Part shown: positions 1-64,000 of the stretch, one piece after another
Layout: every line of letters begins with the position of its first letter
Numbering within the stretch: the stretch's first letter is position 1
Virus record (IMG/VR): IMGVR_UViG_3300025809_001850
Reading direction: 5' to 3' (one strand)
Length of the DNA: 64,000 nt
From: a virus
Taxonomy: Duplodnaviria > Caudoviricetes
The notes under the pieces: model-generated
The model's input: only the letters and a program-made list of their open reading frames with translations
Databases searched by the model: none
Told to the model about the DNA's origin: nothing
Position numbers and translations under genes: made by a program

Positions 1-2
1 GT

Positions 3-3000
3 GCTCGAGGAGGAATGAGTGGAATTTTTCGTGAATCAATTACACCAGAAAATGCTTTGATTATAGCAGGTGGAGGAGGTGGAGCTGCGAATGTAACTTA
101 TCCTGGTGTTGGAGGTGGAGCAGGTGGTGGAAAAAACGGAGATGCCGGTTCTGTTCTTCCAGGTGATAAAAAAGGAGGTGCAGGAGCAACACAATTGTCT
201 GGTGGTGACGGTCATTTTCTTGGAAGTGACGGTGAAACAAATTCATGGGCAAGTGGTGGTGGAGGAGGAGCAGGTTGGTTTGGTGGCACAGGAGGTCAAA
301 CAACAAGTGCAACATGGACGAACGAATCTTTACTTGAATCTGCACAAGGAACTGGTGGAGGTGGATCGGGACATCTAGATAATGTAATTGTATCAGGATC
401 ATTTTCAACGGGTACAACTGGGAGAAAAGGTGAAACTACAATAATCAAATCTCCAAAACCAAGCATGATAAATTGTGCAGATGATACGGTTGTAACTTGT
501 ACACCTGATTTTATATGCATTGAAGAACCTGGAAATGGTTCTGATATTCCACCGAATTTAGCAGGTATGGCGGGAACATATAAATTAAGAAAACCGGGTA
601 CAGACTCAGTTTTAACGGGTAATTCATATCCAGATAAGTGGATTGGTTACAACAATACGTGGATCAGAACGACCACCTATTTAGGTAATAAAAAACCAAG
701 TTCAAGTTATGGCATTTTGACACGACAGAATGACGCATGGGGAGGTCAATATTGGATATATTATGCAAGTGTGGTTGGATATTTTGATATGCATGGTCAC
801 GCAATAAATCCGGCGCAATATACTGTCCCCGTGGAGACCCGCACCACCCACTTCAATATTCCAAAAATATTTGATTCGGAAAACACTGAAACAACGTGTA
901 TTACGAAAGCAACATCTATATTGTTTGGAAATAATCCATTCCGCGTGGGTTATAACAAAAAAATACCCATCATTGTTACTCCAACTGAATGTCCACCTGT
1001 TGAATGTACATTTGAAATTAGCAACATTACGGATACAGAACCAACAGGAACAGAAAACACAATCGGAACTTTTGATTTAACGATAAATTTAAGTAGTTTG
1101 TATGATTATGGAACCAGTGGTTATGTTCGTGCAATGGAAGCAGAATTTAGTGGAATAGAATTAGCAAAGAATAATGCCATAGTAGCAACAACCTTTGATT
1201 TATATAAAAACGATTCTTCAAAAACAAATGAAGAACAAGAAATGTGGACGGAACTTAGCAATAAAACTCAAACTATTTTATCAAACATTGGTGAAATTAC
1301 TGAATCACGAAACAAAATAATGTTTGCGGATTTATTGCAGAATCAAGGATTTAGATTAGCAGCTTATGTAAACACAACTATTACATTTACAATTTCATAT
1401 ACTCAAAAAACCACCGACTATTTTTATGTAAGTTCTGCGGAATTTTATGATTCGTCAACGGATATAAATCAGTTTCATGGAATAATATGTACACCCAACA
1501 CACCAACTCCGTCACCGACAATTACTCCATCACCTACAGTTTCACCAACGGTAACCGCATCACCAACGGTAACTCCGTCTCCAACTATTTGTTTTGAAGA
1601 TGCGTTTTGTATTGTAGAATCTGCTGATTTATACGGACTTCATGCAAATTACGAATTAGTTGAAGAAGAAAGTGATGAAAATGGTGCGACTTACATAGCA
1701 GTAAATGCAGATATAGCATTTGATGCTGATATTCATGTGCCTATAAAAATTAAACAAATAGGTGGTTACTCTTCGAATGTTTGGCAGATTCAAACAGATG
1801 ATCCTACTAAAGAACCATGGCCAATCAAAAATTTGTTTAAACCTATGTTAAATCAAGACTTGCATTTCTTAGATAAAAACAGAAATCATGTGCATTGTAT
1901 GAGTCAAGTTAGTTACATTGATTTTGCTGATGCAGGTATTACATCACACGGATCAACTAATAATCTAATAAGAACTGGTGTACGAGAATGGGACGCAGAA
2001 TCAACTACCAGTGCATTTACTCGTTATATAATTACACAAAACTTTGAATTGTATGTGGCAGGTACCAGTAACATAGGTTCGGGTCATTATTATAATTCAT
2101 CATATTCATACTCAGATACCAATCCGTATTACTTAAGAGGTTGTAATCCACTTGGAATTGATTATACTGAAATTTCTGAACGACGTTCTGTATTTTTACC
2201 AGATGGTTATTGGCATGAAGGTGTAGTTTACAGAAGTTTTGAACATGATTTTGATTTTTATCAAAAACTTCCGATAGAAAATGTTCAAAAAGTAAGAACC
2301 AGTGATCATAACTTTGGTTTGTTAATTCAAACACAGACAGGTGAAGTTTATGGTACAGGTCACTTCAAAAAGAGTTTAACTGAAAATATTTCACGTATTC
2401 AGGAACTAGATGGAATTGATATTGATGAATTGGTTACGGTGGACACTGTATATTGTGAAAATGATGCAGTTAACTCAGACGAACCAATTTTAAACTTTGC
2501 ATTTGCGTATATTGATAAAGCAGATGAGTCAAAGTTAGTTTATTATGTACCTACATTTACTGAACTTTCATGGAGTGAATTTTTGCAGACAGGTGCTTTT
2601 ACAGACATTCAACTGAATTATCCTTATGTAACTGGTTATACAAAAATCACAACTTCTAATTTAACTAATGTTAAAAGTATTATTCCGTTTAAAGATACTG
2701 GATTTTTCTGTGTACAGACCAACGATGATAAATTATGGACACACGGTGTGGTAAAAGAAATGCAGATTCCAAGTGGTTCTGAAGTAGTTAGTTATCTAGG
2801 AGTGGGTGGTGGCACCCGTGACTACAATGTTTCATTCATTGATTATACGAACGCATTTGATGATCAAAACCAAGTGTTTACAGAAGTTCAAAATATACCA
2901 ACTATATTATATACCACAACAGACGAACACGGATTAAGAAGTCCTGTGTTGTCGTATATGATTCAACTATCCGACAAAAATGTGGATGTTTCACTAAGTG

Positions 3001-5090
3001 AGTTCTTGCCATATTATTTGAGTGATACCACCAATTTGAAATTGATCAAATCGGGAGTGGATTATGATGAAGTTACTGGACACGAAACGACAAAAATGTT
3101 TAGAGTATTATATGCTTCACAAAATTCAAACTGGGAATTAGATACACATCATATGCGAAGTCAGTTTGCAGTTGCATACAACGAAGACAAACTAACATTT
3201 GGTTATTTGACAATAACTGACAAAATAAACTTTAATCATAATCTTGATTCTACATTGTTGGAGAATTTATTCACAGATGCCAATGACGCATATAATGTAA
3301 GCAATCCAACTGAATTTTACAATAAAATAAAAAAGATTACATTTGCAACTTATCCATTTTCAAATGGAGAAAAAATAACAAGACAATCAGATGGTGAACT
3401 TGTGGTTCCTGTGACTCGTACACACAAGCATATTGTGTCGGTATTGTTTAATGAAAATCAATACAACAAACGATTGGCAGTAGATGCGTTGATATCATAT
3501 CATTGGAGTTTTCTTTACTTAGGTAGTTCATATTCATCAGCTGAATTGGAATTACAACAAGAGCAACACAATTATGAAATTTCAATTTATAATTTTAGTC
3601 AAGATTACTTTTATGCAGAAGGAACAGGAAGTTTAGTTGATGATATATCAACATTTGGTTATCAATTAAACACTTCAATTGAAAATAACTATCGATATTA
3701 TGAAGCAGACGGATTCAATGGTGATCACATTCATGATCGTGGTGATATAGTTAAATTTGGTCTTGGAACTGAGATAAGTGTCGTGGATGATTGTACATTC
3801 GAACCACCCACACCAACTCCTTCAAGAACCACTTCATATACTCCAACACCGTCAATAACTCCGTCACCAACTATCACTTGTGGAGAACCGGATTACACTA
3901 ATGTAGAAAATACTTTTGTATGCGTTAATGGGATGACATTACAATTTGTTGGATTTGATAAATTAGAATCACAAGGAGGAAGACCAATTTATGAAACACC
4001 AAGTGGTAATGCTAGAATTTATTGGGGTGGTTACCAAGGATGGATTTTAATAGTATGTAATAATCCTGACGAACCACTTCGGGACGATTGCTACAGTGAA
4101 TGGACTCACTCTATTCCAAATGCGTGTGATTTTTATCCGTGGGAAGCAGATTGGTCCGTAACTCAATATGATACACGCATTCAGCATTTAGTGGATGATA
4201 GAGGGGGTCAAGGTGATAATGATACAAGATATTTTGATTATTGGTACGCAGGAAGTCCAGTTGGTGGAGAAAGTGACTGGTACGGGTCAGTTGATGTCAA
4301 AAATTGTACACCATGTGATGCTTGTTTAATAGAACCAAATCAATATAGTTTGACTGAATTAGGATTACCCGCAGTAAATTCTTTAAGTGCAGAATGGTAT
4401 CGTGATTTTGGTGGATCATTGTGTTACGGATTGATACATTACACACAAAATGAAAACTTTCAAATATTCAAAACATACATTGCTTACATTGAAAATGATG
4501 CATCACCAATCGGAACAATTACAATTACAGGTGAGTTCATCGGTTCTGATTTAATAACTTATCAGTCACCTTTAAATGAATGTTATATTGCAACACCTAC
4601 CATTGAAGGATCACAAAATGTTTATAGATTTATCAAAGAAGAAGCAACACCGACACCATCCGACACAAGTTCACCTACACATACACCGTCTCCTACATTT
4701 ACACCGTCTCCGTCACCTACCATAACACCAAGTCCATCACCGAGTCCGTCTGTAACGCACACACCAAGTCCAACTGAAACACCTGAATCCGAGTTATCTT
4801 GTTGCACAGAAGGTTTGATTGCAAACATAATTTCTAAAAACACAGAAATAGAATTTGGTTCACCGACAATAACTGCAACTGCGTTTACTTTCAATGCGGA
4901 AGTTTGTGTAGATGTGCCTGATGGAGGATTGCCATATAGTGTAAAACTTAAACTGAATAATGCTATCGTTGGAGTGCTAACCACAACTGGAGTTATGACA
5001 GGAACAATTTATGTAAAAAACACAGACACAGAAGTTTGTTACACAGGAACAATTGTAAATGATGAATGTTCACTAACTATTTTACAATAA
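3..5090 (+). CDS. Large modular virion/fibre-like protein, 5'-partial (>1691 aa): Gly-rich domain, cohesin-like domain, RCC1-like propeller, PWxxDW domain, two CC-domains, three PT/PS linkers
   Basis: The frame is open to the window edge (3-14 = A-R-G-G before the ATG at 15, which lies inside a Gly-rich domain: LIIAGGGGGA...GGGGAGWFGG...GGGGSG), so the true start is upstream. RCC1/BLIP-II-like strands at about 2030-2830 (ELYVAGT, IQTQTGEVYGTG, VQTNDDKLWTHG). PT/PS tracts at 1491-1589, 3804-3878 and 4647-4790. Virion role is inferred from context. Confidence 0.8.
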   Translation, partial: ARGGMSGIFRESITPENALIIAGGGGGAANVTYPGVGGGAGGGKNGDAGSVLPGDKKGGAGATQLSGGDGHFLGSDGETNSWASGGGGGAGWFGGTGGQTTSATWTNESLLESAQGTGGGGSGHLDNVIVSGSFSTGTTGRKGETTIIKSPKPSMINCADDTVVTCTPDFICIEEPGNGSDIPPNLAGMAGTYKLRKPGTDSVLTGNSYPDKWIGYNNTWIRTTTYLGNKKPSSSYGILTRQNDAWGGQYWIYYASVVGYFDMHGHAINPAQYTVPVETRTTHFNIPKIFDSENTETTCITKATSILFGNNPFRVGYNKKIPIIVTPTECPPVECTFEISNITDTEPTGTENTIGTFDLTINLSSLYDYGTSGYVRAMEAEFSGIELAKNNAIVATTFDLYKNDSSKTNEEQEMWTELSNKTQTILSNIGEITESRNKIMFADLLQNQGFRLAAYVNTTITFTISYTQKTTDYFYVSSAEFYDSSTDINQFHGIICTPNTPTPSPTITPSPTVSPTVTASPTVTPSPTICFEDAFCIVESADLYGLHANYELVEEESDENGATYIAVNADIAFDADIHVPIKIKQIGGYSSNVWQIQTDDPTKEPWPIKNLFKPMLNQDLHFLDKNRNHVHCMSQVSYIDFADAGITSHGSTNNLIRTGVREWDAESTTSAFTRYIITQNFELYVAGTSNIGSGHYYNSSYSYSDTNPYYLRGCNPLGIDYTEISERRSVFLPDGYWHEGVVYRSFEHDFDFYQKLPIENVQKVRTSDHNFGLLIQTQTGEVYGTGHFKKSLTENISRIQELDGIDIDELVTVDTVYCENDAVNSDEPILNFAFAYIDKADESKLVYYVPTFTELSWSEFLQTGAFTDIQLNYPYVTGYTKITTSNLTNVKSIIPFKDTGFFCVQTNDDKLWTHGVVKEMQIPSGSEVVSYLGVGGGTRDYNVSFIDYTNAFDDQNQVFTEVQNIPTILYTTTDEHGLRSPVLSYMIQLSDKNVDVSLSEFLPYYLSDTTNLKLIKSGVDYDEVTGHETTKMFRVLYASQNSNWELDTHHMRSQFAVAYNEDKLTFGYLTITDKINFNHNLDSTLLENLFTDANDAYNVSNPTEFYNKIKKITFATYPFSNGEKITRQSDGELVVPVTRTHKHIVSVLFNENQYNKRLAVDALISYHWSFLYLGSSYSSAELELQQEQHNYEISIYNFSQDYFYAEGTGSLVDDISTFGYQLNTSIENNYRYYEADGFNGDHIHDRGDIVKFGLGTEISVVDDCTFEPPTPTPSRTTSYTPTPSITPSPTITCGEPDYTNVENTFVCVNGMTLQFVGFDKLESQGGRPIYETPSGNARIYWGGYQGWILIVCNNPDEPLRDDCYSEWTHSIPNACDFYPWEADWSVTQYDTRIQHLVDDRGGQGDNDTRYFDYWYAGSPVGGESDWYGSVDVKNCTPCDACLIEPNQYSLTELGLPAVNSLSAEWYRDFGGSLCYGLIHYTQNENFQIFKTYIAYIENDASPIGTITITGEFIGSDLITYQSPLNECYIATPTIEGSQNVYRFIKEEATPTPSDTSSPTHTPSPTFTPSPSPTITPSPSPSPSVTHTPSPTETPESELSCCTEGLIANIISKNTEIEFGSPTITATAFTFNAEVCVDVPDGGLPYSVKLKLNNAIVGVLTTTGVMTGTIYVKNTDTEVCYTGTIVNDECSLTILQ

Positions 5091-5105
5091 CTTTAAATAA
5101 CCTAA

Positions 5106-5113
5106 TATTTATA
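5106..5113 (+). promoter_or_regulatory. TATTTATA putative phage promoter element
   Basis: Recurrent intergenic motif; here 16 nt before the ATG at 5130. Confidence 0.5.
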
Positions 5114-5129
5114 TACTAACGAATTTCAA

Positions 5130-8100
5130 ATGGCAGACTTAACACAAATCAATGGAAATCAACGAATCGTCATGGGATGGTACGGTTCATGCGATGATGC
5201 AGGATGTGAAGATTTCCCACTCAAAACACAAGAAGTGTCGGATGCAATTGATAGTGTTTATGAAATTCATACAGATTCAACCCGAGCAGTTGCATTTCAT
5301 TCTTACATTTATGAAACGATGCCCAATCAAACTCAATCGTTGGAATCGTTAAAATGTGGTCATTCTTATTACATTGCATTGAAATCTGGAAACGAAACTT
5401 TAACAATTGAAGAATTTGTTCTCGCAGATGAAAGCACAACGCAAGAACGATATGTAACAACTGATGACCAATGTGGTGATGGAGGTGATGGTGGAGGTGG
5501 AGGTGGAGAATGTCCTGAGTGTCCTGATTGCCCATCAGTTGATCCAATAATTTTACCTACAACTGGAACAATTGCGTGTTGGAGTAATTTAAATTTTGCG
5601 TTAAACGGATCAGATGCAAATTCATTTCCTAAATACAAAGCAACTACTGAATTGGGTCATGTTATTGAAATTTATCATGATTCTGATAATAAAAGATGGA
5701 TAATCAGAGGTCATGCGGTTACACACGGAGCTCCCACATCAACTCCAATTGGATTAGCAGCCTTTTCAAAACCTTCACCCTGTGCATTTTTTCCGTGGCA
5801 AGTAGATTGGGATGTAGATAAAAATTCCGAAGACGCATCTGCTTGGTTACAATCAATAAAAACAGAGTATCAATATTCAAATATATGGTGGGCAATGTCT
5901 ACTGATTTTCCGCAGGGAGGTGATGTAACTACAATCACAAACTGCACACCACTTACGGCAGAATGTCCTCCTTGTGTTAAAGATGCAACTATTGCTTTTA
6001 GTGCGAATCCTACCATAAGAAATCAAGATTCAGTTCCGTTAGGTTTTACATTTTCAGTTGATACATCAAGTTTAGCAAGTGAGTGTTCTTCAAACGAATG
6101 GAAATATTCTTTGTCTATAAAAGATGGAGAAACTTTAAAAACATCACAACAAATTTCAACTGATACAACTTTGATAAATGATTTGGTACCGGGTGGTGGA
6201 ACTTACATAATAAAAATATGGGGTGTAACTGAGTCCGGAACATTAATTACACCTGAACCTCATGTAGAAGCAGAATTGATAATGCCTTGGCCAGCAGCCA
6301 ATTATGAAGTACAAGATGATATTGATATTACTTACTTGGAATTTGAAGGACCCAACGATGATTCAGTTACTTTGTCGGATCCAGAAGGATGGGTTGCATC
6401 TGCGACAATTAAAAAATCAAGTACAATAACAAACGCAGAAAAATGGAAATATAGTTTAGACAATTCAACTTGGAATGAATTGACTGCATTAACAGAGACT
6501 ACTATTTCAACAACTGCAACTTTGTATTTCCGTTTAAAAGTCGGACATCTCGGTGGAAATGACGATACAGATTTAACTACCTTGAATAAATCTTACAATT
6601 CAGAAGTTACAATTGCTTACACAGAAAATAACGGAACACCACGTGAATTATCGTTGCCATTAAAAGGTAAAGTTTTAAATAGAATCATCGGAATAACTTC
6701 TTGGGTGAACAACAATAATACAGATTTTAAAGCAACTTTAACAATCAGCAAAAATCAGTTGACTCGTTGGCAATATCAGTTGGAAAAACTAAACGATGAC
6801 GAAGCATCATATGGTACTCCTAAAATTTTGACTGCATATGGAGCAATTCAATCTGATACTTCAGAGGTAATTGATCTTCAAACTTACATAGAATCATCAA
6901 CTGCTGATATGGGTCCTGGATACTACAAAATAAGTGTAAGGGGTGTTCATAATACAGATAATAATATTGTAGTAACTCCGGAAATATCAGTACACGACTT
7001 TTTTAATTATCCTGATGTAATATTTGATATAAACGATATTTCATGGCCAAACTCTAATAGTGAACCAGTGCAGCTGCAGGTTGAATATCGTGAATATGAA
7101 GGTCCTACTGAAATGGCACAATTCAAAATCACAAATGACAAGTATTTTGATCATTGGACATTTGCGTATAATACCGAGTCTTCATCCTTCCCTCCTTCCG
7201 ATATAACACCCAACACAGATTACAATTATCAACTTGATGACGAATCTATTATATCGTCATTGCCCACAACGCACACAAATATAGCAAAAAAAGCACTAGG
7301 TATCCAATTGATTTCAAAAAACGCATCAGATACACCAACCGTTTACGAGCTCGGTGACATCCAATCCCGGGAAGATCCTCTCAGAAGAGACTACTATGCA
7401 TGGGTCCACATCCACATATACGGTAAAAACGCAATTTCAACACTTGCAGAACCTGCGAATCCAGTGTACTACAGTGCCGAGGTGACAACTTGGGTTTTAG
7501 AACGTTATATAACATCTTTCTCTCCAGACCAACGAGAATCTCCTTACCACAACAAAATTACGTTAGATCTACAGTGTAACTTCAATGAAATTAATCGTGC
7601 TCAGATAATATGGACAAAAAATACAACTGAGTTAACCGACACAGGAATTACACAACTACCAAATTATAATCATTTTATAACACCTGACTACACAATTGAT
7701 TTGAATGACGTTCCAAGTAATTATCTTACAGATAACAACGATTTCAATATTTCAGTTATTGGTCATTCAACAACAGATACCGATGTCATTCACGAAGCCG
7801 GATGGATCGCAGGACAAGTTGCACCTGCACTGGAACACACTTTTACGGTATCATGGCCAACTACAATATTTACGGTGTCGGAAACAATTTCCGATACTTA
7901 TATTTGGCAAGGTGTTACTGCAACACCAGCAACAAACGGAACATTAGCATCAATCACAAAAGGTTGGGTTAAAACAATAACATTAAATAATCCCACAGGA
8001 ACCGATGTTGGCAATTGGCAATATTCAATAAACAACGGAGAAAATTGGAGTAATTTGACAGGTGTGAACGTGGAAGTTCCTGATCATACATCAGAAGGAC

Positions 8101-8987
8101 CAAAACTTAAATTTAGATTAAAGGCAAATCTAGAAGTGAATACATACAATGATGTAACAGTTGATTTGGTTGCACATGATGTTCAAAGTGCCAATACGAC
8201 AAAAACAATCAATTTAAATGGTTCAGTAACAAAACCAACTCCAATTTTCACAATATCACCTACATCTATTTCAGGTGAATATCGTGAAACAGAAGGACCA
8301 AGTGCAGAAAAAACAATTACGATTACAACGAAGTTCTTAAGTTCATTGAAGTGGAAATCATCCGGAGAAATTTCTTGGGAATATTTTGATACAACTTGGA
8401 AAGATTTACCAACGAATTATGTCACGATACTGAATAAACCACTTCAAGCAGGTCAAACACATTCTACACAAGAATCGTTGACGATTAAAGTTCGTTTAAA
8501 AGCAGGACTTGAAGTGCCTAATGCAGATGATATGGATACGCAAATAGAATCTGCAAATTTCAATAATGTAATCACCTTTGAAGCAATTTCATCACACGAT
8601 GTTGATGTTACTGCCGGAAAGCAAGTTGCATTAAACGGAACGGTAACCGAGTATCCAAATGGTTGTGCTGACTATGATTTGTCGTTCGATACAACAGGTA
8701 ATAAAGTTGTGTATGAAGGTGATGGGGTAACTATTATTGGTTTTGAGAACGGAGGCCACATTTGCGTTGATAATTTTGGAGGTGAATTTGGAACTAAGAG
8801 TATATCACTTGAAGTGCGTGATTCCTCAAATAATGTGATCACAACAGGAAGTGTCACTACAAATTGGAGTTGGGGTTCTGGAAATAATGTTGTGTATAAA
8901 GCACCGGATCAACAAGCATACCAAGTATTGGGATTTTCATTTAGTCAGGATGGAAATATAATTTTAACACCAATGGATTTAGGCTAA
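5130..8987 (+). CDS. Large modular fibre/adhesin-like protein (1285 aa): shared WYGxC N-terminal domain, PWxxDW domain, tandem Ig-like repeats, C-terminal CC-like domain
   Basis: Long ORF. N-terminus GWYGSC...[12 protein letters not shown] is shared with the next two genes. Repeated beta-sandwich units (Y.E.EGP...W.YS...RLK.GL.V...L.G.V) at about 6303-6674, 7869-8228 and 8247-8645. Confidence 0.8.
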
Positions 8988-8988
8988 G

Positions 8989-11034
8989 ATGGCAACATTA
9001 AAACAAAAAATGTTTGTACCAAAAACCTATATAGGTTGGTATGGGGTATGTCCTGAGAACGGAGAAAATGCGTGTGAACCATTTAAATTAATAAGTGATA
9101 CAAACGAACATACAATTTTACCTGGATCACCTACAACAGGTGATATCGGCACAAGTCAATTAATTGATTTAATAATTTCATATGAAAATGTGGCCGGAAG
9201 TGCATACAACGGAAAGGTAAACAAAGGAATTTCGCAAGGAAATCAAGGAATTAAAGAACTTATATGTGGAAATGCTTATATAATAGTTTTAAAACCTGGA
9301 ACTGATGCTGAAAATCTTCTTGAATTTACAATTCCGGAATTCGTTATTGGTAATATTGAAAGTGACGAAAAAGAATCGGAAGAATATATTCTTACCACAG
9401 GATGTGGAACTGGAGGAGTTGACGAAAGAACTCCAACTCCATCACCATCAATTACGACAAGTCCAACAGAAACTCCGAGTCCGTCTCCAAGTCCGTCCGC
9501 AACCGAAACTCCGAGTCCTTCACCAAGTCCTTCACCGAGTATCACACCAAGTCCGACAATTACGACAAGTCCGTCACCAAGTCCAACAATTACTTCAGAC
9601 TTACTTGAAGAATGTTGTGAAGAAAATATGTTGACACATGGTTTGAGTGCATCTCAGATAACATCATTCGGTGAACCAACAATAACCGCAACTGGTGTAA
9701 CACAAAACGCAACAATTTGCGTTGGAACACCAAGTGGTGAACTTCCGTATACTTTAAAATTAATAATTGATAATCAGATCGTTGCAGTTTTAACAACAAC
9801 AGGTACATTTGATAAAACCACAATTTATTACAAAACATCTGAAGGTGAGTGTTTGATTGGAAGTATCGTAGATGATGAATGTGTATTGTCAACCGGATCA
9901 TCGTTAAATTTTAGTATAGAAGGTTCAGATATTCATGGATTTGAAATTAAAGCAATATTAACTAATGATTCATATTTACAAACCGAAGGTACTGATTGGG
10001 TTGCAACTACAATGGGAAATGAGTTGGTGATTTCTGTGGAAGATACAAAATATTTATCAGATAGCATTGCATCTTTACAATTCTTTGAATTAAGCACGAT
10101 ACCTAATGTTTCATACGATAAAAGTAGTTGTACAATTATAGACGAAGAATTAACTTTTATTTATCCAATTATTTCGGAAAAGTTAAATGGTGGCACTTTA
10201 TTAAAGTGTATTGCTTCTAATTTATCATCGTTATATTCACAATTTACTGATGACAACACATTTAATACTTTTGTTGATACAGAGAACTTTAGTGTTGATA
10301 ACATAATTAAAAAATCGGAAAATGATGAATTTGCGAAAAACGATCAAGTCAATGACAAGGTAAGTAAAAAATTGACTGTTCTGTTGGAATCGGTGAAGTT
10401 GCAAAAAAATTATTCATCAAGTAAATCCACAAAAATAATTGACACAATTACGGACATAAAAAAATCCCAAAAGGCATTTGATGTATCTCAACTCAAACTT
10501 ATCGAGAACGATAATTTTGCAAATAGTGTAAATTACTTGCTTACGGAAATTAGCAAAGATAACACATTAGAAGGTGGTGCTTTCATGAGTTCACTCCGGG
10601 AACATTTAAATTTACCATTTCAAGCAATTAACAATATGTCAAATAAGGCAAAAGAAAAATTGCTTGAAAAACTGAAAAATCATTCACACAAAAAAGATGT
10701 TTGTGATTTACAACCACCTTCTTGTTGTGAAGATGATATGAGCATGAACACTGTTATCAACGACACATCGGTTCAATTAATAGAATTTGAAAATAATGCC
10801 AATGTAACGATTTCAGGAATTTCAGATTCAGCAAAAAATTCGGAAATCTGTTTTAGTGAACCGGATACAACAGAAAAAAGTCTTCCGTTCTCGGTAATAA
10901 TCAAGAAAGACAATGCAATTTTAATGGTGCTGACAAGTGTCGGAGAATTAACAAGAAATAAAATCTATTACAGAACAAACAATATATGTTATAGTGGCAT
11001 TATTGATGGAAATAATGAATGTAATTTGCAATAA
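8989..11034 (+). CDS. Modular virion-associated protein (681 aa): WYGxC N-terminal domain, PS/PT linker, two CC-domains
   Basis: Starts 1 nt after the previous stop. GWYGVC...[12 protein letters not shown]; SPSP/PT linker at 9430-9597; CC-domains at 9613-9894 and 10723-11031. Confidence 0.8.
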
Positions 11035-11039
11035 GTATA

Positions 11040-11046
11040 TATTTAT
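11040..11046 (+). promoter_or_regulatory. TATTTAT putative promoter element followed by an AGGAG SD
   Basis: In the 41-nt gap before the gene at 11076. Confidence 0.45.
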
Positions 11047-11075
11047 GAATATTGAAGTAATCAGGAGAATTAAAA

Positions 11076-14000
11076 ATGGCAACAATTAATAAGCAATATA
11101 GTTTTATATGGTACGGAAAATGTATTGATACAGGTACAACAAATGGAGGATGCACTTCATTCACTTTAGATAACAGTGGTGAGTCGGCAAAAATAGACAC
11201 CGTTTGGCAAGTAGATGAGCTCGGTAATGCAAATGCATGGGTAAATGGTGCTGAAGGAACACAATCATTTTCAACACTTGAATGTGGTCATGCTTATTAT
11301 ATTAAATTGAAAGGTCCAGCATACGATTGTGATATTCCTCATGCAGAATTGAGTGGATATAGTCAAGAGACGGCAACTGCATTCAGAATAACAGAAGATT
11401 GTAACGCAGGTGGTGGTGGAGGAGGAACGGTTCTTCAAGCAAGTATTGCTTTAGGTGCGTGTCAATCCGCAATTACTCTTTCCGCAACACAATTAGATTC
11501 AGATGATTCTTATACATCGTGTCAATTACAAAAAACTGGTGCAACATTCGTTGCAATTTCCGACACTTTAACAGATAACATTCGTTACAATTTAACAGAC
11601 GGTGGACTTTTAAGTTACAAAATTGATAATACCGATGATGTGGGTGCTAGTTTAACTACCGGTGCTATAACTATAACTGCAAATGCAGATGAAGGATATG
11701 GATTTGGTAGTCAATCAAATACATTAACTGTTACGATCAACGGTTCAGTTACTGCTCTTCCGAAACCAGTGATAAATATCACAACCACTGTTTCACCAAC
11801 TAATACAGTGACATTTATACCAGATTTTAATGATGCAACAAATTGGGGTGGAACAAATTGGAAATATCGTCTCAAAAATGCAATTGGTCAATCAATTACA
11901 AATTACACTACTGTTACTAATTTTCAATCAAATGCAATTGATATTACAAATGAGTTTGATCACGCAGGAATTTATACAATAGACGCAGAAATAGTCACGA
12001 CTGGAGGTGATTCTATTGCTGGATCAACTAAAGTAGAAAATCAATCTATTAATATTCCTCGTTTGGCGGCAAATATTTCGGTAGGTAATATTGCTCATGG
12101 TAGTATTGATCGTGATACTTTACCAGATACAAAAACTGCTTCGGTAACTGCTACCAATATATCAGGAGATTGGAGTATTAAAACTGATGCAAGTAATGCA
12201 GCTATTACTGCTACAAAAAATAATAACAATTTACAATCCGTTTTAAATACACAAGAACTTGGTGTAATAGATAGTGATAATAAAGTAACGATTTCAGCAC
12301 AAGGAACAAAGTGGAATCAGGTAGAAACTGCAGGCCTTGGTGGAAGTGACCTTGTATTAGGTCCTGCAAGCAATGAAGTTACTGCTGAATGTACAATTAC
12401 TGCTACTGTAACTGATGGTGTAGTATTCACTTCATCAAAATCTTCTGTAAGTGACAATACACGTGATACGGACGATGCAATTCCATCTCCAACTAAAATC
12501 ACTATCACCCACGATGATGTAGATAGTTGGGTTGCTTCGTTAAATGGTACTTCAACAAATTGGAAGTTTAGTACAACGCAAACTGGAACATATAGCACTG
12601 ATCCAGCAACTTTGTCAAAAAGTGGTTTAGATCATGCACCAGGTACATTTGATTTTTGGGTAAAGTATGACACCAATAGTGTTGCGGATGAAACACTCAC
12701 TTTAACATTATCAGAATCAGCAACTGATGGTCATTCAGACGTAGCAGATATTACAATTACTTTAACTGGTGAAGTTACACAAGCAATTGGAACTGCAATT
12801 TTCTCAGGATGTAGTTCAATTGATGCAATTTCAATTGAAGTTGGAGATACGTCGAACTCCACGAATAATAATAAGACTTGTGATTTAACAACGACTGATT
12901 GTAGTGTGGACGATGTGACTGCAACAACATTGGGTATATTTACTTATACGATCACAAATAACAAGGTTAATTACTGGATTACAGATGCATCTAGTGTACA
13001 AAGTACGGAAACTGAAACTCTTGACGTCACCGCAAAGGCTGATACGAATTTCCTCATTGATGGACAACCTACGAAAATAATTTCAATAACGTTGAGTGGT
13101 ACGGTAAATGCAAAAACTGCAACTGCTTCAATAACAACCAATCCATCGGGAGTTGGATCTGTAACTTTTGGTGAAGATTACTCGTCCCAAACCGATACAT
13201 TTAAAATAACAACAAATGCAAATGCAAATATAACGATCCCTGCCACTACTGCTCTACCAATCACCCAAGGTGATTTTGAAATTACCGATATTGCAGAGAG
13301 TGGTGGTGTTTATACTTACACATATAAAATAAAAGCAGGTGTTTCCACGGGAGCAAAATCTGCAACATATGGGGTGACAGTAAACGCAGATACCAATAGT
13401 CAATTTGATGGACTGGCAATCAACGCATCTAAAACAATTAACGTAACTTTAAGTGGTACGGTTGAAGCTGCAACGATACCTGAGAATTCAAGCATCGCAA
13501 ACGGAGCTTGTCCAAAAGATATTTCTCAGGATGCATCAACAACTGCCACTCAAACAAGTTGTCAACTTACTCTTGTCAACGCAGTGTGTGTACCAATAAC
13601 CAATGCTGTTCATGGTGGACTTAAATATTCATTGACTGCACAAGGATTGCTTACATACGAAGCAAATGATCCTGAGTCAGTAGGAGAACATTCGCATGAA
13701 GTAACAATAACTGCCAATTCAACTGATTCCTCTGCATCATTATTTGCTGGACAAGCACAGACTGTCACACACAAAGTAACGATGAAAATAACAGTAAATG
13801 AAGTGGTTGTTGCCGATGATAAATTGTGGATAGGATTTGCAAAAGACGCATCAACATTTTATTCATGGTATGAATTGGAAGCAGTTGAAGAATTAACTAC
13901 TCAAATTCAATTTGATAATATGGCTACGTTTACTCAGTTCTCTGCTATGGCTCCTCCTGCTGAAACACCGGCCGTTGGGGAAAACTTTAATTCAGCAACA

Positions 14001-14615
14001 ATGAATATAATGGGTTCTATATATCCAATAAATACTGCAAATCTTCCTGGTGGTGTTGTTATTACTGATTTAAATGGTCTTGAAATAAAAGGAACAGCTG
14101 ATGCAATGTATGTTGATCTTGTATCAACACTTGATCACACTCAATTTAAATTCCAAGACGAAGACTTCTATACTTCATTAATGACGGAAATAGGAACTGC
14201 CGGCCAGTTGGCATATACAATGATAACTGCGTCACCGACTGAACCAAATTCAAGTTCTCTTACCACATCTCAAAAAACAAATTCATACAACAATGATTTT
14301 CTGCGATTAAAATGTGGAACAACATGGAACGGAGACCAAGTAGACGGAACAAAGAAAGCAATTCTAAAAGCAAAGTTCGATTCCTCGGATGACGGATCAG
14401 ATACTATTGCAACTGCTTCATATACTGCTCAGGTGAGTACAAATGCACTATTGACATCGGGTAACTGGAGTGGATGTAATGCTATTTTTGCATCAGGTCA
14501 GTTCAACGATTCCAATGGAAACCGTCCACGTATCAAACATTTTTACTTTGAAACACAAAGTGGAGCAACATTACTTAAGTTCTCCGATAGTGGAACTGCA
14601 CAACCCCAATGTTAA
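11076..14615 (+). CDS. Thr/Ser-rich tandem Ig-like fibre/adhesin protein (1179 aa) with WYGxC N-terminal domain and a unique C-terminal domain
   Basis: AGGAG SD at about 11063. IWYGKC...LECGHAYYIKLK; three related ~100-aa repeats starting GACQSAI (~11454), SGCSSID (~12804) and GACPKDI (~13503), each ending in a T-x-T-x-x-G-x-V-like strand. Confidence 0.8.
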   Translation: MATINKQYSFIWYGKCIDTGTTNGGCTSFTLDNSGESAKIDTVWQVDELGNANAWVNGAEGTQSFSTLECGHAYYIKLKGPAYDCDIPHAELSGYSQETATAFRITEDCNAGGGGGGTVLQASIALGACQSAITLSATQLDSDDSYTSCQLQKTGATFVAISDTLTDNIRYNLTDGGLLSYKIDNTDDVGASLTTGAITITANADEGYGFGSQSNTLTVTINGSVTALPKPVINITTTVSPTNTVTFIPDFNDATNWGGTNWKYRLKNAIGQSITNYTTVTNFQSNAIDITNEFDHAGIYTIDAEIVTTGGDSIAGSTKVENQSINIPRLAANISVGNIAHGSIDRDTLPDTKTASVTATNISGDWSIKTDASNAAITATKNNNNLQSVLNTQELGVIDSDNKVTISAQGTKWNQVETAGLGGSDLVLGPASNEVTAECTITATVTDGVVFTSSKSSVSDNTRDTDDAIPSPTKITITHDDVDSWVASLNGTSTNWKFSTTQTGTYSTDPATLSKSGLDHAPGTFDFWVKYDTNSVADETLTLTLSESATDGHSDVADITITLTGEVTQAIGTAIFSGCSSIDAISIEVGDTSNSTNNNKTCDLTTTDCSVDDVTATTLGIFTYTITNNKVNYWITDASSVQSTETETLDVTAKADTNFLIDGQPTKIISITLSGTVNAKTATASITTNPSGVGSVTFGEDYSSQTDTFKITTNANANITIPATTALPITQGDFEITDIAESGGVYTYTYKIKAGVSTGAKSATYGVTVNADTNSQFDGLAINASKTINVTLSGTVEAATIPENSSIANGACPKDISQDASTTATQTSCQLTLVNAVCVPITNAVHGGLKYSLTAQGLLTYEANDPESVGEHSHEVTITANSTDSSASLFAGQAQTVTHKVTMKITVNEVVVADDKLWIGFAKDASTFYSWYELEAVEELTTQIQFDNMATFTQFSAMAPPAETPAVGENFNSATMNIMGSIYPINTANLPGGVVITDLNGLEIKGTADAMYVDLVSTLDHTQFKFQDEDFYTSLMTEIGTAGQLAYTMITASPTEPNSSSLTTSQKTNSYNNDFLRLKCGTTWNGDQVDGTKKAILKAKFDSSDDGSDTIATASYTAQVSTNALLTSGNWSGCNAIFASGQFNDSNGNRPRIKHFYFETQSGATLLKFSDSGTAQPQC

Positions 14616-14630
14616 CGGAAGGTTATATAA

Positions 14631-15623
14631 ATGAGTTATTGCGAATGCCATGATGATTATGTAAATTCAGGAACATTTGATTTATCTAATGTTCGGGTTT
14701 ATCGTGCGTTTCAAGTTTTTCATGAAGGTGGAAAGCAACCTATGCCTGGCCAAGACTCATCGACACCTATCATGGACAGATTCACGACATTCTATGCGGA
14801 TGGCCAAGCAAGTGGTGCTTATCCTGCAATTGGTGCAGCTGTAGTAACACTACCAGCAGACCCACCGGAAGAAGGAATTTGTGCAAATTATGACGAAGAT
14901 GAAGCAGGAGTCTTATCATTGTCCGATTATCGTATTTTTCGTGCATTTCAAGTGTTCCATGAAGGTGGACGACAACCAATGCCAGGTCAAGACTCATCAA
15001 CATCCATTATGGATAGATTTCTTGCATTTTACGCGGACGGCCAGGCAAGTGGTGCATATCCTGCAATCGGAGCAGACGTTAAGCACTTACCTATTCTTGA
15101 AGCAGATACTCAAGTAATTACCGATGAAGGTCTTGTTGACAAATGTGATACGGGTGCAGTTTGTACTTGCAGTGCAGTTGTAGAAGATACTGTATTAAAA
15201 GTTGATTTTGATGCAAGTGAGTTGACAGGTGGAAACGGAGACATAAAAGGTGTGGAAATCGTATTTGATAATGTTGTATTCGGAGAAAAAACAGGATTAT
15301 CAGGAGGTAACGCAATCATAAACGACAATTTTAAAGATACTAACGATGCAGCTACTTTAGACTTTTATTATGATTATAGCATCCGTTCAACCTCAGTAAA
15401 CGATATAGAAACAGAACCAAACAAAACAAAATCGGTAATTGGTTTCATTGATACAACACAAAACGGAACCGGAGCAACCAAATCTGAATTAAGTTCTTTT
15501 CAGTTTTCAGTTCAATCTTCGAGTTTCACACAAACAGGAGACAATCCTATTATTGCTGATGTAAGAGTTTATGATTCTTCTGCGGAAGTCGTGCAGTATG
15601 ATATAACAAGGTGTGGAGAATAA
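14631..15623 (+). CDS. Putative adaptor protein (330 aa): two dockerin-like repeats plus a C-terminal cohesin-like domain
   Basis: Tandem 79-aa-spaced repeat, each copy preceded by a Ca-loop-like motif (DYVNSGTFDLSN, NYDEDEAGVLSLSD). C-terminal beta-domain 15162-15620 (IKGVEIVFD...VIGFIDTTQNG...FQFSV...IADVRVYDSS) resembles cohesin. ORF certain; function inferred. Confidence 0.65.
   Translation: MSYCECHDDYVNSGTFDLSNVRVYRAFQVFHEGGKQPMPGQDSSTPIMDRFTTFYADGQASGAYPAIGAAVVTLPADPPEEGICANYDEDEAGVLSLSDYRIFRAFQVFHEGGRQPMPGQDSSTSIMDRFLAFYADGQASGAYPAIGADVKHLPILEADTQVITDEGLVDKCDTGAVCTCSAVVEDTVLKVDFDASELTGGNGDIKGVEIVFDNVVFGEKTGLSGGNAIINDNFKDTNDAATLDFYYDYSIRSTSVNDIETEPNKTKSVIGFIDTTQNGTGATKSELSSFQFSVQSSSFTQTGDNPIIADVRVYDSSAEVVQYDITRCGE
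14703..15074 (+). repeat. Intragenic duplication (14703-14837 and 14940-15074), 41/45 aa identical
   Basis: RAFQVFHEGG(K/R)QPMPGQDSST(P/S)IMDRF(TT/LA)FYADGQASGAYPAIGA; DNA differences are mostly synonymous. Confidence 0.95.
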
Positions 15624-15635
15624 CATAGGATTGTT

Positions 15636-18600
15636 ATGGTACGATACGGAGACATTGTAAATCCCAATGGAATACCTGATGCAAATGATGTACAAGCATT
15701 ATTGAATTATATTAAACAAGGAACTTTACCTTCCGAGGGAAGCATCAATTTTATTTTAAGTAACATCACGCAAAAAGAATCATATGTAGGTCCTGGTTTC
15801 TTTGAAGTATTATATTTAACAAAAAATCGCAACACCACAGACTATACAGGTCCTGGTTATGAACTTGGTTTAGCATCTGGTAAAGGAAAAAGCATAGATG
15901 CAACCGAAAACAAGTTCATTGCATCATTTCCTTATGCGAAAGTCCAAAATTTATTTACAGACGATGAATATGCAGGTATCGCAAAAATTTATTCAAAAAA
16001 TTTAGGAACAGGAAAATACGAAGAAAGTGATTTGCTTTTTCCAGATACAATTACAAATCCTGATCCTGAAACGGGTGATGCACAACAAACAGTTGGAAAT
16101 CATTTTCACTTTGGAGAAAATTCAGTTGCGATTGATGGTAACTTTGCCGCTGCATCTGCATTAGATGGTTCAAAACCTTATGTTTTTGTTTACGAAGATG
16201 ATGGTACAGGATTTACACGCATTCATACTTTATCAAGTTTCAGTTCAAGTTCATCAGCTGCTCCAACGGTAGAAATTTCCGGTAATCGTTTGTTTGTTGG
16301 AGATTATACCAACAATAAAGTTTATGTTTATAGTATAATTTTACTGAAATCCTCGGACGAAGCTAGCAAAACAATAAGTATAGAAACTTCAACAGATGTG
16401 TCTTTGTTTGGTCAAACACTTGTATGTAAAGATGAAACTAATTTATTTATAGGTAATCCAACGGAACTGGTTGACTATTCATCACCGGTCGATTTTAAAG
16501 CAACAACGGGTGTTGTGTATCACTATGCATTTGAAACTAATGCATGGAATTTAAAAAACACATTGCTTCCGGTGTTTGCTTCCGAACCAAATGCAATAGA
16601 CAATGCAGGAATGTATGGACCATCCGGAGGTGTGACCGAATATGATCTTGATTCAAAATTCGGATCGTATTTGGATGTCAAGGAGAAGGACGGTTCAACA
16701 ATTTATGTAGCAGTAGGTTCACCCAATTGGTATCAAGATTCAAATGCAGAACAACTTGATAATCGTGAAGGTGCTATTTTTGTATACGAAGTTACTACAT
16801 CAAGTGCGACTTTAATAAAATCAATAACCAAATCGTCTGTGGCAAGTGGTTCTGTTCTGGTCAACTATGAATTGGGTACAGGTGTATCATTGGGTGAAAA
16901 TTACCATTTATATTCAATTTACAACAAAGATGAAGGATCGATATTAAAATTCAATTCATCGGTAGATGACGGAACTCGTAACTGGGCAACTGGTGCTGAA
17001 TTGATTAATTTGCAAAACGCAGGACTTACGGGTGGTGATCTTGCCATAGATTCCACCGACTTGGTATACGGAAATGCAATAGCAACAAATTCATTGCGAG
17101 TAGTTTATACAGGTGCTTCCAACGATGTTGGTACATTCTCAAAATTGAATTTAAGAAAACTTAATTTGTCTGCTTCATTTCTTAAAAAAAATAATGAGTT
17201 GAAATCATTTTCAATTAACAATGTTCCTGCGTGTTGTGATGGATTTGAAAATAGCATAAGCACACATGGAGATGGAGATGAACGACCAAATGTTGCGGGA
17301 ATAAGTGTTCAGTTTTTTGAAGATGGTGGTAGTTTGTGCTTTCACAATTTAAACATTGATGGTTTAAGTAATCCATATGGTGTTCGTATTGACATGGGCA
17401 ACAAAGTTGTTTACGGAAAAATAAAAGCAACCGGTAAATTCCAAAACAACGAAGTGCTTTATATTTCACCTACACAAAAGAAATATCGTGGACAACTTAC
17501 AAGCAATTCAGGATTTGAAAACATTTTAGCATTTGAAGGAAATTGCACTGTAGAACCAACTCCAACTCCAACTCCAACAAATGATGGAGTGATTGATGAC
17601 GCAACACCACAAACTCCAACACCAACTTCTGAGTTGATTGAAACACCAACTCCCACTCCAATTGTTTACGAAACCACTAAAAATCTGTTGGAAATTCATA
17701 ACATTGATATGAATAAAACGGGATTGTATAATCAACGTCAAAAAATTGCTTCTATAAACGGAGATTTGGAAACGGCAATCAACGCAGATAAAAATGAATA
17801 TATTCAATTCAATTCAGATACAGGTCAATACGACTTTGTATATGATGCTAATATCAACTTGGCAAAATATCCGTCTGTGTCAGTCGCAGGAGGTTCTGGT
17901 GGATTTGCATATCAACTTATAATTGCTTTAAAACAACCCATCACAATTCCAAAAAATTCAAAAGTAAATGCACACTTTGTTCCTATTAATGTGTCGTTTG
18001 GAACTGCCGGTGGTGCAAAAAATACTCAAACAAACAAATCACCAATGTCAGGATCATCTACATTGGAACTAGAATCACTGAGTGCAACTGCTCACACTTG
18101 GCCTGGATGTGTATGTTGTCCATTTTATTCGTTTGCATTAGAAGAAAATCTCGGAAGTTCAGTTGTTCAAAAAGATTATATAAGCATAAAATATTTAGCA
18201 ATAGGAGGATTTGTCGGAGGATGCAACGGAAAACCAAATTACTTTGCTAGATTGCAATCAATTGCAATTACTAGTCCTGACATCAAACCACCCACTCCAA
18301 CACCCACTATAATAGAAACTTGTACAGAATTGGAACATTGTGACAATGTTTCTTTGAATATTCAAAGTACAAACAAAACCGTATTTGAACTTGTTCAAGA
18401 TGCTTCTTTGAATGATTTTAAATTTCGTCATATGAACGGAGTTCGTTTCAATGAAAATGATGCGTTGTATGGTGATACCTCAATGTACTTTGATGGTGAA
18501 GATGATTATTTGTTGTCAGATGATATGGGAAATGCAGAACCACTTCAGTTTGAACAAGATGACTTTACAATTGAAACTTGGATTAAGTTAGAACCTGCTC

Positions 18601-21600
18601 CGACTCCCACACCAACTCCCACACCAACACCAACTCCTACCGCTACACCGACTTTAACTCCAACTCCGACTTTAACTCCAACTCCGACTTTAACTCCAAC
18701 TGCGACCGTTACTCCAACTGCGACTTTAACTCCAACTCCAACCGTTACTCCGACTGCAACGGTAACTTCAACTGATACTACCCCACCGACTCCGACACCC
18801 ACACCAACAGAAACTCCATCTCCAACAGAAACTGTAACACCAACAGAAACTCCAACTGCAACCAGAACAACTTCATATACACCAACTCCAACAGGTACTC
18901 CATCACCAACCGGTACTCCAACTGCAACAGGTACTCCAACCGCAACACCTTCTGAAACTCCAACACCAACTTGGAATCCATATAATTGCCCAATACAAAT
19001 TGGAGATACCTTAGATGGCACAGACAACAGAGAACGTTTTGGAGAGATTGCAACTATATCTTCTTCTGGAGACCGAGTGGCAATAACTTCTGTGTGGAAG
19101 AAAGTTGGTGAAAATCCATTCATGGGTGAAGTTAAGGTATATGAATCAACTGCTCCTGGTGAAACTCAATCTTGGATGCAACTAGGAGAAACTATAACAG
19201 GTGACAATTCAACTTCGGAAAGCAGTTCATTTGGTTCTTCACACGAATTTGATAAAACTGGTGAGATACTTGCAATTGGTCACGAAAACTCTTCAACCAG
19301 AGAAAGTCCAAGTCAATTAATCAGTAACCACGGAAAAGTTAGAATATATAAATACAAAACGGTTACTTCCACGGAATGGAATTTATCAAATGTGTTGGAT
19401 ACCAATACTTCTGATAAACCTATAATTGTTAATCATGGCAAACCATATAGTGCGAGTAAAAAATATTGGGTACAACTTGGTGGTGATTTGGGAGGAGTTT
19501 CGTCTAGTCAGGCAGGAGACGGATTTGGTAAGTCAGTTTCATTGAGTGACGATGGCAATATGCTTGTGGTTGGTTCACCTGGTGATTCGGGTACTGGAGG
19601 AAAAAAAGGAACTGGTCGTATCAATGTATTTCGTTTTCAAAACAACGAATGGCAAGACGCAGGTGATATACCAGGTAACAAAGATATACCTGATACCGTA
19701 TCAACTGTTGGTAACTTTTTCGGTAATGCAGTTAAACTGAGTGGTGATGCGTCAACATTGATAGTGGGCGCACCCCAAGGAACTCAATCAGGACCAGGTT
19801 TCATCCGTATTTTTGCTCATTCGCAAAATAATTTAAATGTAGATATATGGACTAAAATAGGTTCTTTCGCAGGCACCTCAGATGGTCAGGGATATGGTAC
19901 AGATATTTCGTGCAACTCAGATGCAACAGTTGTCGTAGTGGGTTCACCTTACTTCAACGATTCTACCGGTAGAGTATACATTTATACAAAATCAGGTAAT
20001 TCATATACAAATTCCAAAATTATTAACGGAATGCACAGTAGTTCTTTGTTTGGCAGATCAGTTGATTTAAATGAAGATGGAACGATACTTGTAGTGGGTT
20101 CACCTAATATGAACTCACGAGATTCAATTAAAACTGGTGCATCTTTGACATATGAAAATGATGGAGTAACGTGGAATTTAATTGCAGTAACCGAGGGTGA
20201 TTCCGATGATGATCTCTCCGGTACATCGGTTGGGATTAGTTCAACTGGAAAAACAATTGTGGTTGGTTCGTCCGAAAACACCACCACCTCACCAACTGGT
20301 GATCTAAACACAGGATATGCAAATGTATACGATTTGAATTGGTGTACTGATTGGAATAACGATGGAAAATTTGGTGCAACTTCATTAAAAGCAATGTCTC
20401 GTACAACCAAGTTTGATGTGACTTCGTTTTCAACTTCAGATACATTGGATGTATTAAGTTCCGACAACATTGATTTGGAGTTATCGGGATTATACAACAA
20501 ACAAAGAAAAATAGCATCATTTACAGATGGAACAATAAACAATGCAGTTTCAGCAGAACAAAACGAATTTTTGCGATACAACAATCAAACAGGACATTAT
20601 GATTTTAATTACTCTGCTGATGTTTCTCTTTCACAATTTCCATATGTATCTGAACCAGAAGGTGAAGGTGGATATCATTATCAATTGATTATTGCACTTA
20701 AAAATCCGATTCGCATTCCAAAGGGTGCTAAAATAAATGCAAACATCGTACCCACCATCACAGACTGGGCAGGATCAGGACAAGAGTTGTATAAAAATAT
20801 GGAAACCAATGTGGTTCCTGTTAAAGCATCATCTCATGTTTCGTTGGAAACGATGCCATACAATTCGTTATCATGGACAGGATGTGTATGTTGTCCGTTT
20901 ACTGCATATAAATTTGAACACAACCTCGGAAGTTCAGTTGTTCAAGGTGATTATGAAGAAGTTAGATTTTTAATGATTGATCAGGTTCTTAATGGATGCA
21001 ATGCAAAACCTTCATATGAAATGAGATTGCAATCTTTGTCTATAAGAAATCCAAATCCAATTCAAACAACCAATCAAGGATGTTGTGATGAATTTACAAA
21101 TCGCATAGATACATACGGAGATGGTGCAGATCGTCCCTCAGTTGAAGGTGTAAGTGTGCAATGGTTTGAATTGGGTGGTAGTTTATGCTTTCACGATGTA
21201 ATAATTGATGGTTTAAGTAATCCATACGGAGTTAAAATTAATGTTGATGGAAATACCGTTTATGGAAAAATAAAAGCAACCGGAAAATTCAAAAATAATG
21301 AAGTAGTTTATGTATCACCAAACGGATCATATTATCGTGGTAAATTAGAATCATCTCAAGGATTCAGTAATTCATTGATTTATGTGGGTGAGTGCAAATC
21401 AACCGAATTGCTTGATCGTGGATTGTCGTATCCGATTTTTAATATCGGAGGAGCAGCTGCATTAACATATGAATCGGAAAGTCGTGAACTTAGATTTCTT
21501 GAAAATTATTCGTTGGACACAACTCATAAAGTTGATGTAGGAATTGAACAAAACACATGGACACATCTTATGGTGTCTCGTCATAATAATTTGATGTACT

Positions 21601-24600
21601 TTTATGTTAATGGAAAGCAAATTGGTGAACCATTGCAAAACGATATTTATTATGGTTATCCAACAAAACTCGAAATTGGCAGAGGATTAAACTACGAAAA
21701 CAAATTAACTTATTTCAGAGGTTACATTGATTCACTTAAAATTGTTAAACGTCATGTAAAATATGGATGTGAATTTGAACCTGGATATTTTGGAAATTGT
21801 GAAAGTGATGTACTTCCAACTCCAACTCCAACTCCAACTCCCACACCAACTCCCACTCCAACTCCGACACCAACTCCGACTCCTGTTCCTGAAAAGACAT
21901 TAAGAATTTATAGTAACTATAAAGATACTGCAAATATAGTGATCGTCAACGGAAAGCAAACACAAGTTGATGACTTTTATGAATTTTCCTTGTTACCTGG
22001 ATCTAAAATTGAATTTATTCCAACTACAAATCATTCATACATTTTTAAACAATTGCATGGTGATACAAGTTGGTTGATTAAAAATAAAGGTGTTATGCCC
22101 AATTATGATGTAGATATTCGTTTTGAATATGCAACATATGATCCCAAAGATTACATGACTAATTGTGAAGATAAATGTCCATGTGATGAACCAGAATTTG
22201 AAAAACCGATAAATGTTGTACCAAATCCAAGGCAATCATTGATCTTCCACGAACATTTGGATCAAAAGAAAGTATTTGAACGAGATGAAGAATTTGAAGC
22301 ATCATTACCAGGAACACCTGGTATCACGTGTGAGTATGAAGTGGGTATGCGAGTTAGTGGACCGATTATCCGAAATTCAAAAACCGATAGTGCATATATT
22401 TGGAGAGACTTGATATTAATAAGAAACAACAAATATGTTTTTAATTTTGAAAATAACGAATCTATTATCAAATTGTACGACAAACATGGTGTAGAACTAA
22501 CTGAATTACAGGGAGTGTATTCTTCGGAAGAGTGGGTATATCCTCTTATAGTTATGCCAAACGACAGAACTCCTGATTTCATAGAATACAGATTATTTGA
22601 AAAAGATATGGGTCACGGTGATATTATGGTTAAAAACTTAAACCACATTGCTGGTTTGGTTACTGCGTACAATTATGTATTTGGTTCAAAAACAGAGATT
22701 GCAATTGAAAATGGAGAACTACTAACTAGTTCACGTAAAAATGGTGTATACTACGTAGGAATAACTGAGTATGTAGATTTAAACGAAGTATCTATAACTT
22801 CATCAAGTGGTCAGGAACCCAATTTACAAGAAACCAATAGTTTAAATTACAAGAATGTTTCTGGATATCTGGATACAAACTTGATAACTACAATGTTCTC
22901 AGAGTTGCTTGTGGAAGTGGGCAATTACAGAAAAACTCATATAGAGTTGTCAAGATTCTTGGGACTTCGTCCTGGTAAGAACTTATTAAAATTAGATTAT
23001 ATGAGTACATTTATGTGGACAGACCATTTAAATTTACATGAGTTGACCAAAATTTTACTTTTAAATTTATTGTTTGAATATGCTCACAAATTTAATCAGT
23101 TTGATAAACTAATGGAAATTCTAATAAATCGTATTACAAAATCAAATCAATCATTTAAATACGAAGACGATTATTATATCAAAGACTTGCTTACCTCCGC
23201 AGAATTGGATGCAAGATTCGCAGAAGTTTTCTCAGTTGTGTATGTAAAGATTATCGGTAACATACATTCTGAAGACGGTCTTGGTAATTTATATTCATCT
23301 ATAAAACTCATTAAAACTGAGATTCTAAACAAAGAAAATTATTCTGTTTATATTTTCCATGATAAATTCCGTGAAAACATGAACTCACTTTCTTACTTAG
23401 GAACATCTCAGTTGATGATGCCTGAGTATGTTTTATTAAGTTCCGAGAGATGTACAAATTCTCAACTTGGTAATTACGTGATAAAGAAATTTGATGACTT
23501 GCTTACGCATCCGATGTTTAATAAAAACGAACCATCTGATAAGATGCTGAAACACATGACACATCAAACATTAAGAATATCAGCATTCAAACAATCTTTT
23601 TGTTATACTATACTACCTGTTCCATATAATTTGTATGGTATTTACGATGACATAGAATCATATCAAATTCTTGACAATTACGATGATGCAGATGATTGTT
23701 GTGAGATTGTCAGTATCAATGAAACTTACATGGATAATGTAAAACCACAAATTCAAGAAAATGAAGTGGGTATCTTCAAATTTATCGAAGCAGGTACTTC
23801 GTACAAAATGCTACATTTCCCAATCACCACTTTCAATTTACCTGTGGAAAAAATAAATCATAATCGTTTTCGTGTGTATATCGATGCGAAAATTGATTTA
23901 ACGCAAGTTTCACATTCAGTTCCTGGATACATAACAACTTCAAGAGGAACTGCAAGTAATCTTGGATTCAAATCTATTGATGTAGGATACAATTCAAATC
24001 ATCATAAACGTGAAGTGCATAACACTCAACTTGCAAGAGAAACCGTATCAATTCTTACCACTTGGATGATGCAAGATGGATATTTGAATATTGTAACAGA
24101 TACATCAATTGAATTACAAATCGGTCAATTTATTACAATTCGCAACTCAACCAACAACTCAGTTCTCAACGGAACACATCGTATAAGTGAGGTATCAAAC
24201 AATTCGTTTGTAATAAACTTTAGAGTTCCTGTGAATATGACTATGGCTGATATGCAAAATACTACTGCCGAATTTGATATGCTTACATTCACAAAAATTT
24301 ATTGTAATGTTGAGGGTCTTGTAGTTGGAGATGAATTGGTGTTTGATTATGCAAGTGGCAACGGAAAAACATTTCCAATTGTTGGTGTATCACAAGATGA
24401 TGCTGGGGTTTATGCTTTGATTGATGGAGTTCTTGACCACGAACCTAGTTTCGTTATCAAAAGTGGTTATGACATAGAACCAGAAAATCATGTAATTTTT
24501 ACCCATGAAGGAAGAAGCACTTATTACGAAGTAACCAACACAGACATTCTCAAAGAATCATTGTGGTTGAGTCATTTACCAGATTCAACGGATGAAGGTA

Positions 24601-24650
24601 GATTTGGTAATACTGTTTCGTTCATTGAGATATTTATTAACGACATTTAA
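15636..24650 (+). CDS. Giant modular virion/adhesin protein (3004 aa): N-terminal dockerin-like motif, two FG-GAP beta-propellers, split LamG/ConA-like domain, duplicated A and CC modules, PT linkers
   Basis: [23 protein letters not shown] at the N-terminus. FG-GAP-type blades ([58 protein letters not shown]). LamG motifs [15 protein letters not shown] and [24 protein letters not shown]-terminal L.IG.FI.I...LNGTH.I..V..NSF beta-barrel typical of phage tail/baseplate proteins. Confidence 0.85.
18597..18971 (+). repeat. 125-aa Pro/Thr tract including a degenerate 18-nt tandem repeat (CCGACTTTAACTCCAACT, three exact and three variant copies at 18648-18755)
   Basis: Read directly from the sequence; the unit encodes PTLTPT. 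Confidence 0.95.
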
Positions 24651-24670
24651 TTACGAGGAAAATCTTCAAG

Positions 24671-26344
24671 ATGCAAACCGTAACAACTGATTTTATAGAA
24701 TTATCTCAACTTAAACAATTCTTACAAAAACATAAAAGTATAAATTTGGATGATTTGGAAAAACACAGATTCGGTCAATCTGTGTTGAACAACAAGTTTT
24801 TTCACGACTTTGACATGGACGGCAAAATAACTTTTTCTGACTATAACATTGCGTGGAATTGGATATTACAAGGAAAACCAACCGACATTTTTGAATTTGC
24901 GAAAAATAAAAGTGCATCACCAAGAGCATATAAATTACCTTATCAGTTTATTCAAGACAATGATGATAATATTCTATTGGATAACCGAATACCTGAATAT
25001 GATTCTAATGATGGATCAGTTGTAGGAGAAGCAGTAATTTCAATGAGTGGTGAATCAACTTCAGCTGAATTTGAAGTCACAAAAAGTAGCACAAGTGAAC
25101 CTTCATCTGATTTTAATAATGATGGTGAAGTAGATGATCTTGATTTACAAATTCTTGAAGGTTACATTTTAATGCAACCAAGTACATTAGAAGAATACAA
25201 TGCTAACCGAGGAAATTTTCCATTAGCAGTAAATTTACCAAGTGTTCTGACTGCGAAATTTTCGTGTGATCCTGTATACTATTATGGTGATATTGATATG
25301 TCTGGTCATGCGTTAGTAAATGATGCGGACATAGAATATTATATTGATATATTAAATGGAACAGAACCGTTACCTGGACAAAAAACACTTGCTTTTCTAT
25401 TAAGTAATACAATTCCATATGAAGCAGTAAGAACCTGTGAATTAAACGGAAGCATTGAAAATTCAGAGATATGTGTTAAATTACAAGAAGGTGTATTTGC
25501 AAAACAAAATACACAAAGTTTTACAAGCAGTTTGTATTTTACTTTAAATTATGATACAACACAATCATCATCAACTAATCGTGATGTATGGAGTTATTCT
25601 GATTCAGATGTAAATATTGAAATTGGTGGAAAAATCAACAATTCATGGTATATCATTGTAAAAGATTTGACACTTGACGGGAATGTCATGGATGCGTTTT
25701 ATGGAACGATGCTTTATTTGTCAAAAGAAGACCCAAGTGCAACTTATCCTTGGTGTGCAGATTGGGATTGGGATGAAGGCTACGATGACAATACTATTCC
25801 AGATGCACATAATTTCAACGGAAATTCAAGATACGAGTCAGTTTTAGAAAAACTCGATGAACCAACTTTTCAAGGAATAAGAAAATTAGTAAACGAAGTA
25901 AATCAAGGAACTTGTTCAGATGTTTACGATATGAGTACATTAAATTTTCTAAATCAAGAATCTGAAAATTATGAAGTACAAACTATTGGAGAATTTAGAA
26001 AGCAAAATGCTACTTCAAGTGGTGTGCGAAGTGATTATTTAGGTCCGGGATTTCGTCATACTTTAATGGCGTGCAATATTCGTGACGATATAGTTGCAAA
26101 AGAACTTCATAGTACCATGATGTTTAAAGTAGACTACCGAGATTATCTTATTATGAAAGAGTGGTTACGATTGGGCAATCCTGATACAAAAAATCTTCAG
26201 TCTGAAAATAGTTTAATTGATTGGTTTAATGTAAATAGCAGAGATGGTACACCAATTGCCTGTGCGCTTCCATATCAAATTTATGATTGGATAGGAACAG
26301 GATTTGCATTTGCAAATGCTTATTCCGGTGAAGAAAATCTATAA
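24671..26344 (+). CDS. Multi-dockerin/EF-hand-like protein (557 aa) with a PWxxDW domain
   Basis: Two canonical 12-residue Ca-binding loops, DFDMDGKITFSD (24806-24841) and DFNNDGEVDDLD (25109-25144), plus GDIDMSGHALVNDAD (25286) and a degenerate VDYRDYLIMKEWL (26129). PWCADW at 25748-25765. Confidence 0.75.
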   Translation: MQTVTTDFIELSQLKQFLQKHKSINLDDLEKHRFGQSVLNNKFFHDFDMDGKITFSDYNIAWNWILQGKPTDIFEFAKNKSASPRAYKLPYQFIQDNDDNILLDNRIPEYDSNDGSVVGEAVISMSGESTSAEFEVTKSSTSEPSSDFNNDGEVDDLDLQILEGYILMQPSTLEEYNANRGNFPLAVNLPSVLTAKFSCDPVYYYGDIDMSGHALVNDADIEYYIDILNGTEPLPGQKTLAFLLSNTIPYEAVRTCELNGSIENSEICVKLQEGVFAKQNTQSFTSSLYFTLNYDTTQSSSTNRDVWSYSDSDVNIEIGGKINNSWYIIVKDLTLDGNVMDAFYGTMLYLSKEDPSATYPWCADWDWDEGYDDNTIPDAHNFNGNSRYESVLEKLDEPTFQGIRKLVNEVNQGTCSDVYDMSTLNFLNQESENYEVQTIGEFRKQNATSSGVRSDYLGPGFRHTLMACNIRDDIVAKELHSTMMFKVDYRDYLIMKEWLRLGNPDTKNLQSENSLIDWFNVNSRDGTPIACALPYQIYDWIGTGFAFANAYSGEENL

Positions 26345-26402
26345 ATAATTATTATAAAAACTATCGTAAATTGATACTTATATTTGAACTCAATGATAAA
26401 CG

Positions 26403-27227
26403 ATGGGATATGATATAATTGAAGAAAATAGGTTGCCTCAAAAAGTAGAGTCGGTGTTTTATCACTCATTTATGAGTGGTCTTGCCAACAGAATGAGAGC
26501 ATGGGTAACAAATTCTGCGTTTGCGGAATATTTGGATGTTCCATTTATTATGAAATGGAGACCCGATGATGCGTGTGGCAAAAAGAAGTTTGAGGAATTA
26601 TTCGAAATTCCAGAAAATATGCAATATGAAAGTGGTCGTAGTTATCAACCAGATTCTACTACATTGTGGGTAAAATCAAATTATCCAAATAATAAGTTTC
26701 ACGAAAAATTCATTGAAGGTAACTTTAATTTAACTACATCTGAGTTTCAGGAATATGTGAATAATCAAATTCGTCACATCAAACCGTTACCACATATTCA
26801 GGTAGAAATTGACGATTATACAAAAAAATTAGATGTAGAAAATACAATAGGACTTCATATCAGAAGAACTGATTTAAAAGAACAACATAAAACTCCTGAC
26901 ACTTGGTTTGATCAAAATATCAAACTGGAACTTGAAAAGAATCCAAATGCAAGATTTTTACTTGCAACTGACAACAAGTGGACAGAAGAAAAATTTATGA
27001 TGAAATACGAAGAAATTATGGTTAAAATTGATCGTGATTTTGATGATATACCAGGAGGAGAAATTTACCCAGGAGGTCATCGTCATCGTCATTCTCCAAC
27101 TGAGCAAGGTTTAGTTGATATGTTGCTTCTTGGAAAAACACAAAGAGTGTACGGATGCCACGGAAGCAGTTTTGGTCGTTTCGGTGCATGGTTTGGTAGA
27201 AAAAAGTTTATTTTGTCGGATTTATAA
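26403..27227 (+). CDS. O-fucosyltransferase-like GT-B glycosyltransferase
   Basis: SGLANRMRA N-motif, GLHIRRTD, FLLATDN, VDMLLLGKT..YGCHGSSFG. Confidence 0.75.
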   Translation: MGYDIIEENRLPQKVESVFYHSFMSGLANRMRAWVTNSAFAEYLDVPFIMKWRPDDACGKKKFEELFEIPENMQYESGRSYQPDSTTLWVKSNYPNNKFHEKFIEGNFNLTTSEFQEYVNNQIRHIKPLPHIQVEIDDYTKKLDVENTIGLHIRRTDLKEQHKTPDTWFDQNIKLELEKNPNARFLLATDNKWTEEKFMMKYEEIMVKIDRDFDDIPGGEIYPGGHRHRHSPTEQGLVDMLLLGKTQRVYGCHGSSFGRFGAWFGRKKFILSDL

Positions 27228-27245
27228 GTTGAAAGGAGATGTTGT

Positions 27246-27932
27246 GTGAAAAAGTTCAAAAATTGTTTATTGTCGTTGCCAAGAACAGGATCAAATTGGG
27301 TTCGTTATTGGTTTGAATATTTTTCAAGTGAAAACACAAGTGAACGAAATATTTTAGTGGAAATTAATCATTGGGGAGAATCCCGAACAGAAAAAACCAA
27401 CGCAACATTATACAAACGACATTTATTATCAGAAGAGGATATTGTAAATCGTGACATTCAAAACCTAGTTTACGTGATCAGAGATTACCGAGAGTGCTTT
27501 GTTCGTCATTGTCGTGGACGAACCTTTGACAAGAAGATAAGCAGAATGAGTGATTACACCGACAATTTGAGTGTTTATGATGCGTTTCAAGGAAATAAGA
27601 TGGTGATGTACTATGAAGACTTTGTAAGTGATCCTAAGACCTATATGAAGCAATTTTTGGACTTTTTGGAAATAAAAAACGAATGGCATGATATTGACGT
27701 CAAGGAACACCGAGATATATCGGTTAAATTATATGAAAAGGGTGGAAGTGAAAATATAGGTTCACAAACAAGAGGTGCACCGTCATTAACAAAGGGAAAA
27801 GCAGATTTTCAATTTCATCAAAAAGATTTAGATGATCAAACTATAGCAATGTTGGAAAATTGGTTCATTGAAAATCATAAAGAATTACACGACAAATATC
27901 TTGATCGATACAAGTTGGATAATTCAAAATGA
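27246..27932 (+). CDS. Sulfotransferase-like protein
   Basis: GTG start with AAGGAG SD. PAPS-loop-like LSLPRTGSNW; YVIRDY..C; MYYEDFVSDP. Confidence 0.65.
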   Translation: MKKFKNCLLSLPRTGSNWVRYWFEYFSSENTSERNILVEINHWGESRTEKTNATLYKRHLLSEEDIVNRDIQNLVYVIRDYRECFVRHCRGRTFDKKISRMSDYTDNLSVYDAFQGNKMVMYYEDFVSDPKTYMKQFLDFLEIKNEWHDIDVKEHRDISVKLYEKGGSENIGSQTRGAPSLTKGKADFQFHQKDLDDQTIAMLENWFIENHKELHDKYLDRYKLDNSK

Positions 27933-28663
27933 TTGATAAATTTACAATATTAGGTGAACGATGCAGTGGAACTAATATTCTTCGTGCATTGATGTTAAAA
28001 AACTTTGAATTAAAGTTCACCGAGGAATTTGGTCATCGTCATTTTCAAATATTTCACAACAACTTTGAAAACTCAAATAATTGTTTGTTTATAAGCATCA
28101 TAAGAAATCCGTTTGATTGGATCAACTCTTTATATTTGAAACCTTGGCATCTATCATATGAAACTGCACAAGATAAACATCACTTTCTAAATCATTTGTT
28201 TTTTAGCAAATGGCCATCTTACGAACGCAGAAATACAAAATTAGAGCATATGAACATAGATGTTGAAAATAATCGTGAACAACTGAGTTGTGGTTATGAA
28301 ATTGAACAAGATGCACATTTGATTACCAACAAAAAATATAAAAATGTTTTAGAATGTAGATACGATAAAATAAATTTTATGCAAACTATTTTGCCAATGA
28401 AAGTTGAAAATTGTATTTTAATAAGATACGAAGATTTGATAAATGACTTTGATTATACGATGTTTCGTTTAAGAACTCAATTCAAATTGATTTCTTGTAA
28501 TGTTGGTTTTGAAAAAGAAGAATCATATAAAGGTCGTGCAGTGTTAAAAAAAGGCAATTACATTAAATACCAACCAACTAATTACACAGAATTTCCTGAG
28601 GAAGAAATTAAAAGTCATAACTATTTTGATATGAAACTAGAAAATTCATTTAATTATGTATAA
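27929..28663 (+). CDS. Sulfotransferase-like protein
   Basis: ILGERCSGTN P-loop-like motif, IIRNPFDW, LIRYEDL; ATGA overlap with the previous gene. Confidence 0.65.
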   Translation: MIDKFTILGERCSGTNILRALMLKNFELKFTEEFGHRHFQIFHNNFENSNNCLFISIIRNPFDWINSLYLKPWHLSYETAQDKHHFLNHLFFSKWPSYERRNTKLEHMNIDVENNREQLSCGYEIEQDAHLITNKKYKNVLECRYDKINFMQTILPMKVENCILIRYEDLINDFDYTMFRLRTQFKLISCNVGFEKEESYKGRAVLKKGNYIKYQPTNYTEFPEEEIKSHNYFDMKLENSFNYV

Positions 28664-28702
28664 TCAAAAAAAAGATAAGTATTATAAAAACTCACTAACT
28701 AA

Positions 28703-28710
28703 TATTTATA
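28703..28710 (+). promoter_or_regulatory. TATTTATA element 4 nt before ATG
   Basis: Same 4-nt spacing as at 52688, 55736 and 63949; no SD. Confidence 0.55.
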
Positions 28711-28714
28711 TTAC

Positions 28715-29491
28715 ATGGGAGATTCATCAAAAATATTTGATATAGACTGGAACATTGTCGTTAATTTAGGCATCAAATGCAATACTTTAGGAATATCACG
28801 TTCCGCAGAAGTTCGTTATTATTCAAGTCCATTCGATAACATGGATACAGTTGAAGGACTTACAGAAACCGCAGACTTGATGTCCACTGGATTTGCAAAT
28901 TATTTTGACGATATAAAGGATTGGGAAATCAAGAACGAGGTAGCACCCAGAAGCACCGATATTCGTAATAAAATTGTGTGGCATAAAAACACACCGAACG
29001 TTTATTATCCTCACTTTGCAGATGTGTGGTTCAAAGATAATATGAGTAAAGATGAACTGCACGATTGGAAAGTTGGTGAAGATTTAACAATTGAACCGAT
29101 TTGGGAAGATTTAAAAAGAGTATTCGGAAATCGTCAACAACGTCTTGTGTCGCAATTAAAAAGCAACAACAAAATATTGTTCTTCCGAGCAGACGAAAAA
29201 CGACAACTCAAACGAGTTCATTCAACAAATCAGGATGAACATCTTGAAGAATTTATAACAAAAATGCAAACTGCATTTCCTCAAACCGAGATTGGATTAA
29301 TGTATTTGTATTGTAACAATGCAAAATTTAAAAGAACATTAACATCATCGGAGTATGTTCACACAGAATTAATTCCTGACGGAATGAAAGAAGATGAATA
29401 TTCAATACAAAGACTTAAAGACTTAAGTGTGTTGCCGAGGGAACAGGTGCTTGCAACTGACTTTGACATTGAGTGTAACGATACAGAATGA
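28715..29491 (+). CDS. DUF1796-like protein
   Basis: VNLGIKC...VRYYSSPFDN matches the SLG..C...R..S.PFD signature; close paralogue at 50430. Confidence 0.65.
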   Translation: MGDSSKIFDIDWNIVVNLGIKCNTLGISRSAEVRYYSSPFDNMDTVEGLTETADLMSTGFANYFDDIKDWEIKNEVAPRSTDIRNKIVWHKNTPNVYYPHFADVWFKDNMSKDELHDWKVGEDLTIEPIWEDLKRVFGNRQQRLVSQLKSNNKILFFRADEKRQLKRVHSTNQDEHLEEFITKMQTAFPQTEIGLMYLYCNNAKFKRTLTSSEYVHTELIPDGMKEDEYSIQRLKDLSVLPREQVLATDFDIECNDTE

Positions 29492-30144
29492 TAAGTCACA
29501 AACATAAATTTATTCTTATTCACATTCCGAAATGTGGTGGAACGAGTGTAGAACTTGCTTTGTTGAAAAATGAAGGCATTGAAATGAAAAACTACGATCA
29601 AGATGATCTTAATTTTTTGTCGGAAAACCAAAAACAAAAATATAGAATCGGATACGACTATAAAGGAACATCAACTCAACATCGTAAGATTGATCAATTC
29701 AAGGATGGCAGAGAAAAGAATTATTTTACGTTTACATTCGTCAGAAACCCGTGGGAAAGATTTTTAAGTGAATATTTTTATATTAAAAAATCCGAAGGTT
29801 GTAAGTGCAATAAAGACTTTGATAAGAAGTTTCCAACATTTAAACACTTTGTAAAAAATAATGGAATCAAATGTTGTTATTATGCTCACGATTATCCACA
29901 AATTGACTTTGTATTTAATGCAAATCAAAATAAACTTACAAACTTTGTCGGTCGTTGTGAAGATATGCAATATGATTTTGATTATGTTTGTGGCAAACTT
30001 AAAATACCAAAAACAAAATTACCAAATAGAAATCCAACAAAACACAAACACTACACCGAATACTACGATGAAGAAACAAAGCAAATTGTTGCGGAAAAAT
30101 ACGCAAAAGATATTGAGTATTTTGGATATAAATATGGAGAATGA
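29488..30144 (+). CDS. Sulfotransferase family 2 (carbohydrate sulfotransferase-like)
   Basis: KFILIHIPKCGGTS, FTFVRNPWERFLSEY, FVGRCEDMQYDF, Y..YYD.ET...V...Y.KD...FGY. Confidence 0.85.
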   Translation: MISHKHKFILIHIPKCGGTSVELALLKNEGIEMKNYDQDDLNFLSENQKQKYRIGYDYKGTSTQHRKIDQFKDGREKNYFTFTFVRNPWERFLSEYFYIKKSEGCKCNKDFDKKFPTFKHFVKNNGIKCCYYAHDYPQIDFVFNANQNKLTNFVGRCEDMQYDFDYVCGKLKIPKTKLPNRNPTKHKHYTEYYDEETKQIVAEKYAKDIEYFGYKYGE

Positions 30145-30867
30145 GAAATGAGAATATCGCACAAACATAAATTTTTATTTATTGAAGTCACAAAAACAGG
30201 AAGCACCTCAATCAGAGGTGCGTTAAGTCAATTTTCTGATATTCCGGCCACAACAGAAAAGGACTCACCTCACCCATTAAACATATTAAACCACACTTCT
30301 CCGTTTCGTATTCATGCTCCAGCGTGGGAGTTAAAAAACCAGTTCAAGGAAAGTGAGTGGAACTGGAGTGAATATTTCAAATTTGCATTTGTCAGAAACC
30401 CCTGGGACAGGTTAGTATCAATGCATAACTATAAACTCCGAAGAACGCAAACTTGGAATGATTTTATGTCAGAGTTCCAGGGTCATATGATCAATATGAA
30501 CATGGACATACAAGAGCTTCAATCCCGAGCGTTCTCCCAACCGGTAGAAGAAAAAAATAATGACCATTGCATGAAAATTGATGTGCCTGATTTTCGCAAA
30601 TTTGCCTCAGATCCAGACACACCACAAACCAAGTGGCTAGTGAGTGGTGACGATTTGATCGTGGATTTTATTGGTAGATTTGAAAACTTACAACAAGACT
30701 TCAATACTGTTTGCGACAGAATAGGAATACCACACCAAGAACTTCCTCATGCAAATAAAACCAATCACAGACACTACACCGAATACTACGATGACGAAAC
30801 AAAGCAAATCGTTGCGGAACGATACGCAAAGGACATTGAGTATTTTGGGTACAAATTTGGAAAGTAA
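30049..30867 (+). repeat. 96-nt direct repeat formed by the 3' ends of two adjacent sulfotransferases (30049-30144 and 30772-30867)
   Basis: 84/96 nt identical by codon-wise comparison; first 23 nt identical. Confidence 0.9.
30148..30867 (+). CDS. Sulfotransferase family 2 (carbohydrate sulfotransferase-like)
   Basis: KFLFIEVTKTGSTS, FAFVRNPWDRLVS, FIGRFENLQQDF. Confidence 0.85.
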   Translation: MRISHKHKFLFIEVTKTGSTSIRGALSQFSDIPATTEKDSPHPLNILNHTSPFRIHAPAWELKNQFKESEWNWSEYFKFAFVRNPWDRLVSMHNYKLRRTQTWNDFMSEFQGHMINMNMDIQELQSRAFSQPVEEKNNDHCMKIDVPDFRKFASDPDTPQTKWLVSGDDLIVDFIGRFENLQQDFNTVCDRIGIPHQELPHANKTNHRHYTEYYDDETKQIVAERYAKDIEYFGYKFGK

Positions 30868-30904
30868 CACACTCAAAAACTTATTATAACAACTAATTAT
30901 AGAT

Positions 30905-31930
30905 ATGGCAGAAAAACGAAATATACTTGTATGTGGTGGTGGTGGATTCATTGCCGGACATTTAGCAAAAGACCTTCAAGAGCAAGGTCATAACGTACGT
31001 GTGGTTGACAAAAAACCATTAGAGCAGTGGTATCAACCGATTGAAGGAACAGAGCAACTTGTTCTTGATCTTGAATTGCGTGAAAACTGCATGAAAGCAG
31101 CCGAAGGCATGGACATGGTATATAATCTTGCGTGTAACATGGGTGGAATGGGTTTCATTGAAAACAATCATGCTTTATGTATGCTCAGTGTTCTTATTAA
31201 CGTTCATATGCTTGTAGCAGCCAAGGAGCATGGCATCAAAGACTTTCTTTATAGTTCTTCTGCGTGTGCATACCCCACCTTTAAACAAACGGAGATTTTA
31301 AGTGCCTCTGATCAAGCATTGGCAGAACCTGATGCTTATCCTGCTGATCCAGAAAGTGGATACGGATGGGAAAAGTTATTCAACGAGATTCTTACGAACT
31401 TCTACGAATCAGATTATGATATGAATGTTCGCATTCCTCGTTATCACAATGTTTATGGTCCTTATGGAACTTGGCAAGGTGGTCGTGAAAAAGCACCGGC
31501 TGCTCTTTGTCGTAAAATCATTGAAGCAAAATTAAGTGGAAATCACGAAATTGAAGTATGGGGTGACGGAGAACAAACTCGTTCGTTTATGTACATTGAT
31601 GACTGCATCACAGGAATGGATAAAATGTGGGAAAGTGATTATACTAAACCTTTGAATCTTGGAAGCAGTGAAATGGTCAGCATCAATCAACTTATTGACA
31701 TGATTGAAAAACTAGCAGACATCAAAGTTGAAAGAAAATACGATTTAACAAAACCTCAAGGTGTTCGTGGAAGAAATTCTGACAACACTTTAATCAAAGA
31801 AGTCACCGGTTGGGAGCCTAGTGTCGGATTACAAACAGGTTTGGAAAAAACATATGCTTGGATTTACAATGAAATCAAACAAGGAAAACAAGACGCAAGT
31901 TTGAACTATTCCGAAGAAGCAGGTGTATAA
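30905..31930 (+). CDS. gme: GDP-mannose 3,5-epimerase-like NAD-dependent epimerase
   Basis: GGGGFIAGH, NLACNMGGMGFI, YSSSACAYP, YGWEK, HNVYGPYGTWQGGREKAPAALCRK, WGDGEQTRSF and GVRGRNSDN are all hallmark GME motifs. Confidence 0.88.
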   Translation: MAEKRNILVCGGGGFIAGHLAKDLQEQGHNVRVVDKKPLEQWYQPIEGTEQLVLDLELRENCMKAAEGMDMVYNLACNMGGMGFIENNHALCMLSVLINVHMLVAAKEHGIKDFLYSSSACAYPTFKQTEILSASDQALAEPDAYPADPESGYGWEKLFNEILTNFYESDYDMNVRIPRYHNVYGPYGTWQGGREKAPAALCRKIIEAKLSGNHEIEVWGDGEQTRSFMYIDDCITGMDKMWESDYTKPLNLGSSEMVSINQLIDMIEKLADIKVERKYDLTKPQGVRGRNSDNTLIKEVTGWEPSVGLQTGLEKTYAWIYNEIKQGKQDASLNYSEEAGV

Positions 31931-31951
31931 TATAAAAATTGGGAGATAAAA

Positions 31952-32908
31952 ATGGAAGAGAGAACGAAGACAAAATTGTTGTCTTACGTTAATGGTGGTT
32001 ATTTGGACTTTGCTTTAAACTGGTTAAAGTATATTCGTGCATTGAATATGCAGAACATGGTGATAATGTATTGTTTGGATGACGAATCATTTGAACATAT
32101 GTCCACAGAAAAAGACATTGAAAGTAAACGTTGGATAAGTTCTAATTTTCATATAGAAACCACTTCCGAGTTTCACCAAAAAGGATGGGATGCACTAATG
32201 TGGAACAAAATGGAGGCTGCACATCAGTTGCTTACGCAAGGGTACAATGTTCTTTATGCTGATACCGACATCAACTTTTTAAAGAATCCATTATCAGACC
32301 TTGAAAAAATTTGCGAAGAAGGAAATTATGATGTGGCATTTCAAGTTGCAGGTGGAGCAAGCATTTGTCCTGGTTTCTTTTATGCCAAAAGTAATGCTAA
32401 AACAATTCATTTGTTTAACATTGACCGAGAAGATTTCAAACAAGGATACATTGAAACAAACGAAGACGGAGAAATCAAACAACGCAAATTTAAAGAAGAT
32501 ATGATGCTTCTTAATCTTCGTTTGCATCGTGCGATTGAACCTGATGATATAAATTATGTACAACTTAGTGCGAATGGTTATCCACAGGGAGTTCATTGGG
32601 AACGCAACATTAAAAATCGTGGTCGTGAACGAGCAGAACAAGACGCATTTATTGTTCACTTTAATTGTACTGTAGGTTGGAGCAACATTGATGAAATGAC
32701 TGCAAACGGACTTCACAACTTTGATTATCATCAACGTAAAGTATGGAATATGCTTCGTCATGATATGTGGAAAGGAGATGTACCAGAAGGTATGATTGTA
32801 CCGAAGGAAATTGTGGAAATGAAACCAGGACCTTTAACGAAAGCATTTCGAGCAGAAAAACGATCAAGAAGAGGTCGCAGAAAACGCACAGAAAACAAAG
32901 CAAACTGA
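31952..32908 (+). CDS. Nucleotide-diphospho-sugar transferase (GT77-like)
   Basis: YLDFALNW, GYNVLYADTDINFLKNP, CPGFFYAKS, FIVHFN; GGAG SD. Confidence 0.8.
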   Translation: MEERTKTKLLSYVNGGYLDFALNWLKYIRALNMQNMVIMYCLDDESFEHMSTEKDIESKRWISSNFHIETTSEFHQKGWDALMWNKMEAAHQLLTQGYNVLYADTDINFLKNPLSDLEKICEEGNYDVAFQVAGGASICPGFFYAKSNAKTIHLFNIDREDFKQGYIETNEDGEIKQRKFKEDMMLLNLRLHRAIEPDDINYVQLSANGYPQGVHWERNIKNRGRERAEQDAFIVHFNCTVGWSNIDEMTANGLHNFDYHQRKVWNMLRHDMWKGDVPEGMIVPKEIVEMKPGPLTKAFRAEKRSRRGRRKRTENKAN

Positions 32909-32923
32909 TATTTATTATAAAAA
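32909..32923 (+). promoter_or_regulatory. Overlapping TATTTATT and ATTATAAAAA elements before the GHKL gene
   Basis: Both recurrent motifs lie in this short intergenic gap, followed by a GGAG SD. Confidence 0.45.
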
Positions 32924-32943
32924 GTATTTAATGGAGAGAAAAA

Positions 32944-35061
32944 ATGGCAGATAAAATTAAAATAAGAGCAGGTACAGGTTTACAAACTACATTACAAAGT
33001 ACAGTAAACTACGCACAAGCATTCACAGAGTTGGCAAAAAATAGTTTGCAAAATGGAGCAACATATTGTGATATAGACATCGTAAACGCAGAAACAGAAA
33101 CTTACATAAAAGTAACTGATGATGGTCGTGGATTTGATCATGTTCGTGATGAAGAATACAATTTGAATGACTTTGAAAAATACTTCACGTTTGGTACTTC
33201 GTTTGATTTAGACAAACATGGAGATGGACCAAAACTCGGCAAAATGGGTATCGGTGGAAAGGTAAGTAACGATAAATTATCAATTGCAGGTGAATCTCAT
33301 TGGCAAATTCACACCAAGAATATTCACGGAAACTGCTTTGTAGTTGATTTTAATCCACCACAGGGTGCTAATTTCTTTGATGATTATCAACCACGTTGTG
33401 TAGAAGTGAAACCGGAAGATTCTTTAATCAAAACCAAAACTGGAACAGAAGTTAGAATTTTGAATGTCAATAAAGAATTTTTGAATACCGATTATGAAGC
33501 ATCTGTAAAAGCAGAATTGTTGCAATTTTTTGCTCATCTTATTGTCTCATACAAAAAGAACAATAAAATGCTTGATATTATTTTCATGGGAAATAAACTT
33601 GATTTTGATATTGATTTGAACGGAAATTATCGTGGTAAGATCACACGTACATTTAGTTATGAAATTGCAGGTGAAACAAAACATTCCACCTTTGAAATTG
33701 CTCTTAATGAATTTCGTGGAAGAATTCGTAGACAAAAAAACTCAAGTATTGTAAAAGCACTTGAATTAATTTCAGAAGTAAAAGTATGTGACATTCATTT
33801 AAACAATGAAGAAATTATTGAAAATATATTGTTAAAGTTATCCAAAGAAGAAAATACAGATATCGATGATACAGACTTTATGGGTAGAATGCATGGTTTT
33901 ATTGGTTATGTTCGTTGTGATGATTTAAGTAGAATTGAAGATGATCGTGGTATGATTGCAAAAAACATCTCTCACCACGGATTGAATGATGAACATCCTA
34001 TGGTAAAACCATTTCTTGTTGAAGTATATTATGTGGTGATGAAATTATTATACAATATATCTGCTTTGAATGTAAGAAAATCTACACGAACGGTAATGAA
34101 CAAAAATCTTATTGCGTATAATGTCGCAAAACTTTTGGCAAATGATTTTTCTAATGACATGGAAATTCTTACTGACAAAAAAATGTTGGGTTTGGACACT
34201 GTACAAAAAATAGATAACGCAGTTCAAAGAGACGATTTGGTATTAGAAAAATTACTCGGAAATACATACACTCCAACTGATAAACCAAACAAAGAATCAA
34301 CTGATAAACCAAACAAAGAATCAACCGATAAACCAAACAAAGAATCAACTGAAAACGAAACAGAAAACCTTCATACAATTAAACTTGATGAAAAGAACGA
34401 TAAAGTTGAAGACTCCAATACAGCACCAAACTCGGTGACGATAAATGACGAAGAAGTTGCCAAGGAACACAAACAATCAGAATCCTCACCTGCACCTGCA
34501 CCGACACCGAAAACATCGATGGTAGGTTCTATTGTAGATTCCACCAAGAAAAGATTTAATGAAGAGTCTGGTGATAACTCCGAAGCATCAACAGAGTATA
34601 CACAGATGACTCTTCCTGAATATAGAAAAATGTTATTGAAACGTTCTGGACTCAGAATTGATATAGAAGAATTAAAAGATGAAATAACAAGTGGAAATAA
34701 GACTGCAAAGAATACAAATAAACTCAACGAACTTGAACTTGAACTTCACACCATTGAAAATGTAATAAGTGGAATAAAGTTGTTTTATGCGATTGATTAT
34801 ATAGATAATCCTATGGTAATTTCAACTATTCGTGAATATCGTGATGGATTTATCATCGTAGTTAATGAAAACAATGTTCGTTATCGTTCAATTCAGTCCG
34901 ACATCATGTCACTTGCTCTTCATGTTGCAGAAGCAATGATCAAAGAAATCATTTATATTGAAGATAAAACGATTGATAAAGACCGTTTAGATTCTGAGTT
35001 ATCAAAATTCTACGAACGTCATTACAAACAATTACTAGGAAACGATTTACTTTCAATGTAA
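32944..35061 (+). CDS. GHKL (HATPase_c; MutL/Hsp90/MORC-type) ATPase-domain protein, 705 aa
   Basis: Bergerat-fold boxes ELAKNS, DDGRG, GKMGIGGK and GTEVRI; acidic low-complexity linker with a TDKPNKES x3 repeat; coiled-coil-like C-terminal part; GGAG SD. Confidence 0.8.
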   Translation: MADKIKIRAGTGLQTTLQSTVNYAQAFTELAKNSLQNGATYCDIDIVNAETETYIKVTDDGRGFDHVRDEEYNLNDFEKYFTFGTSFDLDKHGDGPKLGKMGIGGKVSNDKLSIAGESHWQIHTKNIHGNCFVVDFNPPQGANFFDDYQPRCVEVKPEDSLIKTKTGTEVRILNVNKEFLNTDYEASVKAELLQFFAHLIVSYKKNNKMLDIIFMGNKLDFDIDLNGNYRGKITRTFSYEIAGETKHSTFEIALNEFRGRIRRQKNSSIVKALELISEVKVCDIHLNNEEIIENILLKLSKEENTDIDDTDFMGRMHGFIGYVRCDDLSRIEDDRGMIAKNISHHGLNDEHPMVKPFLVEVYYVVMKLLYNISALNVRKSTRTVMNKNLIAYNVAKLLANDFSNDMEILTDKKMLGLDTVQKIDNAVQRDDLVLEKLLGNTYTPTDKPNKESTDKPNKESTDKPNKESTENETENLHTIKLDEKNDKVEDSNTAPNSVTINDEEVAKEHKQSESSPAPAPTPKTSMVGSIVDSTKKRFNEESGDNSEASTEYTQMTLPEYRKMLLKRSGLRIDIEELKDEITSGNKTAKNTNKLNELELELHTIENVISGIKLFYAIDYIDNPMVISTIREYRDGFIIVVNENNVRYRSIQSDIMSLALHVAEAMIKEIIYIEDKTIDKDRLDSELSKFYERHYKQLLGNDLLSM
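34276..34347 (+). repeat. 24-nt tandem repeat x3 (AC[T/C]GATAAACCAAACAAAGAATCA) encoding TDKPNKES
   Basis: Read directly from the sequence. Confidence 0.95.
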
Positions 35062-35070
35062 GGTTTAAAA

Positions 35071-35745
35071 ATGATAAACCACGATATTAAATGCATATTC
35101 ATTCATATACCAAGAACTGCTGGTTCAAGTATATCAACTGCGTTATCTCAACGCAAAAAAGATGGTGAACGATTTGAAAAAACAAAACGTGATCCAAACG
35201 AATCCAAGAAGATTCACTTTAGTGTAGAACAGGCACAAAAAATGTTCGGCATGGATGTGTGGGAAGAGTATTTGACGTTCGCATTCGTAAGAAATCCGTG
35301 GGACAGACAAGTATCTCAATATCAATGGAGACTTGCCAAAGGAGAACGAGACGTTGCCAAACGTGACTTTAAAGAGTGGACAAAGTGGAGATGGGAAGGT
35401 TGGTTAAACTGGTTAGAGAATCCACGCAAGGTTATTCGTGGTGTTCCACAACTTGGACACCGTGATCGTGCAGTTGTATTGACAAAAGCATTTGATGAAA
35501 TCTACGATGAAAAAGAAGACAAGATTTTAGTGGACTTTGTGGGTCGTTATGAAAATCTTAGAGAAGATGTTGAAACTTTGTGCGGAAAACTGGGTGTAGA
35601 CAAGGACATCCTGTTACCCCACAAGCACAATGCAAAAAATCGTCCTCATTATACTGAATTCTACGATGATGAAACAATTGAAATTGTTCGTAAATTTTAC
35701 AAGAATGACATTGAAGTTCTTGGGTATAAATATGGGGAAAACTAA
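35071..35745 (+). CDS. Sulfotransferase family 2 (carbohydrate sulfotransferase-like)
   Basis: CIFIHIPRTAGSS, FAFVRNPWDRQVSQY, FVGRYENLRED. Confidence 0.85.
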   Translation: MINHDIKCIFIHIPRTAGSSISTALSQRKKDGERFEKTKRDPNESKKIHFSVEQAQKMFGMDVWEEYLTFAFVRNPWDRQVSQYQWRLAKGERDVAKRDFKEWTKWRWEGWLNWLENPRKVIRGVPQLGHRDRAVVLTKAFDEIYDEKEDKILVDFVGRYENLREDVETLCGKLGVDKDILLPHKHNAKNRPHYTEFYDDETIEIVRKFYKNDIEVLGYKYGEN

Positions 35746-36278
35746 TGCTGTATTTATCTCTTGGGTCACAACCAGTTGTATCGTCTGTATTAAAAGGTTG
35801 TAATTTAAATACGAATTCAACTATTTTCGATAATGTCGGAGATTTATCATTTAAAACATTGTTGTTGTGTTTGAATACCCAATTCAAAGATTTTTTTCCA
35901 CCTGAAAATCAAATTCAAATTTATGGTGGAATTGTAAATGTTATCAATCAAGTTCCATATTATATAATTAAAGATAAAAGAAACGGAACATTATTTTATG
36001 ATGTATTGCCTGTAGGAAAGAAATCGGGTGCAATATACAACGGAGCAAAAACAAGGTATACAAAACTTGCTTCGGAATATACTAAAACAATTCAGACCAA
36101 TTCATCTATAATTTTTGTACGACAAATGCTTGATGATAACGAAAATGATACAATTGAATTGACGAACACTTTAAAATATGTTTATCCATCTTGTAGATTT
36201 TTTTTAAAACACAGATATGCAGGTATTGTGGAGAGTAAATGCTATCTATATTGGAAATCGGAGTTGTGTAAAATATGA
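35745..36278 (+). CDS. Divergent DUF1796-like hypothetical protein
   Basis: LSLGSQP...STIFDN resembles the DUF1796 N-terminus but lacks the conserved Cys. Confidence 0.45.
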   Translation: MLYLSLGSQPVVSSVLKGCNLNTNSTIFDNVGDLSFKTLLLCLNTQFKDFFPPENQIQIYGGIVNVINQVPYYIIKDKRNGTLFYDVLPVGKKSGAIYNGAKTRYTKLASEYTKTIQTNSSIIFVRQMLDDNENDTIELTNTLKYVYPSCRFFLKHRYAGIVESKCYLYWKSELCKI

Positions 36279-37027
36279 AAATATTATTTTTAATATTGGA
36301 TCATGCAAGTGTTTATGACCAATCAATTGCTTGTCAAAGAACATGGGTTAAAAATATTGACACCAGACACGAAATAATTTTTTTAGGTGACACCTCGATG
36401 CCGGGTAATATACTTTTACATGAGGTGTATAAACCTTTACACTCGGAAACTCGGTCAGATATAACTGAAAAAATTGTCAAGGGATTTAGACACTCGTTAA
36501 AAAAAGACTGGGATTATTTGGTCAGATGTGATACAGATGTATATTGTAATATATCTGAATTAGAAAAATTTTTAAATATTTGTGATAAAACCAAACCACT
36601 ATATGCAGGACATGGAGTTTACAGTCAGTCTCCAACGGGACATCCGAATTATATGGTGACTGATTTAAAAGATATACCGAAAAAGAAATACTGGTATTTT
36701 GCCCAAGGTGGGTTTTATATTCTATCAAGGTCTGCACTTGAAAAGACTATTGATGATATGTATTTTCCAGGTCCAATTGAACCGGAATCAGAAGATGTAA
36801 TGGTGGGAGATGTTATGAAACAACAAGAAATACTTTTAAGAGACAGACCTGATTTGTTCAATGTAGGTTGGGTTGGTGAAGGGTGGGGTGGAAACACTGA
36901 GTTGCCGAGAGAGAATACTTTATCTGAACATTTGGATATAATGAATAACAATTTTATTTCGACACACAAAGTAAATGCAAAGCAAATATATGCAATTCAC
37001 GAACTAATTGAAAAAAAATATGGATGA
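36275..37027 (+). CDS. GT31-like (galactosyltransferase/Fringe-like) glycosyltransferase
   Basis: TWVK, DWDYLVRCDTDVYC (DxD), PLYAG, AQGGFYILSRSAL, EDVMVG. Confidence 0.8.
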   Translation: MKILFLILDHASVYDQSIACQRTWVKNIDTRHEIIFLGDTSMPGNILLHEVYKPLHSETRSDITEKIVKGFRHSLKKDWDYLVRCDTDVYCNISELEKFLNICDKTKPLYAGHGVYSQSPTGHPNYMVTDLKDIPKKKYWYFAQGGFYILSRSALEKTIDDMYFPGPIEPESEDVMVGDVMKQQEILLRDRPDLFNVGWVGEGWGGNTELPRENTLSEHLDIMNNNFISTHKVNAKQIYAIHELIEKKYG

Positions 37028-37820
37028 TTATTGTGCATTATATTGTATTGGTGATACAAACTCAGAATATTTTGAGAATGGTTTACTTGTCAGTATAAGG
37101 TCACTTAGAAAAAGTAATCCAAATATACCAATTGAAATTTTTTATACAGATTTAAATAAATCGCAAATAAATAAATTATCAAAATATAATTTGACAAAGA
37201 TTAATCCAACTGGATTTTCGGAAGGAAGTCGTGACGATCTAGGAACTGCTATGTTTTTAAGGTTATATTGTGGAATATTACATAAAAAATATAAAAAAAT
37301 AATTTATTTAGATGGAGATACAATAATATTAGATAATTTAGATAAACTTGCAAATTTAAGTGAGTATCCAATTTATGCAAGAAACTGGATAAACTTAGAG
37401 CATTTGGAAACCAAGTGGAATGAGAAACTTTTCAATGAATTGAAACTTTCAACAAATGATTTCAATATAAATTCAGGTGTGCTTGTTATAGATCCAAAAT
37501 TTATGAATGAAACTAATTTTTGCGATAAAGCAAAAATGCTTGGTAATAATATAGGATTTGAAAACTTATATAATCCAGACCAAATCATTATTTATATGTT
37601 ATGTAAACAATTAAATTGTCTTGGTACATTTGATCTAACATGGAATTTTATGAAATATAAAGATTTTCAAACCGAAGATTTTGAGTTAAAAATAAATTCG
37701 AATAATTTAGTGTGTCCATTTTTATTAAATAAGAACCAATTTGTTAACATTGTTCACTATAATTCTACCGAAAAACCCTGGACGACAAATATGACAGAAG
37801 AGTATAAACAATTTGTATAG
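37020..37820 (+). CDS. GT8 family glycosyltransferase
   Basis: LVSIRSL, MFLRL, IYLDGDTII (DxD), NSGVLVI, DQ, WNF, VHYNSTEKPW. Start moved from TTG 37008 to ATG 37020. Confidence 0.85.
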   Translation: MDDYCALYCIGDTNSEYFENGLLVSIRSLRKSNPNIPIEIFYTDLNKSQINKLSKYNLTKINPTGFSEGSRDDLGTAMFLRLYCGILHKKYKKIIYLDGDTIILDNLDKLANLSEYPIYARNWINLEHLETKWNEKLFNELKLSTNDFNINSGVLVIDPKFMNETNFCDKAKMLGNNIGFENLYNPDQIIIYMLCKQLNCLGTFDLTWNFMKYKDFQTEDFELKINSNNLVCPFLLNKNQFVNIVHYNSTEKPWTTNMTEEYKQFV

Positions 37821-37836
37821 TAATATTTATTTTAGA

Positions 37837-38577
37837 ATGAACAATGTCAAAAAAATATCAATGGTTGTAATGAACTGGTTAAGACCAGAAGTTCTTCAAA
37901 ATCATATTCTTCCTGATATGACAAAATACGAACTCATTGATGAAATCATAATTTCACATGGTCGTGAAGATACTTATTTTGAATTTGACCATCCAAAGAT
38001 TGTCAATCGTAAAGATTGGGGTGAAATAAATGAATATTATGGTCTTAGTCGAAGATTTTTGGCTGCATCGGAAGCAAGTAACGAAATAATATTGATGATA
38101 GATGATGACGAGTATCCAACTGAGGATGCAGTCAAAAAGATGTATGATATTCACACTGAAAATCCAAAAAGGATGATAGGACCATTTGGACAAAATTTAA
38201 GATGGGGTAACTACAACTTACATATGAGGTATGGAGATGTGTGTGTTTTAATAACAAAATGTACAATGTTTGAAAGAAGTTTATGTAATCACTTTTTCAA
38301 GCATATGCCAATTATGCGTGAAATTTTAAAAGAAGGTCAACCTTATTGGAACGGAGAGGATATTTTAATGTCAGCAGTTGCACGATTTCATTATGGGGTT
38401 AATAATCTTGGTGTAAAAAATTGTGGTAATATGAATCCCATTGAAGGTCGTGAAAATAAAAGAAATAGAGCAATTGCGAGTTGGAAAGGGCATCGTGAAT
38501 ATCGTGGCAAAGTAGTGTGGCATTGTGCCCGTTACTTTAATATATGGCACGAATGGACAGGAGAAAGCAATGAATAA
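37837..38577 (+). CDS. GT64 (EXTL2-like) glycosyltransferase
   Basis: RRFL, IILMIDDD, P.RMIGPF, VLITKC, NGEDILMS. Start moved to ATG 37837. Confidence 0.75.
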   Translation: MNNVKKISMVVMNWLRPEVLQNHILPDMTKYELIDEIIISHGREDTYFEFDHPKIVNRKDWGEINEYYGLSRRFLAASEASNEIILMIDDDEYPTEDAVKKMYDIHTENPKRMIGPFGQNLRWGNYNLHMRYGDVCVLITKCTMFERSLCNHFFKHMPIMREILKEGQPYWNGEDILMSAVARFHYGVNNLGVKNCGNMNPIEGRENKRNRAIASWKGHREYRGKVVWHCARYFNIWHEWTGESNE

Positions 38578-39256
38578 TCCGTTTGACTTTTTTGATGAAA
38601 TATACTGCATAAATCTTGAGAGACGAACTGATAGATGGAATCAATGTCAATCTGAGTTTGATAAAATTGGAATTGCTGATCGTGTAATAAAATTTGATGC
38701 TTTTGATAACAAAGAAAATCCCAAGAAGGGTTGTTATGATAGTCATTTGAGTGTTATCAAGTTAGCATATGAAAGAAAACTAAAAAATGTATTGATCTTT
38801 GAGGATGATGTTGCTTTTTTAAAAAAATATGATGATAAAATATTAAGCAAATCAATTAAAAGTTTAAACGAAACAAATTGGGAATTTTTTTATTTGGGTG
38901 GTTTGGAGAGAAGAATTAAACCACGACCAAAATACAACCGTTTATCAAACGAGTGGCAAGGTGAGTTTAACGAAGAGTATGATTATATAATGGAATGTTC
39001 ATCGGTAGGTTGGGCGCACTCATTTGCAGTAAATTGTTCAATATTTGAACGTATTGTGAGTGACTACGACAATAACATTTGGAATGTTCTTGTGGAAAGC
39101 CATGACAGTCATCTTGATAGATATTATCAAGAAGTGCTAAAACCGAAAACTTATGTATGTGTACCTTCACTTACAACACAATACAATTTAGTGAGTGATT
39201 TGACACGCACTCGTACAAACCGAAATTTGAGATTAAATCCAACGGATAATATCTAA
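38570..39256 (+). CDS. GT25 family glycosyltransferase
   Basis: FDEIYCINLERRTDRW, GCYDSH, VLIFEDD, FYLGG, AHSFAVN. Start moved to ATG 38570. Confidence 0.85.
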   Translation: MNNPFDFFDEIYCINLERRTDRWNQCQSEFDKIGIADRVIKFDAFDNKENPKKGCYDSHLSVIKLAYERKLKNVLIFEDDVAFLKKYDDKILSKSIKSLNETNWEFFYLGGLERRIKPRPKYNRLSNEWQGEFNEEYDYIMECSSVGWAHSFAVNCSIFERIVSDYDNNIWNVLVESHDSHLDRYYQEVLKPKTYVCVPSLTTQYNLVSDLTRTRTNRNLRLNPTDNI

Positions 39257-39909
39257 TGAAAAATCCATTTGATTTTTTTGATGAAATTTATTGTATAAAT
39301 CTTGATCATCGCACAGACAGATGGAAAAATGTGCAGACTGAATTTGAAAAACTTGGAATTGCAGATAGAGTGAAGAGAATATCTGCGGTTAATCGTGAAG
39401 ATGTAAAGAAAAAACACGGTGACTTGGTTACACATCTAAGTAATCCTAAACTTGGCCAACTTGCAGTTACAGAAAGTTCACGTAAATGCATAGAAGATGC
39501 AATCAAATGCAATGCAATAAATTGTTTAACATTTCAAGATGATGTTTGTTTTCGTAATTATGATGCTGATTTTTTTCGTGAAGCATTAAATGAACTTCCT
39601 GAGGATTGGGAAACTTTATTTCTTGGGTATGAGTGTTGGAAACGAAGGCAATTGAAACAAATACACTCAGAAAGACTTTTAAGAATTGAAAAGTTTTGGA
39701 TGGCACACGCAGTCGCAAACAATGCAAGAGTTTTTGACAGATTATATTTAGATATAGATAAAATACCAAATCCACTTGAAAACAGAGAAGGATCGCATGA
39801 AGAATTGTTGTGGGACTATAATAATTATGGTTTGAAATATGAACATAGATTTGCATTTCAAGTGGACAATGAAAATGATAGTGATATTAATGACGGAAAA
39901 ATTTTATGA
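39256..39909 (+). CDS. GT25 family glycosyltransferase
   Basis: FDEIYCINLDHRTDRW, LTFQDD, WETLFLG, AHAV. Confidence 0.8.
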   Translation: MKNPFDFFDEIYCINLDHRTDRWKNVQTEFEKLGIADRVKRISAVNREDVKKKHGDLVTHLSNPKLGQLAVTESSRKCIEDAIKCNAINCLTFQDDVCFRNYDADFFREALNELPEDWETLFLGYECWKRRQLKQIHSERLLRIEKFWMAHAVANNARVFDRLYLDIDKIPNPLENREGSHEELLWDYNNYGLKYEHRFAFQVDNENDSDINDGKIL

Positions 39910-40721
39910 AAATAGTAAGTGCGTGTAATTTTGGATATTTGCCATTAACATTAAATTGGTTAAAATCATTAGAACTTCTTGGTTTACAAGAAAATGTATT
40001 ATTGTATTCACTTGATAAAAAAGTGCAAGAAGCATTAAATGAAAAGGGAGTAGAAAATATATTATGGGAGACTACCAAGTTTTCAGACATTCCAGAAGAG
40101 CATAACTCAATTCATTCAGATGCTTGGGCAGACATTGTATTTAGAAAAATAGAGTTAGTAAATGCGACATTGAAATCCGGTGAAGATGTATTTTTCACGG
40201 ATTCCGACATTATCTTTAAAAAGAATCCTATTGAACACTTGGAAGGGATTACCAAGAATTTGGACATGGTTATTCAATGTGAAGGACATCCCACTCGTAA
40301 TCCACTTGCTTGTAGTGGTGTTTATTATGCCAAAAGTTGCGAATCAACAATCAGTTTAACAACGGTTGACCTAGAGTATATGGAATGTGTGGCAAACAGA
40401 CTTGTAGGACTACGTAGAACTCCATTTAAGTTTGATTGCGACCAAGGGTACTTAAATGCAAGATTGGGATTAAAACCACGCACTTGGAAGTTTAACAAGA
40501 TGTTTGCAGATGAAGAAGTTCGTTTAGACGTAATGTCTGAACCACACACCAAGTTTGATTTTCTGTCAAGAGATGAATTTCCAACTGGTGATTATTGGTT
40601 GGACAATCAAGAACGAGTCAAGGATAGATGTTATTTGATTCACTACAATAGTCATCGTCTTCAGGGACCAATGGAGAACAAGATAAATCAAATGAAGAAG
40701 GATGGTAATTGGTTGATATGA
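39906..40721 (+). CDS. GT77-like nucleotide-diphospho-sugar transferase
   Basis: LTLNWL, VFFTDSDIIFKKNP, CSGVYYAKS, DQGYLN, LIHYN. Confidence 0.8.
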   Translation: MKIVSACNFGYLPLTLNWLKSLELLGLQENVLLYSLDKKVQEALNEKGVENILWETTKFSDIPEEHNSIHSDAWADIVFRKIELVNATLKSGEDVFFTDSDIIFKKNPIEHLEGITKNLDMVIQCEGHPTRNPLACSGVYYAKSCESTISLTTVDLEYMECVANRLVGLRRTPFKFDCDQGYLNARLGLKPRTWKFNKMFADEEVRLDVMSEPHTKFDFLSRDEFPTGDYWLDNQERVKDRCYLIHYNSHRLQGPMENKINQMKKDGNWLI

Positions 40722-41476
40722 AAATAAAAAACAACATAACAAATTCATATCCAATCGCATTCCATTTAAATGGTGGATTTGAAAATTGCAAAGTTGGTTA
40801 CGATTTGTTTGACGATGAAACAATAAACAATTGGAATTGGAATTCAACAGAAGAATTGAGGGATGACGTGACTTTGTGTTTTGCAAAGTGGGGTGACGAA
40901 TCCAAGTTTGTATGTACCTTGGATGAGAACTTAAAAAGATTCAATATGTCTTATCTGAATATTGGAGAAAACTTCGATCCAACTAACTTCTCGTATGATG
41001 AATCAAGAGTACGCAAACCACATTTGTTGCATGAAAATTTAAATGAAATTACCACGAAATATATCATGGGGTGGGATGTTGACGTATTTTTTACGGAACA
41101 TCCAAATCACGTAGTTGAGAGATTTGAAAACGAGTTTGATTGTGAATGGTTGTTTAACGCAGAGAATACTTGCTTTCCAATGACTCGTCCACGGAAACAG
41201 GCAATGGGTCTTTATAGAAAGTGGAAGGAACACAATGATCTTGTTGGTGAATCTCCGTTCAAATATTTGAATTCCGGATTGTTCATTGCAAAGGTTGATT
41301 TCTTCAGAGAGATTTTTGAAGATATAATAAACACACCATTGTTTGAAGATCAAACTGATCAAGGTCAGTTTCATCAAATTTATAGAAAGTATTTTCCACG
41401 AATGCAAATTGATTATGGTTGCAGAATTTTTCAGTCTTTGTATAAGTTAGATGAAAATTGTTTGGAGGTGATATAA
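40718..41476 (+). CDS. PLOD/procollagen GT-like glycosyltransferase, apparently circularly permuted
   Basis: MGWDVDVFF, LFNAENTCFP, YLNSGLFIA, DQTDQ, IDYGCRIFQSL; the P..FH.NG motif is at the N-terminus. Start moved to ATG 40718 (ATGA overlap). Confidence 0.7.
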   Translation: MKIKNNITNSYPIAFHLNGGFENCKVGYDLFDDETINNWNWNSTEELRDDVTLCFAKWGDESKFVCTLDENLKRFNMSYLNIGENFDPTNFSYDESRVRKPHLLHENLNEITTKYIMGWDVDVFFTEHPNHVVERFENEFDCEWLFNAENTCFPMTRPRKQAMGLYRKWKEHNDLVGESPFKYLNSGLFIAKVDFFREIFEDIINTPLFEDQTDQGQFHQIYRKYFPRMQIDYGCRIFQSLYKLDENCLEVI

Positions 41477-41478
41477 AA

Positions 41479-42531
41479 ATGAAATATTTGACTATTACTA
41501 ATGAAATCTCCACACCGGGTCGAAGGTATATAAAAGCAAACCACGGACATCAGCTTAAAGATTGGATTGGTGGTCTTGTAATTTCTAAATTGCTTAAGTT
41601 AGAATATGTCCACACACCCTACGAATATTTAGATTTTTTTACAACTGATCAGTATGATTTGCAAATACATGATATGAAAAATCTTGATACACTGGATTTC
41701 AGTGACTTCTTGCAAAATAAACACGGAAGACATATAAATCAAATTTGGGGTCAATACCACGGCCACTATGTAGATCAAATAAACTTGCTCAGATGTGATG
41801 AACTTAATAAAATTTCAGATAATATTGTACTAAAAATAAATAACGGATCAAAAAAATGTAAAATTAAATCTGGATTCAAAAACATGAGGGTGTATAGAAT
41901 GCAACCCTGTGTAGTAAACCAATGGTTTCGTAATAAATTTATTTCACATAATATATTGGATGAAATAATAGATGAATTGACAAATAAATTTAAAAAATAT
42001 CATAAAAACTACAAAAGTTATTATGACACGGATAAAGTAAATGTTGCTGTTCATATTGGGCGTGGGGTTGACTATAATGATGAGTGGTTATTAAACCAAC
42101 CATCTTTCGTGGAACGTCATATGTTTAGTTTGAAGTATTTTGAAACCATTTTTAATCAACTTCGTGTAATTTACGGAGATAAAATTATTTTTCACATTTA
42201 TACTGAAGAAAATAATTCAGAGGAAATAGTATCTAAATTTTGTAATAAAAAAGATATAAAATTACATATTGGAAATAACAGAACTGATTTAAAATATAAT
42301 CTAGTACACGATATTTTCTATCATTTTGTAATGAGTGACATATTAATACCTTGTAATAGTGCGTTTAGTGTCGTTGCTTCTTATTACAGAAAGAACAAAA
42401 TAACTATTTATCATCCACATGAACATTTATTTGGTATGCCAAAAAAAAATGGATACATTCCAACATCGGAAGATGGAATATTTGATACTAAATTTGTTAG
42501 CAACTACACAAAGGAATGTGGTTATGGGTAA
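41479..42531 (+). CDS. Fucosyltransferase-like GT-B protein
   Basis: VAVHIGRG, FHIYTE, FYHFVMSDILIPCNSAFS; GGAGGTG SD; paralogue of 53986 (both begin KYLT). Confidence 0.65.
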   Translation: MKYLTITNEISTPGRRYIKANHGHQLKDWIGGLVISKLLKLEYVHTPYEYLDFFTTDQYDLQIHDMKNLDTLDFSDFLQNKHGRHINQIWGQYHGHYVDQINLLRCDELNKISDNIVLKINNGSKKCKIKSGFKNMRVYRMQPCVVNQWFRNKFISHNILDEIIDELTNKFKKYHKNYKSYYDTDKVNVAVHIGRGVDYNDEWLLNQPSFVERHMFSLKYFETIFNQLRVIYGDKIIFHIYTEENNSEEIVSKFCNKKDIKLHIGNNRTDLKYNLVHDIFYHFVMSDILIPCNSAFSVVASYYRKNKITIYHPHEHLFGMPKKNGYIPTSEDGIFDTKFVSNYTKECGYG

Positions 42532-43249
42532 TTTACACATCTGCTTTTGTGGTGATGAATCTGTCGTAAATAAATACACTACGGTTATTAACTCCATCCA
42601 AAAAAAGAATTCGCACCATACTATTAATATTCATTTTATCCGTCCGTTTGATTCATGTGAAGATTACGAAGAATTAAAAAAACACGTTGCTTCATTTGAC
42701 AATCTTAACTTATTTGAATATCATAAAACTTGGGAAAGTAATTATAATGGAATGGAACATATAGAAAGTTCTGCTACAATGATAAGATTGTATATTCCTG
42801 AATTACTAAATGTTGACAAAGTAATTTATTTGGACATGGATTTAATTGTAAACATGGATTTACAAACATTATACGAAATAGATTGTGAAGAACATGGAAT
42901 TGCGATGGCAAATCATATGGACACACCGAGACGTGATAGAAGAAGATTAGGTTTGGGAAAAAAATTATCGGGTAATGCAGGTGTAATGGTGCTTGATTTA
43001 AATCGTCTTCGTGAAAATGATTTTACAAACAAGTGCTTAGAATATAATAAAACACACGGAGGCAATGACCAATGTGCAATCAACTGGTATTGTCGTGGAA
43101 CACACAAAATACTTGAAGTAAAGTATAATTTATTTTACGCAGATAATGGTTATTTGATAAATACCTTAGAAGATTATATTTTCCACTGGGCAGGTCCATA
43201 TAAACCTTGGCATGATAAAATTGACAAATATGATTTTTTGTGGGAATAA
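42524..43249 (+). CDS. GT8 family glycosyltransferase
   Basis: MIRLYIPELL, KVIYLDMDLIV, NAGVMVLDL, NDQ, FHWAGPYKPW. Start moved from 42419 to ATG 42524. Confidence 0.85.
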   Translation: MGNLHICFCGDESVVNKYTTVINSIQKKNSHHTINIHFIRPFDSCEDYEELKKHVASFDNLNLFEYHKTWESNYNGMEHIESSATMIRLYIPELLNVDKVIYLDMDLIVNMDLQTLYEIDCEEHGIAMANHMDTPRRDRRRLGLGKKLSGNAGVMVLDLNRLRENDFTNKCLEYNKTHGGNDQCAINWYCRGTHKILEVKYNLFYADNGYLINTLEDYIFHWAGPYKPWHDKIDKYDFLWE

Positions 43250-43271
43250 ATTATAAAAATAAATATTTATA
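43250..43271 (+). promoter_or_regulatory. ATTATAAAAA plus TATTTATA elements before the SGNH gene
   Basis: Both motifs present, followed by an AGGAG SD. Confidence 0.5.
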
Positions 43272-43286
43272 AAAAAGGAGAATTTT

Positions 43287-43907
43287 ATGAGTGATAAAAA
43301 TGAAAATATGGTATTGATTATTGGTGATTCAATTGCAAGGCATTACTATCCGTTTGCCGAAGAACATCTTAAAAATAAAAACGTAGAAGCAGTAACATCA
43401 GTAAAATGGGTGTCGTGCCAATGGAAGCAACTGAGATTTCTTGAAAAAAATTGCAAACCAAAACGTCGTGGGTGTGATATTCCGGCTGCTTATTGTCATT
43501 TTAATTTTGGATTGCATAGTATTAAACTTCCAAGCAAGGGACATGATCCAGAACATCAACGTGCAAAACCTGAAGAATTTGAAATTTATGAAAAAGAGTT
43601 GGTAGAGCAAATTGAAACTTTGTGGAGTTATTCAATAAAACCATTATTTTCAAATACTACACCAAATCCAAAAAATGCCGCCACTCGCAATGATGCGGAT
43701 GTTGCGATACTCAATGAGATTGCTAAAAAGGTATGTAACGAAAAGGGTATACCACACAATGATTTATATTCATTCGTAAAATCTCAAGAAGATTATCCAA
43801 GATTGTATTTACATCCACGTGCAGAAAATAATTGTCACTTTGATACACACGGAAGAAACATTATTGGTGAAAACATTGCGGAATTTATATTGGATAACAT
43901 GGAGTAA
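43287..43907 (+). CDS. SGNH/GDSL hydrolase (possible acetylesterase)
   Basis: IIGDSIA block I, HFNFGLH block III, N..HF block V; AGGAG SD. Confidence 0.8.
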   Translation: MSDKNENMVLIIGDSIARHYYPFAEEHLKNKNVEAVTSVKWVSCQWKQLRFLEKNCKPKRRGCDIPAAYCHFNFGLHSIKLPSKGHDPEHQRAKPEEFEIYEKELVEQIETLWSYSIKPLFSNTTPNPKNAATRNDADVAILNEIAKKVCNEKGIPHNDLYSFVKSQEDYPRLYLHPRAENNCHFDTHGRNIIGENIAEFILDNME

Positions 43908-43911
43908 TTTC

Positions 43912-44592
43912 TTGGAAAAGAAAATTATATTTGTAGGTTTTAATAAAACTGCAACGACAAGTATTCATTCTACACTTAAACAAAATGGTATAGATAGCAA
44001 GCACCGTGCGGGTGTTTGGCGTTTCAAGAACCGATACAATAAACTGAAACAAGTTGTGACAAGAAGAGATGCCGTGAGTGACTGGGGTGACACTCATGTT
44101 TCAATTGAAGTTCTTTTGAGATTAAATTCTGACTTTGACAATTTATTGTTTGTGTTGAATACACGGAATTTAGAAAACTGGATCAAGTCAAGATTTAAGC
44201 ATTATTATTTTAATAAGTCGTGGGATTTTGATAATAGAGAAGTCGGTCTTGATGATATATGTTTAGAAAATGCTCAAAAATTTATACGTCACCGCAATGA
44301 GTTTTATCTTAAATGTTGTGAGTCGTTTGATAAAAATAATTTCATTCTACTTGATATTGATAAAGATAATTTTTATGACCACATATCTTCCAAAATCAAT
44401 TTAAAATTAAATAAGATAGATTCTAGGAAAAATGTAAGACCCATATCAAAACTTGATCAAAATTTTAGTGAAAAATACAATAAAGTTAAAAATGAACTGT
44501 TGGAACACTACAATGAAGTAACATTAAATAATGTGCTTACTACAAACGACTGCACCAATCAAAAACTAATGCAGTTTGAAAATAATATATAA
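43912..44592 (+). CDS. Sulfotransferase-like protein
   Basis: IFVGFNKTATTSI, FVLNTR..E.WIKS, HRN. TTG start at 43912 after GGAG preferred to the 43819 start. Confidence 0.65.
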   Translation: MEKKIIFVGFNKTATTSIHSTLKQNGIDSKHRAGVWRFKNRYNKLKQVVTRRDAVSDWGDTHVSIEVLLRLNSDFDNLLFVLNTRNLENWIKSRFKHYYFNKSWDFDNREVGLDDICLENAQKFIRHRNEFYLKCCESFDKNNFILLDIDKDNFYDHISSKINLKLNKIDSRKNVRPISKLDQNFSEKYNKVKNELLEHYNEVTLNNVLTTNDCTNQKLMQFENNI

Positions 44593-45276
44593 ATGAAACA
44601 GAATTTAATAAATGATTTGATTGATAAATTTGTATTGCTTAAAACAAATAGTGATTATCGTGTGTACGATTTGGTAACTCGGTACGGTGCCAGGTGGAGA
44701 GAAAGTAAACACGAAATAAAAACAAATCCAATTTATTCAGATACAATATTATTTAAGTATTTTAAAAGACGGGGTAAACGTGGCAAACTTGATATAAATT
44801 TATTATTGAATACAATAATAGAACATAGAGATGAAAAAAAATATAAAATACCAAATGAAGACGAGTTGGTATTTCACTTGAGATTGGGTGATCATGCGTA
44901 TCATAATAACTTTTTATCCAAAGATTATGTTGGTTTAATAAAAAACATAGTAAAAGATAATAATATAAGAAAAATAACCTTTGTCGGAGCATTTGCTTAT
45001 CAGGTGTGGTCAGAAGATACAATGAACATTAAACCTAAAGATTGTCCTACTTGGGAGTACACCGATGAAATACAACAAAGAAACATAAATGGATTAAGAC
45101 GGGTATTTGGGGATATTTTAGACAATTTTGATTTACCGATTGAAATATATTCAAATTTAGATATTGATAAAGATATATGCTATTGTGTATCTGCGAAGCA
45201 TTTTATATGTGATGTTGGAAATTTAGGAGGTTTGATGAAAAAACTAGGGATTTTAAATCAGGAAAATACAAAGTGA
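44593..45276 (+). CDS. Fucosyltransferase-like GT-B hypothetical protein
   Basis: DYRVYD, ELVFHLRLGD, D.DICY..SAKHFI..GNLG. Confidence 0.55.
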   Translation: MKQNLINDLIDKFVLLKTNSDYRVYDLVTRYGARWRESKHEIKTNPIYSDTILFKYFKRRGKRGKLDINLLLNTIIEHRDEKKYKIPNEDELVFHLRLGDHAYHNNFLSKDYVGLIKNIVKDNNIRKITFVGAFAYQVWSEDTMNIKPKDCPTWEYTDEIQQRNINGLRRVFGDILDNFDLPIEIYSNLDIDKDICYCVSAKHFICDVGNLGGLMKKLGILNQENTK

Positions 45277-46598
45277 GCAATCAGAATCCATTTGATTATT
45301 TCGATAAAATAGTTTGCATTTGTGCTAAGACAGAGTCAACACGATGGAACTCCATTCAAAGTGTTTTTGAAAAACTAAATATTAAAAAAAGAGTTGAAAG
45401 GTTTGACGAAGTAATAGATTCCGATAAATTAAAAAACGAATTCAACTCCGATGAATTTAGTAAAACTGATTATTGTCATTACAAAATAATTGAAACTGCT
45501 AAAAAAGAAAAATTAAATAACATTTTTATATTTGAAAGTGATGTTGAAATAAATGAAGATTTAGTGGATATAGAACTTTCTATTTCTCAGTTAGAAAACG
45601 TAGATTGGTCTTTATTTTTTCTAGGAGGAGTTCCACATAATGTTTTAAATGTGCATACTGAACATTTATTAAATGGAACAATGTGCCAGGCACATTCATA
45701 TGCGGTTAACGGGAAATATTTTGATGATGTTTTGAATAAATTATTATCAGAGAAAGTTGCAATAGACCAAGTATATAAACGAGATCAAAAAAATGAAATA
45801 GGTGAAAAGTCTTATTTCTCAGGCAAATGTTTTTTCGTACAAAAATTAGACGAAGATATTCCGAGAGCAGAACTTCCTCATAGAAAACTAATATCTGAGT
45901 TTAAGTACAATTCTATCGTCAAAGATGTAATTGATTTATATAATAAAAATATAGCATGGGTAGTTAGTGATACCGGTAAAGGAAAACTTCATAGAATGAT
46001 TCGTAGTAATTTTGTAGAATCATTAAAACGAAATAAAATAAATACTACTCCTGCTTTTGTAAGAATTAAAGATTTACCAGAGAATTATGGAAAACGAAAG
46101 TTTACAATGATACGAGACGAACTTTCACAAAATAAAATTTGCTTTTTTTCAGATACAAAGGTAGTGTTTTTAAAAAACTGCTTAGATGAATTGTTTTCTT
46201 ATTTGAATGAATATGATTTAATAATTATGGCAGATGGTGGTCATTTACCTGCATATGAATTTGAAAAAAATATTTTAAATTTTAATGTATGCATAGCAAA
46301 ACCCACAGATTATATAAAATCATTGTTTTGGCCAAGAGGTTATGGTGAACCGGTTTTAAATGATTTACGTGAAGATGTATCTATTTTTAATGACAAGTTA
46401 AACTATAAAAAGAAATTTACACATAATACTAAAATAAAAATTTTAGATTCATCTGAGTATTGTATGCTAGATTCATATAATGCAAGTGGTGATGAAAAAA
46501 TAATTAACTTTGCAACAGAAGATTTGTTTGATAAGCATCCACGTACTATCATAAAATCATTTAAGCAAGCAAACTGTTGGTTTATCGAGGATGAATGA
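45273..46598 (+). CDS. Two-domain glycosyltransferase: GT25-like N-half fused to GT77-like C-half
   Basis: NPFDYFDKIVCI...IFIFESD..WSLFFLGG..AHSYAVN, followed by FFSDTKVVFLKN..YDLII..FNVCIAK..IINFA. GTGA overlap. Confidence 0.7.
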   Translation: MSNQNPFDYFDKIVCICAKTESTRWNSIQSVFEKLNIKKRVERFDEVIDSDKLKNEFNSDEFSKTDYCHYKIIETAKKEKLNNIFIFESDVEINEDLVDIELSISQLENVDWSLFFLGGVPHNVLNVHTEHLLNGTMCQAHSYAVNGKYFDDVLNKLLSEKVAIDQVYKRDQKNEIGEKSYFSGKCFFVQKLDEDIPRAELPHRKLISEFKYNSIVKDVIDLYNKNIAWVVSDTGKGKLHRMIRSNFVESLKRNKINTTPAFVRIKDLPENYGKRKFTMIRDELSQNKICFFSDTKVVFLKNCLDELFSYLNEYDLIIMADGGHLPAYEFEKNILNFNVCIAKPTDYIKSLFWPRGYGEPVLNDLREDVSIFNDKLNYKKKFTHNTKIKILDSSEYCMLDSYNASGDEKIINFATEDLFDKHPRTIIKSFKQANCWFIEDE

Positions 46599-47298
46599 TT
46601 TTAAAATAATTTCATTTTGTAGTTTTGATTACATTGAAGTTGCAAAGAACTGGGTACAGTATCTATCCAACTATAATATTGAAAATTATGTAATAGTAGC
46701 AATGGACACAGAAACCTACAATCATCTACTAGAGCAAGAAATTAATACAAAACTTGTACATGGAGAAATACTAAAACGGTCGGGAACTGGATGGAAGTTT
46801 CGTTTTCAAACAATGTATGAAATGCTAAAAGATGGAAATATCCTTCATTGTGACTTGGATGCCATTTGGTTAAAAGATGCTCGTAATTTACTTGATGATG
46901 AACATGATATAATTGCATCAAAAGATGACGGTGGGTGGCCACCAAAAGCATACGAACATTTAAATTTCACGATGTGCATGGGTTGGATATTTTTCAGAAG
47001 CAATGATAATGTTAAGAATATATTTGAAAAAATTCTTCAAAAAGAATCTGACTTTGATGATCAGCAAGAATTTAATGAGTATATTGTTGATAATTTAAAA
47101 AGTAACAATATTTATTATAAAAATGAAAACGAGAGAATTTTAAAGGTTGATGATGTAAAAATACGTGTTTTAAATGAAACGGATGTATTTCGTGGAAATT
47201 ACAACGAAGCATCTTATGTTTGTCATCCGTTAATAAAAAAACAAGCAAATAAACAAGTTCAACTGAAAAAGAGAGGACTTTGGTACAATGAGAAATAG
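46591..47298 (+). CDS. GT77-like nucleotide-diphospho-sugar transferase
   Basis: VAKNWV, ILHCDLDAIWLKD, MCMGWIFFRS, DDQQEFN, VCHP. Confidence 0.8.
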   Translation: MNDFKIISFCSFDYIEVAKNWVQYLSNYNIENYVIVAMDTETYNHLLEQEINTKLVHGEILKRSGTGWKFRFQTMYEMLKDGNILHCDLDAIWLKDARNLLDDEHDIIASKDDGGWPPKAYEHLNFTMCMGWIFFRSNDNVKNIFEKILQKESDFDDQQEFNEYIVDNLKSNNIYYKNENERILKVDDVKIRVLNETDVFRGNYNEASYVCHPLIKKQANKQVQLKKRGLWYNEK

Positions 47299-48043
47299 AA
47301 AAAATAAAAAAGATGTAGATTGTGAAATACTAATTGCTATTAATAGTTGCGAAAAAGATCGTGAGCATTTAGAAAAACTTAAATCATCAGAATTTTATGC
47401 AGAACTTGAAAGAAATCCTGATATTGGTATATTTGAGTTTTATCGTGGAAGTGATGAAGTTAAATTTGAAAATCAACAACTTCATTTAACAGGTGAAGAG
47501 CGATATGATAAACTTCATGTAAAAACTTATGATATGATAAAATGGGCAACAAGTAATTTAAGTTTTAATCGTTTGGTGAAACTTGATTGTAATTTTATGT
47601 CTTATAGCCATGTTGGTGAACGCACACGAAAAAAAATATGTGGACTTGATCGTGTAAATCGTGCAATTTTTAAACAAAAATTTGCATCATACTTAGGGTC
47701 AAATGGTCGTGAATTTTTGTTAAGAGATTTTCGTGCATGGTCAAAACAAAAAGGAATTGTGACGCAACTCGATGAACCAACATGGTTGACTGATGGAATT
47801 TGGTATTTTTGCGGAAAGTGCTATCGTGTTAGCTATGAGTTTGCAAAGTTTATCGCAGAGCAAGACGTATGTGTTGAAATGTTAAAACAGCATGATGTTA
47901 AAAATATTCTTGGCCATCATCCGTTCGCAATTGAGGATGTAATGATTGGCAGAATGCACAGTGCATATGAAGAGCATATTAAAGCACTCACAGAACTCGA
48001 AGAAAATTCTGCCGATGAAACAATACATAATAACAGAACGTGA
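47288..48043 (+). CDS. GT31-like glycosyltransferase
   Basis: LIAINSC, YDKLHVKTYDMIKWA, LVKLD, YFCGKCYRVS, EDVMIG. Confidence 0.6.
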   Translation: MRNRKNKKDVDCEILIAINSCEKDREHLEKLKSSEFYAELERNPDIGIFEFYRGSDEVKFENQQLHLTGEERYDKLHVKTYDMIKWATSNLSFNRLVKLDCNFMSYSHVGERTRKKICGLDRVNRAIFKQKFASYLGSNGREFLLRDFRAWSKQKGIVTQLDEPTWLTDGIWYFCGKCYRVSYEFAKFIAEQDVCVEMLKQHDVKNILGHHPFAIEDVMIGRMHSAYEEHIKALTELEENSADETIHNNRT

Positions 48044-49016
48044 CGTAGGCCTTGCAAGTTTATTCTTTCAGGTCATCAACGCACTAAATCGTTGTGAAAA
48101 AGAAGAACTTGGAACACCAATCGTTTACTTTAAGAATCAATGTGTTTATTATAATCAAGAAGGTCATCAAAACAAAGACAATGTTTGGGAATATTATTTT
48201 CGTCCTGTTGTAGAAACTGCGGATACTTCGTGCATATCAGAACAAAATAAATTGGAAATTGAAAATGCTTATCTAAATACAGAACCCAAGAAACTAAATA
48301 ATAGTCGTTTCGTTAAGTTGAGTAATCGTAACAAAATGTGTTGTCATTACGGAGATAGAAAACTGGGACACACTATGATTGTTCCTCCACATTTGATTCC
48401 AGAAGTTTATGAAGATGGTCATCGTGAAAAAGCAAATGCAATCATCAACAAATACTTCAAACTTAGAATGTATCTTAACAATAAAATCAACGACTTTTTC
48501 GCAGAAAATTTAGCAGACGCAAAAAAGGTTCTTGGTGTTCATATTCGTGGAACAGATGCACTTGTAAATAATGCGGAAAGATGGAGAAAGACCTTCGATA
48601 TTCAGAATTATATTAACTGCATACGAATATTTATAGACAAGTATGGAGATGAAGGAAAAGTGTTTGTTGCAAGTGATGATGCGAAGTTGTTTAACATCGT
48701 TAAAAACGAATTTAATGATGCTATCGTTGAATATGATACATTTCGTCAAGAAGAGAATGATGTTGGCAAAAGTGGTGATAATACAAAGGGTAATGCTATG
48801 ATGCCAACATATTTATGCGATGACGGAGCAAAAGCAGCTCAAAACGGAGAAGATGCAATTGCTGAAATGTATTTACTAAGCAAGTGCGATTATTTGCTTC
48901 ACAACGCAAGTGGATTTGCTCATGTTGCTTTGTTATTGAATTCAGAAATGAAACACACAGATAGTCAGAGACCGGGTGGCAAAGAAACTTTGAATAAATT
49001 TGAAGAAATTGTATAA
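48015..49016 (+). CDS. NodZ/alpha-1,6-fucosyltransferase-like GT-B glycosyltransferase
   Basis: GLASLFFQV, NVWEYYF.P, LGVHIRGTD, VFVASDD, EMYLLSKCDYL..ASG. Start moved to ATG 48015. Confidence 0.75.
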   Translation: MKQYIITERDVGLASLFFQVINALNRCEKEELGTPIVYFKNQCVYYNQEGHQNKDNVWEYYFRPVVETADTSCISEQNKLEIENAYLNTEPKKLNNSRFVKLSNRNKMCCHYGDRKLGHTMIVPPHLIPEVYEDGHREKANAIINKYFKLRMYLNNKINDFFAENLADAKKVLGVHIRGTDALVNNAERWRKTFDIQNYINCIRIFIDKYGDEGKVFVASDDAKLFNIVKNEFNDAIVEYDTFRQEENDVGKSGDNTKGNAMMPTYLCDDGAKAAQNGEDAIAEMYLLSKCDYLLHNASGFAHVALLLNSEMKHTDSQRPGGKETLNKFEEIV

Positions 49017-49786
49017 TGAAAATTGATGTAATAATAGGACACTCAAATACACACGATTCCCGTGATAGGAATCTTAAGTTTATTGTTGCACGATATCAAA
49101 AATTGCTTCCAAGTGCAAAAATAACAATCGTTGAACAAAACACCGAATCGGATTTGTCGGACATCGGAGGAGATGTATCAATTAGACATATATTTAGAAA
49201 AACTCCAGAACCATTTGATTATAGTCGTGGGTATGGATTCAACGAAGGAGCAAAAGTAACTGATGGAGATTATCTTATATTCTCAGACAATGACATTATG
49301 TTGCATGAAGATTTGCTGAAGAATTTTGAGAAACTTGTAAATGGATACGACTTTTTTGTTCCTTCGCAAAAATTTCTTAACATTTCACGTGACGGAACAA
49401 AGAAGGTAATTGCAGGTGACAACCTTGATGAATCTTGGTTGGGAAGAAATCGTCCAAGGGTTGCCGACAATGGTGCAGGGGGAGTCTGTATAATGTCTAG
49501 AAAAGGTTTTTACAAAGTATACGGATGGGAACCGTCAATTGGTTCTTGGTGTCCTGAAGACGAGTTAATGCGAAGCAAAGTAGATACATTTGATTTAAAG
49601 ATAGGAAGATCACCTTACGATATGTATCATCTTGATCACGATACCAAGGCACATAGAAGACTTGCACGAATTAACGACAAAAAACAATGGAAGGGAATGG
49701 TAGAGAGAATATCAGTATTCAAGCAAATGAGCAAACAACAACTTTTAGAACATTATAAGAAAATCGGGGAGACGCATTGTAGATGA
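49016..49786 (+). CDS. GT2/GT7-like galactosyltransferase-family protein
   Basis: SRGYGFNEGAK, YLIFSDNDIM, GGVCIMSRKGF.KV.GW....SWCPED, MYHLDH. Confidence 0.75.
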   Translation: MKIDVIIGHSNTHDSRDRNLKFIVARYQKLLPSAKITIVEQNTESDLSDIGGDVSIRHIFRKTPEPFDYSRGYGFNEGAKVTDGDYLIFSDNDIMLHEDLLKNFEKLVNGYDFFVPSQKFLNISRDGTKKVIAGDNLDESWLGRNRPRVADNGAGGVCIMSRKGFYKVYGWEPSIGSWCPEDELMRSKVDTFDLKIGRSPYDMYHLDHDTKAHRRLARINDKKQWKGMVERISVFKQMSKQQLLEHYKKIGETHCR

Positions 49787-50433
49787 AAAATCCATTTAAT
49801 TATTTTGATAAAATAGAAATTATAGCAGAATCTAAACAAGATTACGATATACTTGTTGAAAAATTAAAATTAGATCAAAAAATTTATTTTAGATCACGGA
49901 GTCACAGTGAGAGTGAGACTGATTGTAAAAAAATCATGGAAATACAAAATTGGAATGGTAGACTTGATAGGAGATTTCCTGAGAATTGGTCACTTGGAAG
50001 ATGTCACGACCATGTGAATATATTAAAAGAAGCAAAAAGTGAAAATAGAAGCAATGTATTGGTATTTCAAGTACCGGGATGTGATAATATTGTTGAAAAC
50101 TATAAAGATATTGTAAATTGTGCATTTAACGATTTAAAAAAGATTGAATGGGACATTTTATATCTAGGATGGCATAACCCACATGGTATCAAAAAACTTA
50201 CAAAAAAACATTCTGAATGTTTATTTGAAACATTTCCACATAATAGGTGTGGGGTTGGGGGAAACTATGCGATTTGTTATAATTCAAGTTGCTTTGATAT
50301 TTTAATTGATAAAATAAATCCTTTTAACAGACATCTACACGGTCCGAGAGGATATCTTGATAGATTTTATCGCAAGTCTCCATATTTCAAAAGATTTATG
50401 TTACCAAAAAATACAATGTACAGAAATAAATGA
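49783..50433 (+). CDS. Divergent GT25-like protein
   Basis: NPFNYFDKI, GRCHDH, WDILYLG, YAIC, LD.FY; the acidic EDD motif is replaced by FQVPG. Confidence 0.55.
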   Translation: MKNPFNYFDKIEIIAESKQDYDILVEKLKLDQKIYFRSRSHSESETDCKKIMEIQNWNGRLDRRFPENWSLGRCHDHVNILKEAKSENRSNVLVFQVPGCDNIVENYKDIVNCAFNDLKKIEWDILYLGWHNPHGIKKLTKKHSECLFETFPHNRCGVGGNYAICYNSSCFDILIDKINPFNRHLHGPRGYLDRFYRKSPYFKRFMLPKNTMYRNK

Positions 50434-51167
50434 AAATGAATATATTTGATACAGAATGGAATGTTGCATATAATATAGGAGTAAAATGTAATGCCCTCGA
50501 TGTTACTAAAACTGCGGGAGTAAGATATTTTTCAAGTCCTTGGGACAATATGGATACAGTGCGTGGATTAACTCAAACTGCCGATTTGATGGCAAGTGGA
50601 TTTGAGAATTATATGGTTGATATAAACGACTGGACAATATGGTACACAGAACGACAACGACAAATAAGACACAAAGACTATAAATGGTGTTATTATCCTC
50701 ATACGGATTTTCAATGGGTTCATAATTATACAACCGAGGAAGATTACAATAAATGGAAACGAAGTAAAGAGTGTGATTTGAATCCAATATGGAAAGGTTT
50801 TTCTGAAACATATACAAGAAGACAACAACGAATGACATCTATTTTAGAAAGTGAAAATAAAATGCTTCTATTGAGAATTGATATTGATAATCGTCAACTC
50901 AGAAAAATTAGAAATGCAAATAAAACATACCACCTAAACAAATTTATGGAAACTATGACGAAGGCATATCCAAATAAAAATTGGGGATTTCTATATTTGT
51001 ACTGCGATGAAAACAGAAATTTAAGTTGTGATTATGATAATTGTCACTTGGAATGCATTCCACCCGGAAAGTCAGGATACAGAGATAACTGGGTTGTAGA
51101 TAAACTAAAAGAACTTAAACTTTTACCAAGAGACGAAATGAAACCATATGATTTTGAAGAAAAATGA
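50430..51167 (+). CDS. DUF1796-like protein
   Basis: YNIGVKC...VRYFSSPWDNMDTV.GLT.TADLM.SGF; clear paralogue of 28715. Confidence 0.65.
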   Translation: MKMNIFDTEWNVAYNIGVKCNALDVTKTAGVRYFSSPWDNMDTVRGLTQTADLMASGFENYMVDINDWTIWYTERQRQIRHKDYKWCYYPHTDFQWVHNYTTEEDYNKWKRSKECDLNPIWKGFSETYTRRQQRMTSILESENKMLLLRIDIDNRQLRKIRNANKTYHLNKFMETMTKAYPNKNWGFLYLYCDENRNLSCDYDNCHLECIPPGKSGYRDNWVVDKLKELKLLPRDEMKPYDFEEK

Positions 51168-52009
51168 ACTACATTAACATACATTTAAAAGGACTTCTTG
51201 CAAATCAAATGTTTTGTGTATCTGCTTTGTTTGCTTATGCTTGGAAACATAATCTTACACCGATTGTAAAACTCAATCAAATATCCCGTAATCACGATAA
51301 AGGACGAGAATCGTTGCTAAAGGTGTTTCCTAACATTCCTTTTAATGACGATGTAGATTTTAAAATTGAAGAGTTTTTAGAAGAACCAAAGTCACTTGGA
51401 TTTCGTTACCAGGAAATACCGTTTCATCCAAACAAAAATGTTCAAATGCGTGGATTTCGTCAAAGTGAAAAATATTTTGTGGAATACAAAAAGGAAATTC
51501 AAAAAATGTTTGAACCACATCTTGAAGAAAAAGAGTATCTTGAAAGCAAATATGCTGATGTTTTAAAAAATAGTGTGTCACTTCATATTCGCAAAGGTCG
51601 TGATAATGCCGACACATATAGTTCTGCTTATTATTGTTTGTTTGAAGATTTAAACACTTATTATCCGAATGCGATTCGCAAAATTTTGGAACTTGGTAAG
51701 ACAATTGACAACATAGTAATATTTTCAGATGCAGTTGATTGGGTAGAGAAAAATCTTGATTTGTCTGAGTTTGATACAAACATTACTTTTGTTCGTGGTG
51801 AGAAAGATTATATGGATATTCATTTAATGAGTATGTGTGACCACAATGTAATTGCAAACTCAACATTCAGCTGGTGGGGTGCTTGGTTGAATTCAAATGA
51901 GGGAAAGGTTGTTATTGCTCCAACCGAATGGCACCCGTTACATAAGAAACGAAAGTTTAGTGATGAAGATATAATTTGCGAAGATTGGATTCGTGTGGAT
52001 GTGAAGTGA
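51164..52009 (+). CDS. GT11 alpha-1,2-fucosyltransferase-like glycosyltransferase
   Basis: GLLANQMF, GFRQSEKYF, SLHIRKG, IFSD...W, DIHLMSMCDHNVIANSTFSWWGAWLN, VIAP..W. Confidence 0.9.
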   Translation: MNYINIHLKGLLANQMFCVSALFAYAWKHNLTPIVKLNQISRNHDKGRESLLKVFPNIPFNDDVDFKIEEFLEEPKSLGFRYQEIPFHPNKNVQMRGFRQSEKYFVEYKKEIQKMFEPHLEEKEYLESKYADVLKNSVSLHIRKGRDNADTYSSAYYCLFEDLNTYYPNAIRKILELGKTIDNIVIFSDAVDWVEKNLDLSEFDTNITFVRGEKDYMDIHLMSMCDHNVIANSTFSWWGAWLNSNEGKVVIAPTEWHPLHKKRKFSDEDIICEDWIRVDVK

Positions 52010-52674
52010 TGTTTTCAAGACAACAAATTTTAGACTACATACAAAATCAGGAAGAAACGGATATATCGTATGTTAAAGTCGGCAATGGTGGTCAGCATCT
52101 TATAGTAAGTTTTGGGCATAACGGTCACACTGGTTTTGCACAAAAAACGAGTCTTGTAGATTTAATGCTTACACGAAATGATTTTGATATATTGTATTTA
52201 AGAAATCATGCAAAGTGGTATCTCGGTGGATTGAAAGGTATTGGAAAAAATATAAACCACACAATTTCGTTTCTTAAAAAACAATTTGCGGAATATGATA
52301 AGATAATATGCTCAGGATTCAGCTCGGGGGGATATGCAAGTATTTTATTTGGAAGTTTGTTGGAAGTGGATTCGGTTATAGTGGTAAATCCACAAACTGA
52401 TTTGCAATTCATACACACATCTTCTCAAACTCATTTAACGAGTTTAGTTAAAAAATGTACGAAAACTTATCAAAAGTATAATAATTTAAATGCTGTTATT
52501 ACAGAAAATGTAAATTATTTTTATTATAGTGCAGGAGATAAAAATTTAAATGGAGACGAAGATTTCGTTTTGCATGGTGATCATCATTACGATAATATCA
52601 AGAATTGTTCATCAGTAACTAGGATTGATAATAAACCTGATGTAAATTTTATTGATAGTTTGTTAAATCAATAA
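52009..52674 (+). CDS. Alpha/beta-hydrolase-fold hypothetical protein
   Basis: LIVSFG, WYLGG, nucleophile-elbow SGFSSGGYA, NPQT. Start moved to ATG 52009 (TGATG overlap). Confidence 0.6.
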   Translation: MFSRQQILDYIQNQEETDISYVKVGNGGQHLIVSFGHNGHTGFAQKTSLVDLMLTRNDFDILYLRNHAKWYLGGLKGIGKNINHTISFLKKQFAEYDKIICSGFSSGGYASILFGSLLEVDSVIVVNPQTDLQFIHTSSQTHLTSLVKKCTKTYQKYNNLNAVITENVNYFYYSAGDKNLNGDEDFVLHGDHHYDNIKNCSSVTRIDNKPDVNFIDSLLNQ

Positions 52675-52687
52675 TTACTTGTTTTTA

Positions 52688-52695
52688 TATTTATA
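52688..52695 (+). promoter_or_regulatory. TATTTATA element 4 nt before ATG
   Basis: ATG at 52700; no SD. Confidence 0.55.
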
Positions 52696-52699
52696 TTGG

Positions 52700-53428
52700 A
52701 TGAGTGATAAAAATCCATTTGACTATTTTGACAAGATATTTTGCATAAATCTTGATTCTCGTCCTGATAGATGGGAACAAGTGCAGAAAGAGTTTGACAA
52801 AGTTGGAATTCTTAACAGAGTTGAGAGGTTTTCTGCACTCACTGGTAAAACAGAGGGGGGACCACAAGGCAAGAACGTAAGAGGTTGGTTAAAGTGGAAA
52901 AACGTGGACGGAAACAATTTGAGCAATATGTCGTGCATCAAGTATGCCAAGGAAAACAATTTGAACAATGTATTGATATTTGAAGATGACATTTATTTTC
53001 GTTGGTGGAACAAAGAACGATTTCAAAAAATCATAGACACACTTTCAGAGCAACAATGGAGATTGTTCTTTTTCGGTGGAACAATCGATAAACGTGACCA
53101 CAATCCTCCGTTTAATAAAATTTCTGATGAATTATACAACATCCACCTTCCTCTGTTTGGAACAAGTTCCTACGCAGTTCATTCATCAACATACGATGCG
53201 ATTCTTAACAACAGATACTTTAAAGTAGACTGGAGTATTCCTGATGTCGTTAAACATCATCGCAGAATTTGGAATCTTGATGTATTGCTTGGGCGAAAGT
53301 TTGATGGTAAATATACGATGCGAGAACCAATGTGCTTGCAGATTGCAGATTATAGTGAAGTAAGTGACGGAGAAACCGACCACCATGCAACCGCAGTTGA
53401 TAGATATAAGGAGTTATTTGGTGAATGA
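52700..53428 (+). CDS. GT25 family glycosyltransferase
   Basis: NPFDYFDKIFCINLDSRPDRW, VLIFEDD, LFFFGG, SSYAV, LDV. Start moved to ATG 52700. Confidence 0.85.
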   Translation: MSDKNPFDYFDKIFCINLDSRPDRWEQVQKEFDKVGILNRVERFSALTGKTEGGPQGKNVRGWLKWKNVDGNNLSNMSCIKYAKENNLNNVLIFEDDIYFRWWNKERFQKIIDTLSEQQWRLFFFGGTIDKRDHNPPFNKISDELYNIHLPLFGTSSYAVHSSTYDAILNNRYFKVDWSIPDVVKHHRRIWNLDVLLGRKFDGKYTMREPMCLQIADYSEVSDGETDHHATAVDRYKELFGE

Positions 53429-53973
53429 ATAAAAAAATCGCAATAATACAAACAAGTCCGCAACGTTCCGCAAGCACTTTGCTGATGAATGCTATTCTTG
53501 GGTTTATACTACCAAATCAATTTGCATATTATGTGGATGCACCCGGTAAAAAGACGCAACTTTCACGGGCAAAGTCTGCAATGGAAAATCCATTTATAAT
53601 AAAAAGTCACGCATGGAGTGTACAAAATAAATGGCAAAGGTATTTAAAAGATTATGAATGTTATTTTATAGCATCTGAACGCAGAGAGTTGGGTTTAAAT
53701 GTTGATATAACAAATGATAGAACATTAGTTATTCCATTTGAGATGTTACTTGAAACTCCATCTTATTCATTAGATGAAATCGTTGATCAGTTGTACAAGA
53801 AATTTTTAAACTTTTTACCGAAACAACTCACTCTTGATAAGAAAGATTGCGTAAAAAGACTCAGAGGTATGAACGATATGACTCGTAAAATGAGTAACAA
53901 AAGTTTTTCAGACTATGATCTTTTTTACGGCATACATGGTGGTCACCGAAATCGTGGAGGTAAAAATTTTTAA
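53425..53973 (+). CDS. Short sulfotransferase-like (P-loop) protein
   Basis: IQTSPQRSASTLL, IIKSH, IPFE.L; C-terminal GIHGGH. Confidence 0.45.
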   Translation: MNKKIAIIQTSPQRSASTLLMNAILGFILPNQFAYYVDAPGKKTQLSRAKSAMENPFIIKSHAWSVQNKWQRYLKDYECYFIASERRELGLNVDITNDRTLVIPFEMLLETPSYSLDEIVDQLYKKFLNFLPKQLTLDKKDCVKRLRGMNDMTRKMSNKSFSDYDLFYGIHGGHRNRGGKNF

Positions 53974-53985
53974 TTGTTTTGTCAA

Positions 53986-54804
53986 GTGAAATATTTAACT
54001 GCAAAATTTGATTCTGGTACAAATGACGGTGCGACTTCACAAATGCACCGTAGACTATCAATCTGGGCATATTGCAAACTAAATAGTATTCAGTATGTTC
54101 ACACCCCATTTTTTACAACTGAGCATAATTACAATAATGATCCTAAGTTTGAAGACAAATGGGAAACTTTTTTTAATTTAGGTGACGGTGAATTGTCATT
54201 AAATGAAATCAATGAGTCTGAGTTAAATTACGAACCCTTTATGTCACACTATTTTAATCAACATGGTGTGGATTTATATGACAATGTGCGTGATGAATAT
54301 CGTGAAAAATATTTTAAAACGGAAAAACCAAAACTTGTTTATGATGAAAATTGCATGAATGTTGCAGTTCATGTAAGACGAGGCGATATTCTTGGTAAAC
54401 ACAGATTCAGGCAATTTGGTTTGTCAGATGATTATTATATTTCCGTCATGAAAAAACTTAACAAGGAATCAAAAGAAAACAGTGATAAAAAAATTAAGTT
54501 TTATGTATTTTCGGAATACAAAACACATACCAACAAACAACTTGGTGTAAATCTTAAAACCGGTAAGTGGGGCAACTACAATAAAACATTGTTTGACAAT
54601 TTTAAGAACTTGGATTTGGACTTAGAACTTATATTAAATGGATGTCCGTTTTCGGATTTTCACCATTTAATGATAGCAGATATTTTGGTAACAAGTAAAA
54701 GTTATTTTTCGTATGTACCTGCGTTAATGACAAAGAGTAAGGTAATATTTCATGATTGGGGAAATTATGCTTTACCGAAATCGTATTGGGAAGTGAATAA
54801 ATGA
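53986..54804 (+). CDS. Fucosyltransferase-like GT-B protein
   Basis: DGATSQ, YVHTP, VAVHVRRGD, FYVFSE, FHHLMIADILVTSKSYFSY. GTG start at 53986 chosen by paralogy to 41479. Confidence 0.7.
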   Translation: MKYLTAKFDSGTNDGATSQMHRRLSIWAYCKLNSIQYVHTPFFTTEHNYNNDPKFEDKWETFFNLGDGELSLNEINESELNYEPFMSHYFNQHGVDLYDNVRDEYREKYFKTEKPKLVYDENCMNVAVHVRRGDILGKHRFRQFGLSDDYYISVMKKLNKESKENSDKKIKFYVFSEYKTHTNKQLGVNLKTGKWGNYNKTLFDNFKNLDLDLELILNGCPFSDFHHLMIADILVTSKSYFSYVPALMTKSKVIFHDWGNYALPKSYWEVNK

Positions 54805-55727
54805 AAAAACACTTTATAATCAAATCGGGTGACGAAAACGCAGGATTCACTGCATACATAAAGTTTGCTTTAAATGGCATTCTTTATGCGGAGCAACACG
54901 ATTTGATTCCCGTTGTCAACTTTGACAATTCAATTCGCAATTTCTTTTACGAAGAATCTTACGGAGAAAATACATGGGAATATTATTTTGAACCAGTTGC
55001 GAAGATTTCATATGCAGATGTGACCGAGAACAATTTATCAAAGTGTACACTGAAGGATAGACAATTCCGTAATCAGAACTCACATCCGAATCCTGATCGT
55101 GTTGATACGTTTTGGAAAAGTGATAGAAAAATTGGTGGAGATGAACATAAAGGTGATCCAAAAAATTGGTTAGAAAGCAAACGTAAGATTGCACGTGAAT
55201 TGATGAGAAAGTATGTTGTTGTAAAACCACACATTCAAAAAATCGTGGACAACTTCGTTGATGAAAATTTTAATAACAAGAATGTTATAGGTTGCCATGT
55301 CCGTGGAACTGACTTTGCCTATGCCACCGCAACTTCAGTTGAAAAATATTTTGAGATATTAGATACGCAAAAAGATGTATACATTTTTCTTGCAACTGAC
55401 CAAACCCAATATGTTGACTTGTTTAAAGAACGATACGGAACTGAAAAAGTTTTAACATACGATAGTTTGCGAAGTGATAATGATGTAGCTGCGTTTGAAC
55501 TTGAAAACGGAAGTCCATATAAAAAAGGAGAAGATGTATTAATTGACACATTGCTTTTAAGTAGAACAAATTCAATTATCAAGTGTGCAGCTGCTGGTGG
55601 TGAGTTTGCTTTATGGTTCAATGAAAATCTTAAAGTCCTTCACGACTTTGCATTAGAAAGTCAATTTCAAAAGGGTGGTCATTGGAATCGTGAAAATACT
55701 GCATTTCAAAGACTTAAAATAAATTAA
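54801..55727 (+). CDS. NodZ/alpha-1,6-fucosyltransferase-like GT-B glycosyltransferase
   Basis: AGF, NTWEYYFEP, IGCHVRGTD, IFLATD, GEDVLIDTLLLSRT; paralogue of 48015. Confidence 0.75.
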   Translation: MKKHFIIKSGDENAGFTAYIKFALNGILYAEQHDLIPVVNFDNSIRNFFYEESYGENTWEYYFEPVAKISYADVTENNLSKCTLKDRQFRNQNSHPNPDRVDTFWKSDRKIGGDEHKGDPKNWLESKRKIARELMRKYVVVKPHIQKIVDNFVDENFNNKNVIGCHVRGTDFAYATATSVEKYFEILDTQKDVYIFLATDQTQYVDLFKERYGTEKVLTYDSLRSDNDVAAFELENGSPYKKGEDVLIDTLLLSRTNSIIKCAAAGGEFALWFNENLKVLHDFALESQFQKGGHWNRENTAFQRLKIN

Positions 55728-55735
55728 ATATATTA

Positions 55736-55743
55736 TATTTATA
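55736..55743 (+). promoter_or_regulatory. TATTTATA element 4 nt before ATG
   Basis: ATG at 55748. Confidence 0.55.
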
Positions 55744-55747
55744 GAGT

Positions 55748-56443
55748 ATGGGGGATTTATTAAAAATGTTTGACGGAATTGTGTGTATTTGCATGGATTC
55801 TGAAGAAGATAAATGGCAATCACATTGTGCGCCTCAATTTCAGAAACTTGGATGTTTGGATAGAGTAATTCGATACAAAAGTTTGAAAATTAAAGATGGT
55901 TCGGATATTAGAAAAAAATACAAAGGTACGACTTTTGCACACTATAATGCAATAAAATTATGCCAAGAAAAAAACTTTAAAAATCCTTTAATACTAGAAT
56001 CAGACTTTTGGTTCGTCTCAATGAATTCTGAAAATGAAATAGAAAGACTTGACGATGATAGTAATTTTATTGATAAATCATTTATGGATGCGAAAACTAA
56101 AAATTGGAAATTGTTTTCACTTGGTGGACTCATAAGAAAACTAATTTCAATTGAAAGTGATTATCTTTTTCGAGTGTGGAGAGAGCATTCTCATGCTTAT
56201 TGTATAAATGGAAACTATTATGATGACGTATTATCAACAATTGGCAAAAAATTAAATAAACCAATTGATTGGATTTATACAAAAAAGAAATTTGGTGGGG
56301 ACTTAAGATATTATAGTTATATGACATCTAAATTACTTGTTGTTCAGAAATGGGGTAAACTTGAAAGAAAAAGGAGACGTCATGCAAGAAAGATGTGGGG
56401 ACGAAGAACACTAAACTTTAAACCAAATAAACCTGAGGAATAA
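55748..56443 (+). CDS. GT25-like glycosyltransferase
   Basis: FDGIVCI, AHYNAI, LILESD, WKLFSLGG, HSHAYCIN, IDW. Confidence 0.7.
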   Translation: MGDLLKMFDGIVCICMDSEEDKWQSHCAPQFQKLGCLDRVIRYKSLKIKDGSDIRKKYKGTTFAHYNAIKLCQEKNFKNPLILESDFWFVSMNSENEIERLDDDSNFIDKSFMDAKTKNWKLFSLGGLIRKLISIESDYLFRVWREHSHAYCINGNYYDDVLSTIGKKLNKPIDWIYTKKKFGGDLRYYSYMTSKLLVVQKWGKLERKRRRHARKMWGRRTLNFKPNKPEE

Positions 56444-56488
56444 ATGGGAAGACCACAGAATAAAGAAAAACTAAATAAAGAACAATGA
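56444..56488 (+). CDS. 14-aa mini-ORF MGRPQNKEKLNKEQ that bridges two genes
   Basis: The ATG follows the upstream TAA directly, and its TGA overlaps the next ATG (ATGA). Translation is not demonstrated. Confidence 0.35.
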   Translation: MGRPQNKEKLNKEQ

Positions 56489-57114
56489 TCTATACACATA
56501 TACCATATACACCAAACGAACATGGAACTAATTTAGGTTATTCCTATAATAAATTTATGGAGATTCTTCCAAATGATGACGATTGGGGATGCTTTCTAGA
56601 CCACGATGCGATGTTCACGACATCAACTTGGTATAATCAAATATCCGAAATTGTTGAGAAGAATCCTGATATAGGTGCATTTGGAGCAAGAACAAATAGA
56701 ATTGCAAAAAAATATCAACTTGTTGGAAATATTGATCCACATAATCATGACATCACATACCACAGGAAAATAGGAAACTATTTGCAAAATACTTACTATG
56801 ATGACATCTTGCATATCAACAGAAAAACACGTCCAAAGGGATTTGGTGGAGTTTTCATTTTGCTAAAGAAAAGTGCGTGGAAGATTATAGGTGGATTTAA
56901 GAAAACAGGATTTACAGGGGTCGATGATGATTTGAGAAGTAGATTACATCATGCAAAAATTCCGTTTCATATTATGAATGGGTTGTATGTGTATCACTGG
57001 TATCGTGCAGATAATCCATATTCTCATGGTCAAAGAAGAATGGCAAAGATAAACAAGTTTTACCAAAAATACAATAAAGAAAATTTTGATTTAGATAAGA
57101 TATTTTTGTATTAA
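56485..57114 (+). CDS. GT2-like glycosyltransferase
   Basis: YTHIPY, NLG..YN, CFLDHDAMF, GGVFILLKK..W..IGGF, GVDD, VYHWY. Confidence 0.7.
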   Translation: MIYTHIPYTPNEHGTNLGYSYNKFMEILPNDDDWGCFLDHDAMFTTSTWYNQISEIVEKNPDIGAFGARTNRIAKKYQLVGNIDPHNHDITYHRKIGNYLQNTYYDDILHINRKTRPKGFGGVFILLKKSAWKIIGGFKKTGFTGVDDDLRSRLHHAKIPFHIMNGLYVYHWYRADNPYSHGQRRMAKINKFYQKYNKENFDLDKIFLY

Positions 57115-57121
57115 AAATAAA

Positions 57122-57976
57122 ATGAAAGGACTAATATTAGCAGGAGGAAGTGGTACTCGTTTGTATCCAACAACGAGTGTAGCAAGCAAGCAATTGCTTA
57201 TGCTTTACGATAAACCAATGATTTACTATTCGTTGTCGAGTTTATTAAGATTCGGTATCAACGAAATATGTATAATCTCTAACGACATCGGGTTGAGATT
57301 TTTCCGCAAACTTTTTGGTGATGGAAAAAAGTTCGGATGCAAATTTGAGTATGTTCATCAGGAAAAAAGCAACGGAATCGCAGAAGCATTTATTCTTGCG
57401 GAAGACTTTATTAAAAATGATCCTGTGTGTTTGATTTTGGGTGACAACTTTTTTCATGCTTCAAATAAATTCTTTGAAATTGAAACGCCGATAAAAGGAG
57501 GAACAGTGTTTGCTTATCGTGTGGAAGATCCAGAAAGATACGGAGTTGTTGAATTTGATAAAAATAAGATTGCATTGAGTATTGAAGAAAAACCAAAGAA
57601 ACCCAAAAGCAATTATGCAGTTACTGGATTATATTTCTACGACAATGATGTGGTGGAGATTTCCAAGAATTTAAAACCATCGGATCGTGGTGAACTTGAA
57701 ATTACAGACGTCAACAATGTGTATTTGGAACGAGGTGATCTTAAAGTAAAAGTAATGCCCAATGGAAGTGCGTGGTTAGACGCAGGAACTGCTGAAAGTT
57801 TCTTTGATACATCTTCGTATATTCGCACCATTCAAAGAAGGCAAGGAGTGTGTATAGGATGCTTAGAAAGCATTTGCCTAGAGCAAAACTTTATTGATGT
57901 TCAGCAATATGATCGTTTATTAAGAAAAATTCCGAAATCTTCATATAAAGATGCTTTGCGTGGAAAGTTTTTATGA
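57122..57976 (+). CDS. rmlA: Glucose-1-phosphate thymidylyltransferase
   Basis: MKGLILAGGSGTRLYP, SKQLL..YDKPMIYY, LILGDN, DPERYGVVEFD, SNYAVTGLYFYD, RGELEITD, WLDAGT. Confidence 0.95.
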   Translation: MKGLILAGGSGTRLYPTTSVASKQLLMLYDKPMIYYSLSSLLRFGINEICIISNDIGLRFFRKLFGDGKKFGCKFEYVHQEKSNGIAEAFILAEDFIKNDPVCLILGDNFFHASNKFFEIETPIKGGTVFAYRVEDPERYGVVEFDKNKIALSIEEKPKKPKSNYAVTGLYFYDNDVVEISKNLKPSDRGELEITDVNNVYLERGDLKVKVMPNGSAWLDAGTAESFFDTSSYIRTIQRRQGVCIGCLESICLEQNFIDVQQYDRLLRKIPKSSYKDALRGKFL

Positions 57977-58796
57977 ATAAAAAAACATTAATAACATTTA
58001 TTCACTATGATCGTGGTGATAAAGAAATACTTTATAGAGAAAACTTAAATTTTTTTCAAAAAAATGGTGTAATTGAAAACGAAAATTATCATTATAAATT
58101 TGTGATAAATAGTGAAACTGGTATAGAAAATATTATTCCAAGAAAAAATGTTTCTGCAATTCAAGGACACAACAAAGGATATGACTTTGGTGCTTACAAA
58201 CAATCAATTGATTCTGTAAATATAAATGATTTTGATTATTTTATTTTTATAAATGATACTTGTCGTGGTCCTTTTGTTGCTGATTATGTTCCTTCAAGTT
58301 TAACTTGGGTTGATATGTTTTTGGATAAAATAGATGATAAAGTAAAAATGGTAGGACCTACTTGGTGGAATTTGAGAAAAAATAGGTATGTAGAAAAGAA
58401 GTTCGGGTGCAAACGCGGGCAGGGAACACATATTCAAAGTTATTGTTTCGGTGTAGATAAAATAGCATTAAATCTATTGCTAAAAAATAATAAATTTGAT
58501 ACAGAAAATAAAGAAAGAAATCAAGTCATAGGTGAACACGAAATTGGATGTAGTAGGTTGTTAATAGAAAACGGATACAAAATCAGACCATTTCAAATGT
58601 CAAAATATGATTGTGGTGAAACTGGAGATGTAGTCTTTCCCGACCAATATTTTGGTACAACACTAAATCCATTTGAAATTATGTTTATTAAAACAAATAG
58701 AATCAACAATCAAATCGTTAAAAACTATACAAACTGGTTTATGCAAAAATAAAAAAATCTTCATACAAAGATGCTTTAATAGGAAAGTTTTTATAA
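57935..58796 (+). repeat. 42-nt direct repeat (57935-57976 and 58755-58796): the rmlA 3' end duplicated after the inserted gene
   Basis: 36/42 identical; the copies encode KSSYKDALRGKFL* and KSSYKDALIGKFL*. Confidence 0.92.
57973..58752 (+). CDS. Rhamnan-synthesis (RgpF)-like hypothetical protein
   Basis: NKGYDFGAY, FIFINDTCRGP, HIQSYCFG, E.G.S..L..NGY; very AT-rich; flanked by a duplicated rmlA 3' end. Confidence 0.55.
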   Translation: MNKKTLITFIHYDRGDKEILYRENLNFFQKNGVIENENYHYKFVINSETGIENIIPRKNVSAIQGHNKGYDFGAYKQSIDSVNINDFDYFIFINDTCRGPFVADYVPSSLTWVDMFLDKIDDKVKMVGPTWWNLRKNRYVEKKFGCKRGQGTHIQSYCFGVDKIALNLLLKNNKFDTENKERNQVIGEHEIGCSRLLIENGYKIRPFQMSKYDCGETGDVVFPDQYFGTTLNPFEIMFIKTNRINNQIVKNYTNWFMQK

Positions 58797-58803
58797 TAAC
58801 TCA

Positions 58804-58811
58804 TATTTATT
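58804..58811 (+). promoter_or_regulatory. TATTTATT variant 3 nt before ATG
   Basis: ATG at 58815. Confidence 0.45.
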
Positions 58812-58814
58812 ATT

Positions 58815-59699
58815 ATGATATTATTAATAGGTGGTACAGGATACATCGGACTTAAATTTCAGGAGATTTTGTCTTCACGAAACATTGAGTTTAGAAATCT
58901 TTCAAGAAGTGAAGTTGATTATTATGATTTCAAAACATTGAACGATGTAATTGTTAATGCAAAACCTGAGTTTGTATTAAACGCAGGAGGTTTCACAGGA
59001 AAACCAAATGTTGATCAATGCGAAATCAACAAAAGTGGAACTATCATTGGGAATGTTCTTCTTCCTCAGATTCTTGGTCAAGTATGCGAACTTAACGATG
59101 TTCCTTTGGTTCATGTAAGCAGTGGTTGCATTTATGCGGGTGACAAAGGAGAAGATGCTAACGGAGATAAAATCGGTTTTACCGAAGACGATGTTCCAAA
59201 CTTTTCATACGATCAACCTCCTTGTAGTTTTTATAGTGGAAGCAAGGCACTTGGTGAAGAAATACTTTCCAAGTTTGAAAAGGTGTATACTTGCAGACTT
59301 AGAATTCCATTTGATGAGTTTGATTCTAATCGTAATTATTTATCCAAGATTCAAAGATACGACAAAGTTTACAACGCAGTTAACTCAATTTCACATCGTG
59401 AAGAATTTGTTAATGCTTGTCTTGATTTACCATTGAATAAATGCGACTATGGAATCTATAATGTAACCAATGGGGGATATGTGACAACCAAGCAAGTCGT
59501 TGAGTGTATGAAAAAGAAGTTTAAGTTGGAAAAGGAATTTGAATATTGGGAAGATGATTCAGAGTTTTATAGCAAAGGAGCAACTGCACCACGATCAAAT
59601 TGTGTGATGGACAATAGCAAATTATTAAACACAGGTATTAAAATGCGTTATTGTATGGATGCAATTGCGGATTCGTTTGACAAATGGGTAAAGGAGTAG
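58815..59699 (+). CDS. RmlD-family SDR most like the bifunctional NDP-4-keto-6-deoxyglucose 3,5-epimerase/4-reductase (NRS/ER, UER1 type)
   Basis: GGTGYIG, NAGGFTGKPNVDQCE, SSGCIY, F.E.D.PNF, SFYSGSKA, RLRIP, RNYLSKI.RYDKV, GIYN.TN.G, APRSNC. Confidence 0.8.
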   Translation: MILLIGGTGYIGLKFQEILSSRNIEFRNLSRSEVDYYDFKTLNDVIVNAKPEFVLNAGGFTGKPNVDQCEINKSGTIIGNVLLPQILGQVCELNDVPLVHVSSGCIYAGDKGEDANGDKIGFTEDDVPNFSYDQPPCSFYSGSKALGEEILSKFEKVYTCRLRIPFDEFDSNRNYLSKIQRYDKVYNAVNSISHREEFVNACLDLPLNKCDYGIYNVTNGGYVTTKQVVECMKKKFKLEKEFEYWEDDSEFYSKGATAPRSNCVMDNSKLLNTGIKMRYCMDAIADSFDKWVKE

Positions 59700-60232
59700 A
59701 AAACGATATTACAAAGGGTAGACATTCTTATTTTAATGGCTATGTAACTTGGAATTTATTTAATCATAAATTGATTATTGGAAATTTTTCAAGTATAGCT
59801 GCAAAAGTAGAAATTATGCTATCAAACGGCAGAGGTCACGATATTAACAATGTTTCTACGTTTCCATTTGGTCATATTCACAAAGAAATCTTCCAAAATG
59901 TAGATCAAAAATCTAAAAACACAAATGGAGATGTTGTTATTGGAAGTGATGTATGGATTGGTGAAAATACCAAGATACTCAGTGGTGTTACAATCGGTGA
60001 TGGTGCAGTGATTGCAAATAATAGTCATGTAGTTAAAGATGTAGAACCATATTCAGTTGTCGGTGGAAATCCTGCAAAACATATCAAGTTTCGTTTTGAT
60101 GAAGAAACTATTAAAAAACTTCTTAAAATACAATGGTGGAATTGGGACGATGAAAAAATTCAGGAAAATGTGAACTTATTATGTAATGATGACATACAAA
60201 AGTTTGTAGATAAATTTTATAATGAAACCTAA
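59684..60232 (+). CDS. Hexapeptide-repeat (CatB/XAT-like) O-acetyltransferase
   Basis: IGNFSSIA, STFPF, GDVVIGSDVWIG, GVTIGDGAVI, VVKDVEPYSVVGGNPAKHIKFRF, WW.W. Confidence 0.9.
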   Translation: MGKGVENDITKGRHSYFNGYVTWNLFNHKLIIGNFSSIAAKVEIMLSNGRGHDINNVSTFPFGHIHKEIFQNVDQKSKNTNGDVVIGSDVWIGENTKILSGVTIGDGAVIANNSHVVKDVEPYSVVGGNPAKHIKFRFDEETIKKLLKIQWWNWDDEKIQENVNLLCNDDIQKFVDKFYNET

Positions 60233-61196
60233 AAACATATTAATAACAGGAGGTTGCGGATTCATCGGTTCAAATCTTGTTCTGCATCTTGCGAAGAAGT
60301 ATCCTAATTACAAGTTAATCAACTTGGATTTAATGACATATGCTTCTGACGCAAGTTATTTAAAAACGTTAAAAGACAATCCAAATTATTTACTCGTGAA
60401 AGGAGATATTCGTGATGAAAACTTGGTCAATTCACTTTTTGATGAACACAACATTGATTCAGTAATTCACCTTGCAGCCGAATCACACGTAGACAATAGC
60501 ATCAAACGACCATTGGACTTCGTTACAACGAATGTGGTCGGAACTTGCGTATTGCTTGAGGTTTTCCGTAGAAAATGCACAGGAAGGTTTCATTACGTGT
60601 CCACCGATGAAATCTATGGAACACTCGGCAAAGAAGGTCTGTTCACCGAGACCACTCCTCTTGCTCCGAATAGTCCGTATAGTGCAAGCAAGGCAAGTGG
60701 GAACTTTTTCGTAGACGCATATTACGAGACTTACGATTTGAATGTAATTACAACAAGTTGCAGTAACAATTATGGTCCACATCAGCATCGTGAGAAACTA
60801 ATTCCAACGATTGTTCGTACTGCGATTGCAGGAAAGAATATTCCAATTTACGGAAACGGAGACAACGTGAGAGATTGGTTGTTTGTAGAAGATCATTGTG
60901 TTGCGATTGATGAAGTATTTCACAACGGAAAAATCGGTGACATATATAACGTGGGTGGAGACAAAGAACTCAACAATCTTGAACTTGCAAATAAAATCTG
61001 TGATATTCTTGATGAATTAAAACCCAAAACAACAAAATACTCCAAACAACTAACGTTTGTTGAAGATCGTAAAGGACATGATTTCAGATACGCAGTTGAT
61101 TTCAGCAAAATCCATAACGAATTAAATTGGAATCCCACGAAGGATTTTGAAGGAAAGTTGCGTGAGACAATAGCATGGTGCATCAAAAATTTGTAA
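60222..61196 (+). CDS. rmlB: dTDP-glucose 4,6-dehydratase
   Basis: ITGGCGFIGSN, LDLMTYA, HLAAESHVDNSI, STDEIYG, PNSPYSASKA, CSNNYGP.QH.EKLIP, YGNG.NVRDWL.V.DH, DRKGHD.RYA. Confidence 0.95.
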   Translation: MKPKNILITGGCGFIGSNLVLHLAKKYPNYKLINLDLMTYASDASYLKTLKDNPNYLLVKGDIRDENLVNSLFDEHNIDSVIHLAAESHVDNSIKRPLDFVTTNVVGTCVLLEVFRRKCTGRFHYVSTDEIYGTLGKEGLFTETTPLAPNSPYSASKASGNFFVDAYYETYDLNVITTSCSNNYGPHQHREKLIPTIVRTAIAGKNIPIYGNGDNVRDWLFVEDHCVAIDEVFHNGKIGDIYNVGGDKELNNLELANKICDILDELKPKTTKYSKQLTFVEDRKGHDFRYAVDFSKIHNELNWNPTKDFEGKLRETIAWCIKNL

Positions 61197-61214
61197 TATA
61201 TATTATATTTAAGA

Positions 61215-62888
61215 ATGATGGATGAAATTAAAACGGCAGTTTATGCGTATTGGGCAAAACCATTTGCAGAAAAAAACGTTTATAGTAATTTCCAACGCAA
61301 AAACGATTTGCTTGTTTCATTAAAACTGAGTGTTGAGCAATCAAGAAAGTTTTTTGACAAGATTGTATTTTATGGAGATCACGAAGCAATTTCTCAGATT
61401 TGTAAAATCATTGAGTTTGATGAAATATACGATGACATTGAAGAATTAAATCAAAAAAATATTCCTGATTATTTTTATTCTTTGCCCAAGGCAATCGTAT
61501 GCGAAAAAATGCGAGAACCATTCGTGTTACTTGAAAATGATTTTTATTTGTGGGAAATTCCGTCCGAAAGCAAACTGTTAAATTCTGAATTAATTGTAGA
61601 AGATATGCACGTAACACCAGATGGTTACTATAAAGAAATATCTAATATGAAATCAGACGGATTAAATACTCGTCCAAGGTGGTATCGTTTTGCAAACAAA
61701 GGAGAATTTAAAATACCAAGCAAAGGCATTTACGGAGGAACAAACATCAAGTTCATTAATGAACACGCAGCTGAAGTAATTAAGTTAACAACTAATCCTG
61801 AAAATTTATCAAGATTTCAAGTTGAGAATGCAAATAAATCTTACAAAAATACGCACTTGGTTTATGATCTTTGGTATTGCGGAGCAAAAATTGATACACA
61901 CAAAATAGAACCATTTAATGTTCGTGTGAGTGATGTAAAATACACTCATTTGTATTCAGATAAAAAGAATGATCCTGATGTAATCATTAAATTATACCAA
62001 CGAGTCAAAAAAGATTTGCCGGAATTTATGAATTCAATAAAAAGCAAAGAAAGTTCCGTGTTTGATCCTCTTTCAGATTATGATTATTTTATTGAACCAA
62101 TCAAAGGAATTGATAATGTTCCGTGTGGTAAAAAGAAATTGACTTTCGTTATGGCATTAATGAATCGTTCGCATCAAATTGAACAAACCTTATTAAAAAA
62201 TCTTGAAGATAATTGGGAAGACCGTGATGATATAGAGTTTCTTCTGATGGATGTAAACAGTAAAGACGGATTTAGAAATTGGATTCGTGAACAAAATTTA
62301 GAAAAATACATTGAGTGTGGTTATTTGAGATACTATGAAACTGAAATACTTGATCAATGGCACGCTAGCATAGGCAAAAACACCGCAACACATCAAGCAC
62401 GTGGAACAATAGTGGTTACATTAGACTGCGATAATTTTACAGGCTATCGTGGTGGTAGATTTGTGATAACGCAGTTTGAACAAAATGATTACAATTGCGT
62501 AGTACATCAATATGATTGGAAACCCCAAAACGGAAACTTTGGAAGAATTGCATTAACCAAAAAGAAATTCAATGAAATTGGTGGATACGATCAATCGTTA
62601 CTTCCTATGGGTTATCAAGATTGGGACATCATAAAACGTGCAGAAGCATCAGGATGCAAGTATGTTAATCCAACCGATGAAGAATTTAATCGTGCAATTA
62701 TGAATGAAGGTGGAAAAGAACTTAGTATGGCAAATCAAACAGATGTACACAAACAAATGGGATGGATTGAAATGAACCGTATCAACAAATTAAAGTGTCA
62801 TATCAATCTTTATCAGAAAAAACACAAAGCAAACGAAGGTTATTACGGAATTCGGTCTGACGTTCGCAATATTTATGGTGAAGAGTAA
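61215..62888 (+). CDS. Fusion protein: DUF6734-like N-domain plus GT2/GT7-like C-domain
   Basis: N-half W.KP...KAIV...PFVLLENDFYLW...YTHL; C-half VTLDCDNF, GRIALTKKKF.EIGGYD..L..GYQDWD. Confidence 0.65.
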   Translation: MMDEIKTAVYAYWAKPFAEKNVYSNFQRKNDLLVSLKLSVEQSRKFFDKIVFYGDHEAISQICKIIEFDEIYDDIEELNQKNIPDYFYSLPKAIVCEKMREPFVLLENDFYLWEIPSESKLLNSELIVEDMHVTPDGYYKEISNMKSDGLNTRPRWYRFANKGEFKIPSKGIYGGTNIKFINEHAAEVIKLTTNPENLSRFQVENANKSYKNTHLVYDLWYCGAKIDTHKIEPFNVRVSDVKYTHLYSDKKNDPDVIIKLYQRVKKDLPEFMNSIKSKESSVFDPLSDYDYFIEPIKGIDNVPCGKKKLTFVMALMNRSHQIEQTLLKNLEDNWEDRDDIEFLLMDVNSKDGFRNWIREQNLEKYIECGYLRYYETEILDQWHASIGKNTATHQARGTIVVTLDCDNFTGYRGGRFVITQFEQNDYNCVVHQYDWKPQNGNFGRIALTKKKFNEIGGYDQSLLPMGYQDWDIIKRAEASGCKYVNPTDEEFNRAIMNEGGKELSMANQTDVHKQMGWIEMNRINKLKCHINLYQKKHKANEGYYGIRSDVRNIYGEE

Positions 62889-62899
62889 TATATATTTAT

Positions 62900-63319
62900 G
62901 TGGACAAACGCATAAATGAAGTAACATCCTCGGGCATTTCAACTACAACAGATTCAGAACCCGATTTTGGAAATTGGTTGGCTGCCGGAAAGATAAGAAA
63001 ACTTGGAGTAGAAATGAGTGGAGATGCTGATAAATGGTTTCGTACCGGAGGTTATACACAAACTGAGTTTCCTCAAGCAGATGATATTTGGGGTGGAAAG
63101 TTTGATGAACTAACTGCATTTAATCTTGATCCTGGTATTTATAGGAAGTCTGCCACCGAAAAATTGAAAGTTCCACCTACATGGTCTAACTTTGCAACAC
63201 CTGATGAAGCAGAATCGTTACCAAAACCAAATTCGGTAACAACTGATGATGAACTGGACACAGAAGACGAATTTGATGATATAAATGTAGAGATTCCAAA
63301 ATATCGTGATTTCTTTTGA
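62900..63319 (+). CDS. Hypothetical phage protein (139 aa, acidic C-terminus)
   Basis: GTG start directly after TATTTAT; fills the gap between flanking genes; no family recognised. Confidence 0.6.
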   Translation: MDKRINEVTSSGISTTTDSEPDFGNWLAAGKIRKLGVEMSGDADKWFRTGGYTQTEFPQADDIWGGKFDELTAFNLDPGIYRKSATEKLKVPPTWSNFATPDEAESLPKPNSVTTDDELDTEDEFDDINVEIPKYRDFF

Positions 63320-63354
63320 GTATTATTGAGTTATTATAATACTTATAATTGGTA

Positions 63355-63918
63355 ATGGAAGCACCAATGATAATCGGATTAACGGGTCTTGCTCGTTGTG
63401 GAAAAGATACTTTTTGTAATTATGCAAGAGAATACTTAAAATCAAAGAACTACGAATCACAACGACTTGCGTTTGCGGACGAACTTAAAAAGGATTTAGA
63501 TGCATTTTTGATTGAGAAACTTGGTATTTCAGCATTCACAGAAGTAACATCAGAAAAAGAAATTATACGTCCTATGCTTACAACATGGGGAACGGAGATA
63601 ATGCGTAAACAAGATGATTTGTGTTGGGTAAAAAAAGTGGAAGAAATCATTGTTGAAAATCAAAAAAATAATATAGTAAGTATTGTAACAGATATTCGTT
63701 TTCCAAATGAAATTGAATATATTCACAAAATGGGTGGATGTGTAATTCATTTGACTATGACAGGCAATAAACCTGCTAACGATTATGAAGCAGAAAACGA
63801 TCCATTGTTACGAAAGAATTCCAATTGCCATGTTGAATGGGAACGGTACGGAGATGATGCTCTAGAAAAGTGCATTGCTCATGTTGAAACTGCATTCAAA
63901 GAGTGCATCAACAAGTAA
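63355..63918 (+). CDS. Deoxynucleoside monophosphate kinase (T4 gp1-like)
   Basis: IIGLTGLARCGKDT P-loop, AFADELK, R.ML..WGTE..R, WV, IVTDIRFPNE, GG..I. Confidence 0.85.
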   Translation: MEAPMIIGLTGLARCGKDTFCNYAREYLKSKNYESQRLAFADELKKDLDAFLIEKLGISAFTEVTSEKEIIRPMLTTWGTEIMRKQDDLCWVKKVEEIIVENQKNNIVSIVTDIRFPNEIEYIHKMGGCVIHLTMTGNKPANDYEAENDPLLRKNSNCHVEWERYGDDALEKCIAHVETAFKECINK

Positions 63919-63948
63919 CTTTGTTTTTATAATTTCCTCGGAAACTTC

Positions 63949-63956
63949 TATTTATA
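63949..63956 (+). promoter_or_regulatory. TATTTATA element 4 nt before ATG
   Basis: ATG at 63961. Confidence 0.55.
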
Positions 63957-63960
63957 TAAT

Positions 63961-64000
63961 ATGAAGTATAATCCAAAGAAACGAAAAAGCACCAAAGAAG
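63961..64000 (+). CDS. Start of the next gene, 3'-partial (MKYNPKKRKSTKE...)
   Basis: ATG 4 nt after a TATTTATA motif; open to the window end. Confidence 0.5.
   Translation, partial: MKYNPKKRKSTKE

Follow-up and report, generated by a model that had tools for sequence, protein, structure and literature searches.

Giant Pro/Thr-linker proteins joined to a glycan-enzyme island in a marine phage: a possible apparatus for self-glycosylation

To what would a phage attach the product of several dozen glycan enzymes of its own: its virion, the envelope of its host or its DNA? The question is raised by an uncultured marine phage with a genome of ~0.49 Mb. The stretch of 64,000 nucleotides analysed here (the window) holds two linked modules, genes for giant proteins and then an island of glycan-enzyme genes. 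Our best reading, to which we give a probability of about 0.4, is that the phage glycosylates its own appendages in the host cytoplasm. At least 17 metagenome studies of the sea contain near-identical DNA and, the phage being so widespread, metaproteomic tests are feasible.

The giant proteins and their Pro/Thr/Ser tracts

The first module, g01 to g07, is read from the + strand. The ORF of g01 (15..5090) is cut by the window edge and covers the final 1691 codons of a protein with a full length of 2017 aa. Along with a glycine-rich ALK_LTK_GRD-type domain it contains three PT/PS linkers (1491-1589, 3804-3878 and 4647-4790), and it lacks a signal peptide or TM segment. A four-Cys WYGxC module of shared type forms the N-terminus of g02 (5130..8987; 1285 aa), which has no PT tract, and in g03 (8989..11034; 681 aa) the module is followed by a PS/PT linker of 53-62 residues (9430-9597). 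The module is found again in g04 (11076..14615; 1179 aa), a protein with tentative matches to Ig-like domains and with 25% Thr plus Ser; in one strain its identity is just 64% while that of g06 is 98%. The N-terminus of g05 (14631..15623; 330 aa) is paralogous to that of full-length g01. The largest protein, g06 (15636..24650; 3004 aa), combines LamG and FG-GAP domains with a dockerin-like N-terminus and has PT linkers at 17556-17663, 18285-18308, 18597-18971 (length-polymorphic) and 21816-21890. Finally, g07 (24671..26344; 557 aa) carries a dockerin-type Ca-loop motif and is the conserved final gene before the island in relatives.

The original prediction had listed eight Pro/Thr/Ser tracts, those given above, and translation placed all of them in frame within large ORFs. 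Under a strict rule (12-residue windows with P/T/S of at least 75% and at least 4 Pro), 11 tracts with a total of 290 residues were counted across seven large proteins, where 1000 residue shuffles gave 0.13 tracts on average and never more than 2; the 46 downstream proteins have a single 12-residue tract, in g16. The tracts coincide with domain borders, frequently adjoining Cys, and their DNA consists of tandem repeats with an 18-nt period. Among four near-identical strains the sole indel is one of 18 nt, inside the 18597-18971 tract, and in relatives the tracts keep their positions but differ in length. A PT linker is present in 47 of the 81 members of the N-module family with at least 300 aa, and follows the N-module directly in 55 of 149 family members; judged by sequence, PT linkers are a trait of the group. 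Many proteins use PT linkers as glycan-free spacers.

The large genes had also been called structural-type, a label that is inferred. Apart from single domains, g01-g07 match no virion family known so far and no PHROG, PDB chain or phage gene in GenBank, and they show neither homology to known fibre families nor hallmarks such as the Peptidase_S74 chaperone or gp37/gp12 repeats. Among 60 N-module relatives, Gp53-like_C occurs in one. Signal peptides and hydrophobic segments are lacking in all 53 window proteins (0/53 reached a 19-residue Kyte-Doolittle mean of at least 1.6), and the giant proteins are therefore expected to stay cytoplasmic. This module of at least eight giant, cytoplasmic, multi-domain proteins, which have N-terminal docking-type modules in common, adhesion-type domains (LamG, FG-GAP, dockerin-like and tentatively Ig-like) and Pro/Thr/Ser linkers of variable length between them, probably represents exchangeable virion appendages, whose membership of the virion we infer from context.

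Gene content of the island

The block at 26403-62888 (36.5 kb), described in the original prediction as 44 co-oriented genes for glycosyltransferases (GTs), sulfotransferases and nucleotide-sugar enzymes, has that content according to Pfam: 15 GT genes above the gathering score and about seven further probable GTs with sub-threshold Pfam or paralogy support, three firm and three to four weak sulfotransferases, three DUF1796 genes, an SGNH-like gene, a hexapeptide acetyltransferase, four nucleotide-sugar enzymes, an HATPase_c protein (g16) and seven genes without a hit. The placing of the island end at 62888, however, was wrong, as glycan genes continue to ~72.9 kb in window coordinates.

A conserved core, g08-g14 (26403..31930, + strand), opens the island. 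It encodes a fucosyl/L-galactosyl-transferase-like protein with an HIRRTD motif (g08), two sulfotransferase-like proteins (g09, g10), a DUF1796 protein (g11), two Sulfotransfer_2 proteins (g12, g13) and a GDP-mannose 3,5-epimerase (GME; g14, E 3e-97) with 93-98% identity in relatives. The variable array g15-g45 follows (31952..57114, + strand), with five GT77-like, two GT8 and five to six GT25-like genes, GT31/Fringe, GT64, PLOD-type and GT11 genes, two NodZ/FUT8-like genes and GT2-like genes, together with Sulfotransfer_2 (g17), weak sulfotransferases (g29, g41), DUF1796 (g18, g37) and SGNH-like (g28) genes. The seven genes without a hit and g16 (32944-35061, + strand) also belong to this array. 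Next comes a dTDP-6-deoxyhexose operon, g46-g50 (57122..61196, + strand), composed of RmlA (g46), an RgpF-like rhamnosyltransferase (g47), a divergent RmlD-like reductase (g48), a hexapeptide O-acetyltransferase (g49) and RmlB (g50); RmlC was not detected. The last gene of the block as first delimited, g51 (61215..62888, + strand), encodes a DUF6734 plus GT2/GT7C-type glycosyltransferase, and a T4-type dNMP kinase gene lies at 63355..63918 (+ strand).

Past the dNMP kinase and the window end there are two Sulfotransfer_2, one O-FucT/NodZ-like and three GT2/GT7C genes, interspersed with MetK, LOG and QueF genes. On the same scale, a cysC-cysD-cysN module whose product is PAPS, the sulfate donor, is located at ~84.4 kb. 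In the window and just beyond it, at least 22 GTs and 6-9 sulfotransferases were counted in a glycan module of at least 46 kb, which also has acetyl-transfer and esterase-type enzymes. Among the literature reports found, this is the largest array of GT and sulfotransferase genes reported for a phage. The gene set predicts synthesis of GDP-L-galactose and of a dTDP-6-deoxyhexose by a very large, self-sufficient glycan-making apparatus in which all enzymes are soluble. Sulfation of the glycan, put forward earlier as possible, gains from the sulfotransferases and the nearby cysCDN, and a sulfated product is probable.

Most of the GTs belong to GT-A families which in eukaryotes and giant viruses serve in protein decoration (GT8, GT25, GT31/Fringe, GT64, GT77 and PLOD-type); GT2 genes are few. 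GT4 (Glycos_transf_1) gave no Pfam hit among the 46 downstream proteins at E <=0.01, and initiating protein O-GTs of the GT41, GT27 or GtfA/B-type GT4 families were not detected.

Candidate acceptors of the glycan

A promoter-like motif, ATATTTAT, connects the two modules. It occupies 9 of 19 intergenic gaps between 5105 and 62899 on the + strand, with sites at 5105, 11039, 28702, 32908, 43263, 55735, 58803, 62892 and nearby (21 copies observed, 11.4 expected). Among the giant genes it stands ahead of g02 and of g04, and it also precedes cysD, many of the operons in the island and, farther downstream, that of a true fibre. Intergenic DNA of the window lacks the σ70-like TTGACTTTTTA cassette, which becomes frequent immediately beyond galE, ~20 kb past the window. 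Linkage of the modules is also conserved. The junction between giant proteins and island is kept in ~20 related marine loci, in which the gene cassettes lying among conserved genes vary, and the order giant proteins, g07, g08-g09, island is preserved in every related locus examined.

In the reading that we prefer, the island enzymes would act late in infection, building a sulfated heteroglycan with L-galactose/fucose-type sugars and a deoxyhexose directly on the appendage proteins of the phage, in the host cytoplasm and before lysis. The acceptors would be Ser/Thr residues of the PT linkers or Thr/Ser-rich domains, and possibly the collagen-like fibre too, and turnover of island cassettes would give rise to different glycan 'serotypes' among related phages. 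The original prediction had proposed such an O-glycan on the fibres of the phage itself; the soluble glycan apparatus, the shared ATATTTAT, the conserved linkage and the nearby PAPS synthesis support it in part, while its fibre and PT-acceptor parts stand as candidates. The test suggested for it, co-variation of island size and PT content, offered no contrast: 12 of 18 related loci have no PT tract within 10 kb upstream of the island, but the sole seemingly PT-less lineage that could be extended encodes, farther upstream, a 1598-aa protein with five PT tracts. We consider it rather improbable, though worth stating, that a strain-variable sulfated coat rich in L-galactose or fucose on the appendages mimics algal sulfated galactans or fucans, and so baits the surface proteins with which a polysaccharide-degrading host in the sea, perhaps one of the Bacteroidota, binds polysaccharides. 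If so, the hypervariable island would set phage 'serotypes' that follow the glycan-uptake specificities of hosts.

The strongest competitor, less likely in our view yet to be taken seriously, is that soluble phage GTs and sulfotransferases extend or alter lipid-linked intermediates of the host LOS/LPS core, O-antigen or capsule at the inner membrane face, and that the host exports them. The effect would be to block superinfection or to keep progeny from adsorbing to debris; the PT linkers would then act simply as spacers, next to the island by coincidence. GT8, GT25, GT11, NodZ-like, RgpF and RmlABD are classic LOS/O-antigen enzymes, and synthesis of LOS/LPS and rhamnan requires just soluble or peripheral GTs plus host export. 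Yet the island has no GT4 genes, and GT4 is the commonest family of bacterial surface-polysaccharide loci. GME homologues do occur in islands of T4-like cyanophages with the same fucosyltransferase types (PMC9602691), and the island, varying by cassettes between conserved flanks, is reminiscent of O-antigen loci; for Iyer et al., such island variability reflects diversification of host surface polysaccharide (PMC7824862). Against this, as no window protein has a hydrophobic segment, the island is without Wzx, Wzy, ABC exporters and a polyprenyl-P transferase for initiation. No polytopic initiating transferase, Wzx flippase, Wzy polymerase, ligase or exporter was seen in the 64-kb window or in the ~20 kb beyond it up to galE, nor lipid-carrier genes, TM proteins or ABC-transporter Pfam hits in the window, which sets the locus apart from Wzx/Wzy-dependent O-antigen or capsule loci and from ABC-transporter/synthase polysaccharide loci. 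Moreover, the island promoter motif is common to the fibre genes and not to σ70-type cassette genes, the island is tightly and conservedly linked to the giant-protein module and, at ~10% of the 0.49-Mb genome, it would be a large outlay for exclusion alone.

The virion might also be glycosylated mainly on acceptors other than PT linkers, namely Lys/hydroxy-Lys in the Gly-X-Lys triplets of a collagen-repeat fibre or folded Thr/Ser-rich domains, which we regard as unlikely. The island is positioned between the giant proteins and an S74 fibre of 1934 aa (Collagen plus Peptidase_S74 chaperone; 4142-9946 of locus L012). This fibre, just past the island, has three collagen-repeat stretches, including GDK repeats. 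GT25, to which five to six island paralogues are similar (hits g22, g23 and g40; paralogues g31 and g44), is the family of collagen galactosyltransferases; it also covers bacterial LOS galactosyltransferases. In addition, g25 matches the PLOD GT family and has as sole PDB hit chain 9dyt_A, which is called 'R699' as is the collagen glucosyltransferase of Mimivirus (PMC9546862, PMC12279948), although the similarity is weak (E 0.002, 70 residues aligned). GT25, a PLOD-type GT and a collagen-repeat substrate are thus found together as in collagen hydroxylysine glycosylation, and one relative (L098/L099) has a P4H/PLOD-type 2OG-Fe(II) oxygenase gene (2OG-FeII_Oxy_3) inside its island. In the window, however, neither a lysyl nor a prolyl hydroxylase was detected, and the fibre lies ~12 kb from it with no module in common with the giant proteins.

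Hypermodification of phage DNA with glycans by part or all of the island, as on the hydroxymethylated bases of T-even and other phages, seems very improbable to us. Genes for dNMP kinase, LOG-like, QueF-like, MetK and PDDEXK proteins are embedded in the array, and phage GTs that place varied glycans on DNA are known, as far as the citing article relates (Pyle 2024, as cited in PMC12619734). On the other hand, neither the T4 DNA glucosyltransferase families (alpha/beta) nor a pyrimidine hydroxymethylase gave a Pfam hit in the window, the dNMP kinase being the only component of such a system present, and more than 20 GTs, sulfotransferases, an acetyltransferase, GME and a deoxyhexose pathway go far beyond what any known DNA glycan would require.

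Comparison with known glycosylation systems

In Gram-positive serine-rich-repeat adhesins, Ser/Thr-rich repeats are O-glycosylated before export by soluble GTs, GtfA/B with GT8 and GT2 extenders. To our knowledge this is the closest bacterial model for the proposed self-glycosylation of appendages, although a GtfA/B-type GT4 pair was not detected here, there is no accessory Sec system and the candidate acceptor tracts are Pro-rich. Compared with mucin-type glycosylation, the locus has PT repeats and a GT31/Fringe-type extender (g19); no GT27-type architecture was seen, and seven island proteins are unannotated.

Clustered GTs with sugar-nucleotide pathways, typical of virus-encoded virion glycosylation systems, are found here. 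Virions of mycobacteriophages of the Che8, Corndog and Myrna types are reported to be glycosylated, in the cytoplasm, by phage GTs encoded near structural genes (Freeman et al. 2023, as cited in PMC12619734 and PMC12801897). In what the citing articles describe, those systems have one to few GTs and use the C-termini of capsid or tail-tube proteins as acceptors, with no mention of sulfation, nucleotide-sugar/PAPS supply or PT-linker giant proteins. The fibril glycosylation clusters of Megavirinae comprise 6-33 genes, some with SAT/APS kinase, a sulfotransferase and two 'papain-like' genes (PMC10117803). Those of Mimivirus, Moumouvirus australiensis, Cotonvirus and Tupanvirus resemble the present island in nucleotide-sugar pathways, many GTs and clade-specific content. 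The set of cysCDN, sulfotransferases and three DUF1796 genes, from a family annotated papain-like, matches theirs, as does the collagen-type GT relative (R699); the DUF1796 protein is not papain-like in a predicted model. In contrast, ours is a bacterial virus acting in a prokaryotic cytoplasm with at least 44 genes, and L-Gal and 6-deoxyhexose take the place of the rare amino sugars; attachment of the glycan to the fibrils was shown chemically there, whereas attachment to appendages is a proposal here. Should the virion carry the glycan, the phage would be the first among tailed phages known to assemble, with enzymes that it encodes, a complex sulfated glycocalyx. It would extend giant-virus-style self-glycosylation to bacteriophages, and such a variable surface layer could influence adsorption, grazing, aggregation and marine carbon export. 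The dozens of soluble, TM-free GT-A enzymes and the carbohydrate sulfotransferases are also a resource for glycoengineering.

In gene content the island agrees with the 'cell-wall/LPS modification' islands of T4-like marine cyanophages (P-SSM2, S-SCSM1, S-SCSM2R, S-SSM7). GME homologues with 42-44% identity occur in 53 GenBank cyanophage records, O-FucT, GT11 and NodZ fucosyltransferase types, RmlB and several GTs are shared (PMC9602691), and in both cases content varies among relatives (PMC7824862). Those islands are read as host-surface remodelling, which is assumed in the respective papers (PMC7824862, PMC9602691). The 13 GTs of S-SCSM2R were described as perhaps more than in any other marine phage (PMC12801897), whereas at least 22 lie in one window here, with more beyond, and the direct, conserved linkage to giant PT-linker proteins is a further difference. 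Even with the host envelope as target, the GT count would be more than doubled relative to that recent possible record (PMC12801897). The sulfation arm (6-9 sulfotransferases plus cysCDN), also in contrast to the cyanophage islands, would still be a PAPS-fed pathway almost absent from sequenced phages, and relatives of the Sulfotransfer_2 genes occur in just 3 of 50,697 GenBank phage records.

Enzymes of the glycan island

The block at 26403-62888 had been described in the original prediction as 44 co-oriented genes with glycosyltransferase (GT), sulfotransferase and nucleotide-sugar functions, and our gene calls and Pfam searches agree with that description. Fifteen genes score as GTs above the Pfam gathering score, with hits to GT77-like Nucleotid_trans (five), GT25 (three), GT8 (two), GT31/Fringe, GT64, a PLOD-type GT, GT11, RgpF and GT2. 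About seven further GTs were assigned from sub-threshold hits, motif or paralogy, among them three NodZ/FUT8-like genes, including g08 with its HIRRTD motif, and the GT25 paralogue g44. GT4 is absent from the island and GT2 is scarce, and the GT-A families that abound in it are known from the protein-linked glycans of eukaryotes and giant viruses. For g25, the sole solved relative is PDB chain 9dyt_A, which bears the name 'R699', as does the collagen glucosyltransferase of Mimivirus (PMC9546862). GT islands are known in T4-like cyanophages; a count of 13 GTs has recently been called possibly the highest in a marine phage (PMC12801897). The phage studied here has 22 or more GT genes within a single window and further ones beyond it.

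The nucleotide-sugar enzymes comprise RmlA, RmlB, a divergent RmlD-like reductase and g14. The last (30905-31930) is a clear GDP-mannose 3,5-epimerase (GME; E 3e-97 against the plant enzyme), so the phage is predicted to be able to make GDP-L-galactose. The core sugars of the glycan should thus include L-galactose (or L-gulose), and GDP-L-Gal may be the donor used by the neighbouring 'fucosyltransferase-like' enzymes. RmlC was not found alongside RmlA, RmlB and the weak RmlD-like reductase in the dTDP-sugar operon (57122-61196), so that the operon may yield a 6-deoxyhexose of the D configuration; alternatively, the host may supply RmlC. Acetyl-type modification is represented by an SGNH-like protein and a hexapeptide O-acetyltransferase; the latter, of the XAT class, lies inside the same operon. 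Also within the glycan array is g16 (32944-35061), a 705-aa HATPase_c_3 (GHKL ATPase) protein with no PDB, PHROG or NCBIfam relative; it is present twice at the corresponding position of a related contig.

Three firm Sulfotransfer_2 genes and three to four weak ones were found, together with three DUF1796 genes (28715-29491, 35745-36278 and 50430-51167). Virus-encoded glycosylation is already known, and the sulfation arm found here is nearly without precedent among phages: its Sulfotransfer_2 genes have relatives in three of 50,697 GenBank phage records, and its DUF1796 genes in none of them. The GenBank phages with relatives of the Sulfotransfer_2 gene g13 are LR756500.1 (462 kb), LR756508.1 (484 kb) and Stenotrophomonas phage DLP_6; the first two are unannotated uncultured huge phages and may be further carriers of a sulfation system. 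The glycosylation clusters of Megavirinae hold 6-33 genes, and some include APS kinase, sulfotransferase and 'papain-like' genes (PMC10117803). Since the 'papain-like' genes adjoin sulfotransferases there, the DUF1796 family may by analogy be glycan-related. The family is annotated as a 'putative papain-like peptidase'; the AF2 model of its member g11 (pLDDT 85.6) is an α/β sandwich and is not papain-like. This model had no Foldseek match, and VIA-align returned generic α/β folds, many of them SGNH/carbohydrate esterases, at Z <=6.4, below the safe threshold, so no function is assigned to it.

The large proteins and their Pro/Thr/Ser tracts

Upstream of the island lie the seven large multi-domain proteins g01-g07 (15-26344). 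The eight Pro/Thr/Ser (PT/PS) tracts listed in the original prediction all translate as in-frame Pro/Thr/Ser runs within g01, g03 or g06. With a strict definition, 11 tracts totalling 290 residues were counted across the seven large proteins, whereas residue shuffles of the same proteins gave 0.13 on average and never more than 2; the 46 downstream proteins contain a single tract of 12 residues. In the DNA the tracts are repeats with an 18-nt period, four near-identical strains show only one indel, of 18 nt, which falls within the longest tract, and relatives have tracts of different lengths at the same domain borders; the tracts thus behave as easily length-changing interdomain linkers.

The window edge cuts g01, whose full protein has 2017 aa and is preceded by a 1140-aa protein. 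The latter shares with g02, g03 and g04 an N-terminal module (N-module) of about 115 residues with four cysteines and the pattern W-Y-G-x-C ... C ... L-x-C-G-x-x-Y ... C (5130-5519, 8989-9408 and 11076-11465 in the window; L014:469-858 in a metagenome locus), making at least four paralogous giant proteins. An exhaustive profile search extended the family to 448 protein clusters, in which the module nearly always occupies residues 1-120, with highly diverse cargo behind it (DUF6174, Calx-beta, Ig-like domains, FG-GAP, LamG, peptidases); one member ends in a gp53-like fibre end. A PT tract is present in 58% of the members of at least 300 aa, often directly behind the module. In one strain (locus L007, compared with 11076-24650) g06 is 98% identical, whereas the adjacent g04 and g05 are 64% and 61% identical, a mosaicism that fits recombinational exchange of appendage genes. 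A constant anchor with exchangeable cargo and mosaic evolution fits displayed appendages. Searches of PDB, PHROG and GenBank phages linked the giant proteins to no known virion family; g02 and g04 had no relatives in these three collections, and the matches of g06 were limited to LamG and FG-GAP domains. The AF2 model of the N-module (pLDDT 66) gave no fold match and is uninformative on docking to the virion.

Downstream genes, promoter motifs and the destination of the glycan

The last gene of the window encodes a T4-type dNMP kinase, and beyond it the glycan genes resume with two Sulfotransfer_2 genes, an O-FucT/NodZ-type gene and three GT2/GT7C genes, interspersed with LOG, MetK and QueF, such that the island continues to ~72.9 kb in window-equivalent coordinates. 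As a minor alternative, glycosylation of DNA could account for at most a handful of genes in the neighbourhood of this kinase. The island is followed by a collagen-repeat fibre of 1934 aa that also has LamG and a Peptidase_S74 chaperone, the last being a hallmark of phage fibres; a DUF6174 protein and then a subtilase follow. The subtilase (Peptidase_S8; L012:11908-13101, on a metagenome locus carrying the downstream region) contains the linker PTPTPTPTP, and its C-terminal segment is strongly hydrophobic. At 84.4-88.3 kb (window-equivalent) APS kinase, CysD and CysN are encoded together with an epimerase, so the phage is predicted to make PAPS; no sulfate-reducing genes were seen in the downstream stretch read.

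The promoter-like motif ATATTTAT has 21 copies against 11.4 expected and is present in 9 of 19 intergenic gaps. It precedes giant genes and island operons alike, and it also heads the S74 fibre operon and precedes cysD. The σ70-like TTGACTTTTTA cassette was not found in the intergenic DNA of the window; three exact copies lie within the 4 kb that follow galE. Given that giant, island and fibre genes have ATATTTAT in common and that TTGACTTTTTA is absent from the window, the island is wired like the fibre genes, and we infer that ATATTTAT is a 'late' motif. At L012:17700-21600 (window-equivalent ~88.3-92.2 kb), promoters switch to a TTGACTTTTTA...TAnnnT cassette right after galE, which delimits the region driven by ATATTTAT; the genes there are small, some of them encode membrane proteins (VanZ-like, rhomboid), and one gap holds a tRNA-like sequence.

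No membrane segment or signal peptide was predicted in any of the 53 window proteins. The island therefore is without an initiating lipid-carrier transferase, flippase, polymerase or exporter, and the giant proteins are predicted to remain in the cytoplasm, where phage particles are assembled. Our preferred reading, to which we give a probability of about 40%, is that the phage would glycosylate its own appendage proteins late, in the host cytoplasm, adding a sulfated heteroglycan in which deoxyhexose occurs together with L-galactose/fucose-type sugars. The main alternative, remodelling of the host LOS/LPS or capsule, is how the smaller cyanophage islands are usually interpreted (PMC7824862, PMC9602691); these share with this one GME (42-44% identity, 53 GenBank records) and fucosyltransferase types; because LOS-type synthesis needs soluble GTs alone, the lack of membrane genes is compatible with it too, and we regard it as a serious alternative, somewhat less probable than our preferred reading. 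If the appendages are glycosylated, the PT linkers are plausible acceptors, as the original prediction proposed, though other candidates exist; the GT25 paralogues, the PLOD-type GT and the fibre with its collagen repeats point to a collagen-style glycosylation, for which no hydroxylase was found in the window. Among phages, glycosylated capsid and tail tube are cited for mycobacteriophages in PMC12619734, a work on a moraphage, which is of a different lineage.

Related loci and source phage

About 20 usable related loci were gathered from the gene neighbourhoods of g07 homologues and by scanning metagenomes with a profile of g08. The gene order is the same in all of them: the giant proteins come first, mostly with g07 behind them, g08 and g09 follow, and after a variable stretch come g11 and g14. 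In relatives this stretch holds other glycan genes, in one case a GT6+DUF5672 protein, two sulfotransferase-like genes and an RgpF-like gene, and this conserved order around varying content makes the island a cassette-variable locus between conserved anchors. Among relatives g14 is 93-98% identical and neighbouring genes 70-90%, which suggests strong constraint or recent exchange. A PT tract was missing within 10 kb upstream at 12 of 18 related loci; one of these, when extended, revealed a 1598-aa protein that carries the N-module and five PT tracts, and we therefore do not take the PT-less view against a link between tracts and island. The test of co-variation between PT linkers and island among related phages, proposed in the original prediction, found no contrast; all loci are kin, and no relative with clearly one feature alone was found. 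In the relative with the GT6+DUF5672 protein, and in this lineage only, the variable part of the island contains a P4H/PLOD-type 2OG-Fe(II) oxygenase (L098:15649-16899, the same in L099) with PT tracts upstream, which hints at hydroxy-Pro or hydroxy-Lys glycosylation.

The window is tiled by 53 ORFs of at least 100 aa, all on the + strand, with 29-40% G+C. Its proteins are found letter-for-letter identical on many marine metagenome contigs, the longest of 492,783 bp, and near-identical DNA occurs in marine runs of at least 17 studies. Neither relatives of g04, g16 and g51 nor an exact 36-mer match were found in IMG/VR, and GenBank phages gave no near match to the window. Metatranscriptome contigs cover giant genes as well as island genes; as these come from related strains and DNA carry-over is possible, they indicate presence in RNA libraries only. 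Among cellular sequences, those closest to RmlB come mostly from Bacteroidota (50-56% identity), a weak hint that the host may belong to this group.
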